DNA of 64,000 bases from a candidate division FCPU426 bacterium. GTDB lineage: Bacteria; Oederibacteriota; Muellerivitia; Muellerivitales; Muellerivitaceae. Numbering within the stretch: the stretch's first letter is position 1; each line of letters begins with the position of its first letter. Below are positions 1 to 64,000 of this stretch, piece after piece. A program made the position numbers and the translations under genes. The DNA is taken from positions 110,350 to 174,349 of the forward strand of contig CAWKAR010000003.1 in the NCBI GenBank assembly GCA_963847625.1, given 5' to 3'. The notes below the pieces were generated by a model, which did no database searches, was not told the DNA's origin, and saw only the letters and a list, made by a program, of their open reading frames with translations.

Positions 1-160
1 CCGGCTTTGCCGTATCTGGCTGAACATCAGAGGGGTTTCGCGGGATAAAACGGTAAGGGAAATATTGGGAAAATGGTGAGTAAGCATGTTGTGCGCCTGG
101 TCGAACCATAATGTGCATCGGCCACTAATCACTTTTCCTTCAACTCTCTTGAGTTTGTTT

Positions 161-961
161 TTAAATTAAATCAAGGAATGCATTTATCTTTTCAAAAGAG
201 TCCCTGCGTAATCTTTCTTTTTCTGCGTCATCCACCTCATAAGAATTGGCTACATCCATAGGTCCAACATGTTTTTCCGTTAAAAAAGCATTACGGATTT
301 TTTCCAAACCTTCTTTGACCAATAGGTTATCGGCATGACCTTTAAACTCGGCGGCAAGACCCTTGAACCCGCCCGGATAATAAAGCACGCAAAAATAGAT
401 GTCATAGGCATCCTTGGGTTTGAAACGACCGGCCAAAGCCATGCCTTTCATAACGATAAAACTCACAATGGAAGCCACTCGGATCATAACCCTATCCTGG
501 CTTCCCGAAGGAAGGGTGCCATCCATTGTAATTTCAACTGGGCTTTCAAACGCCAAATCGCAACCGCGCGCCTTACGGGCTTTCAATCCTTGTATTTTTT
601 GATGCCGATGCCTTTTGCCCGTGCCTGAATATTCACCGGCAAGAAGATCAACGAAAACTGGTATTCCCCTCACTTTTTTCTGGTATTGAAACGGCTTCTC
701 GGTCCTTTCATATCCGGCGCCCAAAAGAAGTTTCTCGATTTTTTGATACCCCGCATCCCGGAGTTTCCGGTGATCCAAGGCCAAATCAACGTCGGTACTG
801 CCAATATGATTTTCCATGGCGTCCGGCAGGATGAGCGTCGGCACCCAGCCGCCCACTAAAACGATATTTTCACGGTACTCACCCAATAGATGGGCGCACT
901 CGATGAGTACCGATTTGGCCGCCTCAACCACCTCTTGTGAATAACCGCTTAAATTTGCCAT
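161..961 (-). CDS. Nucleotidyltransferase, AbiEii-like type IV TA toxin
   Basis: LVGGW, STDVD and KPKDAYD motifs; overlaps upstream AbiEi-like gene. Confidence 0.8.
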   Translation of the reverse strand: MANLSGYSQEVVEAAKSVLIECAHLLGEYRENIVLVGGWVPTLILPDAMENHIGSTDVDLALDHRKLRDAGYQKIEKLLLGAGYERTEKPFQYQKKVRGIPVFVDLLAGEYSGTGKRHRHQKIQGLKARKARGCDLAFESPVEITMDGTLPSGSQDRVMIRVASIVSFIVMKGMALAGRFKPKDAYDIYFCVLYYPGGFKGLAAEFKGHADNLLVKEGLEKIRNAFLTEKHVGPMDVANSYEVDDAEKERLRRDSFEKINAFLDLI

Positions 962-2046
962 TGTTTTTCGATAACTTCCTTCAATAAATTTTCCGCCGCG
1001 TCCTCACCGCGCCCGCCTGAGGTTTTCAAATCCAAGTATAACTGGATGGGGGAAACCACAGGCACCCCCTTTTCGTTTTTCGACCCGTAGTAAACCCCTT
1101 CGTCATAGGGCCTCACTAGGAACACATTCTCCCCGCTCTCAACCCTTTTTAGTTCCATTCGTGCTATCCAAAAATCAATATCATCGACATAAAAGCTTAT
1201 GGTTTTACTGCGAATATAAGGGGATAACAAATTCGATCCCGAGAAACTTGTCAGCGCGAACCTATTCGTGTAACCGATTATTTGCGAGCCCAAATCATTC
1301 CGGGATAAAACCTCCATCAGCTCCTCGTAAGATTTAAGGGTGTAAAAACGCTCGAAATGGTTGTCTTCGTTATACCGGTACCTGCCCGCCCATTCCATCA
1401 ACAGTTCTTTTGGACGCGTCAATTGCAGGCCTTCTTTGGAAACGGATATCCACTCGCGGGAATCCAGGAGATTTTTAACGTTTGATACCTGCCCCAAACT
1501 CACGTTTGCCTCTTGGGCAAGATCCTGCATCTTCCAGGTTTTTTGGGGGTCGTTTAAAAGAACCCTGATGACACGGGCGGCTTTTGGATAATAAAGCGTC
1601 ACTAAATCACGCCGCTTCACGAAGGGGTTGGCGGCACCTTTGAATTCAATATAAACATCATCAAAAGCAAGCCGGCAATTCCCCGCGAAATCCAGGGTTC
1701 CAACACCCGCCTCATGGCATATCTCAGCCGTCTGTTCGGAGATGTAAGGCGCCACCATGACACCGTAAGAATTGGAATAACCTTTCCTGGTATATTCCTG
1801 GATTTGGTGTATGACTTGTCTCGCTTCCCGTGGCTGGCCATTCGCCTTCACTTCAAACAGAATATTTTTCGTAGTGTTATCTAATCTTTTTAAACAAAGG
1901 ATCAAATCCGGGCCCAATGTGTTGGGATCGGTTTTTTTAAGGCTAATAGACAATTTGGATATGCTTCGAAAACGCTCATTTATTACTATTTCAGCGTTTT
2001 TAAGCATATCATCAAAGTTTTTCATTGGATTAATTAGTTTCATCAT
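949..2046 (-). CDS. AbiEi-like type IV TA antitoxin/regulator
   Basis: PD..EVK N-terminal domain, wHTH (LAQEANVSLGQVS), C-terminal VSPIQLYLDL..GGRGEDAAE. Confidence 0.8.
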   Translation of the reverse strand: MMKLINPMKNFDDMLKNAEIVINERFRSISKLSISLKKTDPNTLGPDLILCLKRLDNTTKNILFEVKANGQPREARQVIHQIQEYTRKGYSNSYGVMVAPYISEQTAEICHEAGVGTLDFAGNCRLAFDDVYIEFKGAANPFVKRRDLVTLYYPKAARVIRVLLNDPQKTWKMQDLAQEANVSLGQVSNVKNLLDSREWISVSKEGLQLTRPKELLMEWAGRYRYNEDNHFERFYTLKSYEELMEVLSRNDLGSQIIGYTNRFALTSFSGSNLLSPYIRSKTISFYVDDIDFWIARMELKRVESGENVFLVRPYDEGVYYGSKNEKGVPVVSPIQLYLDLKTSGGRGEDAAENLLKEVIEKQWQI

Positions 2047-2347
2047 TTGTTGAAATAGTACTATTTAATGAAAATTATGTCAATATTCACTATTTATTAT
2101 AAGTTTATGTCTCTACAGACCACCCTGTTTATACTGGTTTTGTGACTTTCTAAGGAAAAATGGATTTTTGCAGTGTTATTGAAAAGGGCTGGAATTTTCC
2201 CATCGCCGGCTAACACGAAAAGAATGAAGTGGATCTGCGGGAAGTTCAAGGCGGGGAAAGGGTGAGAAATGCCCCACACAATCATTAGACGAAACAATGG
2301 CCGTAAAGGTTCCGCCATAACCGAGGTTAAAATTGGCCTTTTTCCCT

Positions 2348-2375
2348 TGTCCAATACACCTCCCCCAAGTGGACA
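2348..2375 (+). repeat. Cassette-boundary site A
   Basis: TGTCCA ATACACC TCCCC CAAG TGGACA. Confidence 0.8.
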
Positions 2376-2421
2376 AGCTAGACCTTGAAACAGAAACCGC
2401 ACCTGTTATTAACAACAACTT

Positions 2422-2742
2422 TTATGATTTAACCATAATCAACATCATCTTAAACCGCTCCGTTGCCTTCAGGGCATGCGGCTTGTTAGCCGGCATTAAT
2501 ATCATCTCACCCGCTTTAACATGAGAGGGTTTTCCCTCTATCGTAACTTCCGCCTTCCCGTCAAAAATATAAACCAATGCGTCAAAAGGGGCCGTATGCT
2601 CGCTTAATCCCTGCCCCTTGTCAAAAGCGAAGACGGTCACGGTTCCTTTGTCCTTGCGTATAATTTCTTTGCTGACAACAGAACCATCTTGATAGTTCAC
2701 CGATTCAACTAATACTTGGACCTGCCCAATGAAGCTTTCCAT
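2422..2742 (-). CDS. Cupin domain protein
   Basis: FDKGQGLSEHTAPFDA and MPANKPHAL cupin motifs. Confidence 0.85.
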   Translation of the reverse strand: MESFIGQVQVLVESVNYQDGSVVSKEIIRKDKGTVTVFAFDKGQGLSEHTAPFDALVYIFDGKAEVTIEGKPSHVKAGEMILMPANKPHALKATERFKMMLIMVKS

Positions 2743-2770
2743 TATTCCACCTTAACAAGCCTATATATCG

Positions 2771-3187
2771 CTAACGCCGCCCCCGCTTTGAATTGTCAAC
2801 AGACCACTTCCCCCCGCCCTTAGCGGCGATAAAGAGAAATACAAAGCAGTAAATCACCGCCAGCTCGCCGTGGTTGACGATCGGGAAAAAGTTGCTGTCG
2901 AACGCGAACTTCCAATGGAATTGAAAATAGGCCACCGCCATCTGACCGCTGGCCAGAAACGCGGCGAAGGTCGTTCTCAACCCCGCCAAAATCAACAACC
3001 CACACACCAATTCAATGATGCCGCCAACCCACAATTGGGACCCCACCGGAGGTCTCATACTGGGATCGGTCAACAACCCCAAAATCTTTTGGGCTCCATG
3101 AAACGAGAACAGAAAACCAGACACGATCCGCAATAAACCGTAGGTTTCCTCGGAATACTTCAAAAGATGCTGCTCAAATTTACTCAT
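2771..3187 (-). CDS. DoxX family membrane protein
   Basis: LLRIVSG..HGAQK, ASGQMAVAYF, NHGELA, GGGKWSVD. Confidence 0.85.
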   Translation of the reverse strand: MSKFEQHLLKYSEETYGLLRIVSGFLFSFHGAQKILGLLTDPSMRPPVGSQLWVGGIIELVCGLLILAGLRTTFAAFLASGQMAVAYFQFHWKFAFDSNFFPIVNHGELAVIYCFVFLFIAAKGGGKWSVDNSKRGRR

Positions 3188-3216
3188 ATATCCGTGCCTC
3201 CCTTCATTTTATGCAA

Positions 3217-3690
3217 TTATTCCTCGTCGATTTGTTCTACGAGGTAGTTCTTCAAATCCATTTGTTTGATTTGGTCCTGCTGAGCTTCAAGCCAGTCGAT
3301 ATGGGCCTCTTCGTCCTTAAGAATCGCTTCGAGGAGATCCCTGGTGCCGTTGTCCCCTAGTTCGGAAGCCAGTTTTATTGCGGCGTTATATGCCTTAATG
3401 GCGCTTTCCTCGGCGGTCCAGTCGTTCTTGATTTGCTCGGGTACGTCGGCGCCGATATGGATGGCTAGGAGCTTCGAGACGATGGGCACTCCCTCTAGGA
3501 ATAGGATCCTGCCGATGAGCTTCTCGGCATGTTTCATCTCATCCTTGGCGCGTTTTTCAGTCATCTTGTGGAGCCGCCCGTAACCCCAGTTGGCGCACAT
3601 TTCCGAATGAACCATATATTGGTTGACGGCGGTAAGCTCGTCAGATAATTGTGTGTTCAACGTCTCAATGATCTTTGGATTGCCTTTCAT
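3217..3690 (-). CDS. bfr: Bacterioferritin
   Basis: MKG..ELTAVNQY..H, EMKHAE, ILFLEG, DEEAHIDWLE. Confidence 0.92.
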   Translation of the reverse strand: MKGNPKIIETLNTQLSDELTAVNQYMVHSEMCANWGYGRLHKMTEKRAKDEMKHAEKLIGRILFLEGVPIVSKLLAIHIGADVPEQIKNDWTAEESAIKAYNAAIKLASELGDNGTRDLLEAILKDEEAHIDWLEAQQDQIKQMDLKNYLVEQIDEE

Positions 3691-3769
3691 TTCATTTTCT
3701 CCTATTAAAAGTTGATTAATAAAGATTCTAACATTTTGATAGACCGAGTTTAAAATTAAGAAACTTGGT

Positions 3770-4342
3770 TTAGGCCCCGAATCTGGTTCCGGCTTCGGCC
3801 CAGTCGATGGCTTTCAGGAAGGCCTGCACGTAATCGGGCTTGGCCAGACCATAATCCACCATATAGGCATGCTCGAACACGTCCCCCAAGAGGACCGGCA
3901 CGGAGCCAGCCGGATATCCCGCATCGTGCTCGTTGATCCAAACGTTGAACAGTTTTTTCCCGACCGGGTCGTAAGTCAAAGCCGCCCAGCCTATGCCCCG
4001 CATGCCGCACACGGCCGCGAAGGCCTTTTTCCAATTATCCACCGAGCCGAAATCAGCCTTGATCTGACCAGCTAGTTTTCCCGAGGGCTCGGCTTGCTTC
4101 GGGACCTTGGTCATGTTCCCAAAGTAAAGTTCATGCAGTCTCATGCCATTGAACTCCCATCCAAATCTTCTCTTCAGTTCCGCGAAACCCGGGGTGCCGG
4201 CTTCGGCCTTCTCCAAAAGCTCCACGACCTTGTTCACGTTGGTCACATAACCTTCATAAAGCTTAAAATGGTTCTTCAACAGAGTTTCGCTGAAGCCGGG
4301 TGTCCCGATCAGGCTTGAAAAATCTTTTGGCTGGTAAGGCAT
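3770..4342 (-). CDS. Fe/Mn superoxide dismutase family protein
   Basis: HFKLYEGYV, LHELYF, DVFEHAY; likely start MPYQPKD at 4342. Confidence 0.88.
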   Translation of the reverse strand: MPYQPKDFSSLIGTPGFSETLLKNHFKLYEGYVTNVNKVVELLEKAEAGTPGFAELKRRFGWEFNGMRLHELYFGNMTKVPKQAEPSGKLAGQIKADFGSVDNWKKAFAAVCGMRGIGWAALTYDPVGKKLFNVWINEHDAGYPAGSVPVLLGDVFEHAYMVDYGLAKPDYVQAFLKAIDWAEAGTRFGA

Positions 4343-4606
4343 GTTCCCCTCCTTGGTTTGTATTTGATACAAGCAAATCATTTCACGTCTCAAACGCGGC
4401 GCTTCTCCTTTTTCAAATGAATTTTTATCTAATTATCGTCTTAATCATCCGATTCAGTTTCCGCCACCACCGCTTTTAAAACTCCCAAAAAGAGCTCAAT
4501 GAACCAATCCCCGTCATAACGGAAGCCGGTCAACTTTAACGTCGAGGGCCTCAGCGATTTTCATTGAGTAAGTCTTTTGGGGGAATAAAAAAGCATGTTC
4601 GGTCCC

Positions 4607-5119
4607 TCAGGCATTGGCTTTGGCGGCCTTCAAAGCCTTTTCATAGTCTGGTTCTTCGGTGACTTCCTTGACGATTTCCACGTGTTTCACCTTGCCATCC
4701 TTGCCTATGACGAAAAGGGACCTGGCTTCCAGCCGGAGTTCCTTGATATGGGTTCCATAAGCATTCCCAAAGCCCATTTCCCGGTGGTCCGACAGGGTCT
4801 GGATTTTTATATTCTCGACACCGCAAAAACGGGCCTGTGCGAAGGGCAGGTCGGCGGTGATGGTTAAAACCTCGATGGTTTTAGGCAGACGCCCGATTTC
4901 CAGGTTGAACTTCCGGGTCTGGATGGCACAAACCGGGGTATCTAGGGAAGGCGCCACCGATAAAATCAGGGTCTTCCCCTTAAATTGGTCCAGGGTCACT
5001 TCCTGTAGGCTGTTATTCAGAAGTTTGAAATTGGGGGCCGGGTCCCCCACCTTGATTTCAGGCCCGATCAAAGTCAACGGCTTTCCCTTAAAAGTGATGA
5101 CTCCCAAACGTTCTTGCAT
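4607..5119 (-). CDS. tpx: Thiol peroxidase (atypical 2-Cys peroxiredoxin)
   Basis: PSLDTPVC and DLPFAQARFCG. Confidence 0.92.
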   Translation of the reverse strand: MQERLGVITFKGKPLTLIGPEIKVGDPAPNFKLLNNSLQEVTLDQFKGKTLILSVAPSLDTPVCAIQTRKFNLEIGRLPKTIEVLTITADLPFAQARFCGVENIKIQTLSDHREMGFGNAYGTHIKELRLEARSLFVIGKDGKVKHVEIVKEVTEEPDYEKALKAAKANA

Positions 5120-5429
5120 AACATCCTCCCTTTTTATTTCATTCAGATATCGGCAATGGGCGGTTGCTCCCAGTTTAAAACTAAGCGCATCCGATAACAG
5201 CTATCAACCGGAATATCCCAAATTAACTTGCCCGACTACGATGCCAGGTAATTTGTTGCTTCATTTTATTGCCCTCAACGGTTGCTTACCCAGATTTTTT
5301 TGAGGGAGAGGGCCAAATTCGCTTTATGGATCACATCGCGCTAAAAAAGGAAGTCTTTCACTCCCCTGATCCTATTTTCCCAAACTAGGATTTTTTTGGA
5401 AAAAAAGCAATGTACATCGGCCATACACC

Positions 5430-6092
5430 TTACGCTTTGTCCGGAACGGATGGCTTTGACGGCAACTTTATTTCATAAAAATGATCGCAGGCCGGGCATC
5501 GAATGACCTTCATGTCGGACGGCAGGTGAACATCGTAAGCCGCCGCGCAATGGGAACAGGCGGTTTTTAACCCAGTCGGTCGAGAGGTGGAATAATCAAA
5601 TAGGGCCATGCCCGTCGCGTCGTTGAAATAGGAACCGACCGCCGCCGAAGACAGGAGTTCCATCTGGGCCTCAGGCAAGGCAGCCGACGCCGCCTTGTCG
5701 CTCTCATACCCCTCGGCGATCTTCACAACATAATCCATCCAGGCGTTGGTGATGTAAAAAGTCACATAGTGTTTTAAACCGGGTATTCGGAGTGAAATCC
5801 GCTTTAAGTCCTCGCAATGTTCGAAAACCCAAACATCCTTGTCCTTTACAATACCGGGTTCCTCCCAAAACCGGGCCCGAGGATCGGATGGCGGTGGAAG
5901 GTCCCGGCATAAAATCAAAAATAAGGCGTCGGAAACCCGAAGTTGCTTCTGAAAGTCCTCAAAAGCAGCCCTGCCGTCGATTTGCTCGTAGTACTTCCAA
6001 ACCGTCCCGACCCTGACCGTAAAGAACACCTTCTCAAAAAACGGCTTGAACCGTTGGTCCGAGAGGCTGTCAACAATAAGGATTTGACGCAT
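5430..6092 (-). CDS. Hypothetical protein with C-terminal Zn ribbon
   Basis: 220-aa ORF with CSHC..CPAC near the C-terminus. Confidence 0.55.
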   Translation of the reverse strand: MRQILIVDSLSDQRFKPFFEKVFFTVRVGTVWKYYEQIDGRAAFEDFQKQLRVSDALFLILCRDLPPPSDPRARFWEEPGIVKDKDVWVFEHCEDLKRISLRIPGLKHYVTFYITNAWMDYVVKIAEGYESDKAASAALPEAQMELLSSAAVGSYFNDATGMALFDYSTSRPTGLKTACSHCAAAYDVHLPSDMKVIRCPACDHFYEIKLPSKPSVPDKA

Positions 6093-6158
6093 GGTAAACC
6101 ATTCCTTTTTCCAGTTACTGACTTATTTTTTGAAACCTATAAAACGGTCCCAGTTCCC

Positions 6159-6422
6159 TTAATCTTCGGCGATCAGGACAAACTCGGTCCTTGGTGCATG
6201 GCAGGAAGGGCAAGAATCTGAAAACTTTCCACCCCTCGGCATGAGTTCGCCGCATTGCAAACATTTCCAAAGGATTTCGGTTTGACCGGTCAGGGCGTCG
6301 TAATGGTATTCCCCTGCCGGAGCAGGGGGGGTATGCGATGGGGTGCTGGCATGTGGAATTTTCCTTTTTTGGGGTGACATTGTAACAGACTCCTGGGCCC
6401 TAACCGGTCGTATTTTTCCCAT
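6159..6422 (-). CDS. Small rubredoxin-like metal-binding protein
   Basis: WKCLQCG..CPSCHAP..F; start uncertain. Confidence 0.6.
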   Translation of the reverse strand: MGKIRPVRAQESVTMSPQKRKIPHASTPSHTPPAPAGEYHYDALTGQTEILWKCLQCGELMPRGGKFSDSCPSCHAPRTEFVLIAED

Positions 6423-6550
6423 CCCTATTCAAAATGGAAGCTTTATCCCCGCTTTTCCCTGTCCCTTCACTTTAACTCCATTTTTTTTAATCCCCGTCGC
6501 AGTCTTGTAATAAAGCTAGGTTGTCCCTAAATGAATAGAAAGGGGATGCC

Positions 6551-6979
6551 ATGGAAACAGAAGTTCATGTCAATCAAAGGTCCGTCACGGCATTGCTGAT
6601 GTTCGACGGGTTTTGCAACATGTGCGGCAGGATCGCCCGGTTCATTATGCGCCGGGACAAGCACCAGAAATTCATTTTTATCACCCTTCAATCCGGGAGG
6701 GCGAAGGAAATTTTACGGATGAATGGCCTGAACGCCTTGGACATGGGTTCCTTCGTGCTGGTCCAGGACGGCCGGGCCCGCCTTAAGTCGGACGCGATCC
6801 TGGGCGTTTTGGAGGAAATGGGAGGCTGGCTGGACTGGATGCGTGTTTTCAGGCTGGTCCCCGGCCCGTTCCGGGACTGGGTTTACGACCTCATGGCACG
6901 CAACCGTTACCGTCTCTTCGGAAAAAGCAACCAATGCATGAGGCCCAATCCGGAATTCAAAGACCGGTTTCCGGAATAA
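6551..6979 (+). CDS. DCC1/YuxK-like thiol-disulfide oxidoreductase
   Basis: FDGFCNMC and RDWVYDLMARNRYRLFGK. Confidence 0.88.
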   Translation: METEVHVNQRSVTALLMFDGFCNMCGRIARFIMRRDKHQKFIFITLQSGRAKEILRMNGLNALDMGSFVLVQDGRARLKSDAILGVLEEMGGWLDWMRVFRLVPGPFRDWVYDLMARNRYRLFGKSNQCMRPNPEFKDRFPE

Positions 6980-7040
6980 GGTTCGGAGGTTTGTCGCTTC
7001 AAAGGGGCTTTTGGAAAATCCCAGGACCGTGTTCTTCCCT

Positions 7041-7655
7041 TTATGGATTCATGCAACCTTGGGCCTTTGACACGACCAAGCGCAGGGACCGCAAGACCGG
7101 CCTGCCGCCGGGTAGTTCGCTGGCCATCTCGTAGCGCGGTACGGTGGGTTCCACCGCGATCGACCATGCGTCGATGCCTCCGGTCATGGACTTGACGTTC
7201 GTGAAACCGTGGCCCGCAAAATAAGCGGCGGCATCCAGGCTTCTCTCCCCCCGGTGGCAGTAAAAGACAATGGGTGTCTTCTTGGGCCAACCGATGATTT
7301 CCCTCGCCAAATCCTCGGTGATGAGTACCGCGCCGGGAATTCTGGCCATTTCCCACTCCTCGGGGGTCCTCACATCGATCAGACGCGGTGGGTGGAGGCT
7401 CATCAGGGCCTTCGCCACGTTTATGGGGCTTTCCTGGATGCGTCCTTCATTTTTTTCGGCTTCCTTGATGAAGCGGATGACCTCGTCGAGGTCGGACAGA
7501 CCGCGCTTACTCACCACGTCTTCCAGGATGTCCTGCGGCTCGTAACCGCAGCTGTGGCATCCGCCGATGTGGTAGCGCCGGAAGAGCGCGCGCTGGACGC
7601 TCGGATAGGCCTCCAGGACCTCCTGCATGGTACTTCGTTTCGAAATGGTAGCCAT
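7041..7655 (-). CDS. Rhodanese-domain protein with N-terminal GGCxxC domain
   Basis: IDVRTPEEW, YCHRGERS, GGIDAWS. Confidence 0.8.
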   Translation of the reverse strand: MATISKRSTMQEVLEAYPSVQRALFRRYHIGGCHSCGYEPQDILEDVVSKRGLSDLDEVIRFIKEAEKNEGRIQESPINVAKALMSLHPPRLIDVRTPEEWEMARIPGAVLITEDLAREIIGWPKKTPIVFYCHRGERSLDAAAYFAGHGFTNVKSMTGGIDAWSIAVEPTVPRYEMASELPGGRPVLRSLRLVVSKAQGCMNP

Positions 7656-7751
7656 TGGTTTCTCCCCTTTTTTACCGCTGAATTCCGTACTAAATCGTTA
7701 TAAAAAATCTACGCCGGCCCTCCCTCGGAAATCAAGAGGTCATCCACGCGT

Positions 7752-8687
7752 TTATCCCTTCGCCTCCTCGAAAAGCCAGGTGGAAAGGTATCGTTCGCCC
7801 GTATCCGGTACGATGACGACAATCGTCTTACCCTTGTTTTCGGGCCGCTTGGCAACTTGAATCGCCGCCCAAACGGCCGCGCCGCAGGAAATGCCGGCCA
7901 GGATTCCTTCCTTACGGGCCAGTTGCCGCGCGATCTCCCCGGCGTTCTCGTGGCTGACCCGGATGACCTCATCGATGATTTCTCGGTTCAGGATAGCCGG
8001 GACAAAACCCGCCCCGAGGCCCTGGATTTTGTGGGGTGCCGGCGCCCCGCCCGACAAAACAGGTGAGGCGTCGGGTTCCACCGCGATAGCCTTGAAGGAA
8101 GGTTTGCGCTTCTTGATAACTTCCGCCACTCCCGTGATAGTGCCGCCGGTTCCCACCCCGGAGATGAGGATGTCCACCTTGCCGTCGGTGTCCGCCCAAA
8201 TTTCCTCCGCCGTGGTTTTGCGGTGGATTTCGGGGTTCGCGGGATTGTTGAATTGCTGGGGGATGAAGCTGTTGGGGGTTTCTTTGGCCAGTTCCTCGGC
8301 CTTCGCGATCGCCCCTTTCATTCCCTTCGGCCCCTCGGTCAAGATCAGTTCGGCGCCAAAAATCTTAAGGAGCTGGCGTCTCTCCAAACTCATGGTTTCC
8401 GGCATGGTGAGGATGAGCTTGTACCCCTTGGCGGCGGCCACGAACGCCAGGGCTATCCCGGTGTTGCCGCTGGTGGGTTCAATGATGACGGTGTCTTTCT
8501 TGAGAACCCCGCGCTTCTCGGCATCCTCGATCATTGCCAGGCCAATCCGGTCCTTCACGCTGGACAAGGGATTGAAGGATTCCAGCTTGGCCAGTACGGT
8601 CGCCACCACCCCTTCGGTAACCCGGTTCAACTGCACCAGGGGAGTGCGGCCGATTGTCTTGGTTATATCGTCGTATATTTTAGCCAT
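7752..8687 (-). CDS. cysK: Cysteine synthase A
   Basis: [32 protein letters not shown]. Confidence 0.95.
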
Positions 8688-8980
8688 GTTTCACCTCATG
8701 CTTTCCCGAGCGCTTGCTCGATGTCGGCGGGGGAACCGGCTAAAGGGATGGTCCCCGCGAAGTGTCGGTCTCCCGGATTAACTCCCGGGGCCGCTCCCGG
8801 GTTTTCCAGTGGACTGGGATACCGGTTATGGTGGGTGGTTAATGGGTCCGGTTTGTCCGGTCCCGATTAAAGGAACAACCATTGAAACACATAAATAATC
8901 TGGTCATAACGCCCCAAATATCAAGGGCCCCCGGAAACGCTTGCTCCGGGCCGTCCGGAGGGGGTATGGATTTAATTTCC

Positions 8981-9652
8981 TTAACGCTGGACCTTAATGT
9001 TAATCATGCCATTCTGAAGGGACCCATATAAACGAACCCACAAAGCCAGGTACATTTCGGGACCCCTGGCGGCGGAAATATCCCCTAAATCCAAAATATC
9101 CGTCCAACCGAGGGACTTGAGAAGACCGGCGACCTTAGCCTTGGCATCCTTGTCATTACCTGCCATAAAAATGGTGTGATCCCCATTCTTAACTGATTTC
9201 GGATTAACCATAACAGGCGCCGCGATGGTATTGAGAGTCTTGACCACTTTGAGATTGGGAAAGGCATTTTGAATGTTCTCGGCGACTGAGCGGATTTGAC
9301 CAGCAAGAACCGCCGGCGGCATGCCCTTGCTGAAATCCAACTCATTCGCCGTATCAATCAGGACTTTCGCACCGACTTGACTTGCTCCGGCCATTTGAAG
9401 AGCTTGTACCGATGCCTGTCCGTGGGTGGCATTGATGAGAATTTCCCCATGGTTTGCGGCCTCTTGAAAAGTGACTACTTTTGCCTTGTTTTGAATTTTC
9501 TCCAGCCACTCTTTTAGGCTTCCGGCCATGTTCTTTTTTTCGTCCAGTTTTTGAGGGTTTCTCGTTCCCAAAACCACGTCATTTCCCAATTCTACCAACC
9601 TGATCCCCAAGGTTTGACCCACTACACCTGATCCAATAATGCCAATTTTCAT
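8981..9652 (-). CDS. NADP oxidoreductase (F420-dependent family)
   Basis: GIIGSGVVG Rossmann motif, VVKTLNT, DLGDISAAR. Confidence 0.85.
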   Translation of the reverse strand: MKIGIIGSGVVGQTLGIRLVELGNDVVLGTRNPQKLDEKKNMAGSLKEWLEKIQNKAKVVTFQEAANHGEILINATHGQASVQALQMAGASQVGAKVLIDTANELDFSKGMPPAVLAGQIRSVAENIQNAFPNLKVVKTLNTIAAPVMVNPKSVKNGDHTIFMAGNDKDAKAKVAGLLKSLGWTDILDLGDISAARGPEMYLALWVRLYGSLQNGMINIKVQR

Positions 9653-9758
9653 ATCATTCCCCTTAACCTTCTTAAACTTTTAATTCAGGGTAATACTATT
9701 GATAGGTTTTTATGGAAAGCAAGGCAAGATCTGGGATTTATTTTTTTGGTTGGAGGAT

Positions 9759-9786
9759 CATCCAATGCGGGTCCCCGTTGTGGACG
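9759..9786 (+). repeat. Cassette-boundary site B
   Basis: CATCCA ATGCGGG TCCCC GTTG TGGACG. Confidence 0.75.
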
Positions 9787-9860
9787 ACGAAATATTTTTG
9801 ATAAGAATTGCCGGACTTGCCTTTCTGATTGTTCATGGAATTTTGGCGAAAACGCGGAGG

Positions 9861-10394
9861 TTAACTTTCTTCATTGGAAAGGTTGGGGGTGTCTTTGATG
9901 GAGAAGGTCAAAAGTCGGCAAAGCTGGGTTTTTTCCTTTTCTTCCACCAGCCGGTCTACCACAGGATAAAGTGTCCGGTTTTCCCTTGCTGAATGCTGTT
10001 CCATGTATTTTTTGAATTGGGCTTCATCGTCGAATAAGGCGATGATTTCCTTCCAATTGGAGTCGCTACGGCTCAAGCGGGAGGCCCGCAGGGTGATCCG
10101 GTTGAACCATTCCGTGATTTTTTTGTGTTCCGAAGAAATAACCTCGGTTTCGTCACCCTGGGATTGATCAACCTTTTGGCGGTAGATGGGCAGCAGAATC
10201 TCATCTTCTTCCCTCATGTGATTGAAAAGGGCTTTGCCTAAAGTCTTCAACATTGCCTTGGCTTGGATTAAATCGCTCTTGAGGATAGCCACTTGGTGGT
10301 TTTCGAACAATTCATGCATTTCACGGTGGATATTGTTCAAGTCTAAGAGAGTGCGCGATTGGAATTCCATCATTTTAGGTTTTCCTGAATTCAA
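9861..10394 (-). CDS. Hemerythrin/HHE domain protein
   Basis: HMREEDEILLP, EH, HSARENRTLYP. Confidence 0.75.
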   Translation of the reverse strand: MNSGKPKMMEFQSRTLLDLNNIHREMHELFENHQVAILKSDLIQAKAMLKTLGKALFNHMREEDEILLPIYRQKVDQSQGDETEVISSEHKKITEWFNRITLRASRLSRSDSNWKEIIALFDDEAQFKKYMEQHSARENRTLYPVVDRLVEEKEKTQLCRLLTFSIKDTPNLSNEES

Positions 10395-10480
10395 TATTTC
10401 TTATCGTAGTACCCCACCATGTAAATGATCCGATTGACCGGTTTATCCTAAATCGCAGACTAACGGACATGGTGCAATAG

Positions 10481-11620
10481 TCAAAAAGGTTGGCCATCGA
10501 CCGAACCACAGTATTCGTAGACGCGCACATTCACATTTTTCCCTTTCAACTGCAGCTCGCCGATATCCCTGAAGTCCCGAGGATTCTTGAGCCGCGAATA
10601 CGTCGATTCGGTGACCAAGATCGAGCCTGGTTTTGCCATGGTTTGCACGCGCGCCGCCGTATTCACGGGGTCTCCGATGACCATCACTTCTTTTCGCGTT
10701 AAGGAACCCACTTCACCCCGGATTACCATCCCGCTGTTGATGCCGATTCGGACAGGGAGGGACTGTTTCCCTTCCTGCAGGCGGTCCTCGTCTATCCGGT
10801 GGATGATTTTCTGGATGCGGATGCCCGCTTGGACGGCATCGTTGGCGTCATTGAAAACGGCCAGCGCGGCATCCCCCATGAACTTATCGATATCCCCACG
10901 GCATTCCCGGATCGGCACCTCGCAAAGACTGAATATTGTGTTTAGCGCCCAGACCACTTCCGAAGGGGTTTCAGTCTCGACGAACGCCGTGAACCCCACG
11001 ATGTCCAGGAACAAAATCGTCAGATCAAGAACTTCAGCTTTCGCCTCCCGGGAGGTCGATGCCTGGGTAAAAGCCTCGCTATAGCTGGCGAAGGAGACGT
11101 ATCTCTTGATGATCTTGTTGAATTTCTGCAGGAGCAGCCGAAGATCCTCTGCCTTGGTGATATCCCGAAAGTATTCAATGGCCCCTATTATGCGGCCTTC
11201 GTTGTCCTTTAGGGGAGTGACGTGGGTGAGGACCGGGAAACGATGTCCCTTCTTGTGCAACGGAAAAATCTTTGCTTGAATAGGCTTCTCTTCGTCCATA
11301 GAACGCTGGAGGGGACAGGATCCCGTACAAAGAAGATTTCCGTTCACGTCAATATGGTTGAGGATATTGTCAGAACAAGGACGACCCAGGACCTCCGCGG
11401 CGCTGTATCCCGTGATATTCTCGGCACCCTTATTCCAGAAGATGATCCGCCTCTGCCGATCCGTGACGTAGATACCGTCGAAAGGGACATCCAGCAGCAT
11501 CTCGACATTTGGAAGTATCCGGATCATTTCAGCAAAGGAATTCGAGTTTATTCCTTCACCGGCTCCCCTAATATTTTCTTCCGCCACTGGACCTCCGTTT
11601 GTTTCTAAAATCTTTTGCAA
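10481..11620 (-). CDS. PAS-domain adenylate/guanylate cyclase
   Basis: PAS (WNKGAENITGY), FLDIVGFT, DKFMGD, GDPVNTAARVQ, LKGK. Confidence 0.88.
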   Translation of the reverse strand: MQKILETNGGPVAEENIRGAGEGINSNSFAEMIRILPNVEMLLDVPFDGIYVTDRQRRIIFWNKGAENITGYSAAEVLGRPCSDNILNHIDVNGNLLCTGSCPLQRSMDEEKPIQAKIFPLHKKGHRFPVLTHVTPLKDNEGRIIGAIEYFRDITKAEDLRLLLQKFNKIIKRYVSFASYSEAFTQASTSREAKAEVLDLTILFLDIVGFTAFVETETPSEVVWALNTIFSLCEVPIRECRGDIDKFMGDAALAVFNDANDAVQAGIRIQKIIHRIDEDRLQEGKQSLPVRIGINSGMVIRGEVGSLTRKEVMVIGDPVNTAARVQTMAKPGSILVTESTYSRLKNPRDFRDIGELQLKGKNVNVRVYEYCGSVDGQPF

Positions 11621-11711
11621 CCAACTGCATTACACTACAAAGCTATTAACCGAAATTTCCCAGATAATCTACTCCATTATAGAAGTAAGTTATGAAAGTA
11701 AATCCATCAGC

Positions 11712-11739
11712 TGTCAAATCCGGGTCCCTGCCGTGGACA
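11712..11739 (+). repeat. Cassette-boundary site C
   Basis: TGTCAA ATCCGGG TCCCT GCCG TGGACA. Confidence 0.75.
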
Positions 11740-11918
11740 AACAAAAACATAAAACTCTTGTATTTTAGCTCTTTGGTAAAACCGGCGGAAAATCTTCGAA
11801 AACCAGGGAAAATTGAAGGGTGATTCTGGGTACATCAAGGGAAGAAAAATATATCGCGGCGGGCAAGGCCTGGGAATATACATTTCTTGGTGCGGCTGAT
11901 TTTAAAATATGGCCTAAT

Positions 11919-14357
11919 TTAATTCTGTGTAATTTTCCGGATTAAATAGTTCCATGTATCCGCAACATAAACGTTTCCAGCGGAATCCACCGCGACTCCA
12001 TAAGGATGATTAAACGTTGCGCAGGCACCCATTCCGTTCGTGGAGCCCGTAATCCCCGCTGATCCCGCCAGGGTCGTTACCACACCTCCAGTGCCGATCA
12101 CCTTGATCAAATAGTTGTAAGAATCCGCTACATAAACATTCCCCGATGAATCGACCGCGATTCCAAAAGGCCAATTGAAACCCCCCGCCAGGAACGTCAC
12201 CACCCCCGCCGGGCTGATTTCCAGGACATCGTTGTTATACGTATCGGCGACGTATACGTTCCCCGATAAATCGACCGCAACTCCCATGGGACTATTAAAG
12301 CCTGCGGCGGACCCCGCCAGAGTTGTCACTACCCCCCCGGAGGTAATTTCCCGGATCATATTGTTGCCGGTATCCGCGACATAAACGTTCCCCGACGAAT
12401 CCACCGCGACTCCAGAGGGGCTATTGAATGACGCGGCGGTCCCGGTACCGTTGGCGGAACCCGCAGACCCTGACCCCGCCAGGGTTGTCACCACACCTCC
12501 CGGGCTGATTTCCCGGATCATGTTATTTTGGTTATCGGCGACGTAAACATTTCCGGAAGAATCGACAGCGACACCACGGGGATGTTTAAAAGACGCGGCG
12601 GTCCCTGTTCCGTTGGCGGATCCGAAAGGCAATGACCCCGCCAGGGTTGATACCGCGCCCCCGGGGCTGATTTCCAGGATCAGATAATCCCCGACGTAAA
12701 TATTCCCGGAGGAATCGACCGCGATTCCCCAGGGTTCACTGAACGATGCCGGGCCCGCCAGGGTCGTTACCACTCGGCCGGAACATGGGGTGTTGGTGGG
12801 GGTATTCGTCGGCGTAAAGGTGATTGTCGGGGTTGGCGAAATCGTAATGGTAAAAGTCATGGTGGGGCTAAAAGTGGCCGTCACATAGGGCCCGCCGATC
12901 GGGCAGCTGTTCAACCAGATACTGGCCTGGGCCACCGCGTAATGGGTGGTGCATTGGTTCGTAAGGACCGTTGGGCAACTGGTATAAGCGGTGCCTCCGT
13001 CGATGGCCCCTAATTTGTAACTTGCGCCTGAGGTGTTGAAATGGGGGTTGCAGGTTGGGTTACAGCTTGTGGCAAGATATGCAAGCCAATAGCTTTTTCC
13101 CCCGCCGGGCAGGTAAGTGGGACTTTGCACGTTGAAAAGATTCACGCCGCTGGTGGTGGTTTGGATGTTTGTTTGGGCTACCAGGGTACCCGGCTGTGCC
13201 GAAGCGTCGTTATAGATGGCCATTTGGACGCTGAATCCGGTGTCCAACATGTTGATTTCCATGGAGTAAACGGAAAGATCGGGCCCGGTGACAGTAATAG
13301 GGACAGCTAGGATGTATTGGGCGGGGAAATTCGAGGAACCATCCGCCGTTGGAAAACCAAAAACCGAATAATAGGGGCAAAGCGGTGTCAAGGGTGTGGT
13401 TGGGGTATTGGTGGGGGTGGAAGTGGCGGTGGAGGTTGCGGTGTTGGTGGGGGTCCCGGTAAAGGTATTGGTCGGGGTAACTGTAGAAGTGTTTGTGAAG
13501 GTGTCCGTCATTGTATTAGTCGGAGAATCCGTAGGGGTGTTCGTGTCCGTCGCTGTCGGTGTCGCCGTGTCGGTTGGAGTTGGTGAGGGTGTATTCGTAG
13601 GAGTGGAAGACGGGGTTTCCGTCGGGGTGTTCGTGTCCGTCGCTGTCGGTGTCGCCGTGTCGGTTGAAGTTGGTGAGGGTGTATCCGTAGGAGTGGAAGA
13701 CGGGGTTTCCGTCGGGGTGTTCGTGTCCGTCGCTGTCGGTGTCGCCGTGTCGATTGGAGTTGGTGAGGGTGTATCCGTAGGAGTGGAAGACGGGGTTTCC
13801 GTCGGGGTGTTCGTGTCCGTCGCTGTCGGTGTCGCCGTGTCGATTGGAGTTGGTGAGGGTGTATCCGTAGGAGTGGTCGTCGCGGTATCCGTCAGGGTGT
13901 CGGTAGCGGTATTGGTCCCAGTTTCAGTCGAAGTATTCGTTTCCGTATAAGAGGGTGTTGAAGTCGTTGAACTAGTGGCTGTCGATGTCACCATATTGGT
14001 AAAGGTATCAGTCGTCGTGCCGGTAGTCGTAAGGGTATCCGTCATGGTGGGGGTGTTGGTATAAGTCACCGTGGAGGTGGAAGAAACTGTGGGAGTAGGA
14101 GTTTCCGTGATGGTTGAAATTCGAGTCCATGTATTCGTGGCCATGGGGGTGCTGGTCGGCGTCACGGTAAAGGGAATGGTGAAAATAGCCGTCAAGGTTG
14201 GTGTAGGGGTTGATGTTTGTGCCGGTGTATTGGTCGCGGTGGCTTTATTAACCGGTGGGGTAGTTGGGCTGTTTGAATTACTGCACGCGATGGGGAAAAT
14301 CAATAAAAACGATATAAGCAACAAAGCGAACCTGGGAAAATAAAAATAACGACGCAT
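11919..14357 (-). CDS. Surface lipoprotein with Thr/Pro-rich linker and NHL beta-propeller
   Basis: Lipobox PIAC, TPT repeats, repeated [16 protein letters not shown]. Confidence 0.85.
13531..13876. repeat. 90-bp coding tandem repeat, about 3.8 units
   Basis: Near-identical units starting at 13531, 13621, 13711 and 13801. Confidence 0.9.
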
Positions 14358-14676
14358 AGCGGCCTCCCCTTATGCCATTTGTGGATTCTATCCTCGACCC
14401 AAATAACTCTCAAGTAGGTTAAGGTAAATTAATCAATGCCGGTTACTTTCTGTAAGGGGTAAATTGGATAGGAATTTGGGTGTTCGCGGTTAAGTTCGTC
14501 TTATCAAAGCCTGGAAAACGAGGGGTTATTTCAAAATTAACGCGGAAAGAAAAATAATATCCAACAATTCGGCTTCTTGAAATTTTCTATTTTCAAACTG
14601 GACCCTTTTACCTCACAGGTGTTTTCTAATGACACTTCCAACAAAATCAATATTTATTCCCTGATCACTTTTAGGT

Positions 14677-14704
14677 TGTCCACAATGGCTCCCCGTCGTG
14701 AACA
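14677..14704 (+). repeat. Cassette-boundary site D
   Basis: TGTCCA CAATGGC TCCCC GTCG TGAACA. Confidence 0.8.
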
Positions 14705-14778
14705 GCATATTTAGGGACAATTATTGAAATGGCATCTTTCCGATATTCTCGTTTTAAGGTCTATTCAGGGTAAAAAAT

Positions 14779-15300
14779 TTAATATTTACCCCGGTGGACG
14801 AGGTCCGACAGCGTTCGCCGTGAAGTCGGTGCCGGTTCTTCATCGGAATACCCCAATGGGAGTATGGTCACAGGCCTTATATGGGCTGGAACATCAATGG
14901 CCTCACGGACTTTCTCCTCGTTGAAAGCTCCCACCCATACAGTGACTAGACCCAATCCCGTCGCGGCAAGCTGGGTGTAGGCCGCGGCAATGGTTGCGTC
15001 CTGGACGCTGTACAAATCTTTTCCACGCGCCCCGTACTTGGATCCGCTTCGTTCCTCGTTTGCGCAAAAAACCAGCGCCAACGGCGCGGGCTTCGCGAAC
15101 GTCTGGCCCAAAAGGGCTGTCCACAACTGGTTCAGGAGATACGAATCGTCTACAACGACTATCTCGTATCCCTGGCTGTCCCCTGCTGAAGGGGCCTGGT
15201 TGGCAGCTTCGAGAATTTTATCCAAAATTTCGTTCTCGACTTGTTTTGCCAGGTAACCCCGAACGGACCGCCTTTTCCAAATGGCTTCAAAAAGTTCCAT
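14779..15300 (-). CDS. Nitroreductase family protein
   Basis: RRSVRGY, APSAGDSQ, GLVTVWVGAF, LPLGY. Confidence 0.9.
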   Translation of the reverse strand: MELFEAIWKRRSVRGYLAKQVENEILDKILEAANQAPSAGDSQGYEIVVVDDSYLLNQLWTALLGQTFAKPAPLALVFCANEERSGSKYGARGKDLYSVQDATIAAAYTQLAATGLGLVTVWVGAFNEEKVREAIDVPAHIRPVTILPLGYSDEEPAPTSRRTLSDLVHRGKY

Positions 15301-15387
15301 GATCCACCCCTTTCCGATCTTCTCCCAATATTCGATTTAATCTTTTATTAACTCTACAAAAGTATTCGCCTCTATGGAAAGCCTTAT

Positions 15388-16659
15388 TCATTTTTCGGGA
15401 TTTTCGGTCAGTGAAAATATTTCATTCAGCATTCGCGCATACTCAAGGCGGTCCCGATCGGTTTTCACCTTTTTCAGGTTGACCGAGGGCTCGTGTAGCA
15501 AGCGCGCCGTCAGATCGTGGACGAGACGTTCCACCGCTTTTCTTTCATTCTCCGACAGGTTGGGATGTTTTTTCAGGAATTCCTCCCATTCCGCGCGCCT
15601 AACTTCCTCAAAGCTGTCTCTCAGCCTCACCACGGTTGGCACCAATTCCAGCGAGTTGTACCAGGTGCAAAGCTTTTCCACCTCCTCGCGCAGGATAGCC
15701 TCGGCCGATTTCACGGCTTTCAACCGCCCGGCGCGGTTGGCTTCCGCGAGGCCCGCTAAATTGTCGATATTGTAAAGATAGACCGATTCGATTTTCCCCG
15801 CCCCGGGGTCCACGTTCCGGGGCACGGCGATATCGATGATTAAGAGGGGTTTACCATTCCGGTTTTTCATGGCCGTTTCAACTTGTTCCCGGGCCAATTG
15901 GAATTTTCCGCCGCCCACCGAAGTCACCACGATGTCCATCCAATCCATCCGGTTCACCCCCCCCTCCAGGGTCAGGGCTTCACCGCCCAGCTTCGCGGCG
16001 AGGATTTTCGCCTTCTCCAGGGTCCTGTTGGCGATGAAAAGACCCTGCACGCCGGCGTCAGCGAGGTATTTGGCCGTCAGTTCCCCCATCTCACCCGCGC
16101 CCAAAAGCAGAACCCGTTGGCTGGACAAGTCGCTGAAAATCTTGCCGGCCAGGTCCACCGCCACGCTGGAAACGTTGGTGGGCATCCGGGAGATTTCTGT
16201 CTGAGCGCGCACCCTCTTGGCGGCGGAAAAGGCCCTGTGGAAAACGCCGTGTAAAACGGCTCCGACCATGGAGCCGCAATAGGCTTGCCGGAAGGCATCC
16301 TTGACCTGTCCGAGGATTTGGGCTTCCCCCACTACCATGGAATCCAGGGAGCTCGCCACCCGGAAAAGATGGAGAAATGCGTCCGGGCCTTCGTAAATGT
16401 AAAAATACTTTTGGATTTCAGGGGGTTTCAACCGGTGGATTCGTCCCAAAACCTTCCGGATCCTAGCCAGGCACTGCCTTTCGGCGTCCGTAGCAACATA
16501 AAATTCCACCCGGTTGCAAGTGGAAAGGAATACCGCCTCGGCCGCCGCGGGCTTTAATTCCTCGAGAACTTTCAAAACCTTTTCGGGCGGCAAGGCGTAC
16601 TTTTCCCGGGTTGGAAGCGGGGCGGTCCTATGATTCATTCCGTAGGCAATGAACTTCAT
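15388..16659 (-). CDS. hemA: Glutamyl-tRNA reductase
   Basis: LSTCNRVE, SLDSMVVGEAQILGQVK, GAGEMG, DIAVPRNVD. Confidence 0.95.
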   Translation of the reverse strand: MKFIAYGMNHRTAPLPTREKYALPPEKVLKVLEELKPAAAEAVFLSTCNRVEFYVATDAERQCLARIRKVLGRIHRLKPPEIQKYFYIYEGPDAFLHLFRVASSLDSMVVGEAQILGQVKDAFRQAYCGSMVGAVLHGVFHRAFSAAKRVRAQTEISRMPTNVSSVAVDLAGKIFSDLSSQRVLLLGAGEMGELTAKYLADAGVQGLFIANRTLEKAKILAAKLGGEALTLEGGVNRMDWMDIVVTSVGGGKFQLAREQVETAMKNRNGKPLLIIDIAVPRNVDPGAGKIESVYLYNIDNLAGLAEANRAGRLKAVKSAEAILREEVEKLCTWYNSLELVPTVVRLRDSFEEVRRAEWEEFLKKHPNLSENERKAVERLVHDLTARLLHEPSVNLKKVKTDRDRLEYARMLNEIFSLTENPEK

Positions 16660-16710
16660 CCGGTTTCCTTAGTCGTTGGTTCTCTAAAACATGTGAAAAG
16701 TTGATAAAAA

Positions 16711-16738
16711 CCCTCATTCTGCCTCCCCAGCGTGGACA
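16711..16738 (+). repeat. Cassette-boundary site E (left arm degenerate)
   Basis: CCCTCA TTCTGCC TCCCC AGCG TGGACA. Confidence 0.65.
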
Positions 16739-17235
16739 ATGGTTCTTGGGATTATTCGGAGTGTTTTTCCAACCAAGACTTTGATTCTTTCAGGATTTCC
16801 TTATCCAACTTCGCATTTCCCTTTTGGATCTTTTCTTATCAGGGGTTATTTCTCCCTCATACATATCGTCAAATTCCCAATAAAGTCCAACCAATATTTC
16901 AATCCCATGGGAATCCCCGGAATATATTTTGGTTTAGTTGCTTAAACCCGCAGGGTTAAAGACGTACCTCATTAGTTTCCAAAGGCCCCCCCACCGGTTT
17001 CACCGAACCATCGGTTATAGATTCAAGGTGGTATCGAATCATTATACCGATACACTTGGCACAGGGGGTGTGCCAGTCTATTCTTCCAATTTTTCCATAA
17101 ACCTCCGGGTGAGATGATTACTAATTGGTAACCGTATTTAAAAGGGCTGGTAAAGTAGATACTTTGGCACTTTTTTTCGTAGTGGTATAATCTGAAATTG
17201 ATAATCTTGATTAAATCTGATTAAAGGGAGTTTTT

Positions 17236-17670
17236 ATGCCATACGCCTCAAAATCCTCCAAAACACTTTGGCTGTTGCTTTCATCTCTGGTGGCAATTTT
17301 CACCCTGGCAATCACGATAGCGATGGCAGACGAGGCCGCGACCGCTTGGGTGGCACCCGCTAAAGCCGCGAAAGTGAAAAATCCAGTCACAGCCGACAGC
17401 AGTTCGACCGCTTTGGGCAAAAAAGTTTACACGGGAAAGTGCCTCTCCTGCCACGGAATCCAGGGCAAGGGCGACGGCCCCATGTTCAAGGTTTTGAAAA
17501 AGAAACCCGGCGATTTGACCTCGGCCGAGGTCAAGGCTGAAACCGACGGTGCCCTCTTCTGGAAAGTCACCAAGGGGAAAAACCCCATGCCCACCTTCGC
17601 CAAGAACCTGACCGACAAGGAACGTTGGAACGTTGTCAATTACCTCCGCACACTCAACGCCGCGAAGTAA
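17236..17670 (+). CDS. Monoheme cytochrome c
   Basis: Signal peptide, CLSCH, DGALFWK..MP. Confidence 0.9.
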   Translation: MPYASKSSKTLWLLLSSLVAIFTLAITIAMADEAATAWVAPAKAAKVKNPVTADSSSTALGKKVYTGKCLSCHGIQGKGDGPMFKVLKKKPGDLTSAEVKAETDGALFWKVTKGKNPMPTFAKNLTDKERWNVVNYLRTLNAAK

Positions 17671-17693
17671 ATTAATTTCGAAAGGGGGGAATT

Positions 17694-19106
17694 ATGGGTC
17701 ATAGTCGAGTCGTGCCCGAAAAAAATACGTGGGGAATCAAATATCCTTTGTTGGGGTTGTTAGCCCTGGCGGTGATTTGGGGACTGACTTCCAGCGCCCA
17801 GGCCATTCCCAGCTTCTCGCGCCAAACCGGGATGTCCTGCGCGGCTTGCCACACCGCTTTCCCGGAGTTGACTCCCTACGGCCGCTGGTTCAAGTTGAAC
17901 GGCTATGTGTCCGGGGAAGCGGACCAAATCTCCGACAAGGACGATAAGACCGGCGACGTCGCGCTGGAGATCCAGAAGGGGCCTCCCCTATCGGCCATGC
18001 TCCAGGTCTCCGACGAGTTCGTGAAAAACCCAATTGATCCCAAACCCAATGCGGGAGACGATAATCGGGGTTTCTTGGCATTTCCAGCCCAATTCAGCCT
18101 TTTTTACGCAGGCGAAATCACCCCCAATATCGGTTCTTTTGTCCAATTCACTTATGATTCCAGTTCGGGATCGTTCGGCTGGGACAACACCGATATCCGT
18201 TACGCCACCCATTTCGATTTGGGTGGAACCGATACGATTTTCGGTCTGACCTTGAACAACAATCCGACGGTTCAGGATGTATTCAACACCGTCCCGGCTT
18301 GGGGATTCCCGTATACCACCCCCATCTCTAATCTTCCCGCCCCGGCCGCTCCACAAATCACAGGGTTGGGGGGTAATGTCGGGGGTTTGGGAGCCTACTT
18401 ATACTTGGATAAATTGCTCTATGTGGAGGCCAGCGCCTACCGGACCGCCTTCCAGGGTTTTGGCATCACTACTTCTTACCCCACTATCGAGGGTTTCGCT
18501 CCCTACGGGCGTTTGGCCTTGATAGAAGAATTCGGGGACAACTCGGTGGAAATCGGCGCCACGGGGATGGTTTTGGACGAGAGTCCCTTGGATGGAAGCG
18601 CCATCCCCCCGGGGATATCGCCGGACCGCTACGTGGATTACTCGGTGGACGCCCAATATCAATACACCACCAAAGACATCCAGGGATCCATCCAAGCTTC
18701 ATGGATGAACGAGGATCAAACTTTGAACGCCTCGCAGGCCAATGCGTTATCAGCCAATTTAAACAATAATCTCCAGCTTCTCAAAGTGGCAGGCACCGTT
18801 TACCACCAACGCAAAATGGGGTTGACCCTGGCTTATTTCGGGGTCACCGGCACCACTGACACGACCCTTTATGCCCCGGCCCAATATACTGGTAGCGCCA
18901 ACGGAAGCCCGGAATCTGATGGTTTGATCTATGAGATCAATTTTGTACCCTGGCTGAATACCAAATTCACGCTCCAGTACACCGAATATTTTAAATTCAA
19001 CGGGACGGATGACACGGTGATAAGCGGTGTGGGTTATGATGGTGTCAGCGCCCGCAAAGCCTCCGATAATAACACCCTGATGGCCATGGCTTGGCTGGCT
19101 TATTAA
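17694..19106 (+). CDS. cyc2: Cyc2-like outer-membrane cytochrome c-porin fusion
   Basis: After the signal peptide: IPSFSRQTGMSCAACH..FPELTPYGRWFKLNGY; beta-barrel-like body; aromatic C-terminus (WLAY). Confidence 0.8.
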   Translation: MGHSRVVPEKNTWGIKYPLLGLLALAVIWGLTSSAQAIPSFSRQTGMSCAACHTAFPELTPYGRWFKLNGYVSGEADQISDKDDKTGDVALEIQKGPPLSAMLQVSDEFVKNPIDPKPNAGDDNRGFLAFPAQFSLFYAGEITPNIGSFVQFTYDSSSGSFGWDNTDIRYATHFDLGGTDTIFGLTLNNNPTVQDVFNTVPAWGFPYTTPISNLPAPAAPQITGLGGNVGGLGAYLYLDKLLYVEASAYRTAFQGFGITTSYPTIEGFAPYGRLALIEEFGDNSVEIGATGMVLDESPLDGSAIPPGISPDRYVDYSVDAQYQYTTKDIQGSIQASWMNEDQTLNASQANALSANLNNNLQLLKVAGTVYHQRKMGLTLAYFGVTGTTDTTLYAPAQYTGSANGSPESDGLIYEINFVPWLNTKFTLQYTEYFKFNGTDDTVISGVGYDGVSARKASDNNTLMAMAWLAY

Positions 19107-19157
19107 CCCGGCTCTAAAAACAACCTTGAGTATCGGCTTTCATAGGGCTTAATATCG

Positions 19158-19190
19158 AAAGCCCCCGGGTTTTCCCCGGGGACTTTTTTT
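19158..19190 (+). terminator. Rho-independent terminator
   Basis: CCCCGGG/CCCGGGG hairpin followed by a T-tract after cyc2. Confidence 0.7.
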
Positions 19191-19223
19191 CTAAACCGTT
19201 TTAAAACACCGTAAGGAATTCAC

Positions 19224-19496
19224 ATGCCCGTAAAGATTCCCCACCACCATCAACACACCGAGACCCATCAGGTTTCCTCCGCGGCCCTTAGGGACATCGT
19301 CATAGGCCTTTCCGACGGTCTCACCGTTCCCTTCGCGCTCGCGGCGGGCTTGAGCGAAGCCGTTTCTAGCAACTCCATCATCCTCATCGCGGGCTTGGCG
19401 GAAATCATCGCTGACACCATCTCCTCCTTCATCCAGGGCGGATCTAGGCCTTTTTTATTTTTTCACCCTGCTTTTCGGGGCTGTAAAGAAGACTGA
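19224..19496 (+). pseudogene. Truncated VIT1/CCC1 Fe/Mn transporter
   Basis: RDIVIGLSDGLTVPFALAAGLS..IAGLAEIIA, then similarity stops near 19425. Confidence 0.75.
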
Positions 19497-19652
19497 GTGG
19501 AAGTGGGTCCTATCAGGGGCTTGAAGGAGGATGAACGCACCAAGTAAATGACGTCCAGCGCCAAGGATCATCAGTCGGCCGTTTTCAGAATCTGTGGCAC
19601 GGTCGGGGAAAACGGTTTAAAATTGTGGCATGTTTTTTTGAAAGAGGCTCGC

Positions 19653-20045
19653 ATGAAGATCACGAAAATGGATCGTGTGTGGTATTTCCCGCTTTTCCTT
19701 TCCTTAACGGTTTTCCTTTCCACTTTTTGCACGGCCCTGGGTGAAGACCTGGAACTCGGGAAAAAACTCTTCGAAGGAAAATGCGCTCGATGCCATGGCA
19801 AGGTCGGGACGGGAAACCCCAAAATGGCCAAGCTGTTGAAAGTGCCTCTGAAAAAAGTCGACTTGCATCGGGACGAAGTCGTCCGTATGTCCGCATACCA
19901 AATCGAGGCGATGATCGATTCCGGTAAACATCGGATGCCAAAGTACAGGGGTAAATTGACGGACATGCAAATCCACGAGATCGCCCAGTACGTAAAGACC
20001 TTGACCGGAAACGAAAGCCGGAAAGAAGACGAAACCCCAAAATAA
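19653..20045 (+). CDS. Monoheme cytochrome c
   Basis: Signal peptide, CARCH, MPKY; likely start ATG 19653. Confidence 0.85.
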   Translation: MKITKMDRVWYFPLFLSLTVFLSTFCTALGEDLELGKKLFEGKCARCHGKVGTGNPKMAKLLKVPLKKVDLHRDEVVRMSAYQIEAMIDSGKHRMPKYRGKLTDMQIHEIAQYVKTLTGNESRKEDETPK

Positions 20046-20152
20046 GGCCTAAGGGAACCCGTGTTTCCCGCCCCGGATACGCCGCTGAGATTCCAGCCGG
20101 GCACTGAGTTCCGAAGTTTTTTAAACGCATTAAATTCCCCGAAGGAGAAGAA

Positions 20153-20659
20153 ATGTATCCGTCCGGAAAAAAGCTCAATGATCCCGTAAATCCCGGCCGC
20201 CGAAGATTCCTTGCAGGGGTCATCGCCTTTTTGGGCGGCGTTATCGCCTTTATGTTGGGTGGCGGAGGGGCCGTTTATTTCCTTTCGCCCGCCTGGCGGG
20301 GGAAAAAGGAGAACTGGGTGGAAGCCGGTCCCGAGACCGACCTGCCTGAGGGGCAGCCCGTTAAGAAGGAATTTATCCAGCGGACCATTGATGGATGGGC
20401 TACCAATGAAAACCGCGGCACCGTCTGGCTGTTGAAGGACAAGGGCACACTCACGGCTTTCAATCCCCATTGCACCCATCTGGGTTGCCCATACCGCTGG
20501 GATCCCGATAAGAATCTTTTCCTTTGTCCCTGCCATAACGGCGTTTATGACAAAAACGGAAGGGTGGTTTCCGGCCCCCCGCCCCGGCCGTTGGACCGCT
20601 ATCCCATGAAGGTGGAAAACGGGATGATCACGATCCTGCCTGAGGAGGCGAAGTCATGA
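20153..20659 (+). CDS. Rieske Fe-S protein (bc complex)
   Basis: Tat motif RRRFL, CTHLGC, CPCH, GPPPRPL. Confidence 0.92.
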   Translation: MYPSGKKLNDPVNPGRRRFLAGVIAFLGGVIAFMLGGGGAVYFLSPAWRGKKENWVEAGPETDLPEGQPVKKEFIQRTIDGWATNENRGTVWLLKDKGTLTAFNPHCTHLGCPYRWDPDKNLFLCPCHNGVYDKNGRVVSGPPPRPLDRYPMKVENGMITILPEEAKS

Positions 20660-22284
20660 AAGAGATCCTCGACTGGCTGGACGAACGCACAGGCTGGAAA
20701 AAAGTCAAGGAAGTCATCTTCGACCGCCACATTCCCAAGGGGGTGAACTGGTGGTACACGCTGGGCAGCGTTACCCTTTTCCTCTTCGTGATTCAGGTTG
20801 TGACTGGCATCCTCTTGGCCATGCATTATTCGCCCTCGCCCGACCATGCTTACGACTCGGTGCGTTACATCACCAACACCGTCCCCATGGGCAAACTCCT
20901 CCGGAGCCTGCACAAGTGGGGCGCCACCGGCATGGTGGTGGCGGTGGCCCTGCACTTGATACGGGTTTTCTTCATGGGAGCATACAAGTATCCCCGGGAA
21001 ATGACCTGGCTGACGGGTGTCGGGCTCTTTTGCCTCGTGATCGGTTTTGGCTTCACCGGCTATCTGTTGCCATGGGATCAAAAAGCTTATTGGGCGACAA
21101 CCGTGGGGGCCCACATGGTGGAACAAGTCCCGGTTCTGGGGCCCTCACTCGGCAAAATCATGAAAGGGAGCCAGGAACTGGGAGTCGTGACTCTGGCCCG
21201 GTTTTACGCCATTCACGTGTTGGTTTTTCCCGCCATCGCCCTTTCCCTGATCGTCTTGCATCTGTTTTTAGTCATTTGGCATGGCATTTCGGCCCCGCCG
21301 GAAAGATTGGAAGCTGCGGATGCCCGGGCGACGGATTGGAAGGGCCGCCAGTGGGAAAAGTACCAGGAAGCCAAGGCCAAGGGGCTTTCCTTCTGGCCTT
21401 ACATCATTTTCAAGGACATGGTGGCGGTCACGCTGGTTTTCTTGGCTGTTTCCCTCGTGGCCTATCTCCGCCCCGCGGATCTGGAAGACCTGGCGAATCC
21501 AACCGATACGACTTACAATCCGCGCCCCGAGTGGTACTTCCTCTCGGTTTTTCAACTCTTAAAGTATTTCCCGGGATCATTGGAAGCATTCGCCATTGTG
21601 TTGCTTCCGTTGATCGCTTTCGGCCTTTTACTCGGCCTGCCCTTTCTGGATCGAAACCCCAAGCGTCATCCGCTTCAAAGACCTTTTTGGACGGGGGCGG
21701 GTATTGTTGCCATCGCGGGATTGATCGTGTTAACCGTCCTGGGAGCGCGTTCGCCCCTGACCAACCCGGAGGTCAAGAAGGACCCCCTCATCACCGAGGG
21801 CAAACGGTTTTTTGAGGAATTTCATTGTGAGTACTGCCACAGCTTGAACGGGAGGGGGGGACAGGTGGGCCCGGCGCTGGACCAGGTGGGTATGAGGCGC
21901 AACCGCGATTGGCTGGCGGCCCATTTCCGGGATCCGAAGAAGATCACCCCGGGCAGCAAGATGCCCAACTTCAGGCTCCTGGACAGTGAAGTGGAGGCTT
22001 TGGTGGCCTATATGAGCAGCTTGGGTGGCGGAACATTCACGTCCCAGGCCCCTCGGCTTTACGAGGACAACTGCGCCACCTGCCACAAGTTCCACGGCGT
22101 GGGTGAGGAAATTGCCCCCGACCTTTCCCATATCGGCCAGGCCCGGGACGCGGTTTACATCGCGGCCTATATCAAGAACCCGCAAAAGCTCAATCCCGAC
22201 GGCGCCATGCAGGCCTTCGAGGGCCAGTTGACTGACGCCCAGATCAACGACCTTGCCCAATACCTGTACGTTCAAGGGAAGTAA
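20656..22284 (+). CDS. Cytochrome b fused to diheme cytochrome c
   Basis: GYLLPWDQ, PEWY, two C-terminal CxxCH (CEYCH, CATCH). Confidence 0.92.
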   Translation: MKEILDWLDERTGWKKVKEVIFDRHIPKGVNWWYTLGSVTLFLFVIQVVTGILLAMHYSPSPDHAYDSVRYITNTVPMGKLLRSLHKWGATGMVVAVALHLIRVFFMGAYKYPREMTWLTGVGLFCLVIGFGFTGYLLPWDQKAYWATTVGAHMVEQVPVLGPSLGKIMKGSQELGVVTLARFYAIHVLVFPAIALSLIVLHLFLVIWHGISAPPERLEAADARATDWKGRQWEKYQEAKAKGLSFWPYIIFKDMVAVTLVFLAVSLVAYLRPADLEDLANPTDTTYNPRPEWYFLSVFQLLKYFPGSLEAFAIVLLPLIAFGLLLGLPFLDRNPKRHPLQRPFWTGAGIVAIAGLIVLTVLGARSPLTNPEVKKDPLITEGKRFFEEFHCEYCHSLNGRGGQVGPALDQVGMRRNRDWLAAHFRDPKKITPGSKMPNFRLLDSEVEALVAYMSSLGGGTFTSQAPRLYEDNCATCHKFHGVGEEIAPDLSHIGQARDAVYIAAYIKNPQKLNPDGAMQAFEGQLTDAQINDLAQYLYVQGK

Positions 22285-22338
22285 GCCAAGGTTTGAATCA
22301 AGGCGTTCTTTCCCGGCTCCTTCATGTATCATTTCATT

Positions 22339-23106
22339 CTAAATTTTTCTTCGGAAAAAAGCCAAGCGGGACATCCATATTCCCAACTCATAGAGAACCA
22401 CCATGGGAACCGCGACGATGGTCATGGTGATGGGATCGGCGCTGGGGGCCAGGGCGGCCGCCAGGATGAAAATTCCCATAATGGCCAGCCGCCGTTTTTG
22501 GGCCATGAATTCGGGGGTGACGATTCCGATGGCCCCCAGCGCGGCCAGCACCAGGGGAAACTCGAAAACCAGCCCGAAGATGACCGTGAAGCTCACGGCG
22601 AAGTTGAAATAACCCTGAAGGGTCCAGCGGGGTATAAAGTGGTATTCCAGGTTGTAATGGACTAGGAATTGGAGAGCCAAGGGGATGACCAGGAAATAGC
22701 TAAAGGCCGCGCCCGCCAGGAAAAACACAAGCCCCAGGCAAAAAACCATGAGGACGGCTCCCCGCTCCTTGGCCTTCAACGCGGGGCTGGCAAAATTCCA
22801 GGCTTCCCACAAGATGAAGGGCAAGGACAGGATCAGTCCCGCCGCCGTGGCCAGCTTCATGTTGATCATGAAGGCCTCGACGGGGACCAGGGTCTGGAGC
22901 CCATCCACCCGCAACGACGTCAGCGGAAACTTTTCCATGACGGTTCGCAGGGGACGCAAAAGGATTTCGAAAAGTAGGGCTGATTTCCAAAAGGCCAGTC
23001 CCACCCCCAAGGTCAGGTAAACCAGGGAATGGATCAGCGCTCTACGCAATTCCAGGAAATGATCAAAAAAATAACGGGGTTGGTCTTTGGTTTCAGGTTT
23101 GGTCAT
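22339..23106 (-). CDS. tatC: Twin-arginine translocase TatC
   Basis: DHFLELRR, FGLVFEFP, DPITM..LYE. Confidence 0.92.
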   Translation of the reverse strand: MTKPETKDQPRYFFDHFLELRRALIHSLVYLTLGVGLAFWKSALLFEILLRPLRTVMEKFPLTSLRVDGLQTLVPVEAFMINMKLATAAGLILSLPFILWEAWNFASPALKAKERGAVLMVFCLGLVFFLAGAAFSYFLVIPLALQFLVHYNLEYHFIPRWTLQGYFNFAVSFTVIFGLVFEFPLVLAALGAIGIVTPEFMAQKRRLAIMGIFILAAALAPSADPITMTIVAVPMVVLYELGIWMSRLAFFRRKI

Positions 23107-23175
23107 GAAAGGGGTTCGCCTTTATATCAATGTCAATTGAGATCAATGTTATAGCCCTTTGTCTTATAGTGAAAA

Positions 23176-24888
23176 CTAAACCGTGGCGGCTTTCCTAACC
23201 TTTAGGCCCACCAAGATCAGCAAGATCAGTTCCAGGGCCACGAAAGAGGTGACGTAGGGCAGGCCGCCCTTGGAAAACCCGTAGCTGTGCAGGCCCACGC
23301 CCAAGACGAAGTTCACCCCGTACCAGGCCATGAGCACCCCGAGGAAAGCCGCTACCACCCCGATGATGAACCCCGCCTCCCGAAGCCAACCCGACAACCG
23401 GCCGTGGAGGATGGCCACGTAACCCAGCAGGGCAATCAAGGCCCAGGTTTCCTTGGGGTCCCATCCCCAGAACCTTCCCCAGGCATAGTTGGCCCAGACT
23501 CCCCCCAGGATGGTTCCCACCGCCAGGAACACCACACCCACCTGCACAATGCGGTAAAGGAGACGGGCCTGCCTCTGGAGAAGTTCGCGGTCCTGGTGCT
23601 TTTTCCATAGGGTCCAAAGCCCCAGATGGCCGATACCCAGTGAGAGTAAGAAAGCCGCGTAGCTGAGGGTGATGGTCAGGACGTGGATGGTGAGCCAGAA
23701 ATTACTCCGGAGGACCGGCTCGATGGGCTGGATGGAGGGGTCCAGGACTGCTGGCACGTTATCCGCCAGGACGAAACCCACCACCGCCAGGGCCGAGCCG
23801 CAAATAATGAATTGTGGGTTCTTGTAAATCCTCTCGAACACCAGCGCGAAAACCGTCATGCCGAAAGTGACCCAGATGAGGGATTCGTACATGTTGGAAA
23901 CAGGAGGCCTTCCGGCGATGAGGCACCGAAGCGTGAAGCCGTATCCGCTGATGAGGAGGCCGGCCAGGAACGCCGCGTAACCCAAGGAGTAGGTTCGCAC
24001 ACCCATGAGCAAAGAAAGCCCGAGGAGCAGGAAAGCGGTGAGGTGGAGAATCCAAGCCAGGCGGAAAGGTTCCAGGCTGTTGTAATGGACCTCCCGCCCC
24101 ATATCCGAGGGCGCGGGATAATCCTTTCCCCCGATCTGCCGAAGCATCCGGCCCAGGTCCTGGGTTTGCGCGAGGAAATCCGGAAAATTTTTCGCGTCGT
24201 AGCTTTTCATGATTCCGGCGAAGCAAAGCAGGATATCCCTGGCCGCATCGGGCATGCCAGCCTGATCCCGATCCAAGGCCCTTTTCAAATCCCCTAGGGA
24301 AGCCCACTTTTGGGTCTTAGGGTGAGCGATGGGGATGACCGTAAGGGCGTCCCCCGTTTGGATGTCCTCGAATTTCTGGAGCCGCCCCAGGACCGCCAGA
24401 CTTTCCTTTTCCATGGGATTGAGGGACAGTTTTTGCCGCTGTTTCAGGATGTTGGACTTGGCGTAAGAAAGGAAACTTTCGTTATGGACAAGGCCATTAT
24501 AATCGGCGTATTTTTCCCCCTTTTCCATCCCCAGGAGGTTCCTCAAATCCAGGTTCTCCACCAGCACGCATTTCTTTTTCTCCCAGTCCTTCGAGTGGGT
24601 GACCATGTCCAGGAGTATGTCCAGGGCCGTCCTGCCCTCGAACATTTCCTGGCCCGTGATCAACCGGACGCAATACCGGGCAAAGGTGTCCATCGGCTTG
24701 ACCCTCCCCCCCTCCTGGATGGGGATGAGGGAGAGGGGCTTTAAGTCAAAACCTTCCGCGCGGGCCGCCCCAACCGCCGAGAGAAGAATGAATAAAGTGA
24801 AAAAAGATTTGATCACGCATTTTCGCAGACAGACACGATTGAAAACCTTATTCATATGAAGAACCCCTGTGTTCCTATTTTTAAGCAT
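23176..24888 (-). CDS. ccsA: Cytochrome c biogenesis protein CcsA/ResC (System II)
   Basis: WGRFWGWDPKETW and GLHSYG. Confidence 0.92.
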   Translation of the reverse strand: MLKNRNTGVLHMNKVFNRVCLRKCVIKSFFTLFILLSAVGAARAEGFDLKPLSLIPIQEGGRVKPMDTFARYCVRLITGQEMFEGRTALDILLDMVTHSKDWEKKKCVLVENLDLRNLLGMEKGEKYADYNGLVHNESFLSYAKSNILKQRQKLSLNPMEKESLAVLGRLQKFEDIQTGDALTVIPIAHPKTQKWASLGDLKRALDRDQAGMPDAARDILLCFAGIMKSYDAKNFPDFLAQTQDLGRMLRQIGGKDYPAPSDMGREVHYNSLEPFRLAWILHLTAFLLLGLSLLMGVRTYSLGYAAFLAGLLISGYGFTLRCLIAGRPPVSNMYESLIWVTFGMTVFALVFERIYKNPQFIICGSALAVVGFVLADNVPAVLDPSIQPIEPVLRSNFWLTIHVLTITLSYAAFLLSLGIGHLGLWTLWKKHQDRELLQRQARLLYRIVQVGVVFLAVGTILGGVWANYAWGRFWGWDPKETWALIALLGYVAILHGRLSGWLREAGFIIGVVAAFLGVLMAWYGVNFVLGVGLHSYGFSKGGLPYVTSFVALELILLILVGLKVRKAATV

Positions 24889-26296
24889 TTTGTACCTTCT
24901 TTTTCCAAGCTGGATTCTTGAACCAGAACATGAAAACAATGCCCAACACGAGAATCAAGGCCCCCCCGTACTTCAACCAGATACCGGGGTCCTTCCCGAC
25001 GGAAAAGACCGAGACGTACTTTCCATCGCCCTGGGGCGAATAGCTGGCTTGGAATAGGGTGAAACCTTTGTAACGGAGCGGCCGGTTCATGCTGATGACA
25101 GCTGGCATCTGGACGCCCAACTCCGGGTCTGTGTAAAGGATTTCGCTTGCAAAGGAGGCGGGTTTTTCCGTGCCGGGGTCAAAGCCCAGGTTGAACTTCT
25201 TGAGCCGGACGGAAAAGGGCAAGGATGATTGCAGAGGGCCGTAGGCCAACGCGAACTTCTCCCCCCGGAAGATAAAGCTCGACTGGCTTTCATAGCCGAT
25301 CCAGCCCTCTTTCTTATCGGGATAATGGACGACATCGTAATGGAGGGCGGGCTCGGGGTCCTTTTGGGAAGCCAAAGGCTCGTTGATATAGGTTTCTTTC
25401 GGCAGGGCATCTTCCATTCTTTCCGATACCTTGAACCTCATGTCCATCCAGCCCGTGTAGATATCCTCTTCCGGCTTCAAGGTTTGTTCGGTCTCCCACT
25501 TGCCGCTCTTCCTGATCTGGTACTTCAAGCTCCCATCCGGAACCAATAGCACCGCCAAGCCGTTGGGGACCGCGTCTTTTCCGAAGGTTTTCAGTTTTTT
25601 CTTCCATGCCGCTTCCCTTTCAAAATAAACCGAGGCCAGAGCAAGGTCCAAGTGCCCGTAATCAGGGTTTCCCAGGAATAACCATTGATCCTCCTGGATA
25701 AAAGAACCGGCTAAGGACAGGTGAATCGCGGGAAATCCCTTTTCGCCCTTGTCCGGATTTCTTGCCGCCACCTTTTTTCCGGCGTTGAGCAGAAATTGGT
25801 CCAACATCAAGAGACCTTCGCCGGGAAGCCGGATGATCTTGGGGTGGCCTGGGCTGGGGACTCGAATAGAGAAGGATGCGGGAATCCGGCCCGGCGCATC
25901 GTCCCCAATCTGGTAGTAAAGAGTGGGCTTATCCTCCAGGAATAGGTGTCCCTCCTCGCCCTCGACCAGGGCGATTTGGCCCTCGGCTCCAAACTTCTGG
26001 GTGGTCAGGGAACCGGCCAGGATGAAGAGGATGCCCAGATGGGTGATGACGAAACCGATGTGGTGTTTTTTCCACGGTATGCGGGAAAGGGCCGAGCAGA
26101 GGACGTTGATTCCCAATAGGAACAGAAACGCCGCAAACCACCAAGTGCCGTAAACAAACCGCTTGGCCAACGCGGTTGAATAAAGGGATTCCACGATCGT
26201 TCCAACCGCCAGGAGGGCCGCCAGGATCAACAGCATTGGCAAGGCCAATTGGACGGAGGAAAGGAACTTAAAAACCTTACTTTGGAATAATTTCAC
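24881..26296 (-). CDS. Cytochrome c biogenesis protein CcsB/ResB
   Basis: GTIVES, THLG, MNRPLRYKG..FQASY, DPG. Confidence 0.85.
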   Translation of the reverse strand: MKLFQSKVFKFLSSVQLALPMLLILAALLAVGTIVESLYSTALAKRFVYGTWWFAAFLFLLGINVLCSALSRIPWKKHHIGFVITHLGILFILAGSLTTQKFGAEGQIALVEGEEGHLFLEDKPTLYYQIGDDAPGRIPASFSIRVPSPGHPKIIRLPGEGLLMLDQFLLNAGKKVAARNPDKGEKGFPAIHLSLAGSFIQEDQWLFLGNPDYGHLDLALASVYFEREAAWKKKLKTFGKDAVPNGLAVLLVPDGSLKYQIRKSGKWETEQTLKPEEDIYTGWMDMRFKVSERMEDALPKETYINEPLASQKDPEPALHYDVVHYPDKKEGWIGYESQSSFIFRGEKFALAYGPLQSSLPFSVRLKKFNLGFDPGTEKPASFASEILYTDPELGVQMPAVISMNRPLRYKGFTLFQASYSPQGDGKYVSVFSVGKDPGIWLKYGGALILVLGIVFMFWFKNPAWKKKVQNA

Positions 26297-26446
26297 AAAT
26301 TCTCCCGTTCATGAAACCAGACGATAAAAGAAGGACAAATAGGTTTGAGCTATCCGGGTAAAATCCCTGTATCCCCATAAAAAAGCGTCGTCCCCTTCCG
26401 GGAACGACGCCAAATGGCATCTTATTTGAATCCTAACTTTAGGAAA

Positions 26447-26680
26447 TCACCGGCCCTTCTTTTTTTGGGGAGTATTCTTAGACTTAGCGGGAAGAGCGAT
26501 AGTCTGGGTCGGTGAAGCCTCGGGTTTGTGGGTATTGCTCGGTTGGTCGGGATTAACAGCCTTTTTAAACTCGCGAATGGCTTCTCCCATCGCCCGGGCG
26601 AGGTCCGGCAGCTTGCTGGGGCCGAAAAGTAGCAAAGCCACGATGAATAGAAGTAGTAATTCCCCGAAACGTCCACCCAT
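26447..26680 (-). CDS. tatA: TatA/E
   Basis: LLLFGPSKLPDLARAMGEAIREFKK. Confidence 0.9.
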   Translation of the reverse strand: MGGRFGELLLLFIVALLLFGPSKLPDLARAMGEAIREFKKAVNPDQPSNTHKPEASPTQTIALPAKSKNTPQKKKGR

Positions 26681-26932
26681 TAAAAAACTCCTTGGAAATT
26701 ATTATAAAATCATTCTAGGCACCCGACTGGGCCAAGTAAAGGGCCTCTTGATGCTTTAAGGGTAACGATTGATGGCGGCCCTGCCTTTTAAAATAACCAT
26801 TTTGGGATGTTTTCCATGGCCAAATCCAAGTTTCCACGAAGTAAGGGCAAGAGGTGAAAGATGTTCATAACATAGATCTTCCCGCAAATGGAGCCAAAGG
26901 TGAAACTGAAATAGTCGCAGGAAAATCGCATT

Positions 26933-28342
26933 TTACTTGGCCGAGGCTAAAGAAGTCTGTGATCCCATGTTCGAAGGTGTCTTCCCATTTACAACGGCGT
27001 TGAGGTAGGTGCGAAGAGCCGCGATCTCTTCGGTGGTACCCGCAAGGGGGGGCATGAACTTGCGGTAGGGCGAGCCCTCCTTGTGCTCGTGAAGGATTTC
27101 CAGCAGGTTGCCGATGGCCTTTTCGTCACGTCCGTCCAACAGGCTGATCATTCCCCGGTAGCCGTCAAGGGTATGGCAAGGCAGGCACTCTCCCAAGAAC
27201 ATCCGTTGACCCGCTTTAATGGGGTCGCTCAAGACAAGGTCCGAGCCCGTTCTCGGAGACCACATGGATTGAGTTAAGAATCCATTGCGGTTGAGGCCCT
27301 CCACTTGGGATTGCCGCACCCCGTTGGAATACATGAAATCCGCGATGACAAAGGGCTTGCGCAGCATCTCCCGGGTGCTTTCGGCGGCTCCCATGGCCAG
27401 GAAACCCAGGAAAAAAATTCCCAACGCATGGCCTAAGTGGAAATCCCGGGGGCTGTAATAGGCGAAGAAATAAACCACTCCGATCAGGGTGGCGGTCGCG
27501 ATCAGGGTAATCAGGGCCATGCGCGTTACCTGTGTAAAGGCACCGGCCCCGATGGTGGAAAATCCCAAGGTCAACAACTCCCTCTGGCCGGCCGGAACCA
27601 TCCAGAGATACCAGGCGAAAAAGAACGGCATCAACAGGTAGGACGGCAACAGCCACTTGGCCGACCAGCGGATCATACCGTGTTTCAACTTCCCTTCCTT
27701 CACGCCGTCCAACCTGCTGAAAAAAACCAGGGCGAAGATGCCTGCCAGCGACAGGCAAACCAGGGTCCTTAAACCCAGGCTGGGCCAGTAAGTGGGGTTG
27801 AAAAACGCCCGAAAAAACATGGTGGCCTCGTTGCCGCTTCCGGCCACATTCAGCCAATCCGCGCCGGGAGTCAGCATGAAGGCCAGGATGCCGTTGATAA
27901 TCACCAAGGTGACGTAGGAAACCGCGCCGTAAAGGTAGCCGATCTTGAGATGGACGGAATCGGAAACCCGGTTCCAAGTGTAATAGTAAATCGCGGCCAG
28001 GCTGAGCTCGACCATAAACACCACCCATTCCATGGCCCACGCGAACACAAAGTTGCGGATCAGGGTACTGGTGCCTTCGGGGCTGGCCAAGCTGATGGCG
28101 AACCAGATGCCTACGCCGGTCACGGTACCCGCCACGCCGGTGAGAACGAGGAAAAACTTGGAATAACCCCTCAATCTCGCCAGCCAGTCCGCCCGGCCCT
28201 CCTTGAGCGCCTTGGCCTCGGCGATGGGTTGGAAAATCCCCCCTCCGATGGCGAAATGGGAAATATAGACATGGATGATGGCGATGATGCCGATCATCCA
28301 GCCGGAACCGATCAGCGGTACGTACCAAACGGGATAATTCAT
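26933..28342 (-). CDS. Cytochrome bd subunit I-like protein fused to cytochrome c
   Basis: HVYISHFAIGGG, GTVTGVGIW, WAMEW, REMLRKP, C-terminal CLPCH. Confidence 0.8.
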   Translation of the reverse strand: MNYPVWYVPLIGSGWMIGIIAIIHVYISHFAIGGGIFQPIAEAKALKEGRADWLARLRGYSKFFLVLTGVAGTVTGVGIWFAISLASPEGTSTLIRNFVFAWAMEWVVFMVELSLAAIYYYTWNRVSDSVHLKIGYLYGAVSYVTLVIINGILAFMLTPGADWLNVAGSGNEATMFFRAFFNPTYWPSLGLRTLVCLSLAGIFALVFFSRLDGVKEGKLKHGMIRWSAKWLLPSYLLMPFFFAWYLWMVPAGQRELLTLGFSTIGAGAFTQVTRMALITLIATATLIGVVYFFAYYSPRDFHLGHALGIFFLGFLAMGAAESTREMLRKPFVIADFMYSNGVRQSQVEGLNRNGFLTQSMWSPRTGSDLVLSDPIKAGQRMFLGECLPCHTLDGYRGMISLLDGRDEKAIGNLLEILHEHKEGSPYRKFMPPLAGTTEEIAALRTYLNAVVNGKTPSNMGSQTSLASAK

Positions 28343-28357
28343 GGCTTTAAAGACTCC

Positions 28358-29491
28358 TCATGGTTGTCCCAGGGTGGAATAACCCCAGAGCGTGGTGATC
28401 AAGAGGCCGGCCAATACCAGGAGCCCGAAGTAAGTGGTCTTCCGGGCCCGCGCGCCGGCCTTGCTTTTCACGTCATAAAGCGGCACCAGAACCCAAAGCA
28501 CCAGCCCCAGGTTGAAAAGAACGAGCCCGAAAAGCTCGCCCGCCTCGCCGGAAACCACCTTCCCGATGATTCGCAGTACTTGGAAGGAGCTCATGAAATA
28601 CCACTCGGGGTGAATGTCCATGGGGGTGGGTTTTATCGGGTCGGACTGCTCCCCCAAGCCCCAAGGGTACACGGCCGCGAGAAACGCTAGGATATTCAGG
28701 GCCAGTAACCACATGCCCAGGTCCTTCATCGCGAAGTTCGGAAAAAACGGCACGCTGCGGCGCTGGGATTCGGGTTTCGCCTCCTCGCTTTCCGGCATGG
28801 ACACGCCGTGCTTCTGGATCAACGCGAGGTGGAAAAGGAGGATGGGTATGAAAAGGGCCGGCAGGACCACCACGTGAAGGGCGAAAAACCTGGAGACCGT
28901 GAAGGAACTGATCTCGGGGCCGCCACGCACCAGATCGGAAATCCAGGGGCCCAGGACGGGGATCACCGCCGGGATGCTCAAGCCCACCTTCGTGGCGAAG
29001 AAGGAAAGCACATCCATGGGCAGCAGGTATCCGCTGAAACCAAAAACCAAGGCCAGCCCCAGGAGCGCCAAGCCGCTCCACCAGCCGAACTCGCGTGGGG
29101 CGCGGTAGGCCCTCAGGAAAAAAACCGAGAACATGTGGATGAAGGCCGATCCGATCATGAGGTTGGCCGACCAGGCGTGCACCGAGCGGATGAACCACCC
29201 GAACTTGATGTGGTAGGTGATCTGCCGGACGGACTCGTAGGCGTCGTCGCCGGGCCGGTAATAAAGCAGCAAAAGCACGCCCGTGAAGCACATGACGATG
29301 AAGAAAAAAAGCGTGATGCCCCCCCAGTAGTACCAGAAGGAGTATCGGTGTTCCGGAACGGTTTTTTCCGAGGCCATCTTGGCCAAGTCGGTTATCCCCA
29401 GCCTCTCATCCACCCACCGATAGACGAATGAGAAGAGGTTGTCCCGACCGGAGCGCTTAGGTCCGGCTGATAGTGATTTTTCCATTGGCAA
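28358..29491 (-). CDS. Cytochrome b (second bc complex)
   Basis: RSVHAWSA, GYLLP, HPEWYF. Confidence 0.9.
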   Translation of the reverse strand: MPMEKSLSAGPKRSGRDNLFSFVYRWVDERLGITDLAKMASEKTVPEHRYSFWYYWGGITLFFFIVMCFTGVLLLLYYRPGDDAYESVRQITYHIKFGWFIRSVHAWSANLMIGSAFIHMFSVFFLRAYRAPREFGWWSGLALLGLALVFGFSGYLLPMDVLSFFATKVGLSIPAVIPVLGPWISDLVRGGPEISSFTVSRFFALHVVVLPALFIPILLFHLALIQKHGVSMPESEEAKPESQRRSVPFFPNFAMKDLGMWLLALNILAFLAAVYPWGLGEQSDPIKPTPMDIHPEWYFMSSFQVLRIIGKVVSGEAGELFGLVLFNLGLVLWVLVPLYDVKSKAGARARKTTYFGLLVLAGLLITTLWGYSTLGQP

Positions 29492-29966
29492 TACTCACTT
29501 TGTACCCGGTCAGCGGCTTGGGCGGCGGGCCGGAGATGTTGGCTCCCGTCCGGGGGTCGTAGACCCCCCCGTGGCAGGGGCAGTAAATGATTTTTTTATC
29601 GGGCTGGTAGGCGGGGGTGCACCCGAGATGGGTGCAGACGGCGCTCAAGGCCGTCCAAGTATCGTCGTCCTGGTGGATGAGCATGGCGGGTCTGGAGGCG
29701 AACTTGAACATCATGGCGGAGTTTTTGGGCAATGAAAGGGCGTTGTCCAAAGTCACTTCTTTTGCCGGCACCTCCATGGCGGCGTCTTCCACCGGCGAGG
29801 CCAAATAGCGGTAGATGGGATAACCAATGAATCCCGCGTAAACGGCGCCCACGGCACCCGCGGCTATCTTCAGGAAGGTCCGCCTTTCCATCGGCCCCAG
29901 CAAACCGTTGGAATCGGAATCGTCCTTGGTCGGGCCGGCGGGCGGGTTTTTACTTTCCTCAGGCAT
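29457..29966 (-). CDS. Rieske Fe-S protein (second)
   Basis: ERRTFLK Tat motif, CTHLGC, CPCHGG; likely start MPEES at 29966. Confidence 0.9.
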   Translation of the reverse strand: MPEESKNPPAGPTKDDSDSNGLLGPMERRTFLKIAAGAVGAVYAGFIGYPIYRYLASPVEDAAMEVPAKEVTLDNALSLPKNSAMMFKFASRPAMLIHQDDDTWTALSAVCTHLGCTPAYQPDKKIIYCPCHGGVYDPRTGANISGPPPKPLTGYKVSIANGKITISRT

Positions 29967-31077
29967 AGTTTTCCTCCACCGGCTTGGCACGGCGCAGCAC
30001 CATGAGAATCCAGCCCATGATGCCCAGGCCCACGATAAAGAAACCAAAGAACAGTCCAACCACTAGCCAATTGGTGTTAACCGGGCTGATCCATATGTCA
30101 AAACCCTTGTGGGCGAGCGTGATGTCCCTCACGCCGTCGCGCAAAATCACGTAGGCGGCCACCGAAAAAAAAACGGGCAGGGCGGTTAAAAGCCCCCTGG
30201 ACAAAGACCAGTCCCTCGGCCGCAACACCAGGCCCAGGGCCGCTAAAACACTCAGGCCCAGGCATCCCAACCAACCGTAAAGCAAAGCCCGGTAAAACCC
30301 GGAACTTTGAAGGGCTTCCTGGACAAAATCGGGCTGGGCGTGAAAAGCCCACAAACCCACTGCGGCCAGCACCGGCAAGGCGGCCAGTGCGATAACGCCG
30401 CTCCAGAACCGGAAGAAGACCTTCACTTCTTCTTCCAACGCGTTTTTGCCGGTGTAAAGAGCCGATCCTAAAGCACCTAGGGCGATAGAACCGGCCATCA
30501 TGACGGCGAAGCGAGGCCACTTGGTCGGGTCAAAGGGAGGCATATGGATGCCGGAAACCGCGGCGCCGTACATGCCCGGCCAAACCTCGGGACGGAGCAT
30601 CAAGGTCATGTTCGTGGAGAAAACCTGGGCCACGTACATCAGAAGGGCCAGGGCCAAAAGGCCCCAGGACCACCAGTTTTTTTTATGCACGGCGTGGCCA
30701 GCCATGTGGTAAAGGATGAAATAAGCCGTGATGATGAACAAGAGAACGCTGATCCAGTAAGCGCCGATCAGGATGCTGCTGGTATAGAACGCCCGGCCAT
30801 AAAGCGCCTGGGTAAACAAGAGGGGCGGAATGCCCAGGTTGATGACGAAGGTCGTTACGATGGGCAATCGGGCCGCCACCACGCCCGAGGAGGAGATCGC
30901 CCGGGGTGACTTGAGAAAATAACCGATGGCGTTCCAAAGGATGGCCAAGAATAAGCCGCCCAGCAGGAGGTGCAGAAAAGCGAAGTGCAGGGAGAGCGTG
31001 AGGTTGTGGAGGACCTTGAAAAGCCAAATCGGCGCGGGGAGGGGGATCGGATCGAGCGATGGAAAATAGAAAGTCAT
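29959..31077 (-). CDS. Polytopic membrane protein, probable second subunit of the bd-like complex
   Basis: LHFAFLHLLLGG, INLGIPPLLFTQ; first gene of the Rieske-cytb-cydA-like operon. Confidence 0.6.
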   Translation of the reverse strand: MTFYFPSLDPIPLPAPIWLFKVLHNLTLSLHFAFLHLLLGGLFLAILWNAIGYFLKSPRAISSSGVVAARLPIVTTFVINLGIPPLLFTQALYGRAFYTSSILIGAYWISVLLFIITAYFILYHMAGHAVHKKNWWSWGLLALALLMYVAQVFSTNMTLMLRPEVWPGMYGAAVSGIHMPPFDPTKWPRFAVMMAGSIALGALGSALYTGKNALEEEVKVFFRFWSGVIALAALPVLAAVGLWAFHAQPDFVQEALQSSGFYRALLYGWLGCLGLSVLAALGLVLRPRDWSLSRGLLTALPVFFSVAAYVILRDGVRDITLAHKGFDIWISPVNTNWLVVGLFFGFFIVGLGIMGWILMVLRRAKPVEENYA

Positions 31078-31418
31078 GGGACCTCTTTTTTGAGCAATGG
31101 AAGGTACGCGCCTAGGAGCCCAAATCCGCGTTAAAGCATAATGTCAAACACGGTTTGAGTTCAAGCATTACCTGTTTTCTTGTTTTTCAGGCAAAAACGA
31201 AACCAGCGTCTCGCGTACCCCGGCCGAGGAGATGAAAGGCGGCGGCATTAACCCAGCTTGGCCAGCCTGATTAACGCGGTCAATTGGGAATAATATTTTT
31301 GAAAGATAAATTTCATATTCCTCCCGTGATAGGCAGGTTTCCTCACCGCCGACCCTCCCCATGCGGTTCCTGATCCCCTTAAATTTAATGATGGTTCAAC
31401 CTTGCTGAGAACAGCGTG

Positions 31419-31961
31419 TTAATGGATCGCGGCGCTAGGGACGGCTTTCCAGATTTCCTGCGCTTTAGCCGGAAGCGAGTCCATATGCTTGAGGAAAAGC
31501 GCCAGCTTCCAGGCTTGGTCGTCGGTCAAGGCCTTGCTGAAACCCGGCATGCCGGTTAAGCGAATGCCGTGCTTGACCTTCCAGAAAGTAACCCCTTCCG
31601 GGTCGTCTTCCACTCCATCTGTCGCGAGTTGGGGGGCTTGTTGGTATAGCCCCATCGCGATGTTGGAAGGTTTTCCGTCGGAAGCGCCATGGCAGACGGC
31701 GCAGTTTGCGGAATAGAGTTTTATCCCCTCCATCAGATTTTTCCCGTTAAATTCAACGGGATTCGGGCCTTTGGGCGCTTCGCGTTGAATGGAAGCATGC
31801 AGGGATTTCCAGGCCATCCATTTCTCAAGAGCCGGGGGTTTGCCGTCAGCGTTGACCGGCATGAACCCGGAGATAATGAAGAAGTACCCCCCCATGGCTA
31901 CACAGGCCAGGGTGATGAGTATTCCCCATAAAATCCCTTTTCCCATAAACGCTGCCTCCAT
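31419..31961 (-). CDS. Membrane-anchored cytochrome c
   Basis: CAVCH and FWKVKHGIRLTGMPGF. Confidence 0.88.
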   Translation of the reverse strand: MEAAFMGKGILWGILITLACVAMGGYFFIISGFMPVNADGKPPALEKWMAWKSLHASIQREAPKGPNPVEFNGKNLMEGIKLYSANCAVCHGASDGKPSNIAMGLYQQAPQLATDGVEDDPEGVTFWKVKHGIRLTGMPGFSKALTDDQAWKLALFLKHMDSLPAKAQEIWKAVPSAAIH

Positions 31962-32041
31962 CCAAAATCCATTATTAATCTATGATCGGGTTTTTTCGTT
32001 TCTTTTTCCAGATGGATACCCAAATTTGGACGTATATGACT

Positions 32042-32069
32042 TGTCCACGAAGGGTCCCCTTCGTGGACA
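32042..32069 (+). repeat. Cassette-boundary site F (perfect 11-6-11 palindrome)
   Basis: TGTCCACGAAG GGTCCC CTTCGTGGACA. Confidence 0.85.
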
Positions 32070-32082
32070 ATTAAACCTCGGA

Positions 32083-32514
32083 TCAAAACCCCAACTTTTT
32101 AAGAAGTTGCGCCGTGGTATACCACTCAATCCCGATTCCCTCAAAATCTCCGTCGTTAGACCATAAGGGTATTTTCAATTCGAGGGACAAAGCCAATAAA
32201 TCTATGTCATCCGGGTCTCTTTTTCCAATTTTCCTCCGGGCTAATGCAAAAGAACCGTGATAATCCTTTAGGCCGTATTCCCTGACAGCCAATAGTTGAA
32301 ATTGGCTTTCCAGGAGTTCCTCGGCTATGCGATATTTCACGGCCATGATTGGAAGGTATTCACGCACTTCTTTGATATTCAATGCCGTGGATATGACTTC
32401 AAGGTGGGAATGAGTAAAAACTTTGAGGGCAGCCCTGCCGGTCGCGGCGGAAAGAAGGACGTTAGCGTCCGCGGCGATTTGCCCGGCGGGTTTTTCTCCA
32501 TGTTTCAAAGTCAT
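32083..32514 (-). CDS. PIN-domain (VapC-like) toxin
   Basis: DANVLLSA, RDPDD, LWSNDGDF; start uncertain. Confidence 0.85.
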   Translation of the reverse strand: MTLKHGEKPAGQIAADANVLLSAATGRAALKVFTHSHLEVISTALNIKEVREYLPIMAVKYRIAEELLESQFQLLAVREYGLKDYHGSFALARRKIGKRDPDDIDLLALSLELKIPLWSNDGDFEGIGIEWYTTAQLLKKLGF

Positions 32515-32740
32515 GTGTAACCGTCCGCTCACTAACGCCTGATTTTTTGAGATGGTTGGAAATGGCGGAGCCAAGGTTCGTTAAAAGTTCCCTCCGCAAT
32601 TCCAGGGGAAGTTCCTGGGACTTGGACATAGGTACCAATAGGCTGGCGACTTTCCCGTGTTTGGTCACAAACACGAGATCGTCCCCGCTCAGAAACTCCG
32701 GCGCGTGATCCCTAAATTCCCTTACCCCTGCGACTCGCAT
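32462..32740 (-). CDS. Phd/YefM-like antitoxin
   Basis: GVREFR..VFVTKHGK; overlaps the PIN gene. Confidence 0.8.
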   Translation of the reverse strand: MRVAGVREFRDHAPEFLSGDDLVFVTKHGKVASLLVPMSKSQELPLELRRELLTNLGSAISNHLKKSGVSERTVTHDFETWRKTRRANRRGR

Positions 32741-32837
32741 AAAACCACCTTCCTGCAACCTATGATACTTTCGGCCCTTTCAATATAGACGTTCTTATAA
32801 TTATGTCAACAATTATGTACACATTACCCATTTTAGG

Positions 32838-32890
32838 TGTCCACGATCCCTGCCGCTCGCTGCGGTGCGAGCGGATCCCCGTCGCGGACA
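32838..32890 (+). repeat. Cassette-boundary site G (53-bp hairpin-containing variant)
   Basis: TGTCCA CGATCCCTGCCGCTCGC TGCGGT GCGAGCGGA TCCCC GTCG CGGACA. Confidence 0.75.
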
Positions 32891-32896
32891 GCCTCA

Positions 32897-33397
32897 TCAC
32901 ATTAAAATTCGAAGAATCTTCTCAACTACATCTTTCGAGGAACCCGTCCCCACTTCCATCTTGTGTTCGTTCTCAAGTGTGACCCTGGCTTTCAGAACCT
33001 GATTAATACGGACGGAACTTTCAAAGTCATGATTGCCGCTGTCCCTCATTGGGTCAATTATTCGCCGCTTCAATTCGTTAGAGTCATCCAGGAAAAAGGT
33101 GAGCATCACGCAGGAAGCTTTTGGAAATAATCCTTTAAGCCGAATCATCCGTTCTGGTTGAACGTCCACCACCAGGATATTCTTGAAGCCGTATTTAAGA
33201 TACCGTTCCAATGTGAACGCGAGTATTTCCTCGGATAACCGTTCTTCCTCCTGCGATGCATCCCGCCAACCTTCGTGAAGGTGCGCACTCCGAATCCAAT
33301 CAAACTCCAAGCATGGCGATTGCAGTTTTTCTTTGAGAAGTCTACTGAGGGTTGTTTTACCCACTCCGGGTGCACCCACGATAAAAATGATGTCCAT
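32897..33397 (-). CDS. P-loop NTPase/kinase (AAA_18/AAA_33-like)
   Basis: GAPGVGKT; likely start MDIIF at 33397. Confidence 0.75.
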   Translation of the reverse strand: MDIIFIVGAPGVGKTTLSRLLKEKLQSPCLEFDWIRSAHLHEGWRDASQEEERLSEEILAFTLERYLKYGFKNILVVDVQPERMIRLKGLFPKASCVMLTFFLDDSNELKRRIIDPMRDSGNHDFESSVRINQVLKARVTLENEHKMEVGTGSSKDVVEKILRILM

Positions 33398-33441
33398 CAA
33401 TTGCTCCCTAATTTCAGACCTCTCAATCGTCGCTCTTTTTC

Positions 33442-33469
33442 TGTCCACGACGGGTCCCCAGAGTGGACA
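33442..33469 (+). repeat. Cassette-boundary site H
   Basis: TGTCCA CGACGGG TCCCC AGAG TGGACA. Confidence 0.85.
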
Positions 33470-33548
33470 GACATGTGCCGATCAATTGGCTTATTTTACC
33501 TCTTACTGAGCATATAAAAAAATTGTCACGAATAAGCTGTTTTACTGT

Positions 33549-34603
33549 CCCGAGTTCCATAAGTAAGTGCAACACTTAGTGTCTGAAGAAGGCCGCATGA
33601 ATAGGATATGCGGCTATGAAAAAGAAATACAAGCATTTAAGCGTTGAAGAAAGAGATCATTTATCCGTCTTGAAAGGAAAGGGTCTTAGCCTTCGAGCAA
33701 TTTCACGCGCCTTGAAGAGGTCTCCTTCCACCCTCTCCAGGGAACTCAAGCGCAATGCTCCCCCTATCCGTTCTGGTTATTATCTTTCTCATCGAGCCCA
33801 TCAACGGTATGTTGACCGCAACCAACAACGAGCACGCCGTTTACGCCTGAAAACAAAACGAATTCGTGCCTACGTCCGTCGTCAATTGAAACGAGGCTGG
33901 TCTCCAGAACTCATTTCAGGTCGATTAGGTCACCTACGGCCTAAGCAAACCATTGGTCCTGAAGCTATCTATCAGTGGGTTTATGCTGAAGCCACTGAGC
34001 TGATTCCTTGCCTAGTTCGACACCACCGGCGACGATTCTCATTTGGCCATAGCCGTAAGCACGCCAAAAACCATATCCCAGGCCGTGTTTCCATCGATAA
34101 GCGCTCCGAGATCGCCAATCAACGCAAGCAATTCGGCCATTGGGAAACCGACACCATGGTCTCTCGTCAGAGTAAAGTTGCTATGCGGGCTCTCGTCGAG
34201 CGTCAAAGCCGTTTTTCCAAGTTGGGAAAGCTCAAACGAAAGACCGCTTGCCAAATGAGTCATAGCCTCAACCGCGCTTTATGCCGCTTCCCTCAAGACG
34301 CCCGCCTGAGTCTGACCTATGACAACGGAACCGAAAACACCAACCACTTGGAAACCAACCACGTGCTTGGTACAAAATCCTTTTTCTGCGCCCCTTTCCA
34401 CAGTTGGGAAAAAGGTACGGTGGAAAATACTATCGGTCTTGTCCGCCGCCATTTGCCTAAAAAGACTGATCTTGCTAAAGTGTCCTTCAAAGAATTCAGG
34501 ACCATAGAAAGATGGCTCAATAACAGGCCCAGGAAATGTTTGGGCTTTAAAACTCCGGCGGAAGTCTTCCGGCGAAGTGTTGCACTTACTCCGTGAATTC
34601 GGC
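33549..34603 (+). mobile_element. IS30 family insertion sequence
   Basis: Imperfect IRs of about 29 bp ending AGTAAGTGCAACACTT; TGT duplicated on both flanks. Confidence 0.88.
33616..34596 (+). CDS. IS30 transposase
   Basis: GHWETDT, YDNGTE, SWEKGTVEN, LNNRPRKCLG. Confidence 0.93.
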   Translation: MKKKYKHLSVEERDHLSVLKGKGLSLRAISRALKRSPSTLSRELKRNAPPIRSGYYLSHRAHQRYVDRNQQRARRLRLKTKRIRAYVRRQLKRGWSPELISGRLGHLRPKQTIGPEAIYQWVYAEATELIPCLVRHHRRRFSFGHSRKHAKNHIPGRVSIDKRSEIANQRKQFGHWETDTMVSRQSKVAMRALVERQSRFSKLGKLKRKTACQMSHSLNRALCRFPQDARLSLTYDNGTENTNHLETNHVLGTKSFFCAPFHSWEKGTVENTIGLVRRHLPKKTDLAKVSFKEFRTIERWLNNRPRKCLGFKTPAEVFRRSVALTP

Positions 34604-34684
34604 TGTTTATTTAACACCCAACTAATGGTTTCTGAATGAGCCCCAACCCCTTGACTCTTTATTTGCATATGCAATAATATATAT

Positions 34685-34984
34685 ATGTTTGATATCCAAT
34701 TTTCGACCGGTGTCTGGAATGACCTGAAGCCCATCCCCATACGGGGCCAACGGATCATCCTCGATGCGATCGAAGAACAACTCACACATCAGCCCGCGAC
34801 AAAAACAAGGAACCGAAAGATACTATTGAACCTGGTGCCTCCCTGGCAAAATATGCCGCCAATATGGGAATTAAGGGTTGATGATTACCGTGTTTTTTAC
34901 GATGTAGCTGAGGAGGAACAAACGGTGTATGTGCGGACCATCCGTTACAAACCGCCTCACAGCCGAACGGAGGATATTTTATGA
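34685..34984 (+). CDS. RelE/ParE family toxin
   Basis: WELRVDDYRVFY. Confidence 0.85.
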   Translation: MFDIQFSTGVWNDLKPIPIRGQRIILDAIEEQLTHQPATKTRNRKILLNLVPPWQNMPPIWELRVDDYRVFYDVAEEEQTVYVRTIRYKPPHSRTEDIL

Positions 34985-35229
34985 AAACAGTCAATGTCCG
35001 GGATCTTCAGAAAAAGATAAAAGAATTCGTCGATGCCTCCCAAAAGGACCGTGTGGTATTAACCCGCCATGGCAAGCCGTCAGCCATCCTGGTCGGGGTT
35101 GAGGGTGAAGACTGGGAAACGGTTGTGCAGGAAACCAACGCCGAATTTTGGAATTTAATCCAATCCCGCAGAAAGCAAAAAACCATCCCACTTGCCGTGA
35201 TGAAAACCCGCTTGAAATTGAAAAAATAG
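34981..35229 (+). CDS. Phd/YefM antitoxin
   Basis: VVLTRHGKPSAILVG; ATGA overlap with the toxin gene. Confidence 0.85.
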   Translation: MKTVNVRDLQKKIKEFVDASQKDRVVLTRHGKPSAILVGVEGEDWETVVQETNAEFWNLIQSRRKQKTIPLAVMKTRLKLKK

Positions 35230-35230
35230 T

Positions 35231-35283
35231 TGTCCAATCCCACTGCCATTTGCTGCGGTGCAAATGGCTCCCCGGGTTGGACT
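35231..35283 (+). repeat. Cassette-boundary site I (53-bp variant; right half resembles a tRNA 3' end)
   Basis: TGTCCA ATCCCACTGCCATTTGC TGCGGT GCAAATGGC TCCCC GGGT TGGACT. Confidence 0.75.
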
Positions 35284-35313
35284 CCCTTCGTTTCACTCAG
35301 GGCAAGCTCACCC

Positions 35314-35526
35314 TCAAGGCCGTCCTTTCCATAAAGCTTCCTTTCGGGACCTGTTCCACCCTTTGATCTCGCGTTCCCGGCGAGCCGCATCCCTCGCCGT
35401 TTATACCGTTTCCAAGTAGAGGGCTCGCTCGACACGGTGCTGTCGCAAGCGATGTTGGAGATGGTTGGTTATTCCCGTGTAGTACTTCCCCTGCTTGGCA
35501 ATGATGTAGACATACCATGTTGACAT
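35314..35526 (-). pseudogene. Small GIY-YIG nuclease with an in-frame stop (not in the ORF track)
   Basis: MSTWYVYII..YYTGITNHLQHRLRQH..*TARDAARREREIKGWNRSRKE; TAA at 35401-35403. Confidence 0.8.
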
Positions 35527-35570
35527 GGAAAGGACTACCTTTCGGATCTCGTCCTTCAATAGCCTTTTAA

Positions 35571-36772
35571 CAGGTATCAAACGTTAAAAATCTCCTGGAT
35601 TCCCGCGAGTGGATATCCGTTTCCAAAGAAGGCCTGCAATTGACGCGTCCAAAAGAACTGTTGATGGAATGGGCGGGCAGGTACCGGTATAACGAAGACA
35701 ACCATTTCGAGCGTTTTTACACCCTTAAATCTTACGAGGAGCTGATGGAGGTTTTATCCCGGAATGATTTGGGCTCGCAAATAATCGGTTACACGAATAG
35801 GTTCGCGCTGACAAGTTTCTCGGGATCGAATTTGTTATCCCCTTATATTCGCAGTAAAACCATAAGCTTTTATGTCGATGATATTGATTTTTGGATAGCA
35901 CGAATGGAACTAAAAAGGGTTGAGAGCGGGGAGAATGTGTTCCTAGTGAGGCCCTATGACGAAGGGGTTTACTACGGGTCGAAAAACGAAAAGGGGGTGC
36001 CTGTGGTTTCCCCCATCCAGTTATACTTGGATTTGAAAACCTCAGGCGGGCGCGGTGAGGACGCGGCGGAAAATTTATTGAAGGAAGTTATCGAAAAACA
36101 ATGGCAAATTTAAGCGGTTATTCACAAGAGGTGGTTGAGGCGGCCAAATCGGTACTCATCGAGTGCGCCCATCTATTGGGTGAGTACCGTGAAAATATCG
36201 TTTTAGTGGGCGGCTGGGTGCCGACGCTCATCCTGCCGGACGCCATGGAAAATCATATTGGCAGTACCGACGTTGATTTGGCCTTGGATCACCGGAAACT
36301 CCGGGATGCGGGGTATCAAAAAATCGAGAAACTTCTTTTGGGCGCCGGATATGAAAGGACCGAGAAGCCGTTTCAATACCAGAAAAAAGTGAGGGGAATA
36401 CCAGTTTTCGTTGATCTTCTTGCCGGTGAATATTCAGGCACGGGCAAAAGGCATCGGCATCAAAAAATACAAGGATTGAAAGCCCGTAAGGCGCGCGGTT
36501 GCGATTTGGCGTTTGAAAGCCCAGTTGAAATTACAATGGATGGCACCCTTCCTTCGGGAAGCCAGGATAGGGTTATGATCCGAGTGGCTTCCATTGTGAG
36601 TTTTATCGTTATGAAAGGCATGGCTTTGGCCGGTCGTTTCAAACCCAAGGATGCCTATGACATCTATTTTTGCGTGCTTTATTATCCGGGCGGGTTCAAG
36701 GGTCTTGCCGCCGAGTTTAAAGGTCATGCCGATAACCTATTGGTCAAAGAAGGTTTGGAAAAAATCCGTAAT
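35571..36772 (+). repeat. 1202-bp inverted copy of 290..1491 (3' abiEi plus truncated abiEii)
   Basis: Reverse-complement match with identical ORF translations; junctions read from the sequence. Confidence 0.92.
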
Positions 36773-38476
36773 CCGGAATTTCCCAGATGACCTTCTCTGA
36801 AAACATTGCCGGGTAATTTGTTTCTCATTATATTCCCCCCCCCCGCTTCTTCCACCCGTATCCGGAATTTTCTGGCCCAAGGCCAGCGAAATGAGCCCAA
36901 AAAAGGGTTTCTGTGCCCCAAAAAAGTTGAAAATGACCTTCCAGAAAGCCAATTCTCGTTGTGAACGCACACCTATCCCACGATGGTTGATCCGGTTGAA
37001 GCCATGAAGTGTTCCTGCGGTTATCGCAGTACTGGCGCTCGCGGCCTTACCATCGCCAGTAGCCTTATCCGTCCAAGGATTTCAGCAAACAGGCGTTGGG
37101 TAACCATCACCTCCGCCATCTGGAAAACCACGTACCGCGAATGGCGGATAACGTTAGCTCCGATTTTGATAAGTTTTTCTCGCAACGTCGTCAGCGACCA
37201 ATGCTTCACCAGTTCTGGCAGGGCTAGACGGCGAAGGAAGTTGCCCAAGTTGTAAGCCAGTGCAAATAGTTGCAACCTTACTTGGTTGTCCGCGAAGTCG
37301 TGGCAGCTTAGTCTTGTCCACTTCATCGCGTACTTTCCCTCCTTGATCCATTGCTCAGCCGTACCTCTTCCGTTGTAGAACTTCACCACCTGGGGTGCCG
37401 GTCGTCGCATGTTCGTCACGATGAAACCCACCCTCGGGAAAAGTTCGCCGTTGTGATGCTCAATCTTCGCCACCACGCGGCGGGGTTTGTCCCAGCTGAC
37501 GGCTTGGTATTGGAAGCTGTGATACCGGACAACCGGCTTGTGGGAAGGGCGGCCCACGGGACGGGTCAAAAATGGCTCAATTTCTCTTTGTAGCACGCCA
37601 TTGGCGGGTTGGCGGATCGCATAAAGGTATCCTTCGTCTTCTAGGTACTCGTATAGTTCCTGACGGGCGAAGGCCGCGTCACCCCGGAAAAAACGGCTGA
37701 TGGAAAGACCCCGATAACGGACAACCACTGGTTCAAGAACCGACCGCCACTCGTGGGCGCTGGCCACATTGCCGTTGCGCAACATTGCCCGTTCCAAATC
37801 GCCAAACTGGTTGAAACAAAACAGGGGATGGTAACAGGTACAGCCGAAGTAACCGTTGTACAAGGAACCTTCTTGGTCCCCGTAGGTTTCACTCACGGAG
37901 CTGTCCATGTCGAGAATAATCTGCTGGATGGGCTTTTTTTCATGGACACCATCAATCCATTGGCCAGATAGGTCAATCAGACCGGTCTGGTTCTTCGACT
38001 GGGTGAGAACTTCCGTCTCGAAACGTCCCATCTGGCTGGTGGAGGCAGCTTGTTTTTCCTTGGCCCGTCCTCCGATCACATGCCGCATCGCCGGATCAAC
38101 ACTCAATCGTTCTGCGTCGTTGGTGTCCTCGTAACCGGCTAGGCGGCTGTAGATTGATTGCCGCAAAAGCGCCGTCATCGTATGTTGCGTATTCTTGCCG
38201 GTTCGCCGATCCCTCAGAAGGTTTTCCGTTCTGTCAGTCAAACCAAAGGCTTCATCGAGTTCACGATAGGGAATCAACCCGCCATCGGAAGTGACCTTCG
38301 CGCCATGGAACTCCAGCTTGAGACCAGGATCAAAAACCACCCGAAGAGCGTCTTTTCCCCTTTCACCCATTGCATTCCCCCCTCTCGTGGTCCCCAAAGT
38401 GAAGAAAAACCTTTGTTTGTATGGCCAAACGACGCCTTATTATACTCGAAAGGTAATTTCATCTGGGAAATCCGGG
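36773..38476 (-). mobile_element. IS1380 family insertion sequence
   Basis: IRs CCGGAATTTCCCAGATGA and CCCGGATTTCCCAGATGA (16/18). Confidence 0.9.
37021..38370 (-). CDS. IS1380 transposase
   Basis: TSDGGL, GYEDTND, LDMDSS, RGDAAF, YNGRGTAEQWIKEGK. Confidence 0.93.
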   Translation of the reverse strand: MGERGKDALRVVFDPGLKLEFHGAKVTSDGGLIPYRELDEAFGLTDRTENLLRDRRTGKNTQHTMTALLRQSIYSRLAGYEDTNDAERLSVDPAMRHVIGGRAKEKQAASTSQMGRFETEVLTQSKNQTGLIDLSGQWIDGVHEKKPIQQIILDMDSSVSETYGDQEGSLYNGYFGCTCYHPLFCFNQFGDLERAMLRNGNVASAHEWRSVLEPVVVRYRGLSISRFFRGDAAFARQELYEYLEDEGYLYAIRQPANGVLQREIEPFLTRPVGRPSHKPVVRYHSFQYQAVSWDKPRRVVAKIEHHNGELFPRVGFIVTNMRRPAPQVVKFYNGRGTAEQWIKEGKYAMKWTRLSCHDFADNQVRLQLFALAYNLGNFLRRLALPELVKHWSLTTLREKLIKIGANVIRHSRYVVFQMAEVMVTQRLFAEILGRIRLLAMVRPRAPVLR

Positions 38477-39292
38477 TTTAAATACCATTATTTTACCGTT
38501 TTGGGAAAGATGGCGGGAATTCTTTGAAAATCCGACTCCGACCGGAGGAAAACCCCATTTGAAAGCCAATTTTGAATTTTGAGTTTTAAATTCTAAATTG
38601 TGGTTAGATTTCCGTGCCAATTATCCTTAAGACAGTTAATGAATTTGGTACGGTACAGGCCGCATGAGGCTACCAGCCGAGTGCGAGGGTTGCCGGGGCA
38701 GATTTATATCAAATCTGTACCAGCCTCGCTATTAGTTTTATGGAAGGCCTATGCGTCGAGGCTTCATGCCGACCAACCATAAAACTTAAGGGAGGCCGGT
38801 ATAGTACCGATTTACTTCAATTATCCCGGGCATAGCCCGGGAATAACAAATAGTTGAATCGGCACAAGCCGAGATGCGTTTCTGGTGTGCCGGGCCATCC
38901 ATTAAAAAGCCCGGCCTGGCACGCATTTCGGAAATCCTCAATAATTCAACATTTAACATTGAGAATTTAGAATTGCCGTTCCAGCCCATGCGGGTAGGAC
39001 CCCGGCCTCTGCGGGCAGGGATGTGGGCGGTTTATCCCCCATACCGACGGATGCCGCCGGAAATGTGGGCGGTTTATCTCCCCTACCCGCAAATGACACC
39101 GGGAATGTGGGCGGTTTATCTCCCCTGTCGGCAAATGACACTAGGAATGTGGGCAGTTTATCTCCCCCTACCGGCAAATGACACTAGGAATGTGGGCAGT
39201 TTATCTCCCCCTACCGGCAAATGACACTGGGAATGTGGGCAGTTTATCTCCCCTGTCGGCAGATGACACCGGGAATGTGGGCAGTTTATCTC

Positions 39293-40648
39293 GGTAGTGT
39301 ATTTTTGGGGGGTGTAAAAAGAAGCGGGCGTAACATGGTGTTTGTCTAGAACGCCATATCCTTTTTGTGAAAGGAAGTTACGCCCATGAAGAATATACAC
39401 CTAGCCTTACAGGCCTTGGCAAGAGAGAAAACTCAAGCCTGGGTGAAATCTGTGGTTGGAAGCCGTGAGGTCGGCGAATGGGTAGGAGAAGCCCTGAATC
39501 AACAACTTTCGGAGGCTTTCAACGCCCAGTTGAGGAAAGAACGGGATGAAGCGTTGAATCGCCAGCCATATGAAAGGCAGGAAGGAAGCCGGTATCGCAA
39601 TGGGTTCAAGCGGATCCTAGTTGCTGGATTTCTGGGACCTTTGGTGCTGAAAAAGCCAGTTTTGAGGAAAGGCGGATTTGTTTCGGAAACTCTGACGGCA
39701 TTGAGAGATGGAAGCCAAGCCTTGGTGGGATTTCTGGGAATGAAGTTCTGGCTAAAGGGGGCTTCCACCCGGTCGGTGGCGGCAGGGATAAACGAGGCCT
39801 TTGGAACTAAGTGGACGGCCAATCACATTAGCCAGATGACCAATGCCTTAGAACCTACCCTGGAAGCCTGGGCTAAACGGCTATTACCCACAGGGATTCA
39901 ATACTTGTACTTGGATGCGCTTTACCTGACGGTCAGGCGACAGGAAGCTGGTGTGAAACAGGCTTTGCTGGTGGCTATCGGGGTGGACGGGAACCTGAAG
40001 AGGCATTTTCTGGGGTACTTGGTGGGAGACCGTGAAAGTGAGGCGGCCTGGGAAGCCATGTTGGAAGACTTGTTGAACAGAGGCTTAGACAGGAAAAGCT
40101 TACGAATGGTGGTATCCGACGCCCACGGTGGGATTGTCGCGGCGGTGGAAAATCGTCTTGGGATCCCCCATCAATTATGCTTGGTACACAAGATGGAGAA
40201 CGTCCGGTGTCGAGTGGCCCAGAAGGACAGAAAGGCATTCATGGCGGATTTCAAGGCGGTGTATTGGGCCGAGAGTCGAGAAGAACGCCTTGGTGGCACT
40301 AGGAAGTCTCAAGGCTAAGTGGTCCAAAACCTATCCCAAAGCAGTGGAGATGGCAGAGGAAAAATTCGACTCCTATACGCAGTTTTTCCAGGAAGACCGG
40401 AAGTTTTGGAAGATTACCCGCACCAGCAACCTAATCGAACGGCTTAACGAGGAGTTAAGGAAAAGGCTGAGGCCAGCGGGGATGATGCAGAACGAGCTGG
40501 AGATCGCTAAGTTGGTGTGGGGGGTAACCGAAACCCAACAACAAAATTGGAACAAGACTAAAGTCTACACCTCAAGAAGGGAGGCGGAGGTTCAAGCTGC
40601 TTGATTAAGACGCCCGTGGAAATTTACACCCAAAATATTGACGCAGGG
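39293..40648 (+). mobile_element. IS256 family insertion sequence
   Basis: Ends ..GGGTGTAAA / TTTACACCC..; TSD TTTATCTC at 39285-39292 and 40649-40656. Confidence 0.88.
39386..40604 (+). pseudogene. IS256 (mutator-type) transposase, frameshifted near 40287
   Basis: YLDAL, VSDAHGG, QLCLVH in the first frame; TSNLIERLN in the second. Confidence 0.85.
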
Positions 40649-40930
40649 TTTATCTCCCCCTACCGGCAAATGACACTAGGAATGTGGGCAGTTTATCTCC
40701 CCCTACCGGCAAATGACACTAGGAATGTGGGCAGTTTATCTCCCCCTACCGGCAAATGACACTAGGAATGTGGGCAGTTTATCTCCCCCTACCGGCAAAT
40801 GACACTGGGAATGTGGGCAGTTTATCTCCCCTGCCGACGAGTTATCTCCCTAATGCCGCTGGGTTATCTCCCTAATGCCGCTGGGTTATCTCACATGCCG
40901 CCGGGTTATCCCCTGGTTCCAGGGGGTGCT

Positions 40931-41962
40931 TTATCCTAGCAGTTCGTTCACCTTGGCCATGACCTGGAAAGCGTCCGCCACGTAAACCACGTCCGCCTTG
41001 CCCTGAGCCCAGCCGCAATTGGGGTTCAGGTTGACCGCCCGGCGCTCGTTGATGAACCTCCAGCCCACCGCGTGGGGTTCCTCGCCGTGACAGCAGGTGG
41101 CCAGCCCCTTTTGGTGCCGGGGTGTGGAACCTGTCTGCCCGATCTGGTTCAGGTGGCTCATGAAGGAAAGCACCAAGCCCTCCCCCTTCTGGTCCACGAC
41201 GGATTTACTGCCCCCCAGGGATGCCCGGGTCTTCCCCAGGAAAGCCAGGATGGTCTTCTCAGCCTCGGGGACCTTGGTTTGCCCGTCAGCCTGCTTTTTG
41301 CACCAGCCCGCGCCTGCCACGAACAGCAATTCGGCGTCGGGTTGGATGGTCTGGGTCCCAGACGAGGGGGATTTCTCCCCGGTAACCTTGGTTTTCGTTC
41401 CAGGGGCCGTAAAGGCGATTTTTTCGGAAGCCAGGCTTCCCGACCCGGCATGGGTGGGAAAAGTTCCCACATCCACCGTCAGGAACCAGGGCCTTTGGGC
41501 CCGCTTGATCTGGGCCGACATCCTTTGGCGGTAAAACCACCGGGTGACCAGGGGAGCGCCGGAATCCGCAGCTAACTCCGTAATATGGGTGTCCACCTTC
41601 CCTCCCAGGCGTTGCGCGAGGCCCGCGATGACGCGCTGAATTCGGGAGGAAGCTGGCGCCACCACCAGGGTCGCGCCGGAAACCTTCACCAAGGCCTCGC
41701 AAGCCGCCGCGTCGGTGGCGTACCGGGATTGGTAAAGGGCGCCATCCTCGGCAACCAATGCCTTCTCAAAACCCGCGCCGGCCAGTTGGCCGGCCGCTCC
41801 CGAGGCCTTTTCCCCGAACAAACCAGCGATTAATTTTGCCCCGCCCAAGGCTGAGGCCAGGGTCTTGGCCGCCGTGGCGGCCTCCAGACCGGCTTTCCCG
41901 ATTTTTCCGTCAGCCCCCACCGCCGTCAGTAAAAGAATGGTTTCCATGCTCAACCTCTCCAT
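40931..41962 (-). CDS. etfA: Electron transfer flavoprotein alpha subunit
   Basis: QIGQTG, ADVVYVAD; adjacent to the beta subunit. Confidence 0.8.
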   Translation of the reverse strand: MERLSMETILLLTAVGADGKIGKAGLEAATAAKTLASALGGAKLIAGLFGEKASGAAGQLAGAGFEKALVAEDGALYQSRYATDAAACEALVKVSGATLVVAPASSRIQRVIAGLAQRLGGKVDTHITELAADSGAPLVTRWFYRQRMSAQIKRAQRPWFLTVDVGTFPTHAGSGSLASEKIAFTAPGTKTKVTGEKSPSSGTQTIQPDAELLFVAGAGWCKKQADGQTKVPEAEKTILAFLGKTRASLGGSKSVVDQKGEGLVLSFMSHLNQIGQTGSTPRHQKGLATCCHGEEPHAVGWRFINERRAVNLNPNCGWAQGKADVVYVADAFQVMAKVNELLG

Positions 41963-41965
41963 GAT

Positions 41966-42350
41966 TTAGTATTCTAAATTCATAAAATCTTTCAAAAAAT
42001 TTTGCCACGGATGTACCGATTCACAATAAAACAATAAATGAAATCGGCACTATACCGACCTCTTTATCTACTTTATAGAAGGTCGGCATGCAGGGGATTT
42101 CATTGGATATTAAATACTTTAAAATCTTTGTTTTATTAGACTATCCATTTCCATCCCATCAATCCATGGCTAAGACTTGCTTTGATTTTGCATTAGTATT
42201 CTAAATTCATAAAATCATTTAAATAATTTTGCCACGGATGCATGCGATTCATGGGATTTAATAAACATAAATATTTAAAGCCTTTATTCTTTGGCCAATC
42301 TGAGTGAATCCCCTTAATCCGTGGCTAAGACTTGCTTTGATTTTGCATTA
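41966..42350. repeat. Two tandem AT-rich intergenic palindromic repeat units
   Basis: TTAGTATTCTAAATTCATAAAATC..GCCACGGAT..ATCCRTGGCTAAGACTTGCTTTGATTTTGCA occurs twice. Confidence 0.8.
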
Positions 42351-42374
42351 GAATTCAAAATTTAGAATTTAAAA

Positions 42375-43184
42375 TTATTTTTTCTTGATCCAGTCCACAA
42401 TTTCCCTCGCGATTTGGTCCACCGGCATATCCTTAATTACCTTCGTGTCCCTCTTTTGCTTGGGAAGGTTCACCGATTTGAACTCCAGCCCTTCCCCGGC
42501 CAGTTTCGCGGCCTTGGCCTTTTGCAGGGCCGGCATGAGGTTTTTCATGTTGGCCATCCCCAATTGGGGATTGTTGGGCGGCTCGGCCAGGTTGCCCGTG
42601 GCCCAACCCACCACGGCAGGAGGCCCCTCCAGGATCGATACCTGGTGCTTGCCGCCTTCCACGCGCTCCAGGATTTCCATCGTCCCGTCCGCCTGGACCG
42701 CCACCTGGTCCACGCCCTGGAACTGCTCGGCGATCCCAAGTCTTTCCCCCAGCATCGCCAGGGTGGCTCCCGCCCCGCGGGAAGCCGATTCCCATCCCCC
42801 AAAAAGAAGAAGCCGGGTCTTGTCCAATCCCGGGATGGATTGCACAGCTTCCGCCAGGGCGGCCGAGCATTCGCCCGCGTCCGTAAAACCGCCCGCCGGG
42901 GCGTCCACTGGAACCAGGTCGAAAGGCGCCTTTTGCGCCAGGGCCATCATGGATTGTTGCAGCTTGCCTTTTGGGGCCGCGCTCACCAGCCACACCTTGG
43001 TGCCGGCGTTGGCTTTGGCCATCGCGGCCGCCTCATAGAGGGCGCTGGCCGCCCAGGGGTCCAGGATAGAGGGCAGCATGGCCTCGTTTTTCAGGGCCGG
43101 CCCCGTGGGCCCGGTGATGGGTTCCAGGGTCTGGAGGGGATCCGGCACGAGCCCGCCGCAAACGATGATGTGGAACAAAGCCAT
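42375..43184 (-). CDS. etfB: Electron transfer flavoprotein beta subunit
   Basis: VPDP, LDPW..ALYEA, GGWES; operon context. Confidence 0.8.
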   Translation of the reverse strand: MALFHIIVCGGLVPDPLQTLEPITGPTGPALKNEAMLPSILDPWAASALYEAAAMAKANAGTKVWLVSAAPKGKLQQSMMALAQKAPFDLVPVDAPAGGFTDAGECSAALAEAVQSIPGLDKTRLLLFGGWESASRGAGATLAMLGERLGIAEQFQGVDQVAVQADGTMEILERVEGGKHQVSILEGPPAVVGWATGNLAEPPNNPQLGMANMKNLMPALQKAKAAKLAGEGLEFKSVNLPKQKRDTKVIKDMPVDQIAREIVDWIKKK

Positions 43185-43195
43185 GTCATGCTCCT

Positions 43196-44056
43196 TTAAT
43201 CTTTTATATCCGTCGATAACTTCAAGATGAAATTATTTTTCCCCTTCTTTTTTGCCTTGTACATAAGGCCGTCAGCGTCCCGGATGGCGTCCTTGATGGA
43301 TTGAGGGGCCCTCACATAGGTGACAGCTCCCGCGCTGAACGTCACGTCCCTGTTGCTTTCCCGCATCACATGGTTCAATTTTTCGAAAATCTCCGGAATC
43401 CTGGCTTCCGCCTGGGCCATGGAGAGATCGGGCAGCATCAAGACGAATTCATCCCCCCCGATTCGCGCGCTCAAGTCGTTCTTTCGCAAGTTGGTTTTCA
43501 GGGTATTCCCCACCAAAACCAAGACCTCATCCCCCTCCGCGTGGCCAAGGGTATCGTTGATTTGCTTGAAATTGTCCATGTCGAAATAAACCACCGTGAA
43601 GGGCAGTCCTTTTTGGGCATTGGCCTTCATTTCCTGCCCGGCTTTTTGGAAAAACGTTTGGAAATTGAGGAGACCCGTCAAGCCGTCCCTCTCGGCCATG
43701 TAAGTGACCTTATCCAGGTTTTTATTCAACCGGTCCAGGACAAAGGAAAAAATCAGGAAAAAAACGAGATTGGCGCAACCGTTTAAAAACTCGTTGCTGG
43801 AGAAGCCATGTCCCGAAGGATAAGAGGTCATCCATTCAATGACGGCGATGACGATGGTGCAAAAAAAGGAATAAGCCGCGCCCGCGAGGAAACCCGAATT
43901 CCATACGATTAAGAAAATGGGGACAAGGTGGAAATAGGCAAGATTCAGTTCCGGGCCTGTGATGTAGTCTAAATATTCGTCAAACAGGAACAAGGCCAGG
44001 GCAATGTATAGAATCGTGTATTTAGATTGTTTCTTAACCCAATTCCCGGGACTCAT
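43196..44056 (-). CDS. Membrane-bound diguanylate cyclase
   Basis: N-terminal TM helices, DGLTGL, DMDNFKQIND, GGDEF. Confidence 0.92.
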   Translation of the reverse strand: MSPGNWVKKQSKYTILYIALALFLFDEYLDYITGPELNLAYFHLVPIFLIVWNSGFLAGAAYSFFCTIVIAVIEWMTSYPSGHGFSSNEFLNGCANLVFFLIFSFVLDRLNKNLDKVTYMAERDGLTGLLNFQTFFQKAGQEMKANAQKGLPFTVVYFDMDNFKQINDTLGHAEGDEVLVLVGNTLKTNLRKNDLSARIGGDEFVLMLPDLSMAQAEARIPEIFEKLNHVMRESNRDVTFSAGAVTYVRAPQSIKDAIRDADGLMYKAKKKGKNNFILKLSTDIKD

Positions 44057-44284
44057 GCAAACCTCATTTGAAGCTCAATGATTTTTTGACGTTCGAAATA
44101 CCGGCAATGAGTTTACCAATCTCTATTCCCAAGTGAAATAGGATAAAAAGCGTTTCAAGAATCAATTTTTAGGGTTTAACTGAAAGTAATACGTAATTAT
44201 TTTCATGCATAGCAATCCAAATAAAACAAAATCTAGTGAATAAAGATAAATAAAATCAGGAATTCTTAGGTCTTAAAGGCGTTA

Positions 44285-44480
44285 AGCAAAACCAAGTACT
44301 TAGCCACGGATTCAGGGGATGCATTTAGATTGGGGGAATAAAAGGCTTTAAACGTTTGTTAAATCCCATGAATCCCATGCATGCCAGCCTTCCATAAATC
44401 TAATAAGGTGGCTGGTATCGTACCGATTTCATTAACTGTTTTATTGTGAATCGGCACATCTGTGGCTAAATATTATTTTG
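44285..44480 (-). repeat. Inverted member of the 41966-42350 repeat family
   Basis: Reverse complement shares GCCAC.GATG, CCGATTCACAATAAAACA, AAAGCCTT and ATCCGTGGCTAAG. Confidence 0.75.
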
Positions 44481-44517
44481 GAAAGGTGTGAATTAATGTA
44501 TTTTGCGAATGCTTTGG

Positions 44518-46377
44518 TTAATTTTCGGCGGAGTGGAGGCCGCCGGAGCCGGCCTTGAATTCCAGGTTGGTTTGGCCCGTGAGGCTCTCGATGAGCTCGG
44601 CGCAGTTCCAGAGGCAGGCCCCGCAATGGACGCATTTTTCGCGGTCGAAGTTGATTCCGCCGTCCTCCGCGATCGCCAGGGCCTGGCCCGAGCACATGTC
44701 GATGCAAAGCTTCCTCTCGCAGGCGACACAACGGACCGGCTTCAGCACCACCACGTGGTCGGAGAATCCCGGCACGGCCTGGACCTTCCCGCCCATCAAT
44801 AGGGCGTCCTGGTGCGAGACCAATAGTTTCCCGTCCATTTCCACCTGGGGCCATCCCACCTTGTCCATGAGGGCGTCGTGCAGGCTGGCGCCGGAAGCAG
44901 TGCAATTTTTTCGGATGTCCTCGATTTCCTGGGGGGTTATTCTTCCCTTGTAATATTCCTCCAGGGTGGGAACACGCTGGTGCGGCGCGAGGTTTTTCCC
45001 GGGCCATCCCAAATAGCCGCAGGTCATCCCGGCCAGGGCCATTCCCGCCATCCCCTGGACGAACCCCTTCTGGAACCCGTCCCGGGCCTTCTCGGCCATC
45101 AGGCCCTCGTGGTGCACCCAGCTTTCCCTCCGGCGCTTGACGTAGGTGTGTTCCAGGTCCGTCTTGTTGAAGGGCTTGTTGTTCTTGAGGATCTCGAGCA
45201 CCCCTTCGGCCAGTTGGACGCCCGTGGCCCAGGCCTCGTCCACGCCCGAGTTGGTCAGGACGTTGGTGGAACCGGAGCCTTCCCCGATGCGCGCGAAACC
45301 GTCCCCCACCAGGTAAGGTTCGCCCCTCATTCCCGATTCCTGCAGGGACTTGGCGCCCCAGGAGCGCAATGTCGCTCCCCGCAAATGCTTCCAGAGGGCC
45401 GGATGCCGCATCCAGTGCTGGAGGTAGCGGTAGGCGGTCCGGGCCGGGTTGTCGAACCAGGAGGGCACGAAGATGCCGGCGGCCGCGACGTTTCCGGGAT
45501 AGACATAGAGGAAACCGAAAATTTCTGGTTCTGGAAAGCCCAGGGTATGCAGAACCGTTCCCGGTTTTAGTTGGCTATCCCCCGGCAGGTCCACCACCAC
45601 TTTCATGCCCAGGGCCCACTCGTGGCTGGAATGGCCGGGTGGCATTCCGAAATGGCGGTCAAGCTGGCGCCCGATGGGGCCCACCGGCCCGTCCCCCACC
45701 ACTGTCAGGCCCGCGCGGATTTCCATGCCAGGGAGAAAGCCTTCCCCGGGATTTCCCTTCGTGTCCACGCCCTGGTCCGCCAGGCGCACTCCCACCATGC
45801 GGCCTTGCTCGATCACCGCCTCGGCCACCGGGGAACCTGGCCAAACCTGGACCAGGCCCGATGACATCAGTTGGGACCCCACCCATTGGTTGAACTGGCC
45901 CAAGGAACATACGAAACCGTCTTTTTTATGGAGGTAGCGGGGAATGTAGGGCAGGGCGAAGGACATGTCCTTGGTGATTCCGGGAATCTTCTTTAATACA
46001 GCGTCCACGGCGCGGACCAATCCGGGTCTTCGGCTGGCCCCGATGGGGTCCATCAGGTATAGGACCTTTTCCTGGGTAACCGGGGAAAACAAGGGGATTT
46101 GGTTGAAGTCCATGCCGGGGTAGGAAGCCTTGATGCTTCTTCCCCGGGTGACCACGCCCGAGACCCCGAAACCCAGGTCGTCGGCCCTCTCGTAGCAAAG
46201 TACCTGCAGGGGCGATCCGGGGCTGACCCGGCTTTCGGCATAGGCGGCACCGGCGGCTTCCGTAAGACCTTTGGAGAGAGCCGTGAGGAACCCGCCCGTG
46301 GCGGGGCCGAAACCCACGCACACGATGTCGGCCGACAGGGTTTGGCGCTCCAGGGAATTGGGGTTCTGTTCGCTCAC
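44518..46377 (-). CDS. FixC/ETF:quinone oxidoreductase with fused 4Fe-4S ferredoxin
   Basis: VGFGPA FAD motif; C-terminal CVAC..C..C and CVHCGAC..C. Confidence 0.85.
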   Translation of the reverse strand: MSEQNPNSLERQTLSADIVCVGFGPATGGFLTALSKGLTEAAGAAYAESRVSPGSPLQVLCYERADDLGFGVSGVVTRGRSIKASYPGMDFNQIPLFSPVTQEKVLYLMDPIGASRRPGLVRAVDAVLKKIPGITKDMSFALPYIPRYLHKKDGFVCSLGQFNQWVGSQLMSSGLVQVWPGSPVAEAVIEQGRMVGVRLADQGVDTKGNPGEGFLPGMEIRAGLTVVGDGPVGPIGRQLDRHFGMPPGHSSHEWALGMKVVVDLPGDSQLKPGTVLHTLGFPEPEIFGFLYVYPGNVAAAGIFVPSWFDNPARTAYRYLQHWMRHPALWKHLRGATLRSWGAKSLQESGMRGEPYLVGDGFARIGEGSGSTNVLTNSGVDEAWATGVQLAEGVLEILKNNKPFNKTDLEHTYVKRRRESWVHHEGLMAEKARDGFQKGFVQGMAGMALAGMTCGYLGWPGKNLAPHQRVPTLEEYYKGRITPQEIEDIRKNCTASGASLHDALMDKVGWPQVEMDGKLLVSHQDALLMGGKVQAVPGFSDHVVVLKPVRCVACERKLCIDMCSGQALAIAEDGGINFDREKCVHCGACLWNCAELIESLTGQTNLEFKAGSGGLHSAEN

Positions 46378-46459
46378 TCACTTACTCCCTTACAGGTCTT
46401 TTCCTTTTATTAATTTAATCGCACAATTTTTACCTATACCGCGAGGCAAATCGCCAACA

Positions 46460-46560
46460 GTTTTTCCCCCTTTGAAAAAGGGGGTTAGGGGGTATTAGTT
46501 GTTGCCAAAGGAAAAAGCTAACTTCCCCTCAATCCCCCTCTTTCAGAGGGGGAGATTTTT
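46460..46560. repeat. Paired REP-like palindromes
   Basis: CCCCCTTTGAAAAAGGGGG and TCCCCCTCTTTCAGAGGGGGA. Confidence 0.6.
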
Positions 46561-46586
46561 TTCGCATACCCAAAGTCGTTATCCGC

Positions 46587-48828
46587 TTATTGGGGATAAT
46601 CCAAGGCCTCGGGAATCATGACGCGGGATAAATTCTCGGCGGCCCGGTCCTTGGCAAGACGGCATCCGGTCAGGCAGGCGTCCAGCCTGGAACGCATGCT
46701 GATGAAGGTCTCCAGGCCGTCCAGCCTCACACAGGGCCCCCGCTTGAGGGGGTGCTGGTTGTCCTTGTCCATCACGTCGGTGTAACCCAGGGCCCCGCCC
46801 TCGATGCCGGGAATGACCGCTTCCAGGTCCTCCAGTTCCAACTCGTTGAAGCAGGCCTTGCAGCCTTCCTCGGTCCAGCGGGGATGGACGTTGTAGCCGA
46901 ACACCAGCTCGGCGCAGATGCGGGAGGCTTCCCCGGAAGCGCGCGCGGCCTGGACCTGGCACAGGTCCTTGTAGAAGGAAAGGATTCCCGGCATGGCTTC
47001 CGCCAGGTTGGGGTTGGCGGGCCCCTTGGATTCCAGTTCCATGTAGTCCAGGATCTGGTGCCGGGCCGCCAACAGCCAGCAAAGGGCGTCGGCCATGGGG
47101 AAAGTCACACCCTGGCGGTTGGATTGGTAAAGCTTGTGGCCCGTGTCGTCAGTGGCTTCCTGCAGGTGCTTCAGGGTCCAGATCCATAGTTGCAGGGCGG
47201 TACCCAGGGCGCAGGCCCCGGTCTCGGGATCGGTGGAGGCGATGGACTTGAGGTCCCTGATCCAGTCCCGGAGCTGTTCCAGGAAAACCTCGTGGGTCAT
47301 GGTCAGGGAAAGCTGGCGGCGCTGGACGGACTCGGGCCCCTCGTAGGTGGCCTCCAAGTTGCGCGTCCATCCACTTGTGGCCCAGGAAACCCGGGCAATC
47401 CTCGGTGATCCCGTAGCCGCCCATCAGGCTGACCGCTTCCCGCAGGGAATTCGCTCCCTGCCCCGTGTTCCAAAGCTTGGTGGCGGGACAAAGCACATTG
47501 GCCACCGATTCCATCAGGGAGAACCTCACCAGGGTATCCTTGCCGAGGGCCTCAAACTTGGTCTCGTCCCGTCGCCCGGCGGGAAGCCGGGACAGCCTCA
47601 GGTATTCCCGGGCCTGCTCGTCCACCTTGGACATCTCCCTCAATTGGGCGCGGGTTCCCTTGGCGCCGCGGGATTCCAGGATCTTGTCTTTCTCCTTTTC
47701 CAGCGGGTCCAATTCGTCGAACAATCGGGCGGCGGCGAAACCCAGGGAGGCCCCTGCCTCCCCCATTCCCCACACCTCGACCAGGCGGTGGAGGGCGTCC
47801 TGCTTGGTCTGGATTCCCAATTCATAACGGGGTGTTCCCGGCGCGGCGGCGGTTCCGCCCCGGAACCTTTGCCGGTGGTAACGGATGACCGGCTCGATGG
47901 CCGAAAGGAGCTTGGCGGCGGTCATGAGTCCCACGGTGACGCGGGTGCGTTTGAACACGGCCTCGATCACCTCCCCGTGGCTGTAATTGGGGATGATCAC
48001 CCCGTCCTTCACGGTATAGCCGCCCACGATGCGGGAAGCCGGGACCTTGAGCTGGAAATTCGGGTCGCGGGTGGAGGAAAGCTGGTGCACCAGTTTTTTC
48101 GTCGGGGTCCCCCGGTCGAAAACCCCGGGATCGCCTTCCTCCAGGATGATCATGCAGGAGGATTTGATGCGCTTGTCGTCGGTGTCCACGGCGGCGGTGA
48201 CGATTTCGGCGTAGTCCATGTTGGTGATGAAACGGCCCCGCTTGTCCACTTCCAGCAGGGGTTCCTTCCCTTCCTTCCATTCGGCCACGCGGAGTTTTCC
48301 GCACATAATCCCCGTTTCAACCCCCACGTAGGGGAGGGGTTCGGTCAGGGCAAAGGCCGCCCTCAGGGTCTTCCGGTCCTCGCCCGGTTTTGGGGGGGCG
48401 GCGCATGCCATGTACTTGGCTATTTGTTCGGGAGTTCCGCACTCATGGATGGGGGCCAGTCCCAGGTTTCCCGCCAGGGAGGCCGTGGCCGCGCCGCCGT
48501 CCACCCAGGCCAGTTCAAAAGCCACCAGGGCCATGGCCAGGTTCTTGGGGCCCTCGAAAAGGCCGCCATAGGCGGGGTCCAGGAAGGCCGCGGTGATGCC
48601 GGACTCGTCGTAAACCTTGAGGAGGGAATCTTTTTCCTTCGTCCATTCGTGGCTGTTCCTGACGCCCTGGGCCACCAGCCGGGCCACCGGGCCGCGCGCC
48701 ACCGACCGGGAGGATTGCACGAGAAGCTGCAGGTCATAACGGTCGGTAAAACGCCATTGGATCTGGCGCACTTCGTCCCCCGGGAGGGTTTGCAGGTAAG
48801 GTGTAGATGCGGTTTGGGTTTCACTCAT
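46587..48828 (-). CDS. Acyl-CoA dehydrogenase, split by a 1-nt frameshift near 47357
   Basis: FALTEP, GRFITN, MGGYG..DAQL continues as EATYEG in the other frame. Confidence 0.85.
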
Positions 48829-49064
48829 GGCGTTCTCCCCCTAGTATTCATCCGAAAAAATCGCGCCGAAAAACAGGCTGGGCCATCCTCATTGAAAAAA
48901 CCGGCTGGCAGCAGGCCTCGGTTAAAACCAATTTCGGGAAGCCCCACTGGCGTCTCATGATATTGAAAATTGACTAAATTTCTATGATTTAAATCACCCG
49001 AAAGCAGCCTGTCATCACACCTTTGAAGCCATTCGTCTGAAGTTTTGAGTAAGGGTTGCTCTCC

Positions 49065-50105
49065 TTATTCCAGGACACAATGGCTGACCCGGTTCCGCCC
49101 TTCCTTCTTCGCCTGGTAAAGGGCCTTGTCCACCTGGGCGATGATGGAATCCATGGGAATCTTCCGGTCGATCGGGGTCACCCCGCATCCCAGGCTTAAC
49201 GTGATTTTTAGGATGCCCTTTGGGGTCACGATGGGACTGGATTCCATTGCGGAGCGGATCCTCTCGGCGATGTCCCGGATCAAGGAGTCATCCACCTTCG
49301 GGAAAACCATCAGGAATTCCTCCCCTCCGTACCGGCCCGCCGAGTCGCTGGACCTCAGGCAGGACCTGATCCGGTACGCCGTTTCCAGCAAGACCACATC
49401 CCCGGTGGGATGGCCGAAGGTATCGTTGATGTTCTTGAAATGGTCCAAGTCGGCCATAATGATGCCCACGTTTGATCCCGTCCGGGACGCCTTTTTCCAT
49501 TCCATTTCCAGGATTTCCAGGATGGCGCCCCGGTTCCAAAGGCGGGTCAGGGAATCCACCAGCGCCTGGTTGCGCAGGTGGTTCCTTTCCCGGAGAAGGG
49601 CTTGGTTGAGTTGGTTGACCTGCGCCAAGCCCAATTCAGTGACAGCCAGGGCCGCCAGATCCTTCAAGGACTGAAGGTCCTCTTTTTTGAGCCTCCTCGG
49701 CTTGTAATCCACCAGGCAAAGGTTACCCACGCGGTGGCCCCCGGGGTCGGCCAGGGGATATCCCGCGTAAAACTGGATGTGGGGTTCCCCCGTCACGAAG
49801 GGATTGTCCTTAAAGCGGTCGTCCAACCGGGCATCCGGGACCAGCATGGCTTCCGGGGATAGGATGGCGTGGGCGCAAAAGGATATCTCCCGGGGTATCT
49901 CGGGGGCATCCAGGCCGTGGCGGGCCTTGAACCATACGCGGTTTTCATCCACCAGGGAGATCAGGGCGACCGGCACGTCAAAGAGGCCGGCCGCGAGCCG
50001 GACAATCCGGTCAAACCGTTCCTCGGCGGGAGTGTCCAGCTGGTGAAGGCTTTCCAGTTCCTTAATTCTTGCAGCTTCATCCGGTGGAATAGGAGGTGCA
50101 GTCAT
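49065..50105 (-). CDS. GAF-GGDEF diguanylate cyclase
   Basis: SFCAHAIL, FYAGYPL, GGEEF. Confidence 0.92.
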   Translation of the reverse strand: MTAPPIPPDEAARIKELESLHQLDTPAEERFDRIVRLAAGLFDVPVALISLVDENRVWFKARHGLDAPEIPREISFCAHAILSPEAMLVPDARLDDRFKDNPFVTGEPHIQFYAGYPLADPGGHRVGNLCLVDYKPRRLKKEDLQSLKDLAALAVTELGLAQVNQLNQALLRERNHLRNQALVDSLTRLWNRGAILEILEMEWKKASRTGSNVGIIMADLDHFKNINDTFGHPTGDVVLLETAYRIRSCLRSSDSAGRYGGEEFLMVFPKVDDSLIRDIAERIRSAMESSPIVTPKGILKITLSLGCGVTPIDRKIPMDSIIAQVDKALYQAKKEGRNRVSHCVLE

Positions 50106-50520
50106 GTATTATTCCTGGTAAAAAATTATAATTCTCGGCTCAGAATCTCAGCGGCTCAAATCTATTAGGTTCACATTTAAAATTTTGAGCCAGGTATAAA
50201 GCAGGACTAAAAAAACCGATTCTAATGGGTTTCAGCCCAATGACTCCGGTTCTTGAATGCGGAATATAGGATTATAGGAATATTGATATTAGGGGTTATC
50301 GTTTCAAATAGACAAGGGGGTATGGGTTTTTTTAACTGAACGAAACATACATTTATCCAATATAAACTAAAAAACAGAAAAAATTTTGTTGTCGTTTGAA
50401 TTGTTGGAGAATTTTAGTGCTATTTCAAAGCATAAATTCGGGAAAAACTTGAAAGAAATTTAGGCCGGAAAAAACCATCAACCCGCGTCAAGCTTGGCCC
50501 GTCCATGATTTTTTCAAGCC

Positions 50521-51285
50521 TTAACCGAGCTCCTTCAATAAAACCTCGAAAAATTTTTCGCGGGCTTGCTTTTCCATCCAGGGGGTGTGCCCGCACTTTT
50601 CCAGAAGAATGAATCGGAAATTCTGAAGCGATTTTCCCAATGGTTTTTCCACCCCTTGGGCCGGATGGGGATCGCGGTCCCCGTGGATGGCCACGACGGG
50701 GCAATGGATGAGTTTGGCCTGCATCAATAGCTCCCCGCTTTTTCTCAATTCCGAAGCTTCGCGCCAGACGTCACGGAATAGATCAGGGCGTAGGACCATA
50801 GGCTCGGCGTTCATGGGAAGCGGGTCGTAGTGATCGGAGAGAGACAGGAGTTCACCGTACCGGGCAAAAGAAACCGGGTCTTCCAGGTGTTTCTCGAGGG
50901 ATTCCAATTCCTTTTTTTCCAACCGGCTGAGGCGGCCGAGGCGGTTCTCCCGGATCCGGGGGGCGTATTTCTCCTCGTAAGGCCCGCTGGAAACCAATAG
51001 GAGTTTTTCCACCCACTCCGGGTAACGGGCGGTGAACAGGAAACCGAGCCAGGCGCCCCAGGAATAACCCACCAGGAAAACCGGCTTTCCGGCGCTTTCC
51101 TCCAGGGTGCTTTTCAATTCCTCGATTTGTCCATCCACCGACGGCCGGGTCTGGAAGGGTTCCAATACCCCCCGTCGGGAAGCCAATTCCCTGGCGACCG
51201 GCGCCATTTCCCCCGCCGCGCCGGGTCCGCCGTGCAGGAGGACGGTATGATAGGGAGGGGCCCCGTAAACCCTGCAGTTTTCCAT
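50521..51285 (-). CDS. Alpha/beta hydrolase
   Basis: HGGPG, GYSWG, GDRD, GH. Confidence 0.9.
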   Translation of the reverse strand: MENCRVYGAPPYHTVLLHGGPGAAGEMAPVARELASRRGVLEPFQTRPSVDGQIEELKSTLEESAGKPVFLVGYSWGAWLGFLFTARYPEWVEKLLLVSSGPYEEKYAPRIRENRLGRLSRLEKKELESLEKHLEDPVSFARYGELLSLSDHYDPLPMNAEPMVLRPDLFRDVWREASELRKSGELLMQAKLIHCPVVAIHGDRDPHPAQGVEKPLGKSLQNFRFILLEKCGHTPWMEKQAREKFFEVLLKELG

Positions 51286-51321
51286 GAATCCTTCAATTTC
51301 CGAAAATTCCAGCTGGATTTA

Positions 51322-53196
51322 TCACTTGCCGGCTACCCGGGGTTTTTTATCGAACCAATAACCTGAATAAAAAACCCGGGTCTGGCCGTCCTGCTCCTCG
51401 GCGTGGAGGGTTCCCCCGTCCCCGTAGAAAAGCCCCGGAACCACGGCGTCCTCATCCGACAGGGGAAGGATGGCCACTTTATACTCCACATCCCGGATGT
51501 CGAATGTCTCGAAGGAAACCCTCATGTCCACGGACAGGAAACCGTCCCGTTCCAGGAGGGCGGTCTTTTTGAACTGGACCGGTCCATGGATACCCCCCGC
51601 TTCCCGGTCTTGTCCGGCCTCCAGGGTATAATCCCCCTCCCGGTTTTTCCAGGAATCGGGAATTGGCACCGATTGGAACTTTTCCAGCGGAACGGGAAAA
51701 GGCAATCCCCCGATCACCGCCACGTCCGTATCGCCGATGGTTGAAAAAACGACCGGGTACTGGGGGAAGTCCATGGAGAAAAACAAAAGAAAGTTCAAGT
51801 GCGGCACGAAGGTGTCCTGGGCCACGGGTATCAAGTCCATCGTAAGATGGGCCATCTCCGCGGAAAGCTTGTCACCCTTTTGGGTGATTTTGGTGATTTG
51901 CCCAAAGGCTGAGTAGGTGCCGGCATACCGGCCCAACATTTCCTTAGCCATCGTTATCCTCTTGGGCATGGGGACTTTCTTTTTTTCCGTCTCTTCTTTC
52001 AAACCGTATTTGGCCTTTAACATTTCTTTTATAACGCGGGTGGCCAGGTCCTTTGCCATTTTTTGGGAATCCTCGGAGTTGGAAAGCAGGATCACCCCCA
52101 GCTTCTGCCGGGGAAGAAGGACGATTTGGGAATAGTAAGGCGGATAAGCCCCATCCTTCCAAGCCGTTCCCCCGGAGCCGGGAATATCCCAAAAACTCAG
52201 GTTCCAACCCATTCCCACCTGGAAACCGAAATCCAATGGGTTGCCGGCGTATTGGGGTTCGAACATCGATTGCGTGAGTTTTTTATTAATAAACCCTTTC
52301 GCCGGGTCCGGGTTAAGAAGAGCTTGGGCGAAACGCGCGAGGTCGTTGGCCGTGGAAACCATTCCAGCGGCGGGTACGTCCCTCACATGGAAGGCGGGAA
52401 CGGCTTTATCGCCCCTGTAACCCTGGGCCAAATCCCCTTCTTTTTCAGGATCGTTCACGCAATAGGTGGAATCCATGCCCAAGGGACGCAGCAGGTCGTC
52501 GTCCAACGCCTTTGTGTAATCCTTCTTGGTCTGGATTTCCACCATCCGTCCCAGCAGGGCGTAATCCGTGTAGGAATACCGGTAGAGGGTCTGGGGGGGC
52601 GAATAGAGATAGTCCTGTTTTAAATCCTTCAAGAGCTGGGAAAGGCTTGCCGGATTCCTTTGCCAAAGGCCGTTGATAAAAAAGCCCGGAAGCCCCGAAT
52701 GGTTTCCCAGGAGGGATCGAACCGTGATGGGTTTGGTATTCTTGAAACGGTTGTGGATGGAAAAATCAGGAAGGTACTTGCGGATCGGACTGTCCAGCCG
52801 GATCCTTCCTTTTTTGCAAAGATTCAGGATTTCAGCGGCCGTGAATATTTGGGATATCCCGCCAAGGGGATAGGCTGTGTCCCCGTCGGCCAGCACCTTT
52901 TTCTTCTCGTTAGCGTAACCAAACCCCTGGGACCAGACCCATTGATTCCCATCCACTAGGGCCAGGCTCAAACCCTTGACATGGTTCTTATCCATTTCCC
53001 GATGGATATAGGAAGCGAGGTCTTTTTTAACCGGTTCGTAATCCACGCCGGATTCGGCGGTTTGCGGATAGCTTGGCCCAGGTGCCATTAAAAGCAACCC
53101 CAACCCGATCATCTTCACGGTTGATTTCAACCACAACCTCCGAGCAAGGTCTAATTGTGTCATATTCCGGGAAATGAAAAAACCTTGCCCAAACAA
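51322..53196 (-). CDS. Beta-lactamase/serine hydrolase-fold protein with degenerate active site
   Basis: ITVRSLLGNHSGLP, PLGMDST, STANDLARF; SxxK replaced by GISQ. Confidence 0.8.
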   Translation of the reverse strand: MFGQGFFISRNMTQLDLARRLWLKSTVKMIGLGLLLMAPGPSYPQTAESGVDYEPVKKDLASYIHREMDKNHVKGLSLALVDGNQWVWSQGFGYANEKKKVLADGDTAYPLGGISQIFTAAEILNLCKKGRIRLDSPIRKYLPDFSIHNRFKNTKPITVRSLLGNHSGLPGFFINGLWQRNPASLSQLLKDLKQDYLYSPPQTLYRYSYTDYALLGRMVEIQTKKDYTKALDDDLLRPLGMDSTYCVNDPEKEGDLAQGYRGDKAVPAFHVRDVPAAGMVSTANDLARFAQALLNPDPAKGFINKKLTQSMFEPQYAGNPLDFGFQVGMGWNLSFWDIPGSGGTAWKDGAYPPYYSQIVLLPRQKLGVILLSNSEDSQKMAKDLATRVIKEMLKAKYGLKEETEKKKVPMPKRITMAKEMLGRYAGTYSAFGQITKITQKGDKLSAEMAHLTMDLIPVAQDTFVPHLNFLLFFSMDFPQYPVVFSTIGDTDVAVIGGLPFPVPLEKFQSVPIPDSWKNREGDYTLEAGQDREAGGIHGPVQFKKTALLERDGFLSVDMRVSFETFDIRDVEYKVAILPLSDEDAVVPGLFYGDGGTLHAEEQDGQTRVFYSGYWFDKKPRVAGK

Positions 53197-53518
53197 TTAA
53201 TTGCTATTCCGCGATCTCATGCGTTTGGTTCCCGACAAAATTACAGATAGCATGACAAGTTTTCACAAAGTTTAACCGGTTTTTTATGGTTATGCATCCC
53301 GGCAATACTTTTAAAAGCCCGAATTATTCAGAAGATTTTAATAATGTTTACGGGCCAGAATTTGGTATTTTGCCCTTATCAAAAATAAACCATATCTGCT
53401 ATTCTTAACCCCCGCGTTTCTGGCGGATACGGCTAAACGACATAAGGCCCTTCAAGGTTTAACAGATTCACTTGCCGGCGAATATTAATCTGGAAGAAAT
53501 TATTTTTGGAGGTTTACG

Positions 53519-54160
53519 GTGGAACGAGTATGTATCTTTATCGACGGAAGCGGCTTTTACTTCGCTTTGAAGCGGAATAACCGCTTATCCCGCTTGGATT
53601 ATTTTGAGCTCTCCCAAGCCCTCGTGGGGCCGGATCGGAACCTCGTCAGGACCTATTACTACAATTCGGCGCATGACCCCGTTTTGTCCCCCGACCAATG
53701 GAAAGTCCAGCAGCCCTTCTGGGAATCCCTTCTCCGGACGCCTTATTTGGACCTTCGGTTGGGGCGTTTGGTGCCAACCCACGAGGGGGGGTTCAAGGAA
53801 AAGGGCGTCAATGTGAGGCTGGTATCCGATCTTTTATACTACGGGGCCAGAAATCTCTACGAGACAGCCATCATTATCACCGAGGATGTGGATTTCGCCC
53901 AGGCGTTGAACCAATTGAAGGAAATGGGACGGCACGTGGAATTATGCCTTTTCCCCGATATCCAGCCCCGGGAGTTGATCCAGTCGGCGGATACAATCAT
54001 CCCCTTGGAGGATGTTCTGTCGATGTATAACGCCAAAATTTTCCCGGTAGTCACCGAAGATAACATGGGCAATAGGAACGAGGACGCCCATTCACTGAAA
54101 AAACGGGAATCAAAATCCGGCCTTCCGAATAACCTCAAGGAAAAATTCAAACAACCCTGA
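53519..54160 (+). CDS. NYN/LabA (DUF88) domain protein
   Basis: IFIDG, RTYYY, KEKGV, DVDF..G. Confidence 0.82.
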   Translation: MERVCIFIDGSGFYFALKRNNRLSRLDYFELSQALVGPDRNLVRTYYYNSAHDPVLSPDQWKVQQPFWESLLRTPYLDLRLGRLVPTHEGGFKEKGVNVRLVSDLLYYGARNLYETAIIITEDVDFAQALNQLKEMGRHVELCLFPDIQPRELIQSADTIIPLEDVLSMYNAKIFPVVTEDNMGNRNEDAHSLKKRESKSGLPNNLKEKFKQP

Positions 54161-54257
54161 ACCGCTAAGCGATACGGAAGGGCCATCTCAAAAAAATTCC
54201 CGGTTCCGTAGGGAATTTCATCCGCCTAGGATTGGGAAATTGAATTCTTCCTAACCG

Positions 54258-55538
54258 CTAATGTTTCCCCGATACCGGCGAAAGCATCCGATCTATCTCA
54301 TCCGCCATCTTCGAAAGTTGGCTCATTTGGTCCGGGGTAACCCCCTTCATATGGTTTAACGCCAAGTCTTTCGCCAAGGTTTGGCTTAATACCTTCCGTT
54401 TATCCGAAACTTTTTTCATGTCCGCGTTGGAAATCTTTTTCGAAATGTTAGCCTTGAATAACCGGTCGTTTTGACCCTTTATCCTGGTGTTCAACTTTTC
54501 CGCACTTACCAACTTGGGCTGGGCCGCTGGATTGGCCGCCTGTTTTGCCGTCGGTTTTACGGCTGGGGGTGTTTTCACCTTAGCCGTAATTCCCAAAATA
54601 CCAGTGGAAGGTTTGACTGGATTTCCCGCCTGGGGAATCAAGGCAGGGGCGGGTTGGGCGGGCACGTTTGCCGGTTTTTCCAATACCGGTTTTTGCGAGG
54701 CCTGCGGGCCGCCGGGGGCGTTCTGAGCCGGGTTGGCCGCCGCCACCCCCGGATTGTTGGAGGTTGGAGAGCCGAAGTTGCCAGGCCGCGCTGAATAATG
54801 CCGCTTGAAATCGTTTGGGCCGTTACCCCAAGCAGGGTTATTTTTATTGAAAGACTGGTTTCCATAAATCCCCTGGTGAATGGCCTTATTATTGGAAACC
54901 ACCATCCGGCGTAATTGGATCATTTGGTCCTTGCTCAGGTCCATTCGCCTGTTTTGACTGTAATAGTTTTGCTCGGTGTTATAGACAACATTGATCTGGA
55001 TCCTCATGGACTGGGCCTGATCCTGGGTTATTTGGTTGGATTGGGCCGCCGTGTTAACGGCGGTTTGCTGTTGGTACAAATCCTGGTGCAGCTTGGATAT
55101 AAACATGTACCTGTCATTGGGTGATCCGTAATCATAATTCCATCCCCCCTGGAAGCCTTGAATCCAAGCTTCACGGCGCGCGATGGCGTCGCTGATCGCC
55201 TGGCCGTTGTCATCCAGCATGGCATTCAGGTTGGTGGTTTGTCCGTAATTCAGGTCCTGTCCGCCGTTTTGGGCCATATCATTCGAAGACATTCTCCGGA
55301 CCATTTCGTCGTTTTCAGCCAAGCCTTCCGCTGAATATTGATCCAAGTTGCCGCTTTGCAAAGCCCCGTCGATCCGGGTGATTTGCTGGCGGACACGAAG
55401 TTCGATCTGCGCCGCGTTGGGATTAGGGGGTGGTGCTACTTCATTGCTCTGGACAAATCGGATGGTACAGCCTGTTTGAAACAGCCCAAAAAACAAGGTG
55501 GAAACGGTGATCCACAAAATCTGGTATTTGAATTTCAT
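54258..55538 (-). CDS. Hypothetical lipoprotein
   Basis: Lipobox-like QTGC; Q/N-rich helical segments and Pro/Ala linker. Confidence 0.6.
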   Translation of the reverse strand: MKFKYQILWITVSTLFFGLFQTGCTIRFVQSNEVAPPPNPNAAQIELRVRQQITRIDGALQSGNLDQYSAEGLAENDEMVRRMSSNDMAQNGGQDLNYGQTTNLNAMLDDNGQAISDAIARREAWIQGFQGGWNYDYGSPNDRYMFISKLHQDLYQQQTAVNTAAQSNQITQDQAQSMRIQINVVYNTEQNYYSQNRRMDLSKDQMIQLRRMVVSNNKAIHQGIYGNQSFNKNNPAWGNGPNDFKRHYSARPGNFGSPTSNNPGVAAANPAQNAPGGPQASQKPVLEKPANVPAQPAPALIPQAGNPVKPSTGILGITAKVKTPPAVKPTAKQAANPAAQPKLVSAEKLNTRIKGQNDRLFKANISKKISNADMKKVSDKRKVLSQTLAKDLALNHMKGVTPDQMSQLSKMADEIDRMLSPVSGKH

Positions 55539-55866
55539 GCGCTAGCTCCTCTGAATGTTTTCGACTTATCCACAATATTCAGCTTATCCACATTTTTCAT
55601 CAGCAGATAGGTTTTACGGTTTCCTAAACCGCGTAAACCCGTTGCCAGGAGCATTTTAAGGTTAAAAGCAAAACCTAACTAGGGCAATCATGTTTAAAAA
55701 CTGTAATAACATTCAAATATATGCTTAATGAATAAGCTCACGTACAGAAGGGGTAAAACTTGTGGAAATGGATTAAAACTCAGTTTTACCTTGAAACTTG
55801 GGTATTGGTGGGGATTAAAGCGATAAGACAGGTAGTTTGTAAAAATAGAAGCATTCGATCAGGATA

Positions 55867-56445
55867 TTATTCCACCTTCAACAGCGTAAAGGAAATTCCA
55901 TTTTTGTTGTACTTAGTAGTCATTCCGAGAATGTTCCCTTCGGAGTCCTTCAGGAAAGTCACCTCGTAATCTGAATGCACTTCCTGGAAATCACCGTCGG
56001 ATTCGGGCAAAAGCCGGATTTCACTGGAACTGCTTCCTAACCTTATGGCCAGCAGACCGTCCCGGACCTCCACATTCACCTGGTCGCCGACTTTTTGTTT
56101 CACTTGGTCAGAAACAACCTCAAAACGGTACTGGCCGACGTAAGGTCGCAATTCCAAGTTGGTCTGCTTGATCTTATTTTCCCGCCGGACCATGACGATA
56201 ACCAGAAGAGCCGCCAGGGCCAGGACAGCGGCCAACCAAACCAGGTTGGGAAATTTTCGCGGTCTTTTTTCCGGTTCCCGGGCCGTTACAACGATTTTCG
56301 GAAGTTCCCTTACCTTTTCCCTGACTCTTAGCCGGCGCGGTTTGAGGACAATGGTTTTTTTTCGATATTTCGGCCTTCCCGCTCCCGCTTTACCCACGAT
56401 TTTTTTAGGCCATGGCCTTGGTGTTTTTTCCTTTTTCTTCTTCAA
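55867..56445 (-). CDS. Hypothetical membrane-anchored protein
   Basis: Basic N-terminus, one TM segment, YVGQY beta-rich C-terminal domain. Confidence 0.55.
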   Translation of the reverse strand: MKKKKEKTPRPWPKKIVGKAGAGRPKYRKKTIVLKPRRLRVREKVRELPKIVVTAREPEKRPRKFPNLVWLAAVLALAALLVIVMVRRENKIKQTNLELRPYVGQYRFEVVSDQVKQKVGDQVNVEVRDGLLAIRLGSSSSEIRLLPESDGDFQEVHSDYEVTFLKDSEGNILGMTTKYNKNGISFTLLKVE

Positions 56446-56498
56446 ACAATCGCTCCTTTAAGTCTCACGAAAGTTCGCCTCGAAACCCTCTTTTCTCA

Positions 56499-56526
56499 CT
56501 TTTGAAACGGCTCCACGGAATGGATG
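56499..56526 (+). repeat. Cassette-boundary half-site K (right half only)
   Basis: CTTTTG AAACGGC TCCAC GGAA TGGATG. Confidence 0.45.
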
Positions 56527-56549
56527 TTTTGCGAAAAGGGCATTTTGAT

Positions 56550-57200
56550 TTACTTATTATTTAAGTCCTTATTTTGTTTTTCCAAGCGGGCTTGAAGTTC
56601 TAAATAGCTTTCATTTCTTTCGGTATCTACCCCACCCCGTTCCGGCACAGTTGTGTCGCTGGCCGCGACTCGGTGGACAATCAATGCTGCGATGATAAAA
56701 CCAGACAAAACGCAAAGAATCGCCACAAAAAGGATGAGACCGTTCCCCTTGTTTTTCCCGCTCCCACCGGTAAAAGCCTTGAAGACGCTTCCCAAAGCCT
56801 TCGGAAAGTTATCGATCGCGTTGAAGGTGTTGTGCATATTGGCATAGGTGTTGTATGCGGCTATCCCCATGTTTTTAACTGAATGGTTCCGATAGGCGTT
56901 GGCCCAACTCTGGAACATGATGGCATAACCCGAGAAAAGAAAACCCGGAACCAACAGCACATAACCCGCCTGGAAAAAAAGACCGGCTTGTTCAGGGGTG
57001 ATCTTACCTGCGGATACTAATACGTTTCCGACGACGATAAGGATGTCCCAACTAAAGCCCAGTGAGGACATCAGGTAACCCATCCAGGCCATGAAACGGT
57101 AGCCGCCCCCCGCATGTTTTGCCTCCACCCAGACTTTGCCCGTCGCATAAGCGTTCCAAATACTGATGGCCAGATTCAACAGCCAAATAAAAACGATCAT
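56550..57200 (-). CDS. Hypothetical membrane protein
   Basis: 216-aa ORF with several TM segments; AGGAG RBS. Confidence 0.65.
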   Translation of the reverse strand: MIVFIWLLNLAISIWNAYATGKVWVEAKHAGGGYRFMAWMGYLMSSLGFSWDILIVVGNVLVSAGKITPEQAGLFFQAGYVLLVPGFLFSGYAIMFQSWANAYRNHSVKNMGIAAYNTYANMHNTFNAIDNFPKALGSVFKAFTGGSGKNKGNGLILFVAILCVLSGFIIAALIVHRVAASDTTVPERGGVDTERNESYLELQARLEKQNKDLNNK

Positions 57201-57300
57201 ACTGTTCTCCTTTTATCCTTAATTTCTAAGATGATCTTTCCTGGCAATCTCGCTTCGGCGCTAAAAGATATCTCACGCACTTGATACTTCGAATTGATGT

Positions 57301-57328
57301 TGTCCAATGCGCCTCCCTGTCATGGATA
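57301..57328 (+). repeat. Cassette-boundary site J
   Basis: TGTCCA ATGCGCC TCCCT GTCA TGGATA. Confidence 0.7.
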
Positions 57329-57334
57329 AGTTTG

Positions 57335-57358
57335 TGGCTGGCCATCCAGGATTCGAAC
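57335..57358 (-). other. tRNA 3'-end fragment (Gln-like), possible att site
   Basis: GTTCGAATCCTGGATGGCCAGCCA = T-loop, acceptor strand and CCA; no 5' half. Confidence 0.7.
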
Positions 57359-57360
57359 TA

Positions 57361-57630
57361 TTAACCCCAATAGGTGGGCGCGCCGAAAAGGTGGAAAAAT
57401 TTTATAATCAAGTACACCGCCGGCAAGACGGCGATACCGATGGCAAGGCCCAGGTAAAAGGCATTGCGCCTTTGTCGGTAGGAGAATCCAGGCCCAGCCA
57501 AAGAGGAAAGGTCATCCTGTACCGCACCCAACCTGGTTTTCAATGCCTCCTCGTCCAGGGAACCCTGCCTGTATTCCTGGGCAAGGGATTCCATCCCCTT
57601 GAAAAACTTGTCATAAACCTCGTCAACCAT
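57361..57630 (-). CDS. Small hypothetical membrane protein
   Basis: AGGAGG RBS and C-terminal TM segment. Confidence 0.55.
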   Translation of the reverse strand: MVDEVYDKFFKGMESLAQEYRQGSLDEEALKTRLGAVQDDLSSLAGPGFSYRQRRNAFYLGLAIGIAVLPAVYLIIKFFHLFGAPTYWG

Positions 57631-57821
57631 AAGAGCCTCCTTGGGACCATAGAAAAGCTACGATGCATATTGTAATAGTCCGCGGGTCCCGATTAAACGA
57701 CCATGACAGTTTGAATCTTTCAACACGACACCCAGTGTAAATCGGTTGGTTTCAATCGAAAATTTGACTATCTTGGTGTCCTGTTGGTGTCCCGATTCAT
57801 AAATTGAGGAAATAGAAAACC

Positions 57822-58787
57822 ATGAAACCCCAGTTGACCGTCCTCCCCGAACCCATCACCTTGAAATCCTACATCTGGCATCATTCTTCCCAATCTCTCC
57901 TGGAATTCCTGGCCGGCCGTTTCCGGTACCATTCCCGGGAGGAATGGGATGGCTTGATTCAGGAAGGGCGCGTGGAGGTCAACGGCCTTGCGGCCTCCCC
58001 GGGACAGCCCCTTCGGGCTGGGGACGAGGTGGCCTACACCACGAACGCCTGGGAGGAGCCGGAAGTCCGCAAGGACTACCGGGTAGCCTATGAGGATGAT
58101 TCCCTTTTCGTCCTTTCGAAACCCGCGCCCCTTCCGGTGCACGCGATCGGTGCTTATTTCAAGAATACCCTCATGCATCTTCTGCGGGAAGACCGGCCCG
58201 AATCCCAGAATTACCATTTGATCCACCGTTTGGACTCAGAGACCAGCGGATTGCTTCTTCTAGTGAAGGACCAGAAGCTGGTGGCCCCATTCCAGAAAGC
58301 TTGGAACCAGGATTCCCGCAAGACCTACCAGGCCATCGTTTTCGGAAAGTTCCCTCCAGGCCGGATGAGGGTGGACGAGCCGATCGGCCGCAAAAAAGGC
58401 TCCCCCATCCGTATGAAGCTGGGTGTGAATCCCGGGGAAGGCCGCCCTTCCTCCACTGAATTTGAACTGCTTGAAACCCGGGGTGACTTTTCACTTGTGG
58501 AGGCCCGCCCTATTACGGGCCGGACGCACCAGTTGCGGGTTCATTTGGAACACCTGGGTTTCCCGATCGTGGGGGACAAGATTTATTCGGGCGATGACGA
58601 GACTTTCCTGCATTTTTATGAGAACGGTTGGGACGAGCATCTGGCGGAGAGACTTCTTCTTCCCCGTCAGGCGTTACACGCGTTCAGGCTGGAGTTGACC
58701 CATCCCGTAACGGGAACGAGGATGAAATTCGAGGATGCCCTGTCTGAGGATTTAACGCAATTTTGGGAGTCGGCTATTAGCCGTTGA
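57822..58787 (+). CDS. RluA/RluD family pseudouridine synthase
   Basis: HRLDSETSG, TGRTHQLRVH, GDKIY. Confidence 0.93.
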   Translation: MKPQLTVLPEPITLKSYIWHHSSQSLLEFLAGRFRYHSREEWDGLIQEGRVEVNGLAASPGQPLRAGDEVAYTTNAWEEPEVRKDYRVAYEDDSLFVLSKPAPLPVHAIGAYFKNTLMHLLREDRPESQNYHLIHRLDSETSGLLLLVKDQKLVAPFQKAWNQDSRKTYQAIVFGKFPPGRMRVDEPIGRKKGSPIRMKLGVNPGEGRPSSTEFELLETRGDFSLVEARPITGRTHQLRVHLEHLGFPIVGDKIYSGDDETFLHFYENGWDEHLAERLLLPRQALHAFRLELTHPVTGTRMKFEDALSEDLTQFWESAISR

Positions 58788-58956
58788 TGGTTAGGGCTGT
58801 ACATGACCTTATTGGCATATGATTGCCGCCTATTAAACTTCTCACACCTAACTTCTAACTCCCCACTTTCCAACAGGCGTCTTGACTTTGAAGGTGGTTA
58901 ACTTAAAATACCGTTCCGGTTCACCCCTGAAGCCAAGGCTGTAGGGGTCCTTCCCA

Positions 58957-59043
58957 GCCCGAGTGGCGAAATTGGCAGACGCAATAGACTCAAAATCTAT
59001 CGAGAGCAATCTCATGTCGGTTCAAGTCCGACCTCGGGCACCA
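58957..59043 (+). tRNA. tRNA-Leu(CAA)
   Basis: GCCCGAG/CTCGGGC acceptor stem, CTCAAAA anticodon loop, long variable arm, GTTCAAGTC, CCA. Confidence 0.93.
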
Positions 59044-59098
59044 TACTTCGTCAGCGGTCCTTATTTTTCCGCGATTTTACAGTCTATCCTCGATGCAA

Positions 59099-59137
59099 AG
59101 AGCCTTGTCCGATACCTAAATCGGGCAGGGCTTTTTT
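59099..59137 (+). terminator. Terminator after tRNA-Leu
   Basis: AGCCTTGTCCGA/TCGGGCAGGGCT hairpin followed by a T-tract. Confidence 0.6.
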
Positions 59138-59217
59138 GTTTTGACGGCTGTTGACGGCTCCCGACGGCTGTTGATGGCTGCTTAAGAGACGGATAAGAGA
59201 CGGGGAAAATGCCGAGG

Positions 59218-60412
59218 TGACCTTTCCCCCGAAAACTGATCCAAAAATATGTTAGTTTTGGATTATAGATCGGGAGGGGAAAGATGGCAAAGAAACGGTT
59301 TTTATCTGAGCAGATAGTGGCTATTCTCCGCGAGGCGGAGAAAGCTCCCGCCGTTGAGGAAGTTCTCCGAAAGCATGGCATTTCCGAGCAGACTTACTAC
59401 CGCTGGAAACGCATGTACGGAAGCCTTGGAGTTTCCGAAGTCCACCGCATCAAACAGCTGGAAGAAGAAAACCGGAAACTCAAGCAGTTAGCGGGTGATC
59501 AGGCCCTGGCTATTCAGGTTCTCCAAGAGCACATAAAAAAAAGGGGTATTGATCGAGGAGCAAAAAGGCATGGTGGAAGCCCTGAAGGCTCAGGAAGTAC
59601 CGGAAAGACGAGCCTGTGATGTTCTTGGGGTAAATCGATCGAGTTTTCGATATGAGGCCCAGCCAGAAGATCCGTTGAACCAGGTGATCCTGCAGGAAAT
59701 GGTTAAGTTAGCGCAAAGAAACCGACGTTTCGGAAGCCCTCGGATGTTGTGGATGTTGGAACGCAGAGGCCTTGATGTGAATCACAAGCGGGTGGAGAGG
59801 CTCTACCAGGTAGCAGGGCTTCAATTACCGCGCAGGAGACCCAGGAAGAAGAGGGTTCCGACGGAATGGAGAAGGCCCCACCCGGCTTTGGGTTCCAACG
59901 AGGTGTGGACGATGGACTTCGTGCATGACCTGACATGGTTCGGGGGAAAGGTGAAGTTTTTGACGGTGTTGGATGAAGGATTTAGGGAATGCTTGGAGAT
60001 CCGGGCGGAGAAGCGAATGAGAAGCCGGGACGTGCTGGAGACGCTGGACGAGTTGATGACGGAGTACGGGACACCAAAGTGCCTGCGGGTGGACAACGGG
60101 CCAGAGTTCGTGGCGAAAGAACTGAGGAACTGGCTTGAGGAGAAGGGCGTAGAGGTGCTATATATCGAACCAGGGAGTCCATGGCAGAATGGATTCATCG
60201 AAAGTTTCAACGGAAAGTTTAGGGATGAGTGCCTGAACCAAGAAATTTTTCTTTCAAAAGCGGAGGCCCAGGTAGTCGTGGATTGGTGGAGGCAGGTGTA
60301 TAACTGGCAGAGACCGCACAGCAGTTTGGGGGGAAAAACCCCAATGGAAGCAAAGGCCGAAAAGTTGGGCCTTAACTAACTTAAATTTGGATCAAACATT
60401 GGGGGAAGGTCA
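59218..60412 (+). mobile_element. IS3 family insertion sequence (copy 1)
   Basis: TG..CA ends; IRs TGACCTTTCCCCCG..GATCCAAA / TTTGGATC..GGGGGAAGGTCA. Confidence 0.92.
59284..60379 (+). CDS. IS3 transposase OrfA/OrfB with -1 programmed frameshift
   Basis: HTH OrfA 59284-59619; A8G slippery run at 59535-59543; WTMDF, DNGPEF, PWQNGFIESFN. Confidence 0.92.
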
Positions 60413-60798
60413 GGATGTGTGCCCGTTACGGATAAACCTTTTGACTTAACGAAATCAATTAATTTTTGATAATCACTTTCGCTTGGTCCAAACATGTCGC
60501 CAAATTGTGAAGGTCTAAGATAATGACCATATTTCGGACTTTTTTTGTTGTACAAGTCCTTGAGAAATAATTGCAAATCGTCTTGATTTCGTAATGGAAA
60601 CCCAATTGCCAATGGTATTTTTTCTGAAGAAAGAACATTTCCAATGGAAGTCATCTTTAAAGCGGCAGGTGAAACATGCCCATGTAATTGTTGTCTTACC
60701 ACACCTTGGGCAATGCCTTGCGATACTGGAAATATCACCACAAGAGCAATCAAACCAGTAAGTTCGAAGCAAATTTGTAAATATTTCACGGGTTTCAT
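60413..60798 (-). pseudogene. S53 (kumamolisin/sedolisin) pro-domain protein truncated by IS3
   Basis: LRNQDDL..LY..SPKYGHYL..QFGDMFGPS; ORF runs into the IS3 right end. Confidence 0.75.
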
Positions 60799-61784
60799 TT
60801 CAAAAAACCTCGTTTGAACAGCCTATATTGGGTAAAGGATTACATTCCTTTACGTACAACGGCTTATTTTTTGAAGGTGTTCAACCAAATACTGTTGAAC
60901 CACGAAGACCGGAAACTAGACAGCCTTCTTCTTCGTTTGGGGTTAATTTTATGGTTATTAATTATTTTGAAGAACGTAACTTTTTACGTTCCAAGAAATA
61001 TCCAGGGAGCACCTTAAGTCGCACTGACTAAGGTGATACTTCTTTCCAAACTCTATTAAAAAATGTACCGCATTTATAAAAATCCGTCAAGTTTGCCACA
61101 ATAAAATATCAATTTACTTCTTCCACTTTAAAAATTAGTTTTGAAATCCTTCCTGTATTTTTCCGAAAATAAAAGGCGACATTTTGATTAGTTTGTTCGT
61201 TAAACATTTAATTCTCTTTGCCGTGCCTTCCTCTTATTCCTCGATGGCTCTCCTAGAACCTCATAAGAAGACGGCATCCTGTTCGTAAACATTTCCCCTC
61301 GCAAGGCTTCGGTCACCTTAATCAAACACAATTTTTATGAATATTTAACCCTTACAATCAGAACTTCACAATTTAGACAACCTTTCACTTCATTGGTATG
61401 ATAAATCCCCGAATGGATGAGAAATTATTCATCATTTAGACTATTATCCATAAATTTATTTGATATTTTCTTTGTGTCCCGGAGTAATAGCATTGACAGA
61501 TAAGAATTCTAAAACTCTGCCTTTCGCGTTTTTCCGTTCTTTTAACTATTTCCTGCTCATGGCTGGGCTTAAACCTTCTTTTATATTCTTCCCTGTTCAG
61601 CCACTTATACATGGTCAATCTTCCTAATGTCTCGTTGCTGGGTAAAGAAATCCTCTTAAAAATCATCGGTTTCCTATTTATGTTTTCGAGCGTAATTATC
61701 AGTCATTAATTTGCCCCTTGGTGCTTTACTAGCACACTATCTCTTCCTCTTCTTGAACGTGTAGCGTTTGTTATAATCCATCAC

Positions 61785-63704
61785 ATGACAACTCAATATT
61801 CCTTTCAATCCTGGACTTTGTCCTCGTTGTTTAGATCTTTTATCAAAAATCCCTGGTGCTGGGCTCTTTTTTCTAGTTTTCTCCTCCTAACTCTATTAAG
61901 CGCACATTTCATCCAAGACCTGGACTTGGGTTATCACCTTAGAAGTGGACAGTGGATTTTGAAAAACCATAGCGTTCCAACTAAGGATGCTTATACCTAT
62001 ACGGTTCCCGATCAAGATTATGTTGACAGCCATTGGCTATACCAGATTGTGCTTTACTTGATATATTTTGTTGGTAGTTATTCTTTACTTACCCTATTTA
62101 ATATTATTTTGATAATCGCAGTTTTTTCAGTTTTATGGGTACGGCTTCAATTAACCGGCGCGCCTTTCTTTATGTCCACGCTTTTATTTGCTTGGGCTGT
62201 CTGGGCCTGTGAAGTCCGATTCCAAGTCCGACCGGATATTCTCAGTTGGATGTTTATGTGCGGGATGCTTTTGATATTGGAACAAAGAGCAGTTCGAACA
62301 AGAGGTTTCCTTTTCCTTCTTCCTGTTTTTCAACTCTTTTGGGCAAACACTGAGGGATTATTCATATTGGGGTGGTGCTTGATAGCTGTTTTTTTGGTTT
62401 CAGCCACTTTTCATCAACATAGGATAGATTCGAAGTTGTTGCGATATTCGGGTCTAGCTATAGTACTTTGCTTAGTGAACCCATATTTTTTCAAAGGGGT
62501 ATTATTCCCGTTTAAACTTTGGCAGACACTCCACTCTGATCTAATCCAACCAAATATTACTGAATTCATGTCTCCCTGGTCCCATACAAACCTTCAAACT
62601 ATGCCTGATGCACAGTTATGGACCTATAAATTATTCGGCGTTCTTCTTTTGCTGCTTCTATTGATTACATTTAAGAAGCGGAAGCTATACGAAATATTCC
62701 TGTTTATTATATTCTTTTACCTTTCCGTGATTGCTGTTCGAAACGTTCCGATTTTCATACTCACTTGCTTACCAACCCTAGCTTCTTGTTGGAAGGATTT
62801 GGAGTGGTCTTGGTTGCAGAAAGTCCAGGAGTCATTTCTGTTTAAGACCTGTGCAGCCTGGACACTCACGGCCCTGCTTATTGGTTTGGGGCTGAGAGTT
62901 ATCACAAATGCCTATTATTTGGATGACCTCAGGTTGGACCGGTTTGGCCTGGGGGTGAATAACGAAAGCCAACCCATGCGAGCCGCCGATTTCCTGGTCC
63001 AAAATCACTTGGACGGGAGAATATTGAATTCTTTGAATTCAGGGGGGTGGTTGGACTGGGAGGGAAAACAAAAAATATTTATCGACGGTCGCTTGGAGGT
63101 GATGGGAGAGAAATTATTTGCTGAATATATCGCGGCCCAAAATCCCGATAAAGTTGTGCCATTAGCTGACAAATATTCAGCAGAAATAATATTCTTTAAA
63201 ATCACAGATTCCACCCAATGGATTTACGATCTTCAAAATAATAAAAATTGGCGACCGGTTTACGTGGATGGTAATTGCGTGATATTTCTAAGGAAAGGTT
63301 ACGCGCCACAAGTGCCAGCCTTGGACGACACGCAAGTTATGGAAGTAAACAACATTAAGGCTCAGATAACGAACCAGGCTTCGGAAATATTAAATTTGCC
63401 CATACCAACATATTGGAATTCCTTTTGGAGGGGCTTTTACAACCCACCGGCATATCCAAACGAAATTGTAAATGTAGGAACTTTCTTTTTCGTGAGCAAT
63501 CATCCCAAAACTGGTGAAGAATTTTTCTTAAAAGCTCTCCAGATTTCAAACGGAAATTATTTGGATATATACTTAAAACTCGGTTTCTTTTATTACCACT
63601 TCAAGCAATACGCAGAGGCTTGCCTCTGCGTGGATCAAGTATTAAAAAAAGATCCAACCAACCCGATAGCACGACACATTTTTGAAAGCCTGCCACATGG
63701 TTGA
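61785..63704 (+). CDS. Polytopic membrane protein (GT-C-like) with C-terminal TPR
   Basis: DLGYHLRSGQWI, WLYQ, VRP, LFWANT, FIDGR; TPR-like tail. Confidence 0.7.
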   Translation: MTTQYSFQSWTLSSLFRSFIKNPWCWALFSSFLLLTLLSAHFIQDLDLGYHLRSGQWILKNHSVPTKDAYTYTVPDQDYVDSHWLYQIVLYLIYFVGSYSLLTLFNIILIIAVFSVLWVRLQLTGAPFFMSTLLFAWAVWACEVRFQVRPDILSWMFMCGMLLILEQRAVRTRGFLFLLPVFQLFWANTEGLFILGWCLIAVFLVSATFHQHRIDSKLLRYSGLAIVLCLVNPYFFKGVLFPFKLWQTLHSDLIQPNITEFMSPWSHTNLQTMPDAQLWTYKLFGVLLLLLLLITFKKRKLYEIFLFIIFFYLSVIAVRNVPIFILTCLPTLASCWKDLEWSWLQKVQESFLFKTCAAWTLTALLIGLGLRVITNAYYLDDLRLDRFGLGVNNESQPMRAADFLVQNHLDGRILNSLNSGGWLDWEGKQKIFIDGRLEVMGEKLFAEYIAAQNPDKVVPLADKYSAEIIFFKITDSTQWIYDLQNNKNWRPVYVDGNCVIFLRKGYAPQVPALDDTQVMEVNNIKAQITNQASEILNLPIPTYWNSFWRGFYNPPAYPNEIVNVGTFFFVSNHPKTGEEFFLKALQISNGNYLDIYLKLGFFYYHFKQYAEACLCVDQVLKKDPTNPIARHIFESLPHG

Positions 63705-63809
63705 TTGCGACGCCTCTCAAAGAAATTTCCAGCGCTTTCACGCGCCGATTCTTCCTTGTACCGAATATAGGCATTTCAAGTAATGCAATTTATCTTAGCA
63801 CGACCAACT

Positions 63810-64000
63810 TGACCTTTCCCCCGAAAACTGATCCAAAAATATGTTAGTTTTGGATTATAGATCGGGAGGGGAAAGATGGCAAAGAAACGGTTTTTATCTG
63901 AGCAGATAGTGGCTATTCTCCGCGAGGCGGAGAAAGCTCCCGCCGTTGAGGAAGTTCTCCGAAAGCATGGCATTTCCGAGCAGACTTACTACCGCTGGAA
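63810..64000 (+). mobile_element. IS3 family insertion sequence (copy 2, runs off the window)
   Basis: Matches 59218 onward. Confidence 0.92.

Follow-up and report, generated by a model that had tools for sequence, protein, structure and literature searches.

Arrays of 28-bp sites in a bacterial family suggest a cassette system served by a short serine recombinase

Introduction

To our knowledge, gene-cassette platforms are known essentially from integrons alone, in which one tyrosine integrase acts on folded, single-stranded attC sites. The latter are structure-conserved imperfect palindromes of 55–141 bp with RYYYAAC/GTTRRRY ends, and their function depends on the folded structure. SCC units comprise tens of kb, occupy one chromosomal locus and use full-length recombinases. 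In the sites of resolvases and serine integrases, exchange takes place at a central dinucleotide, the asymmetry of which sets polarity, and in phage integrases a module made of a zinc ribbon and a coiled coil imposes attP/attB directionality. The pdif sites resemble dif and alternate in orientation around modules.

We have analysed a window (the whole stretch of 64,000 nucleotides) in which a sequence-only reading had proposed a single 55-kb array delimited by 11 sites of one family. We estimate at about 0.6 the probability that these 28-bp sequences serve as crossover sites in a site-specific recombination system peculiar to this lineage, by which cassettes of one or two genes are moved, the likeliest enzyme being a short serine recombinase. 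This is based on the site family, its arrays and their strand lock, on cassette-limited homology, on identical cassettes in two arrays, and on the adjacency of recombinase and site together with purifying selection. From these observations we infer that the enzyme acts on the sites, that exchange occurs at a central TC and that circles exist. We found no published description of this system.

As in integrons, the cassettes are compact, co-oriented and made of one or two genes, with a site just after each ORF, and genera share them without regard to which cassettes lie next to them. At one array end, the recombinase gene is accompanied by a specialised form of the site. A recombinase is missing from many arrays, and the sites serve as homing targets of a group II intron. 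The cargo is also integron-like, being rich in toxin-antitoxin pairs, acetyltransferases (GNAT) and unknowns. Unlike in integrons, there is no IntI, the candidate being a serine recombinase; the 28-bp sites are symmetric, conserved in sequence rather than in structure, and their arms do not covary; the recombinase gene points towards the array, whereas that of integrons points away from it; and there are about 10 arrays per genome, several of the mapped ones directly after a resident gene. SCC/SCCmec elements (CcrAB/CcrC, rlmH 3' end) share with the present arrays a large-family serine recombinase (Resolvase and Recombinase domains) and the tandem accretion of units parted by direct repeats of an integration site at a gene 3' end, but here the units are of 0.5–3 kb, the loci are many, and neither the zinc ribbon nor the coiled coil is present in the enzyme. 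The 28-bp crossover site, with 12–13-bp inverted arms ending in TGTCY, is like site I of Tn3/gamma-delta and the att sites of phage serine integrases; in contrast to the Tn3/gamma-delta resolvases, there are no accessory sites II/III and no C-terminal HTH_7, and the sites are not paired within a transposon. Finally, the pdif modules of Acinetobacter plasmids (XerC/XerD) are also small exchangeable modules, including toxin-antitoxin pairs, bounded by 28-bp sites; here, however, the sites within an array are all directly repeated, and nothing was found that connects them with Xer.

Results

The 28-bp site and its copies in the window

The consensus of the site, TGTCCACGACGGG-TC-CCCGTCGTGGACA, is a 28-bp near-palindrome with a 13-2-13 geometry, in which two 13-bp inverted arms flank a non-palindromic central TC. 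An arms-only pattern (TGTCCA-N16-TGGACA, with up to 2 mismatches) had 8 matches in the window against 2.52 expected, a number reached in 0 of 100 shuffles; the centre was TC or GA in 103 of 114 matches to this pattern. Six of the 8 window matches were sites of the sequence-only reading, while those at 8539 and 32005 are probably chance matches. A weight matrix trained on 90 sites, the window's own included, found seven full sites (those with a score in Table 1), each with its best score on the + strand, and a right-half matrix added the site at 16711 and the right end of the long variant at 32838. The matrix search of five shuffles gave 0 matches. Nine of the 11 proposed sites are therefore supported by pattern or matrix. 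The site at 35231, the right half of which is under the matrix threshold, was accepted on its architecture, which is shared by 8 other long copies in the same genome (G000). The proposed site at 56499 was dropped, its score being under threshold in a region without confident alignment to a same-genus genome.

Table 1. Sites of the 28-bp family in the window and the blocks next to them
Feature	Position	Strand	Remarks
28-bp site	2348..2375	+	46 bp past stop of cupin gene 2422-2742(-); matrix score 26.9
7.4-kb block between two sites	2376..9758	-	exceeds typical cassette size
28-bp site	9759..9786	+	degenerate outer arms CATCCA...TGGACG; 74 bp past hemerythrin stop; score 30.8
Cassette: hemerythrin and PAS-adenylate/guanylate cyclase	9787..11711	-	between two sites
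28-bp site	11712..11739	+	score 34.3
Cassette: 812-aa NHL-repeat protein	11740..14676	-	NHL cassettes recur in relatives' arrays
28-bp site	14677..14704	+	74 bp past nitroreductase stop; score 39.2
Unit: nitroreductase and second hemA copy	14705..16710	-	hemA 94% identical to copy on contig C19
Site, right half alone conserved (TCCCCAGCGTGGACA)	16711..16738	+	right-half matrix
28-bp site	32042..32069	+	13 bp past PIN gene stop; score 45.2; perfect 13-2-13 palindrome except central TC
Cassette: PIN toxin-antitoxin pair	32070..32837	-	between two sites
53-bp long variant	32838..32890	+	both arms and inner hairpin, loop TGCGGT
Cassette: P-loop kinase-like protein	32891..33441	-	between two sites
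28-bp site	33442..33469	+	score 41.4
Unit: IS30-like insertion sequence and ParE/Phd pair	33470..35230	+	between two sites
53-bp long variant	35231..35283	+	1 bp past Phd stop; right end merges into another repeat family
888-bp stretch: 216-aa ORF (56550-57200) and site 57301	56462..57349	-	
28-bp site, weaker match	57301..57328	+	32 bp past stop of conserved 89-aa ORF 57361-57630(-); score 23.3

Rather than one long array, the window contains three small site clusters without recombinase (2348-16738, 32042-35283 and 57301). Its 40.9–59 kb region and, partially, its 19.6–26.7 kb region are syntenic with the same-genus genome and are therefore ordinary chromosome, not cassettes; the reading of the 15-kb respiratory block as a cassette is not supported. 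In place of the 888-bp stretch, the otherwise syntenic genome has 140 unrelated bases. The genes of the 7.4-kb block (cupin, DoxX, ferritin-like, Fe/Mn SOD, peroxiredoxin, rhodanese, PLP enzyme, F420-type oxidoreductase, and DCC1-like on the + strand) are dispersed one by one over the genome of the same genus, and G000 has paralogs of several of them at other places. Paralogs of the hemerythrin and cyclase cassette were found on other contigs (84% and 95% identity), and homology with the same-genus hemA locus ends at the half-conserved site at 16711. The kinase-like cassette matched one other genome only, on a different contig from that genome's PIN cassette. The ParE/Phd pair is reversed relative to the usual orientation, and the IS30-like insertion sequence that accompanies it has about 45 copies in the genome. 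The distances to stop codons quoted in the sequence-only reading were correct; the site at 35231, described there as lying between convergent genes, actually has + strand genes on both sides. No recombinase gene is present in the window, and the intact recombinase of G000 is on contig C61.

Distribution and orientation of the sites

With up to 1 mismatch, the consensus had 680 matches in 31 genomes of the family, which is uncultured, versus 1 for the reversed control. With up to 2 mismatches, the motif was found in all 18 other family members, and in 5 of 12 genomes of other families, with 1–2 matches each. In the other families of the phylum, the site family is all but missing. A search for the exact consensus in 185,579 species genomes gave 37 stretches from 9 MAG records.

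In the arrays, the sites all have one orientation and are 0.3–3 kb apart, and the promoter-poor units consist of one or two genes. The sites lie 1–100 bp past stop codons, most of them 1–50 bp, while their distance to the next start is loose. The arrays of G002, a genome of 5 contigs, number about 10. When ORFs of at least 60 codons ending within 120 bp of a site were counted, 21 of the 46 sites of G000 had an ORF end on the TCCCC...TGGACA side only and 2 on the other side only; for 42 sites of G002 loci, the figures for the two sides were 29 and 3. The copies of the motif occur in clusters and in a fixed strand relation to the gene before them, and are not spread over positions upstream of core genes.

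Homology limited to cassettes

The expectation that breakpoints in gene content would fall at the sites was borne out by 27 of 27 examined cross-genome matches of at least 75% identity. The PIN cassette of the window was found at 79–86% identity in 10 genomes of 8 other genera, and none of these homology blocks crossed a site. An array of G002 had 17 matches of at least 75% identity, each within one cassette, and one of its cassettes was 97% identical between genera. In the seven toxin-antitoxin loci that were fetched, the block started inside the left site in 7/7 and stopped at the last bases of the right site in 6/7. Two arrays of G002 also share, at 100% identity and between flanks that are unrelated, a 1276-bp site-ORF-site unit; the rare arm variants of this unit are in the site halves adjoining the gene. 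A junction search in four read runs (thin contig sets, with too thin a cover) found no joint at a site. Nowhere did the analysis show a recombination product, a circle or an empty site.

A short serine recombinase adjoining the sites

The candidate enzyme is a serine recombinase of about 277 aa with a Resolvase domain (PF00239, E 4e-22) and, as C-terminal domain, a Recombinase domain (PF07508, E 5e-14, residues 187–271) instead of HTH_7. Its catalytic motif, YVRVSSKEQ, is invariant in the 7 aligned sequences, and its PDB matches are 3guv and 3bvp. The zinc ribbon with embedded coiled coil is absent; the protein ends at about residue 275, and the alignment ends exactly where the 510–515-aa paralogs start their zinc ribbon (CxxC motifs). 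The short clade comprises 19 protein clusters, all of 275–283 aa and sharing at least 70% identity, the next relatives being at 60%. The short form is under purifying selection: dN/dS values were 0.048–0.163 in 21 of 28 pairs, and the remaining 7 were saturated.

At all 8 genome loci (five intact short copies and three N-truncated remnants), a site was found 8–36 nt past the recombinase stop, followed by a convergent array. Some of these adjoining sites have a degenerate left arm, one (in G018) is split by a group II intron, and homology among the loci stops at the last base of the site. The four metagenome contigs with a short copy all had a site within 111 nt, oppositely oriented in one of them. 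Within the 33 loci checked out of 80 returned, an adjoining site was seen with 0 of 19 full-length relatives and 0 of 3 shorter ORFs at 56–58% identity. A serine recombinase at an array end, one of the two kinds of enzyme suggested in the sequence-only reading, thus exists in relatives and on another contig of G000. By its position, converging 3'-end-first on the array, it might just as well belong to a unit of its own, as an integrase for which the sites are merely targets. No accessory sites II/III were found by the 28-bp site, and there is no conservation outside positions 0–29.

Arrays also occur in many genomes in which no short recombinase was detectable: G040 (93 sites, fragment only), G031 (43), G033 (41), G006 (39), G011 (28), G016 (24) and G001 (23). 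G011 lacked even a Resolvase domain. Such arrays may therefore depend on a different enzyme or be remnants that are no longer active.

Discussion

Other explanations for the sites

The sites could be recombined by another enzyme, e.g. a host Xer-type tyrosine recombinase acting at an 11-6-11 site, as proposed for Acinetobacter pdif, the short serine recombinase being a passenger or a site-targeting integrase. A core site of a tyrosine recombinase could likewise have the 11-6-11 geometry of the 28-bp site, 75 of 103 oriented sites keep the 8-bp centre GGGTCCCC, every genome searched has several tyrosine recombinases, and arrays are present in genomes such as G011 that have no serine recombinase of any kind. 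We nevertheless find this explanation unlikely, as no tyrosine recombinase adjoins an array (the nearest in G000 is 15.7 kb off), seven tyrosine recombinase paralogs of G000 adjoin tRNA genes, an integron integrase over the cut-off was found in 0 of 31 genomes, and the adjacency of the serine recombinase to the sites is specific and recurrent.

We are similarly doubtful that the site is a self-spreading REP-like element or an RNA 3'-end hairpin (mRNA stabiliser or terminator), with shuffling as a side effect when copies recombine homologously or illegitimately. Such a hairpin would agree with strand-locked sites just past stop codons; the 28-mer can fold as a 12-bp stem, and long variants of 52–76 bp have an inner hairpin with compensatory changes. 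A group II intron is inserted at the identical position in two sites, and introns of this sort target stem-loops. Against this, covariation of the arms was no better than chance (444 Watson-Crick pairs, a number attained in 150 of 2000 shuffles, versus 433.6 ± 6.8 after shuffling). The arms vary independently, which suits double-stranded DNA bound by a protein better than a hairpin that must form. There is also no T-tract after the stem in either direction and no conservation in the flanks. Next to the RAYT-like genes of G000 stands another repeat, GGGGTCAGGCC, found in place of the 28-mer on both sides of 2 of the 3 Y1_Tnp genes and only upstream of the third. Furthermore, the copies are clustered rather than dispersed, the conservation of the sequence in at least 15 genera points to recognition by a protein, and the link with the recombinase would be left unexplained.

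An operator through which a transcription factor controls stress and accessory genes is very improbable: the site is palindromic and, in the window, also lies 50–320 bp upstream of the next minus-strand gene, but its distance is tight to the upstream stop and loose to the next start, it follows unrelated genes of all functional classes, and homology breakpoints coincide with it. Least probable of all are classical attC sites in arrays without integrase (CALINs), which would account for co-oriented, promoter-poor cassettes with a site after the ORF, for integron-typical content and for outer arms (GTCCA/TGGAC) partly matching RYYYA/TRRRY, since only the inner five bases at each site end fit the attC ends, the arms do not covary, the sites are about half as long as the shortest known attC, and no IntI exceeded the TIGR02249 cut-off (265 bits) in 31 genomes (best 84.5 bits; 45 in G000).

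Proposed mechanism and significance

The core of the sequence-only reading, namely the accretion of excisable modules by a site-specific recombinase, in a system other than a classical integron and possibly with serine-type exchange at TC, is supported, and it is from the pattern of sites and homologies that we infer recombination itself. If the short serine recombinase is the enzyme, a dimer would bind both arms of one site and a tetramer would pair two sites; the four strands would be cut at the central TC, one half-complex would rotate, and the ends would be rejoined. Since TC is not its own complement, two sites could pair in one orientation only. Directly repeated sites would release a circle with one site and its gene, and this circle could re-enter at any other site, again in one orientation only, giving same-orientation arrays. 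The reaction would be reversible between like sites because the zinc-ribbon/coiled-coil module is missing. Further observations go against cassette movement by the short serine recombinase: the excess of right-half-only sites (about 10, versus about 2 left-half-only) is not predicted by simple reciprocal exchange at secondary sites, one metagenome copy has an oppositely oriented site, and the 52–76-bp variants with their compensatory inner hairpin are left unexplained by this mechanism.

We are evenly divided on a broader proposal, namely that this is a serine-recombinase counterpart of the integron, with a zinc-ribbon-less enzyme, minimal symmetric sites and reversible single-gene excision and insertion at many loci, its cassettes spread over at least 15 genera, and with a convergence that extends to recombinase-less arrays and a site-homing group II intron. 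If true, cassette capture would have evolved more than once, here with a serine recombinase and a 28-bp double-stranded site. There would also be a natural minimal serine recombinase, made only of a catalytic and a Recombinase domain and having a short, defined site, which would be of interest to studies of recombinase mechanics and as a tool for genome engineering, and a lineage of soil and peat about which little is known would have its main route of accessory-gene exchange identified. How new cassettes are born is an open question in integrons; the simple site and second gene copies of the present arrays may make cassette origin testable or traceable. In the window, the cassettes include second copies of such ordinary genes as hemA, SOD and cyclase.

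A conserved family of 28-bp sites

The 4.43-Mb assembly of the genome that contains the window (G000) carried 47 two-armed sites, either of 28 bp or in variants of 47, 52, 53 and 76 bp. Forty-five of these lay outside gene calls, the gene calling being crude, and they were gathered on a few contigs with a single orientation within each cluster. The 28-bp pattern, with up to one mismatch, occurred 680 times in 28 of 31 family genomes, as compared with one occurrence of the reversed control. With up to two mismatches it was present in all 18 other family members versus 5 of 12 genomes of other families in the phylum (1–2 matches each). In a search of 185,579 species, each represented by one genome, 9 MAG records contained the exact consensus 28-mer, in 37 stretches altogether; the titles of these records include 'uncultured proteobacterium', 'uncultured bacterium' and 'Candidatus Firestonebacteria bacterium'.

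In a logo of 90 sites, only positions 0 to 29 were conserved, and conservation was stronger in the right arm (TCCCCGTCGTGGACA) than in the left one. When matches were selected by their arms only, the centre was TC or GA in 103 of 114; the remainder comprised about 6 chance matches and 5 site-like ones with TT or CC at the centre. About 10 long variants (52, 53 or 76 bp), located in the window and on contigs C13, C33, C51 and C63, had an inner hairpin of 9 bp, with compensatory changes in the stem and a constant loop (TGCGGT or GGGG).

The inverted arms could be taken to form an obligate hairpin. This fits poorly with the independent variation of the arms: positions 7–13 formed 444 Watson-Crick pairs, compared with 433.6 ± 6.8 on shuffling the right arms between sites, a procedure in which 150 of 2000 rounds reached 444. 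No T-tract followed the stem in the site flanks of the 90-site logo.

Sites in the window

The arms-only pattern TGTCCA-N16-TGGACA, with up to two mismatches, gave 8 matches in the window versus 2.5 expected, a number reached in none of 100 shuffles. For scoring, we used a weight matrix made from 90 sites, the window's own included. It identified seven full 28-bp sites, all with their best score on the plus strand, and gave no match in five shuffled windows. The sequence-only reading had listed 11 sites; these seven stood, as did two 53-bp variants and a site with its right half alone conserved, while the one at 56499 was unsupported. Instead of the single 55-kb array that it had proposed, the sites form three clusters. 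The region from 40.9 to 59 kb was collinear with the same-genus genome G001, and that from 19.6 to 26.7 kb was partly so. Pfam annotation agreed with its gene modules and with its failure to see a recombinase in the window: a site-specific recombinase was not found there, whereas transposases numbered four. When the window was scanned with Rfam and for tRNAs, a tRNA-Leu alone was found.

The last site lies in an 888-bp stretch, comprising also a 216-aa ORF, that stands in G000 in place of 140 unrelated bases in the otherwise syntenic G001. We had looked here for a clean empty site, but the comparison gave a replacement instead.

Coordinates of sites and neighbouring features (window positions unless a contig is given; contigs are those of G000 unless another genome is named)
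Feature	Position	Remark
Full site	2348	28 bp
Full site	9759	28 bp
Full site	11712	28 bp
Full site	14677	28 bp
Right-half site	16711
Full site	32042	28 bp
Long variant	32838-32890	53 bp
Full site	33442	28 bp
Long variant	35231-35283	53 bp
Replacement relative to G001	56.4-57.4 kb	888 bp
Full site	57301	28 bp
hemA	15388-16659	second copy
PIN toxin-antitoxin unit	32042-32890
AbiEi-like stretch, copy 1	290-1491	1202 bp
AbiEi-like stretch, copy 2	35571-36772	1202 bp, inverted
IS30-like insertion sequence	~33544-34610	326 aa
~45-bp repeat	35269-35330
~45-bp repeat	C13:75265
~45-bp repeat	C33:45247
~45-bp repeat	C39:239790
~45-bp repeat	C60:122086
tRNA-Leu(CAA)	58957
Tyrosine integrase	C3:95530-96960	beside tRNA-Leu(CAG)
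tRNA-Asn	C4:10228-10302	3' end resembles right half-site
RAYT-like gene	C39:22954-23889
RAYT-like gene	C22
RAYT-like gene	C24:100257-101204
Group II intron	G018:C9, ~7.1-9.1 kb	locus L035
Group II intron end	G040:C40	locus L174
Related intron end	C20:35418	outside any site

Organisation of the arrays

About 10 arrays were found in G002, a five-contig genome of the same family, where each unit consists of one or two ORFs. In most units the stop codon lies 2–50 bp from the site, and the next start codon about 30–50 bp past it. We counted the ends of ORFs of at least 60 codons within 120 bp of a site. Among 46 G000 sites, 21 had such an end on the TCCCC...TGGACA side only, 2 on the other side only, 17 on both and 6 on neither, the corresponding numbers for 42 sites in G002 loci being 29, 3, 7 and 3. 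The asymmetric site centre is locked to gene direction. Several arrays start directly behind a resident gene that is large and lies on the same strand. The cargo was mixed and included GNAT, HAD hydrolase, NHL-repeat, outer-membrane-barrel, LOG-like, AraC and hemerythrin proteins, PIN and BrnT/BrnA pairs and many unknowns.

Probable exchange of cassettes between genomes

Comparison between genomes indicates that exchangeable units are bounded by the sites. The PIN toxin-antitoxin unit of the window was found with 79–86% identity in 10 genomes, belonging to 8 other genera. The homology block started inside the left site in 8 of the 10 and 12–14 nt past it in the other 2; in all 10 it ended between 15 nt before and 10 nt into the next site, and in none did it reach a neighbour. 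The adjoining kinase-like unit had a match in one genome only, on a different contig. Among the fetched PIN loci, 8 of 10 copies were flanked on at least one side by a site or half-site, and the other 2 had none.

Similar boundaries were seen with G002. An 8-kb array used as a query gave 17 matches of at least 75% identity, all of which lay within single cassettes, and its outer-membrane-barrel cassette was 97% identical to one in another genus, other common genes sharing about 65–80%. For a toxin-antitoxin cassette, all 7 fetched loci had the start of the block inside the left site, and in 6 of these 7 it reached the final bases of the right site and ended there; where the left arm was not site-like (two copies), homology began 3 nt before the central TC. 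Furthermore, a 1276-bp unit (site, NHL ORF, site) was 100% identical in two G002 arrays with unrelated flanks. Its gene-adjoining half-sites carry rare arm variants and its outer halves the consensus. Because outer halves are usually consensus, the crossover could not be mapped within the site, and the site data are consistent with central exchange.

In the first 17,500 nt of the window, every gene matched a separate place in G001. Several of these genes also have site-less copies elsewhere in G000 (hemA 94%, cyclase 95%, SOD 89%, DoxX 90%, PLP enzyme 88% and hemerythrin 84% identity). Such second copies could result from cassette capture of resident genes or from strain mixing in the bin. The hemA, the Fe/Mn SOD and the cysteine-synthase-like PLP enzyme are usually single-copy housekeeping genes, here with 84–95% identical second copies. 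Within G000, we found no duplicated cassettes, the repeats being IS copies and site-less gene paralogs alone. Contig runs from peat metagenomes (4 DNA runs of one study, containing 0.08–0.21 of the sampled words; no RNA run was among the matches listed) were compared with positions 1–20000 and gave contigs of 200–600 nt, with a cover too thin for junctions; no joint fell at a site, and those listed were inside NHL repeats or in conserved genes.

A candidate short serine recombinase

A Resolvase-domain scan identified, on contig C61 of G000, a gene with its stop codon 8 nt from an array-opening site; an 81% identical gene occupies the same position relative to an array in G002. The encoded protein, of about 277 aa, contains the PF00239 and PF07508 domains and no zinc ribbon. 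Five family genomes (G000, G002, G018, G034 and G038) have an intact copy, with 71–79% identity in alignment, and there are three N-truncated remnants. At all eight loci, a site follows 8–36 nt after the stop codon, and opposite-strand cassettes come next. Five loci (three in G034, one each in G038 and G040) keep the arrangement 'stop, 14 nt, TGTTC(C/A)(T/C)TTTGGG-TC-right arm', and pairwise homology between recombinase loci stops at the last base of the site. By analogy with integrons, this is the position that would be expected of an attI-like primary site. The small ORFs upstream of the recombinase had no Pfam match.

The short form is not a decaying fragment, as indicated by dN/dS values of 0.048–0.163 in 21 pairs of eight sequences (7 more pairs were saturated) and by its uniform length: a search of 5.8 billion proteins gave 19 clusters of at least 70% identity, all of 275–283 aa, followed by a gap down to 60%. 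The short proteins end where their 510–515-aa paralogs begin CxxC motifs. The catalytic motif YVRVSSKEQ is invariant, and the N-terminal domain matches solved catalytic domains of large serine recombinases. Among the 33 metagenome loci examined, of 80 returned, all four with a short copy (76–78% identity) carried, no more than 111 nt from the stop, a site or a palindrome resembling one; one of the four was in the reverse orientation and another was truncated by the contig end. No such site was found at 19 full-length relatives (471–558 aa) or at 3 shorter ORFs of 56–58% identity.

In large serine integrases, it is the zinc-ribbon domain that recognises the outer part of phage att sites. A non-palindromic dinucleotide flanked by two inverted arms of 13 bp is the layout to be expected for a serine recombinase devoid of this domain. 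Because of this layout and of the predominance of TC or GA at the centre, we propose a double-strand exchange at TC, which would also set the polarity. The exchange would presumably be reversible, as a directionality module is missing, and it would lead to excision of one-site circles and their insertion at any other site.

Some observations argue against this model. Right-half-only sites outnumber left-half-only sites (about 10 versus about 2), and several array-rich genomes have no detectable short recombinase (G040, 93 sites; G031, 43; G033, 41; G006, 39; G011, 28; G016, 24; G001, 23), the domain scan of G011 finding not a single Resolvase domain. An intact copy was absent from all 19 genomes that had fewer than 20 sites, and the five genomes with such a copy each had 29 sites or more, though these genomes are related and this is not an independent test.

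Other enzymes and known systems

Seven tyrosine integrase paralogs of G000 (57–67% identity) have no relation to the arrays; they adjoin tRNA genes, and the nearest lies 15.7 kb from a site. A RAYT/REP origin was rejected since two of the three RAYT-like genes of G000 are flanked on both sides, and the third upstream only, by a different repeat. An integron was dismissed, as IntI was found in none of the 31 family genomes (best score 84.5 bits versus a cut-off of 265).

By layout, integrons are the closest known system, but there is neither IntI nor attC here. By enzyme, the closest are SCC-type islands with large serine recombinases; unlike these, the present system lacks a zinc ribbon and large units and is not confined to a single locus. 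It is thus neither an integron nor an SCC-type island by the features that define them. Its particular features are a short enzyme, a symmetric site of 28 bp and numerous arrays unlinked to tRNA genes. Judged by titles and beginnings of abstracts, the literature searched contained no description of this system; titles and abstracts on serine recombinases with cassette arrays and integrons mentioned none such, and those on integron-like cassettes or novel recombination sites without integrase, and on mobile elements of Firestonebacteria, yielded nothing. The site 13-mer was absent from the texts listed by a full-text search, where the motif strings hit primers only.

Neighbouring elements and repeats

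The site beside the G018 recombinase is interrupted, between positions 17 and 18, by a group II intron with a reverse transcriptase and maturase ORF (458 aa), and the same intron end adjoins the same position of a G040 array site. One related end in G000 is outside any site. This site-splitting intron recalls the group IIC-attC introns known from integrons.

The first two site clusters of the window are bracketed by a 1202-bp inverted pair with AbiEi-like genes, 100% identical, of which a third, partial copy is on contig C39; the pair could represent a segment able to invert, a composite element or an artefact of assembly. The IS30-like element (HTH_38 and rve domains) is present in the assembly in about 45 copies with 99–100% identity, and for three of these the nearest site is no more than about 100 bp away. 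One of the five copies of a ~45-bp repeat (TCCCCGGGYTGGACTCCCTTCGTTTCACTCAGGGCAAGCTCAC) adjoins a long site variant. Two RAYT-like genes (all three encode 311–349 aa) are bracketed by inverted GGGGTCAGGCC repeats, the third having the repeat upstream alone, and two of the three genes are preceded by the same sequence over about 250 bp.

When reverse-complemented, the tRNA-Asn 3' end (GGCTCCCCGGGTTGGACT) agrees by eye at 14 of 18 positions with the GGC variant of the right half-site, and partial copies of this end occur on contigs C4, C12, C27 and C57. This likeness may point to how the site arose, or it may stem from the search pattern. Finally, a tyrosine integrase gene beside a tRNA-Leu(CAG) lies 13.4 kb upstream of the window, which itself contains a tRNA-Leu(CAA); the window as a whole might belong to a large integrated island or border on one.

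Follow-up and report, generated by a model that had tools for sequence, protein, structure and literature searches.

The window, the whole stretch of 64,000 nucleotides that was analysed, contains two 53-bp sites, G (32838..32890, plus strand) and I (35231..35283, plus strand), each of which is a 28-bp site carrying a small hairpin module. In G, positions 11-13 of the 28-bp site are replaced by the module (32848..32875, plus strand), which has a CCCT foot, a 9-bp stem with 8 pairs and a TGCGGT loop. The module in I (35241..35268, plus strand) has a CACT foot, a 9-bp stem and the same loop. The first-pass annotation had given coordinates and sequences of both sites exactly, and had noted correctly that CTGCC (offsets 13-17) and GC-TGCGGT-GC (offsets 22-31) recur in both and that the stems differ but still pair; they differ at three pairs, all three compensated. 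The length reference was formed by the six strict plain sites of the window, 28 bp each. Plain sites lie, all on the plus strand, at 2348..2375, 11712..11739, 14677..14704, 32042..32069, 33442..33469 (site H) and 57301..57328; a further site at 9759..9786 is decayed, and one at 16711..16738 has an intact right arm and a decayed left arm.

The toxin-antitoxin (TA) cassette to the left of G has the plain site at 32042..32069 as its left boundary, and homologous cassettes of three genomes start at this point. It encodes a PIN-domain toxin of 143 aa (32083..32514, minus strand; Pfam PIN_2, 1.5e-17) and a putative antitoxin of 92 aa (32462..32740, minus strand) that overlaps the start of the PIN gene and is conserved in the homologous cassette L209. 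The 92-aa protein has no Pfam or PHROGs match and was called an antitoxin because of its size, the overlap with the PIN gene and its conservation. A sigma70-like promoter of this operon, a consensus match only (11/12), lies within the cassette at 32782..32809 on the minus strand. The cassette is present in three other genomes, where it ends in plain 28-bp sites; in the closest homologue the same first 10 nt are followed by GGG and then by TCCCC. To the right of G lies a cassette gene for a P-loop NTPase resembling nucleotide kinases (166 aa; 32897..33397, minus strand; Pfam AAA_18, 3e-7), which precedes site H. The third cassette contains an IS30-family element (33549..34603, plus strand; NF033563 and blastn) with more than 30 near-identical copies in the genome by blastn. 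The second TA operon follows, with a sigma70-like promoter at 34651..34680 (plus strand; again a consensus match only), a ParE/RelE-type toxin of 99 aa (34685..34984, plus strand; PF05016, phrog_1213) and a Phd/YefM antitoxin of 82 aa (34981..35229, plus strand; PF02604). A TA pair had been placed to the left of each long site, which holds for both with the qualification that opposite operon ends are involved: G adjoins the promoter (5') end of the minus-strand antitoxin-PIN operon, and I begins 1 bp after the stop, at the 3' end of the plus-strand operon. No homologue of the TA cassette of site I or of the kinase cassette was found among the loci compared at that stage. A contig from a public DNA run, which may be the source sample, spans 32798-32948 with zero differences; among the contigs of this run, where coverage is thin, no junction skipping the cassette or the module was found.

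The 28-bp site and its cassette arrays

The 28-bp site is a palindrome of 13 + TC + 13 with symmetric arms, and bounds co-oriented single-gene cassettes in one bacterial family. It was found in 19 of the 24 relatives first searched. Searches of a viral collection yielded no more than 2 and 1 matches. In 113 of 117 cases neighbouring sites have the same orientation, and the gene is antiparallel in 73 of 77 single-gene cassettes, its stop lying at a median of 18 bp from the site. The median cassette measures 827 bp, and TA pairs are present in 21 of 130. One cassette is 99.6% identical in two genera and has different neighbours in each. Group II introns target the sites. Positions 12-13 vary (GGG 381, GGC 26, GGA 13 and ACC 12 of 479), and covariation between plain-site arms, within a site or across a cassette, is weak and non-discriminating (3.0, 3.23 and 3.13 vs 2.89 ± 0.06 pairs). 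No -10 signal was detected at a fixed distance from the sites in 188 flanks; TGGACA as a -35 box for cassette promoters was rejected, no -10 peak being present at any offset in these flanks.

That the sites are recombination boundaries of cassettes, as proposed in the first-pass annotation, is borne out by the array survey and by exchange mapping on 35 site pairs, which are not mutually independent. The comparison excluded pairs that have a group II intron at the edge of a site, since these look like pairs with shared flanks. In 21 pairs with a common left flank (at least 95% identity), 0 mismatches fall in positions 1-13 and 18 in positions 16-28; in 14 pairs with a common right flank these numbers are 37 and 3. 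Identity switches between positions 13 and 18, which puts the exchange point at the site centre. The likelihood of the breakpoint stays on a plateau between 13 and about 21 and is highest at 21; the exchange window 14-17 includes the asymmetric TC, a 2-bp resolution being beyond reach. One pair had pointed to a crossover close to the right end, an idea dropped after the 35 pairs had been compared.

A candidate serine recombinase

Outside the window, a candidate serine recombinase gene (G000:C61:35485-36315) ends 8 bp short of the first site in another array. Nineteen proteins of 275-283 aa share 70-100% identity, with next matches at 60% or less, and the short recombinases form one clade (100/99). 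They contain the Resolvase (PF00239) and Recombinase (PF07508) domains and an intact VRVSS motif. PF13408 (zinc ribbon/coiled coil) is absent from the short enzyme and present in three full-length relatives. The median dN/dS is 0.086 (25 of 36 pairs computable). A co-oriented site starts 8-36 bp past the recombinase stop at 8 of 9 intact loci and at both 5'-truncated copies, compared to none of the 3 full-length relatives in this family; the exception, L071, has a site with an inverted core 110 bp away, at a contig end. Among 584 sites the 3' end of the recombinase gene matches 17 left flanks and 0 right flanks, and remnants of it also occur in four genomes without an intact gene. The enzyme-proximal site has a distinct left arm, and the cassette genes point towards the enzyme. 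An intact gene is present in only 5 of 31 family genomes and sites in 19 of 24, so that most arrays need a lost or trans-acting enzyme. A low-confidence structure model (pLDDT 61, pTM 0.40), used for fold class only, gave serine integrases as best matches.

In the part of PMC3783163 that was available, the recombinase domain of serine integrases is described as covering 13 bp and reading positions 9-11, the place of the conserved box in the 28-bp site. Loss of the coiled coil removes integrase directionality and leaves the enzyme inefficient, according to excerpts of PMC5499577. Judged from sequence, the short serine recombinase is quite probably the enzyme of the sites.

The hairpin module

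A search with the long-site pattern gave 20 matches in 8 of 31 family genomes, and the reversed pattern gave 0. The claim that the stem is selected to pair was upheld, further copies being present and covarying: in 18 of the 20 long sites (two 51-bp sites were left out) the inner helix is 91.9% paired, with two-sided changes at 8 of 9 pairs, and the covariation score is 0.34 vs 0.12 for shuffled alignments (0/500) and 0.05-0.09 when the helix is slid. As single-stranded DNA, G and I fold on either strand into an outer stem, an internal loop and an inner stem (z -2.0 to -5.2).

The module proper is 28 nt long and consists of a C[AC]CT foot, a 9-bp stem that tolerates G-T pairs and a fixed loop. 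The genome contains 44 copies, 9 inside sites and 35 outside, the reversed genome 0. The foot is present in 44 of 47 matches of a search in which a CT- or CAC-type foot was obligatory; it had first been noticed without this requirement. Copies picked without a pairing filter pair at 0.83 vs 0.54 ± 0.03. The module is mostly intergenic, and in several palindromic repeats unrelated to one another it takes the place of 3 nt. For four host repeats, empty versions present in multiple copies have 3 nt where the module would be; for two host contexts the multi-copy empty versions differ in length from this. Chance matches make up most of the raw gap counts (3 nt: 34, 4 nt: 29). About 10 copies lie in sequence resembling the terminal repeats that flank the three Y1/DnaA-HTH genes of the genome. 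The 160-bp flanks of these genes carry GGGGTCAG-type repeats and zero module copies.

Homologous cassettes and host repeats occur with and without the module at orthologous positions, the homologues being 78-91% identical and not strain-level. In all 10 left-flank pairs and in 16 of 17 right-flank pairs the homologous cassette has a plain site, and only 26 of 584 sites carry the long form, the inner stem being absent from about 95%. The gain of the module in sites is late and sporadic, and the long sites are ordinary 28-base sites with a tiny mobile hairpin inserted. Long sites in G000 are not more decayed than others (right-arm mismatches 1.38 vs 1.64), which fits recent insertion and also continued use. 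A dedicated second site class, one of the functions suggested in the first-pass annotation, is not supported: 35 of 44 copies lie outside sites, and for all six long sites with left-cassette homologues those homologues end plain. Nor did specificity for TA cassettes hold up: TA genes lie directly left of 6 of 20 long and 17 of 155 plain sites (p=0.03), but once G and I, the discovery sites, are set aside, the long-site count falls to 4 of 18 (p=0.24), and 10 of 20 long sites have no TA genes on either side. The module is real, but most of its copies lie in other parts of the genome, and it does not specifically mark TA cassettes.

Proposed nested systems, known relatives and alternatives

The favoured reading, to which a probability of roughly two in three was assigned, is that two systems are nested here: a 28-bp crossover site of a serine recombinase and an independent mobile hairpin. 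The 28-bp palindrome would act as a double-stranded crossover site. The recombinase of ~277 aa would be a relative of large serine recombinases that kept the catalytic and recombinase domains and lost the zinc-ribbon/coiled-coil part; it is predicted to bind the outer TGTCCA/TGGACA boxes, cut at the centre and swap arms. With no directionality domain, both excision and insertion of single-gene cassettes would be expected. Arrays would grow, integron-like, beside the 3' end of the recombinase gene itself, and orphan arrays would be served in trans. The extra 25 bp in G and I would be an independent, very small mobile hairpin of REP/SDR type that lands in palindromic repeats, probably while these are single-stranded, replacing 3 nt. 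Covariation of its stem would reflect a need of the module itself to fold and not a need of the cassette for the stem. As mover of the module, a Y1 HUH transposase of the TIRYT type is the best guess, though a tentative one. With a module in the site, the left binding box would be displaced from the crossover by 25 bp, and the junction would more likely than not be damped or locked. It is speculative, and rather doubtful, that the whole forms a convergent integron equivalent, in which a compact direction-free serine recombinase and a 28-bp site are combined with a 25-nt mobile hairpin as a heritable lock or topology-dependent switch fixing chosen cassettes, TA pairs among them.

The cassette system would be categorically new, a label that rests on the candidate enzyme; the hairpin module alone is a new form of the already known REP/SDR kind. 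Literature searches, with most subscription papers outside their coverage, gave no description of a 28-bp cassette system. The textbook example of a gene-capture platform is the integron, and the tools for its detection search for IntI and attC; they would miss a parallel system that works by different chemistry. If the reading is true, a natural 277-aa serine recombinase and the one 28-bp site on which it acts would make a Cre/lox-like tool, the enzyme being roughly half as big as a large serine integrase, as well as a natural test of the purpose of the zinc-ribbon/coiled-coil domain. The hairpin module offers a small, defined substrate for finding the mover of such mini-elements and the function of TIRYT enzymes.

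Short recombination sites also bound accessory modules, often TA pairs, in the pdif (XerC/D) modules of Acinetobacter; pdif sites, however, have distinct XerC and XerD arms, whereas the arms here are symmetric. Staphylococcal SCC elements are likewise tandem cassettes built by a serine recombinase, but they measure tens of kb, encode their own full-length Ccr enzymes and are stacked at one locus. With integrons and CALINs (IntI, attI, attC), as described in the available part of PMC8618304, the arrays share tandem, co-oriented, mobile cassettes that mostly hold a single ORF, TA cassettes that bring their own promoters, orphan arrays remote from the enzyme, the exchange of cassettes across genera and group II introns at the sites. 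They differ in that the candidate enzyme is a serine recombinase, no IntI being present, and in a symmetric, sequence-conserved 28-bp site with central exchange instead of a folded, structure-defined attC with exchange near its end. Furthermore, the genes here point towards the 3' end of the enzyme gene, and no promoter serving a whole array was identified. Large serine integrases (LI/A118, SPbeta, Bxb1, phiC31), in the accessible portions of PMC3783163, PMC5499577 and PMC11722253, resemble the short enzyme in the catalytic and recombinase domains, the best structural matches of the low-confidence model, an asymmetric central dinucleotide and a 13-bp recombinase-domain footprint. The short enzyme lacks the zinc ribbon and coiled coil, and one symmetric site type, with dozens of sites per genome, takes the place of attP/attB.

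The SDRs of Nostocaceae were reportedly described by Elhai in 2008 as hairpin modules of ~25 nt with a fixed loop and a variable paired stem, inserted precisely in other palindromic repeats. By this description (SDRs are also treated in the available part of PMC4390886), the module shares the ~25-nt hairpin, the fixed loop, the paired stem and the precise nested insertion; it differs in sequence and phylum, its hosts include a recombination site, and 3 host bases are replaced or absorbed. REPs with RAYT/TIRYT Y1 enzymes, as far as covered by the parts of PMC3479197, PMC3733652 and PMC6006769 at hand, are likewise dispersed, intergenic, imperfect hairpins with a 4-nt foot at the 5' side; some are reported inside other palindromes, and TIRYT-type Y1 genes are present here. 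Their feet, however, are GTAG/GTRG or CGTC (PMC3733652, in part), not C[AC]CT, and the module has a low copy number, does not flank a cognate transposase gene and is nested in other repeats instead of forming dimers. The available text of PMC6006769 reports an absence of REP-like sequences beside the TIRYT-type Y1 subclass.

Of the other explanations, the one that survives best, though unlikely, holds that the 53-bp form is a working conditional site, in which hairpin extrusion (by supercoiling or as ssDNA) brings the outer boxes within 1 bp of plain spacing, a TA-enriched structural switch on mobility. With the foot in place, position 14 is indeed a T, the base that plain sites have there, 14 + 15 nt remain outside the hairpin, the outer boxes are undecayed, and four of the six long sites with left-flank homologues possibly bound TA cassettes (three Pfam-supported). 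TA adjacency is higher as long as the discovery sites are counted, but it is not significant without G and I. The same foot and the same 25 additional nt are found in unrelated repeats, the left dinucleotide would be TG and not TC, and exchange across a long site is seen in none of the near-identical pairs.

Decidedly unlikely, and ranking next, is that another enzyme, either a tyrosine recombinase supplied in trans by resident integrative elements or a Xer-like host protein, acts on an 11+6+11 dif-like site and that the serine recombinase is a neighbour or passenger. The 28 bp can also be read in this way, and a 6-bp spacer at 12-17 would lie largely within the exchange window 13-18. G000 has 18 tyrosine-recombinase matches, arrays often lie in or near integrative elements, and many array-bearing genomes have no intact serine enzyme. 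Against this, the overlap region of tyrosine-type recombinases must match between partners, whereas positions 12-13 vary and travel with the left flank, and the adjacency of the serine gene is fixed, with remnants present. None of the inspected tyrosine recombinases lies within 14 kb of a site, and as array heads they were rejected (0/17 close to a site).

Quite improbable is a role of the module as RNA at gene boundaries (a terminator, a processing or stabilising stem or a protein-binding hairpin) for which it is kept in sites. Its mostly intergenic location, the tolerated G-T pairs and the fixed loop are in line with such a role, and REPs were proposed to act in RNA (PMC3733652, in the part available). 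The embedded terminator of the first-pass annotation is not supported: the stems of G and I have no T-run after them, the two sites are not among the 2 terminator-like matches of the scan, there is no Rfam match, and they lie at opposite operon ends. Homologous cassettes do without the module, and stand-alone copies follow no significant strand rule (16 vs 9, p=0.23). The further suggestion of attC-like folded substrates of an integron integrase, to which the fold into outer stem, unpaired spacer and inner stem, the TA-bearing arrays and the group II introns that target the sites as they target attC would correspond, has largely been refuted already and is very improbable, given no IntI over cut-off (TIGR02249) in 31 family genomes, no Rfam match, barely covarying plain-site arms, an inner stem confined to about one site in twenty and an exchange at the site centre, not near one end.

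Plain sites and cassette arrays

The 28-bp (plain) site bounding gene cassettes occurs about 46 times in the genome containing the window (G000). Within the family (Muellerivitaceae) a strict pattern for it was found in 19 of 24 relatives; among genomes of other families it was found in none of 16. Its consensus has 13-bp inverted arms on either side of TC and is most conserved in the outer six bases and at positions 14-17, with weak symmetric A/T-rich extensions. Sites are mostly co-oriented (113 of 117), and site pairs usually enclose one antiparallel gene, with the gene stop at a median of 18 bp from a site. Cassettes are shuffled between arrays: an 800-bp cassette is 99.6% identical between two genera, with different neighbours. 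Literature searches found no published description of this cassette system, which carries most of the significance of the analysis.

Among 21 site pairs with near-identical left flanks the left arm showed 0 mismatches and the right arm 18; among 14 pairs with near-identical right flanks the right arm showed 3 and the left arm 37. The identity switch falls between positions 13 and 18. Flank-sharing pairs are clustered and a crude breakpoint likelihood stays level between 13 and about 21; therefore these sequence comparisons support exchange at the site centre without resolving it to the base. The sharp arm switch speaks against short repeats having recombined at random. A separate sample of long (51-53-bp) sites, too small to be decisive, held no near-identical pair with exchange across the site.

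A conserved cassette of ~200 bp without clear ORF is shared at 85-90% identity by three or four genomes (G000:C13:6841-7102 and the relatives' loci L008:9326-9587 and L039). Arrays often lie 5-16 kb or less from about eight related tyrosine integrases (G000 contigs C3, C4, C16, C30, C36, C52, C56 and C60; L001, L003) that belong to a small integrative-element family in which TraD-like and relaxase-like genes also occur. Several arrays have ArdC or ParB-domain genes at their flanks.

A short serine recombinase as candidate enzyme

The cassette system works like an integron, but does not pass the integron tests. No integron integrase scored over the cut-off in 31 genomes and exchange is supported at the centre; the attC-like substrate proposed in the first-pass annotation is not supported. 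All inspected tyrosine recombinases are at least 14 kb from sites. The 18 tyrosine-recombinase matches in G000 include no obvious canonical XerC/XerD pair; C60:99799 and C39:123865 are stand-alone candidates.

A serine recombinase gene on contig C61 of G000 ends 8 bp before an array. The protein comprises catalytic and recombinase domains and ends at the point where the zinc ribbon of full-length relatives begins. Nineteen such proteins, 275-283 aa long, make up a distinct and well-supported group under strong purifying selection. A co-oriented site lies 8-36 bp 3' of the stop in 8 of 9 intact loci (one interrupted by a group II intron, another truncated by a contig end), L071 being the sole exception. 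At 78 more distant loci no stop is followed by a site; as these are largely from other taxa, the full-length relatives within the family (0 of 3) are the fairer control. The intact short gene is present in 5 of 31 family genomes and in none of 68 other phylum genomes. Matches to its 3' end occur in 17 left flanks of sites (one a duplicate, one spacer-only) and in no right flanks, and 3'-end remnants occur in four genomes without the whole gene.

The candidate is a serine-integrase derivative, though one failing the zinc-ribbon test. The recombinase domain of serine integrases spans 13 bp and recognises the bases at positions 9-11 from the centre (PMC3783163), cleavage at an asymmetric centre produces a 2-nt overhang (PMC11722253), and coiled-coil removal abolishes directionality and also lowers efficiency (PMC5499577). 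The conserved box of the plain site coincides with positions 9-11. The published structures fit a short recombinase on plain sites. We infer, with a probability of about 0.75, that this enzyme acts on plain sites in both directions; it would recombine them at the centre, building and reshuffling arrays. The closest full-length relatives (G000:C39:128107-129630; L075-L149) often end, as judged by eye, in or just before tRNA-like sequence.

A hairpin module in the long sites

Sites G (32838-32890) and I (35231-35283) had been described as 53-bp variants with shared motifs and a covarying hairpin. Both are indeed 53 bp with these motifs at equal offsets, and their stems differ at three pairs, all compensated. 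The refuting outcome named in the first-pass annotation (no other copies, or none that covary) did not occur. A pattern search of 31 family genomes gave 20 long sites, 51-53 bp in length and spread over 8 of the genomes, and the reversed pattern gave 0 matches in the same 31. Over 18 long sites (related copies among them not being independent), inner-helix pairing reaches 91.9%, two-sided changes occur at 8 of 9 pairs, and shuffled and slid controls score far lower. The outer helix is just 74% paired, its inner three pairs mostly broken. The observation was confirmed; its interpretation was partly right.

The additional DNA is an element in its own right, a 28-nt module with a C[AC]CT foot, 9-bp stem and fixed loop. 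A loop and stem search independent of sites found the same hairpin scattered throughout G000. With the foot there are 44 copies, 9 within sites and 35 elsewhere (one or two in long ORFs, which may be chance), and the reversed genome gave 0. Thirty copies picked by foot, closing GC and loop alone showed a pairing of 0.83 versus 0.54±0.03 with shuffled arms. Stand-alone copies are nested within other repeats. Multi-copy empty host repeats usually hold 3 nt where the module would be; four host types do so, among them the cassette site and a sequence resembling the terminal repeat of the genome's Y1 transposase genes, and two further contexts have empty versions of other lengths. Module gain either replaces 3 nt by 28 or inserts 25 nt and absorbs three host bases into the stem. 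Of 99 phylum genomes, 7 hold a strict form of the module, all of them in the same family as G000, the two genomes of the genus holding 29 and 21 copies.

Composite sites of 76 bp (G000:C13:134785-134860, C33:46971, L039) carry a second hairpin with AACG foot, seemingly nested in a first module with CGGGG loop, and tandem modules lie at G000:C3:7867-7919. Long sites at G000:C13:109318 and 112720, 3.4 kb apart and lying around fragments of an AcrB-type gene, have an identical module and different arms and flanks, which suggests conversion or local copying.

Late gain and possible origin of the module

The module is a late, sporadic gain in sites, present in 26 of 584 distinct sites in the fetched arrays. 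The cassette of G (PIN toxin and putative antitoxin) recurs in three other genomes at 83-86% identity, each time site to site with different neighbours, and its right site is the plain 28 bp in all three; in the closest homologue the first 10 nt of the site are as in G, followed by GGG. For six long sites, homologues of the left cassette close with a plain site in 10 of 10 pairs, not counting one further pair that shares only a composite repeat, and right-cassette homologues have a plain site in 16 of 17 pairs. Such plain ends, together with the 35 of 44 module copies outside sites, speak against a dedicated second site class.

An embedded terminator was also suggested, but a T-run is absent at both G and I, Rfam gave no match for the hairpin, and the sites lie at opposite operon ends (G at the promoter end, I at the stop end). 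G and I do each adjoin a toxin-antitoxin (TA) pair; a general TA association of long sites faded once these two were left out. TA pairs account for 21 of 130 cassettes and sit immediately to the left of 6 of 20 long versus 17 of 155 plain sites (p=0.03), and of 4 of 18 long sites without G and I (p=0.24), both rates being lower bounds since TA calls were Pfam matches among a chosen subset of small ORFs.

Once single-stranded, the sites also fold, which makes them a target for parasites: at 26 of them the 5' end of a group II intron sits 2 nt beyond the site edge. Most simply, the module is another guest of folded sites, like these introns. It works like REP and cyanobacterial SDR elements, of which SDR5 inserts precisely into HIP1 (PMC4390886), but is without the GTAG/CGTC foot. 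Y1 HUH enzymes recognise imperfect hairpins that have a 4-nt foot on the 5' side (PMC3479197), and Y1 genes of the TIRYT type (class background in PMC6006769 and PMC3733652) are present in the genome. None is flanked by module copies; therefore a TIRYT-type mover, drawn from this analogy, remains a guess, conceivable but somewhat doubtful. In duplex DNA the module displaces the left box by 25 bp and should thereby lock the junction, a locking effect that we favour slightly; hairpin extrusion restoring the box spacing is the rival view.

Group II introns have at least three modes of targeting the 28-bp sites: with the intron 5' end 2 nt beyond one or the other edge, within the left arm, and, at the enzyme-proximal site, close to the centre (L191:13582, L226, L228, L232, L236-L244, L006, L017, L151). 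Immediately 3' of site I (window 35284-35320) lies a short CTTCG...CTCAGGG-type repeat, a kind hosting the module elsewhere and matched by short reads from unrelated contexts. A short way to the right of site I is one copy (35571-36772) of a 1202-bp inverted duplication, 100% identical to 290-1491, comprising an AbiEi-like gene and a partner ORF. Arrays of 42-43-bp tandem repeats (39018-39301 and 40614-40879) lie either side of a Mutator-family transposase gene.

Follow-up and report, generated by a model that had tools for sequence, protein, structure and literature searches.

28-bp sites bounding one-gene cassettes, with a probable link to a short serine recombinase and to the tRNA-Asn 3' end

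Within the stretch of DNA analysed here (64 kb; hereafter the window), the sites that we call I and J are probably 28-bp palindromic cassette boundaries and substrates of a short serine recombinase, enzyme and sites alike probably descending from integrases that acted at the tRNA-Asn end. With somewhat less assurance, we favour a broader reading as a serine integron: a tRNA-Asn integrase would have shed its directionality domains and a symmetric 28-bp site would have arisen from its att core, leaving a minimal enzyme that travels on a mobile element and would excise and insert one-gene cassettes in many arrays, across genera. Judged from sequence comparison, the short recombinase likely shuffles genes as an integron does. 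No published description of such a system was found in a search of main texts, mostly of open-access papers.

General shuffling of one-gene cassettes is known from integrons, which work with a tyrosine enzyme. If our reading is correct, serine chemistry would have given rise to such shuffling independently, and its origin could be traced through the tRNA end, the full-length relatives and the point of truncation. The system would also be a natural test of the structural model of integrase directionality, because the enzyme lacks exactly the domains to which direction is assigned and its sites have exactly the length that the domain left to it reads. With 276 aa, sites of 28 bp and a polarity code of 2 bp, the recombinase could make a compact engineering tool, and integron finders based on attC and IntI would overlook these arrays.

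Sites and their one-gene cassettes

G000, the window's own genome, has ~60–70 related 28-bp sites, I and J among them, each built of 13-bp inverted arms on either side of a central TC. Searching G000 gave 74 matches, against 1 in the reversed genome; the 74 include both-strand reads of palindromes, and 68 remained without duplicates at a slightly different threshold. Of 24 genomes from this family of uncultured bacteria, 21 had such sites, as did 1 of 16 other genomes (control, 0), and there were no matches in viral contigs. When sites were located by their outer arms alone, 202 of 209 had TC or the complementary dinucleotide at the centre, and conservation stops at 14 bp from the centre. Long-form sites have hairpin inserts with compensating stems and fold into strong hairpins, group II introns are located inside some sites, and some site flanks retain an extended arm whose in-frame translation is D-x-F-R-T, like the tails of full-length integrases. 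GC skew, taken as a guide to the replication strand, was related to site orientation weakly and inconsistently.

The sites delimit co-oriented one-gene cassettes in same-strand arrays. In 286 cassettes (median 882 bp), which are not a random sample because regions were chosen for holding sites, the main ORF lay on the tRNA-sense strand in 246 and on the opposite strand in 14, while 26 had none. Their cargo (407 ORFs in 315 clusters) includes toxin–antitoxin genes.

Several cassettes appear to have moved. One is 100% identical between two arrays of genome G002 and another is 99.2% identical across genera, the homology stopping at the site edges in both cases. A cassette shared at 416/416 positions by G000 and G072 has different neighbours on both sides, with identity beginning at T(-1); four copies of the enzyme in G072 have the left half in common and diverge from +5 onward; and in metagenome run X7, site F bears a left flank found in G000 at C19:112817. 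Of the six central bases, the first two differ between sites and go with the left neighbour. The crossover maps to the central TCCCC, a span of 5 bp including the near-invariant TC, rather than to 2 bp; per-position identity over all shared-cassette pairs was too noisy to place it more sharply. No cassette circle was seen, and no joints appeared, in the contigs of four sequencing runs; none of the runs listed as containing the sequence was an RNA run. Symmetric boundaries with recently exchanged neighbours do not support an earlier suggestion that the sites are attL/attR/attP-type remnants.

The short recombinase and its full-length relatives

The candidate enzyme comprises 19 clusters of 275–283 aa (74–100% identity; next match 61%) with Resolvase and Recombinase domains. 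The zinc ribbon and coiled coil are missing, all 19 clusters ending before them, while the motif of the catalytic region is invariant and the serine motif intact. In a quick tree the short enzymes form one clade (SH-aLRT 99) whose sister branch has a support of only 80, and the best fold matches of a predicted structure of middling quality, used for fold identity alone (pLDDT 69, pTM 0.44), are serine integrases. The array's first site lies 12–38 nt past the stop of the short gene in 9 of 11 short-clade loci, the other two being one contig end and one intron-split site, and the gene is convergent with the cassettes. In G000 the 276-aa gene is on contig C61 (35485–36315), outside the window. 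The gene turned up in only 7 of the 31 genomes of the family, whole in 5 and broken in 2, with arrays in 21 of 24; none was found with the query used in G006 (98% complete, 32 sites) or G011 (99%).

The short enzyme nests among large serine recombinases located at tRNA 3' ends. Full-length kin occupy 80 loci, 38 of them at tRNA-Gln, 18 at tRNA-Asn, 4 at others and 20 at none, so that 56 lie at the 3' ends of the two tRNAs named in the first-pass annotation. The full-length integrase at tRNA-Asn within the family (G021, and G000 C57:7756) is of another lineage than the short enzyme, to which its G001 counterpart has 27% identity. When host tRNAs were scored with a site profile trained on other genomes, tRNA-Asn ranked best of 42, at +9.9 bits against -6.2 for the next tRNA at any position (chance 2.8e-6 per position). 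Because tRNA-Asn scores best, indeed as the only one of the host tRNAs to qualify as a site, and because the full-length kin are mostly at tRNA-Gln and tRNA-Asn, the evidence supports the proposal that the recombinase evolved from targeting tRNA 3' ends. Its alternative form, that the enzyme targets them now, found no support because the arrays are not at tRNA-Asn: 16 of the family's 17 intact tRNA-Asn loci are free of sites out to a distance of 1.5 kb. A 32-kb stretch of G004 that runs from tRNA-Asn to its duplicate was considered as an array and rejected, having no sites.

tRNA-end sequences at sites I and J

Site I (35231..35283, +) is of the long form, with a left arm, a 25-nt hairpin insert (35242–35266), the centre and a tRNA-Asn-type right arm. 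Its right half (35265..35284, -) had been described as an Asn-like 3' end and is indeed an exact copy, 20/20, of the terminal 20 nt of the tRNA-Asn(GTT) that the host encodes at G000:C4:10228–10302 (BLAST E 7e-5 against the G000 genome). The identity begins in the T-loop and ends at the start of a short repeat fused to the half (35285..35308, +), and the central TC (35269–35270) corresponds to tRNA positions 71–72 on the other strand. The module of half and short repeat has 5 further copies in G000 and appears with other flanks in three metagenome runs; a broken GIY-YIG nuclease gene with an in-frame stop (35297..35580, -) is directed toward the site. Since the site consensus equals tRNA-Asn at only 13 of 18 positions, and most sites differ from it, site I is unusually tRNA-like.

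The usual reading, an island with a duplicated tRNA end, misfits site I because neither an integrase nor an intact tRNA-Asn was found on its contig; the first-pass annotation had proposed to look for both at an island end. We rejected tRNA-anchored islands, which run from an intact tRNA to a copy of its 3' end accompanied by an integrase, as a description of the arrays; separate full-length elements do have this arrangement, at tRNA-Asn in G021 and at tRNA-Gln in G001. tRNA-Asn-type arms were likewise rejected as markers of array ends, occurring at 1 of 57 first, 1 of 57 last and 6 of 223 inner sites. A conserved 55-nt segment (38477..38530, no strand assigned), which elsewhere in G000 lies 20–60 nt after tRNA-Asn-type halves, may have been split from site I by later insertions; a promoter scan of 38400–38700, around this single conserved segment, gave no sigma-70 match.

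Site J (57301..57328, +) is of the short 28-bp form, with its central TC at 57314–57315, and is followed after 6 bp by a tRNA 3'-end fragment (57335..57358, -) that has a T-loop, C71-A72-G73 and CCA, a combination that we take to be Gln-type by tRNA identity rules. Like the Asn piece, the fragment stands at the coordinates first given for it, and it is tRNA-shaped, but it copies no host tRNA (best matches: Trp 20/24, Gln(CTG) 19/24 and Gln(TTG) 18/24). Across 99 genomes of the phylum its only further occurrences at two or fewer mismatches are two orphan copies, both in G015, and viral contigs contained none. Its reported in-register alignment with the site does exist, though it is weak (10 of 18 consensus positions, -13.5 bits); its centre is TG, not TC, and non-Asn host tRNA ends in general match the consensus at 4–10 of 18 positions. 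The fragment is likely a leftover half attachment site of a sister serine integrase element of the tRNA-Gln type. A small ORF without a Pfam match (57361..57630, -) ends 2 nt before it and is likely a cassette gene.

Proposed origin, alternatives and other sites of the window

In the mechanism that we propose, an ancestral integrase would have crossed over at tRNA positions 71–72, inside the end of its own gene, stacking inserts there. An enzyme that had shed its zinc ribbon and coiled coil would read just the inner 12–13 bp of each half and no longer distinguish attP from attB; any two direct sites could therefore release a cassette circle, re-insertable at another site, and the asymmetric TC would fix a single orientation for all cassettes. 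The arrays would later have been uncoupled from the tRNA gene, site I retaining a pure tRNA-Asn-type right half, and the enzyme encoded on C61 would act in trans on the window's sites. In published work, the recombinase domain of integrases contacts positions 1–12 and the zinc domain 16–24 (PMC3783163), and deletion of the coiled coil makes the LI integrase promiscuous (PMC5499577). Because that mutant retains the zinc domain and integrates poorly between molecules (PMC5499577), insertion by an enzyme without both domains is an extrapolation.

Large serine integrases (LI/A118, phiC31, Bxb1 and SPbeta; PMC3783163, PMC5499577) share with the present system the catalytic and recombinase domains and the inverted arms around an asymmetric central dinucleotide that sets polarity. 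They differ in having a zinc ribbon and coiled coil, and a 40–50 bp attP/attB pair where a single 28-bp site type recurs many times per genome here; distinct attP/attB sites with zinc-domain motifs at 11–24 bp were not found, nothing being conserved >14 bp from the site centre. The Dehalococcoides ssrA islands with DsiB (PMC3146451) also combine a serine integrase gene end overlapping att at the 3' end of a structural-RNA gene with tandem accretion and modules without their own integrase, but they are multi-gene and anchored at one gene, with directional repeats and a 540-aa enzyme. The present arrays, by contrast, are many, lie off the tRNA and have one-gene cassettes, symmetric sites and a 276-aa enzyme.

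SCC/Ccr composite islands group with the ssrA islands as tandem-accretion serine-integrase systems, and full-length tRNA-targeting large serine recombinases might have built our arrays in trans in this manner, the short gene being a conserved passenger or regulator. G000 does carry full-length relatives (contigs C57 and C39), the short gene is missing from most array-bearing genomes, and the D-x-F-R-T arm kept at some flanks is as in full-length tails. We nevertheless consider this unlikely: many array-rich genomes (among them G006 and G022) have no Recombinase-domain match whatever, no array lay behind a full-length integrase at the loci examined, conservation is missing where a zinc domain would make contact, more than 14 bp from the centre, and the short clade has preserved both length and catalytic motif in its 19 clusters. 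In the pdif modules of Acinetobacter plasmids, 28-bp sites likewise bound small gene modules, which are recombined by the tyrosine enzymes XerC/D at a dif sequence with an overlap of 6 bp. It is very improbable that our sites are of such an 11-6-11 type (Xer/dif- or pdif-like), with a tRNA likeness that is incidental or due to tRNA-end-duplicating islands. Their 28 bp suit that layout, G000 has 18 tyrosine-recombinase matches, many beside tRNA ends, and the 20–24 nt Asn copies begin in the T-loop, as tyrosine-integrase duplications do; yet a 6-bp overlap common to both partners would forbid the first two central bases from following the left neighbour, the dif sequence was not seen, and no array in the regions analysed begins at a tyrosine recombinase gene, the first site being abutted by a serine recombinase.

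Integrons and their integrase-less arrays (CALINs) resemble our arrays in a recombinase gene beside a degenerate first site, co-oriented, exchangeable one-gene cassettes with toxin–antitoxin cargo, arrays without an enzyme and group II introns in sites. The one-gene cassettes, their cargo and the introns, together with the strong hairpins of long-form sites, would suit divergent attC sites in CALINs that recombine as folded single strands, a reading that we hold to be slightly more improbable still. In comparison with integrons, the enzyme here is a serine and not an IntI tyrosine recombinase, its gene is convergent rather than divergent with the cassettes, and no cassette promoter was found in the one segment scanned (38400–38700). 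Searched in G000 only (94% complete), IntI gave nothing above the cut-off (TIGR02249: best 45 bits versus 265), and the usual symmetric 28-bp form has no second box, variable loop or GTTRRRY/RYYYAAC attC core, as judged from the site consensus. Least probable are REP-like palindromes spread by other means, with cassettes exchanged by homologous recombination between them: compensating stems in the hairpin inserts and the short repeat and GIY-YIG gene adjoining site I would be in keeping, but a 28-bp stretch whose arms vary is short for exchange by homology, and this reading would not account for the strict polarity, the single site at each gene boundary or the adjoining recombinase.

The window's remaining sites, all on the + strand, are A (2348..2375, short form), B (9759..9786, left arm decayed), C (11712..11739), D (14677..14704), E (16722..16738, only a right half), F (32042..32069, perfect 13-bp inverted arms around TC), G (32838..32890, long form with hairpin insert) and H (33442..33469, short form); an Rfam scan of the window returned tRNA-Leu only. 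Cassette F–G (32083..32758, -) holds a PIN-domain gene with a small partner upstream, and its homologues (83–86%) are cassettes in three other genomes, while cassette G–H (32897..33448, -) holds a P-loop (AAA_18-like) gene. Cassette H–I carries ParE toxin and Phd/YefM antitoxin genes (34685..35229, +) and, within it, an insertion sequence with an HTH_38 + rve transposase (33549..34603, +), presumably of the IS30 type.

Cassette sites and exchange

Ten plus-strand sites were located in the window, which spans G000:C3:110350-174349, at positions 2348, 9759, 11712, 14677, 16722 (a half-site), 32042, 32838, 33442, 35231 and 57301, after leaving out one weak minus-strand match within a gene; they agree with sites A–J of the first-pass annotation. 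A typical site is 28 bp long (TGTCCACGACGGG-TC-CCCGTCGTGGACA), and on average 10.6 of its 13 arm positions pair. Matches numbered 74 in the source genome (G000) versus one in the reversed genome, and the exact pattern was present in 21 of 24 family genomes versus 1 of 16 others. Of 209 sites located by their outer arms alone, 202 have TC or its complement at the centre.

Across G000 and array regions of nine other genomes (a further locus, L039, being of the same length and sequence as G075:C17), we identified 373 sites and 286 intervals with a median length of 882 bp. The main open reading frame (ORF) lay opposite the site strand, that is, on the tRNA-sense strand, in 246 intervals and on the other strand in 14, while 26 had no ORF. 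The 407 cassette ORFs on the tRNA-sense strand grouped into 315 clusters, and the cargo among 26 scanned proteins included toxin–antitoxin genes, GNAT, HAD and NHL proteins and unknowns.

Homologous cassettes formed 79 pairs, and in many of them the homology stops at the site edges; identity is 100% in a case within genome G002 and 99.2% in a case between genera. On G000 contig C61, the array's first cassette is identical at 416 of 416 positions to a G072 cassette with different neighbours, the identity beginning at T(−1), and four G072 recombinase copies share a left half-site and diverge from +5 onward; together these boundaries place the crossover within TCCCC. In one metagenome contig (run X7, depth 3.6), a flank known from G000 C19:112817 precedes the window's site F. 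Group II introns were also seen within sites, a few bases left of centre, in genomes G001, G002 and G018 (L015:8545-10493; L169:1946-2676 and 5854-6584; L038:6850-8814), resembling the introns that target integron attC sites.

Relation to tRNA 3′ ends

The sites had been proposed to derive from tRNA 3′ ends and to persist as island remnants; the origin largely held, but the present state did not. A profile built from 279 sites of other genomes gave the host tRNA-Asn a score of +9.9 bits, placing TC at tRNA positions 71–72 (chance 2.8e-6 per position); the next-best host tRNA scored −17.9 in the same register and −6.2 at any position. Among the best 80 GTDB loci, a tRNA lies antisense over the integrase 3′ end as Gln in 38, Asn in 18 and another tRNA in four; three of the 20 loci with none are the short form described below. 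The tRNA CCA is an in-frame Trp codon of the integrase in 18/18 Asn and 35/38 Gln loci. Of 120 full-length tails, with tRNA labels assigned by motif alone, 59 end in W-L-[PL]-x-x-[DGE]-S-N and 17 in a W-L-[GRA]-type motif. The right half of a cassette site translates in the same frame as these tails: one of the nearest full-length relatives has the C-terminus WLPVMD, and site J reads LPVMD. Family full-length integrases occur at intact tRNA-Asn (G021) and tRNA-Gln (G001), and those of G000 terminate in copies of the tRNA-Asn and tRNA-Gln ends that are 24 and 23 nt long.

The arrays are no longer located at the tRNA: sites were absent within 1.5 kb of intact tRNA-Asn at 16 of 17 family loci (three at contig ends) and from 13–38-kb views in G001 and G004. 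The sites, which likely originated as a tRNA-Asn attachment site, are probably live boundaries of cassettes rather than island remnants.

Both tRNA-like strings reported in the window are present. The Asn-like string (35265-35284) matches the 3′ end of host tRNA-Asn, whose single gene lies on contig C4, at 20 of 20 positions. It belongs to site I (35231-35283), which, like site G (32838-32890), is a long form with a 24–25-nt hairpin inserted at its centre. Further long forms occur on G000 C13, C51 and C63 and in L155; the hairpins, one of 48 nt, have GCGG or CGGGG loops and stems with compensating changes. Further-spaced sites number seven in G000, excluding site I, which scored under that list's threshold, with one clear case in G022.

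The right half of site I is a module of the tRNA-Asn end plus a short repeat, found in six G000 copies, two with a proper left arm, and with different flanks in three metagenome runs. This recurrence, with proper left arms and other flanks, indicates that a pure tRNA-Asn half can occupy the right-half position. Either the host tRNA or an integrase arm mimicking it may have supplied such a half, and its first source may instead have been duplication by a tyrosine integrase. A segment of 55 nt is conserved after tRNA-Asn-type halves (window 38477-38530; G000 C57:9293, C60:122146, C45:10438 and C27:279806); a scan of it for a sigma-70 promoter gave no match.

The Gln-like string (57335-57358) contains a T-loop and finishes in CCA, yet it matched no host tRNA, the closest being Trp (20/24), Gln(CTG) (19/24) and Gln(TTG) (18/24). 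With at most two mismatches, only one of 98 other phylum genomes has it, in two orphan copies that sit between genes of the same orientation. It is likely a side trace of the integrase family linked above to the sites. At tRNA-Gln(TTG) of G000, tyrosine- and serine-integrase elements are nested (L030:1624-12630), both integrase genes running into the tRNA end. Several family genomes carry an inverted copy of the tRNA-Asn T-stem/acceptor about 55–60 nt away, 3′ of the tRNA-Asn gene and its terminator (L185, L192, L194, L195, L198 and L200).

A short serine recombinase and a possible mechanism

In the C61 array, a serine recombinase gene stops 12 nt ahead of the first site; a search of G000 for IntI gave nothing above the cut-off. 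The short enzyme (19 clusters, 275–283 aa, 74–100% identity; next match 61%) has Resolvase and Recombinase domains, ends ahead of the zinc ribbon and forms a clade with SH-aLRT 99 in a quick tree. A site lies 12–38 nt past the stop codon in 9 of 11 short-clade loci; of the remaining two, one runs up to a contig edge and the other has a site interrupted by a group II intron. However, the gene was found in only 7 of 31 family genomes, and broken in two of the seven, which counts against the enzyme's role. An ArdC gene upstream in three genomes suggests that the recombinase is carried on a mobile element. In G072, three 5′-truncated copies (L297, L299 and L302) each head their own array, suggesting that array heads were copied to new loci.

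In two published accounts, the recombinase domain contacts positions 1–12 of each half-site and the zinc domain 16–24 in attP (PMC3783163), and LI integrase becomes unselective for sites once its coiled coil is removed, excising well and integrating poorly (PMC5499577). An enzyme lacking zinc ribbon and coiled coil fits sites conserved only to 14 bp. Direct sites would recombine to excise a cassette circle, which might re-insert at another site (the least supported step), with the central TC setting cassette orientation.

A literature search for serine-recombinase cassette arrays found no description. In the ssrA islands of Dehalococcoides, a serine integrase overlaps its att site and accretion is in tandem, but the accreted units are multi-gene islands at one gene (PMC3146451). 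Tycheposon integrases are mostly of the tyrosine type (10.1101/2020.12.28.424599).

Other window features

A 1,202-bp perfect inverted duplicate (290-1491 and 35571-36772, with 34 kb between) covers part of an AbiEi-type gene pair. Tandem repeats of 42–43 bp flank a Mutator-family transposase gene on both sides (39018-39295 and 40637-40879), and an insertion sequence with HTH_Tnp_1 and rve domains is present twice closely 3′ of tRNA-Leu(CAA), at 59218-60400 and 63810-64000.
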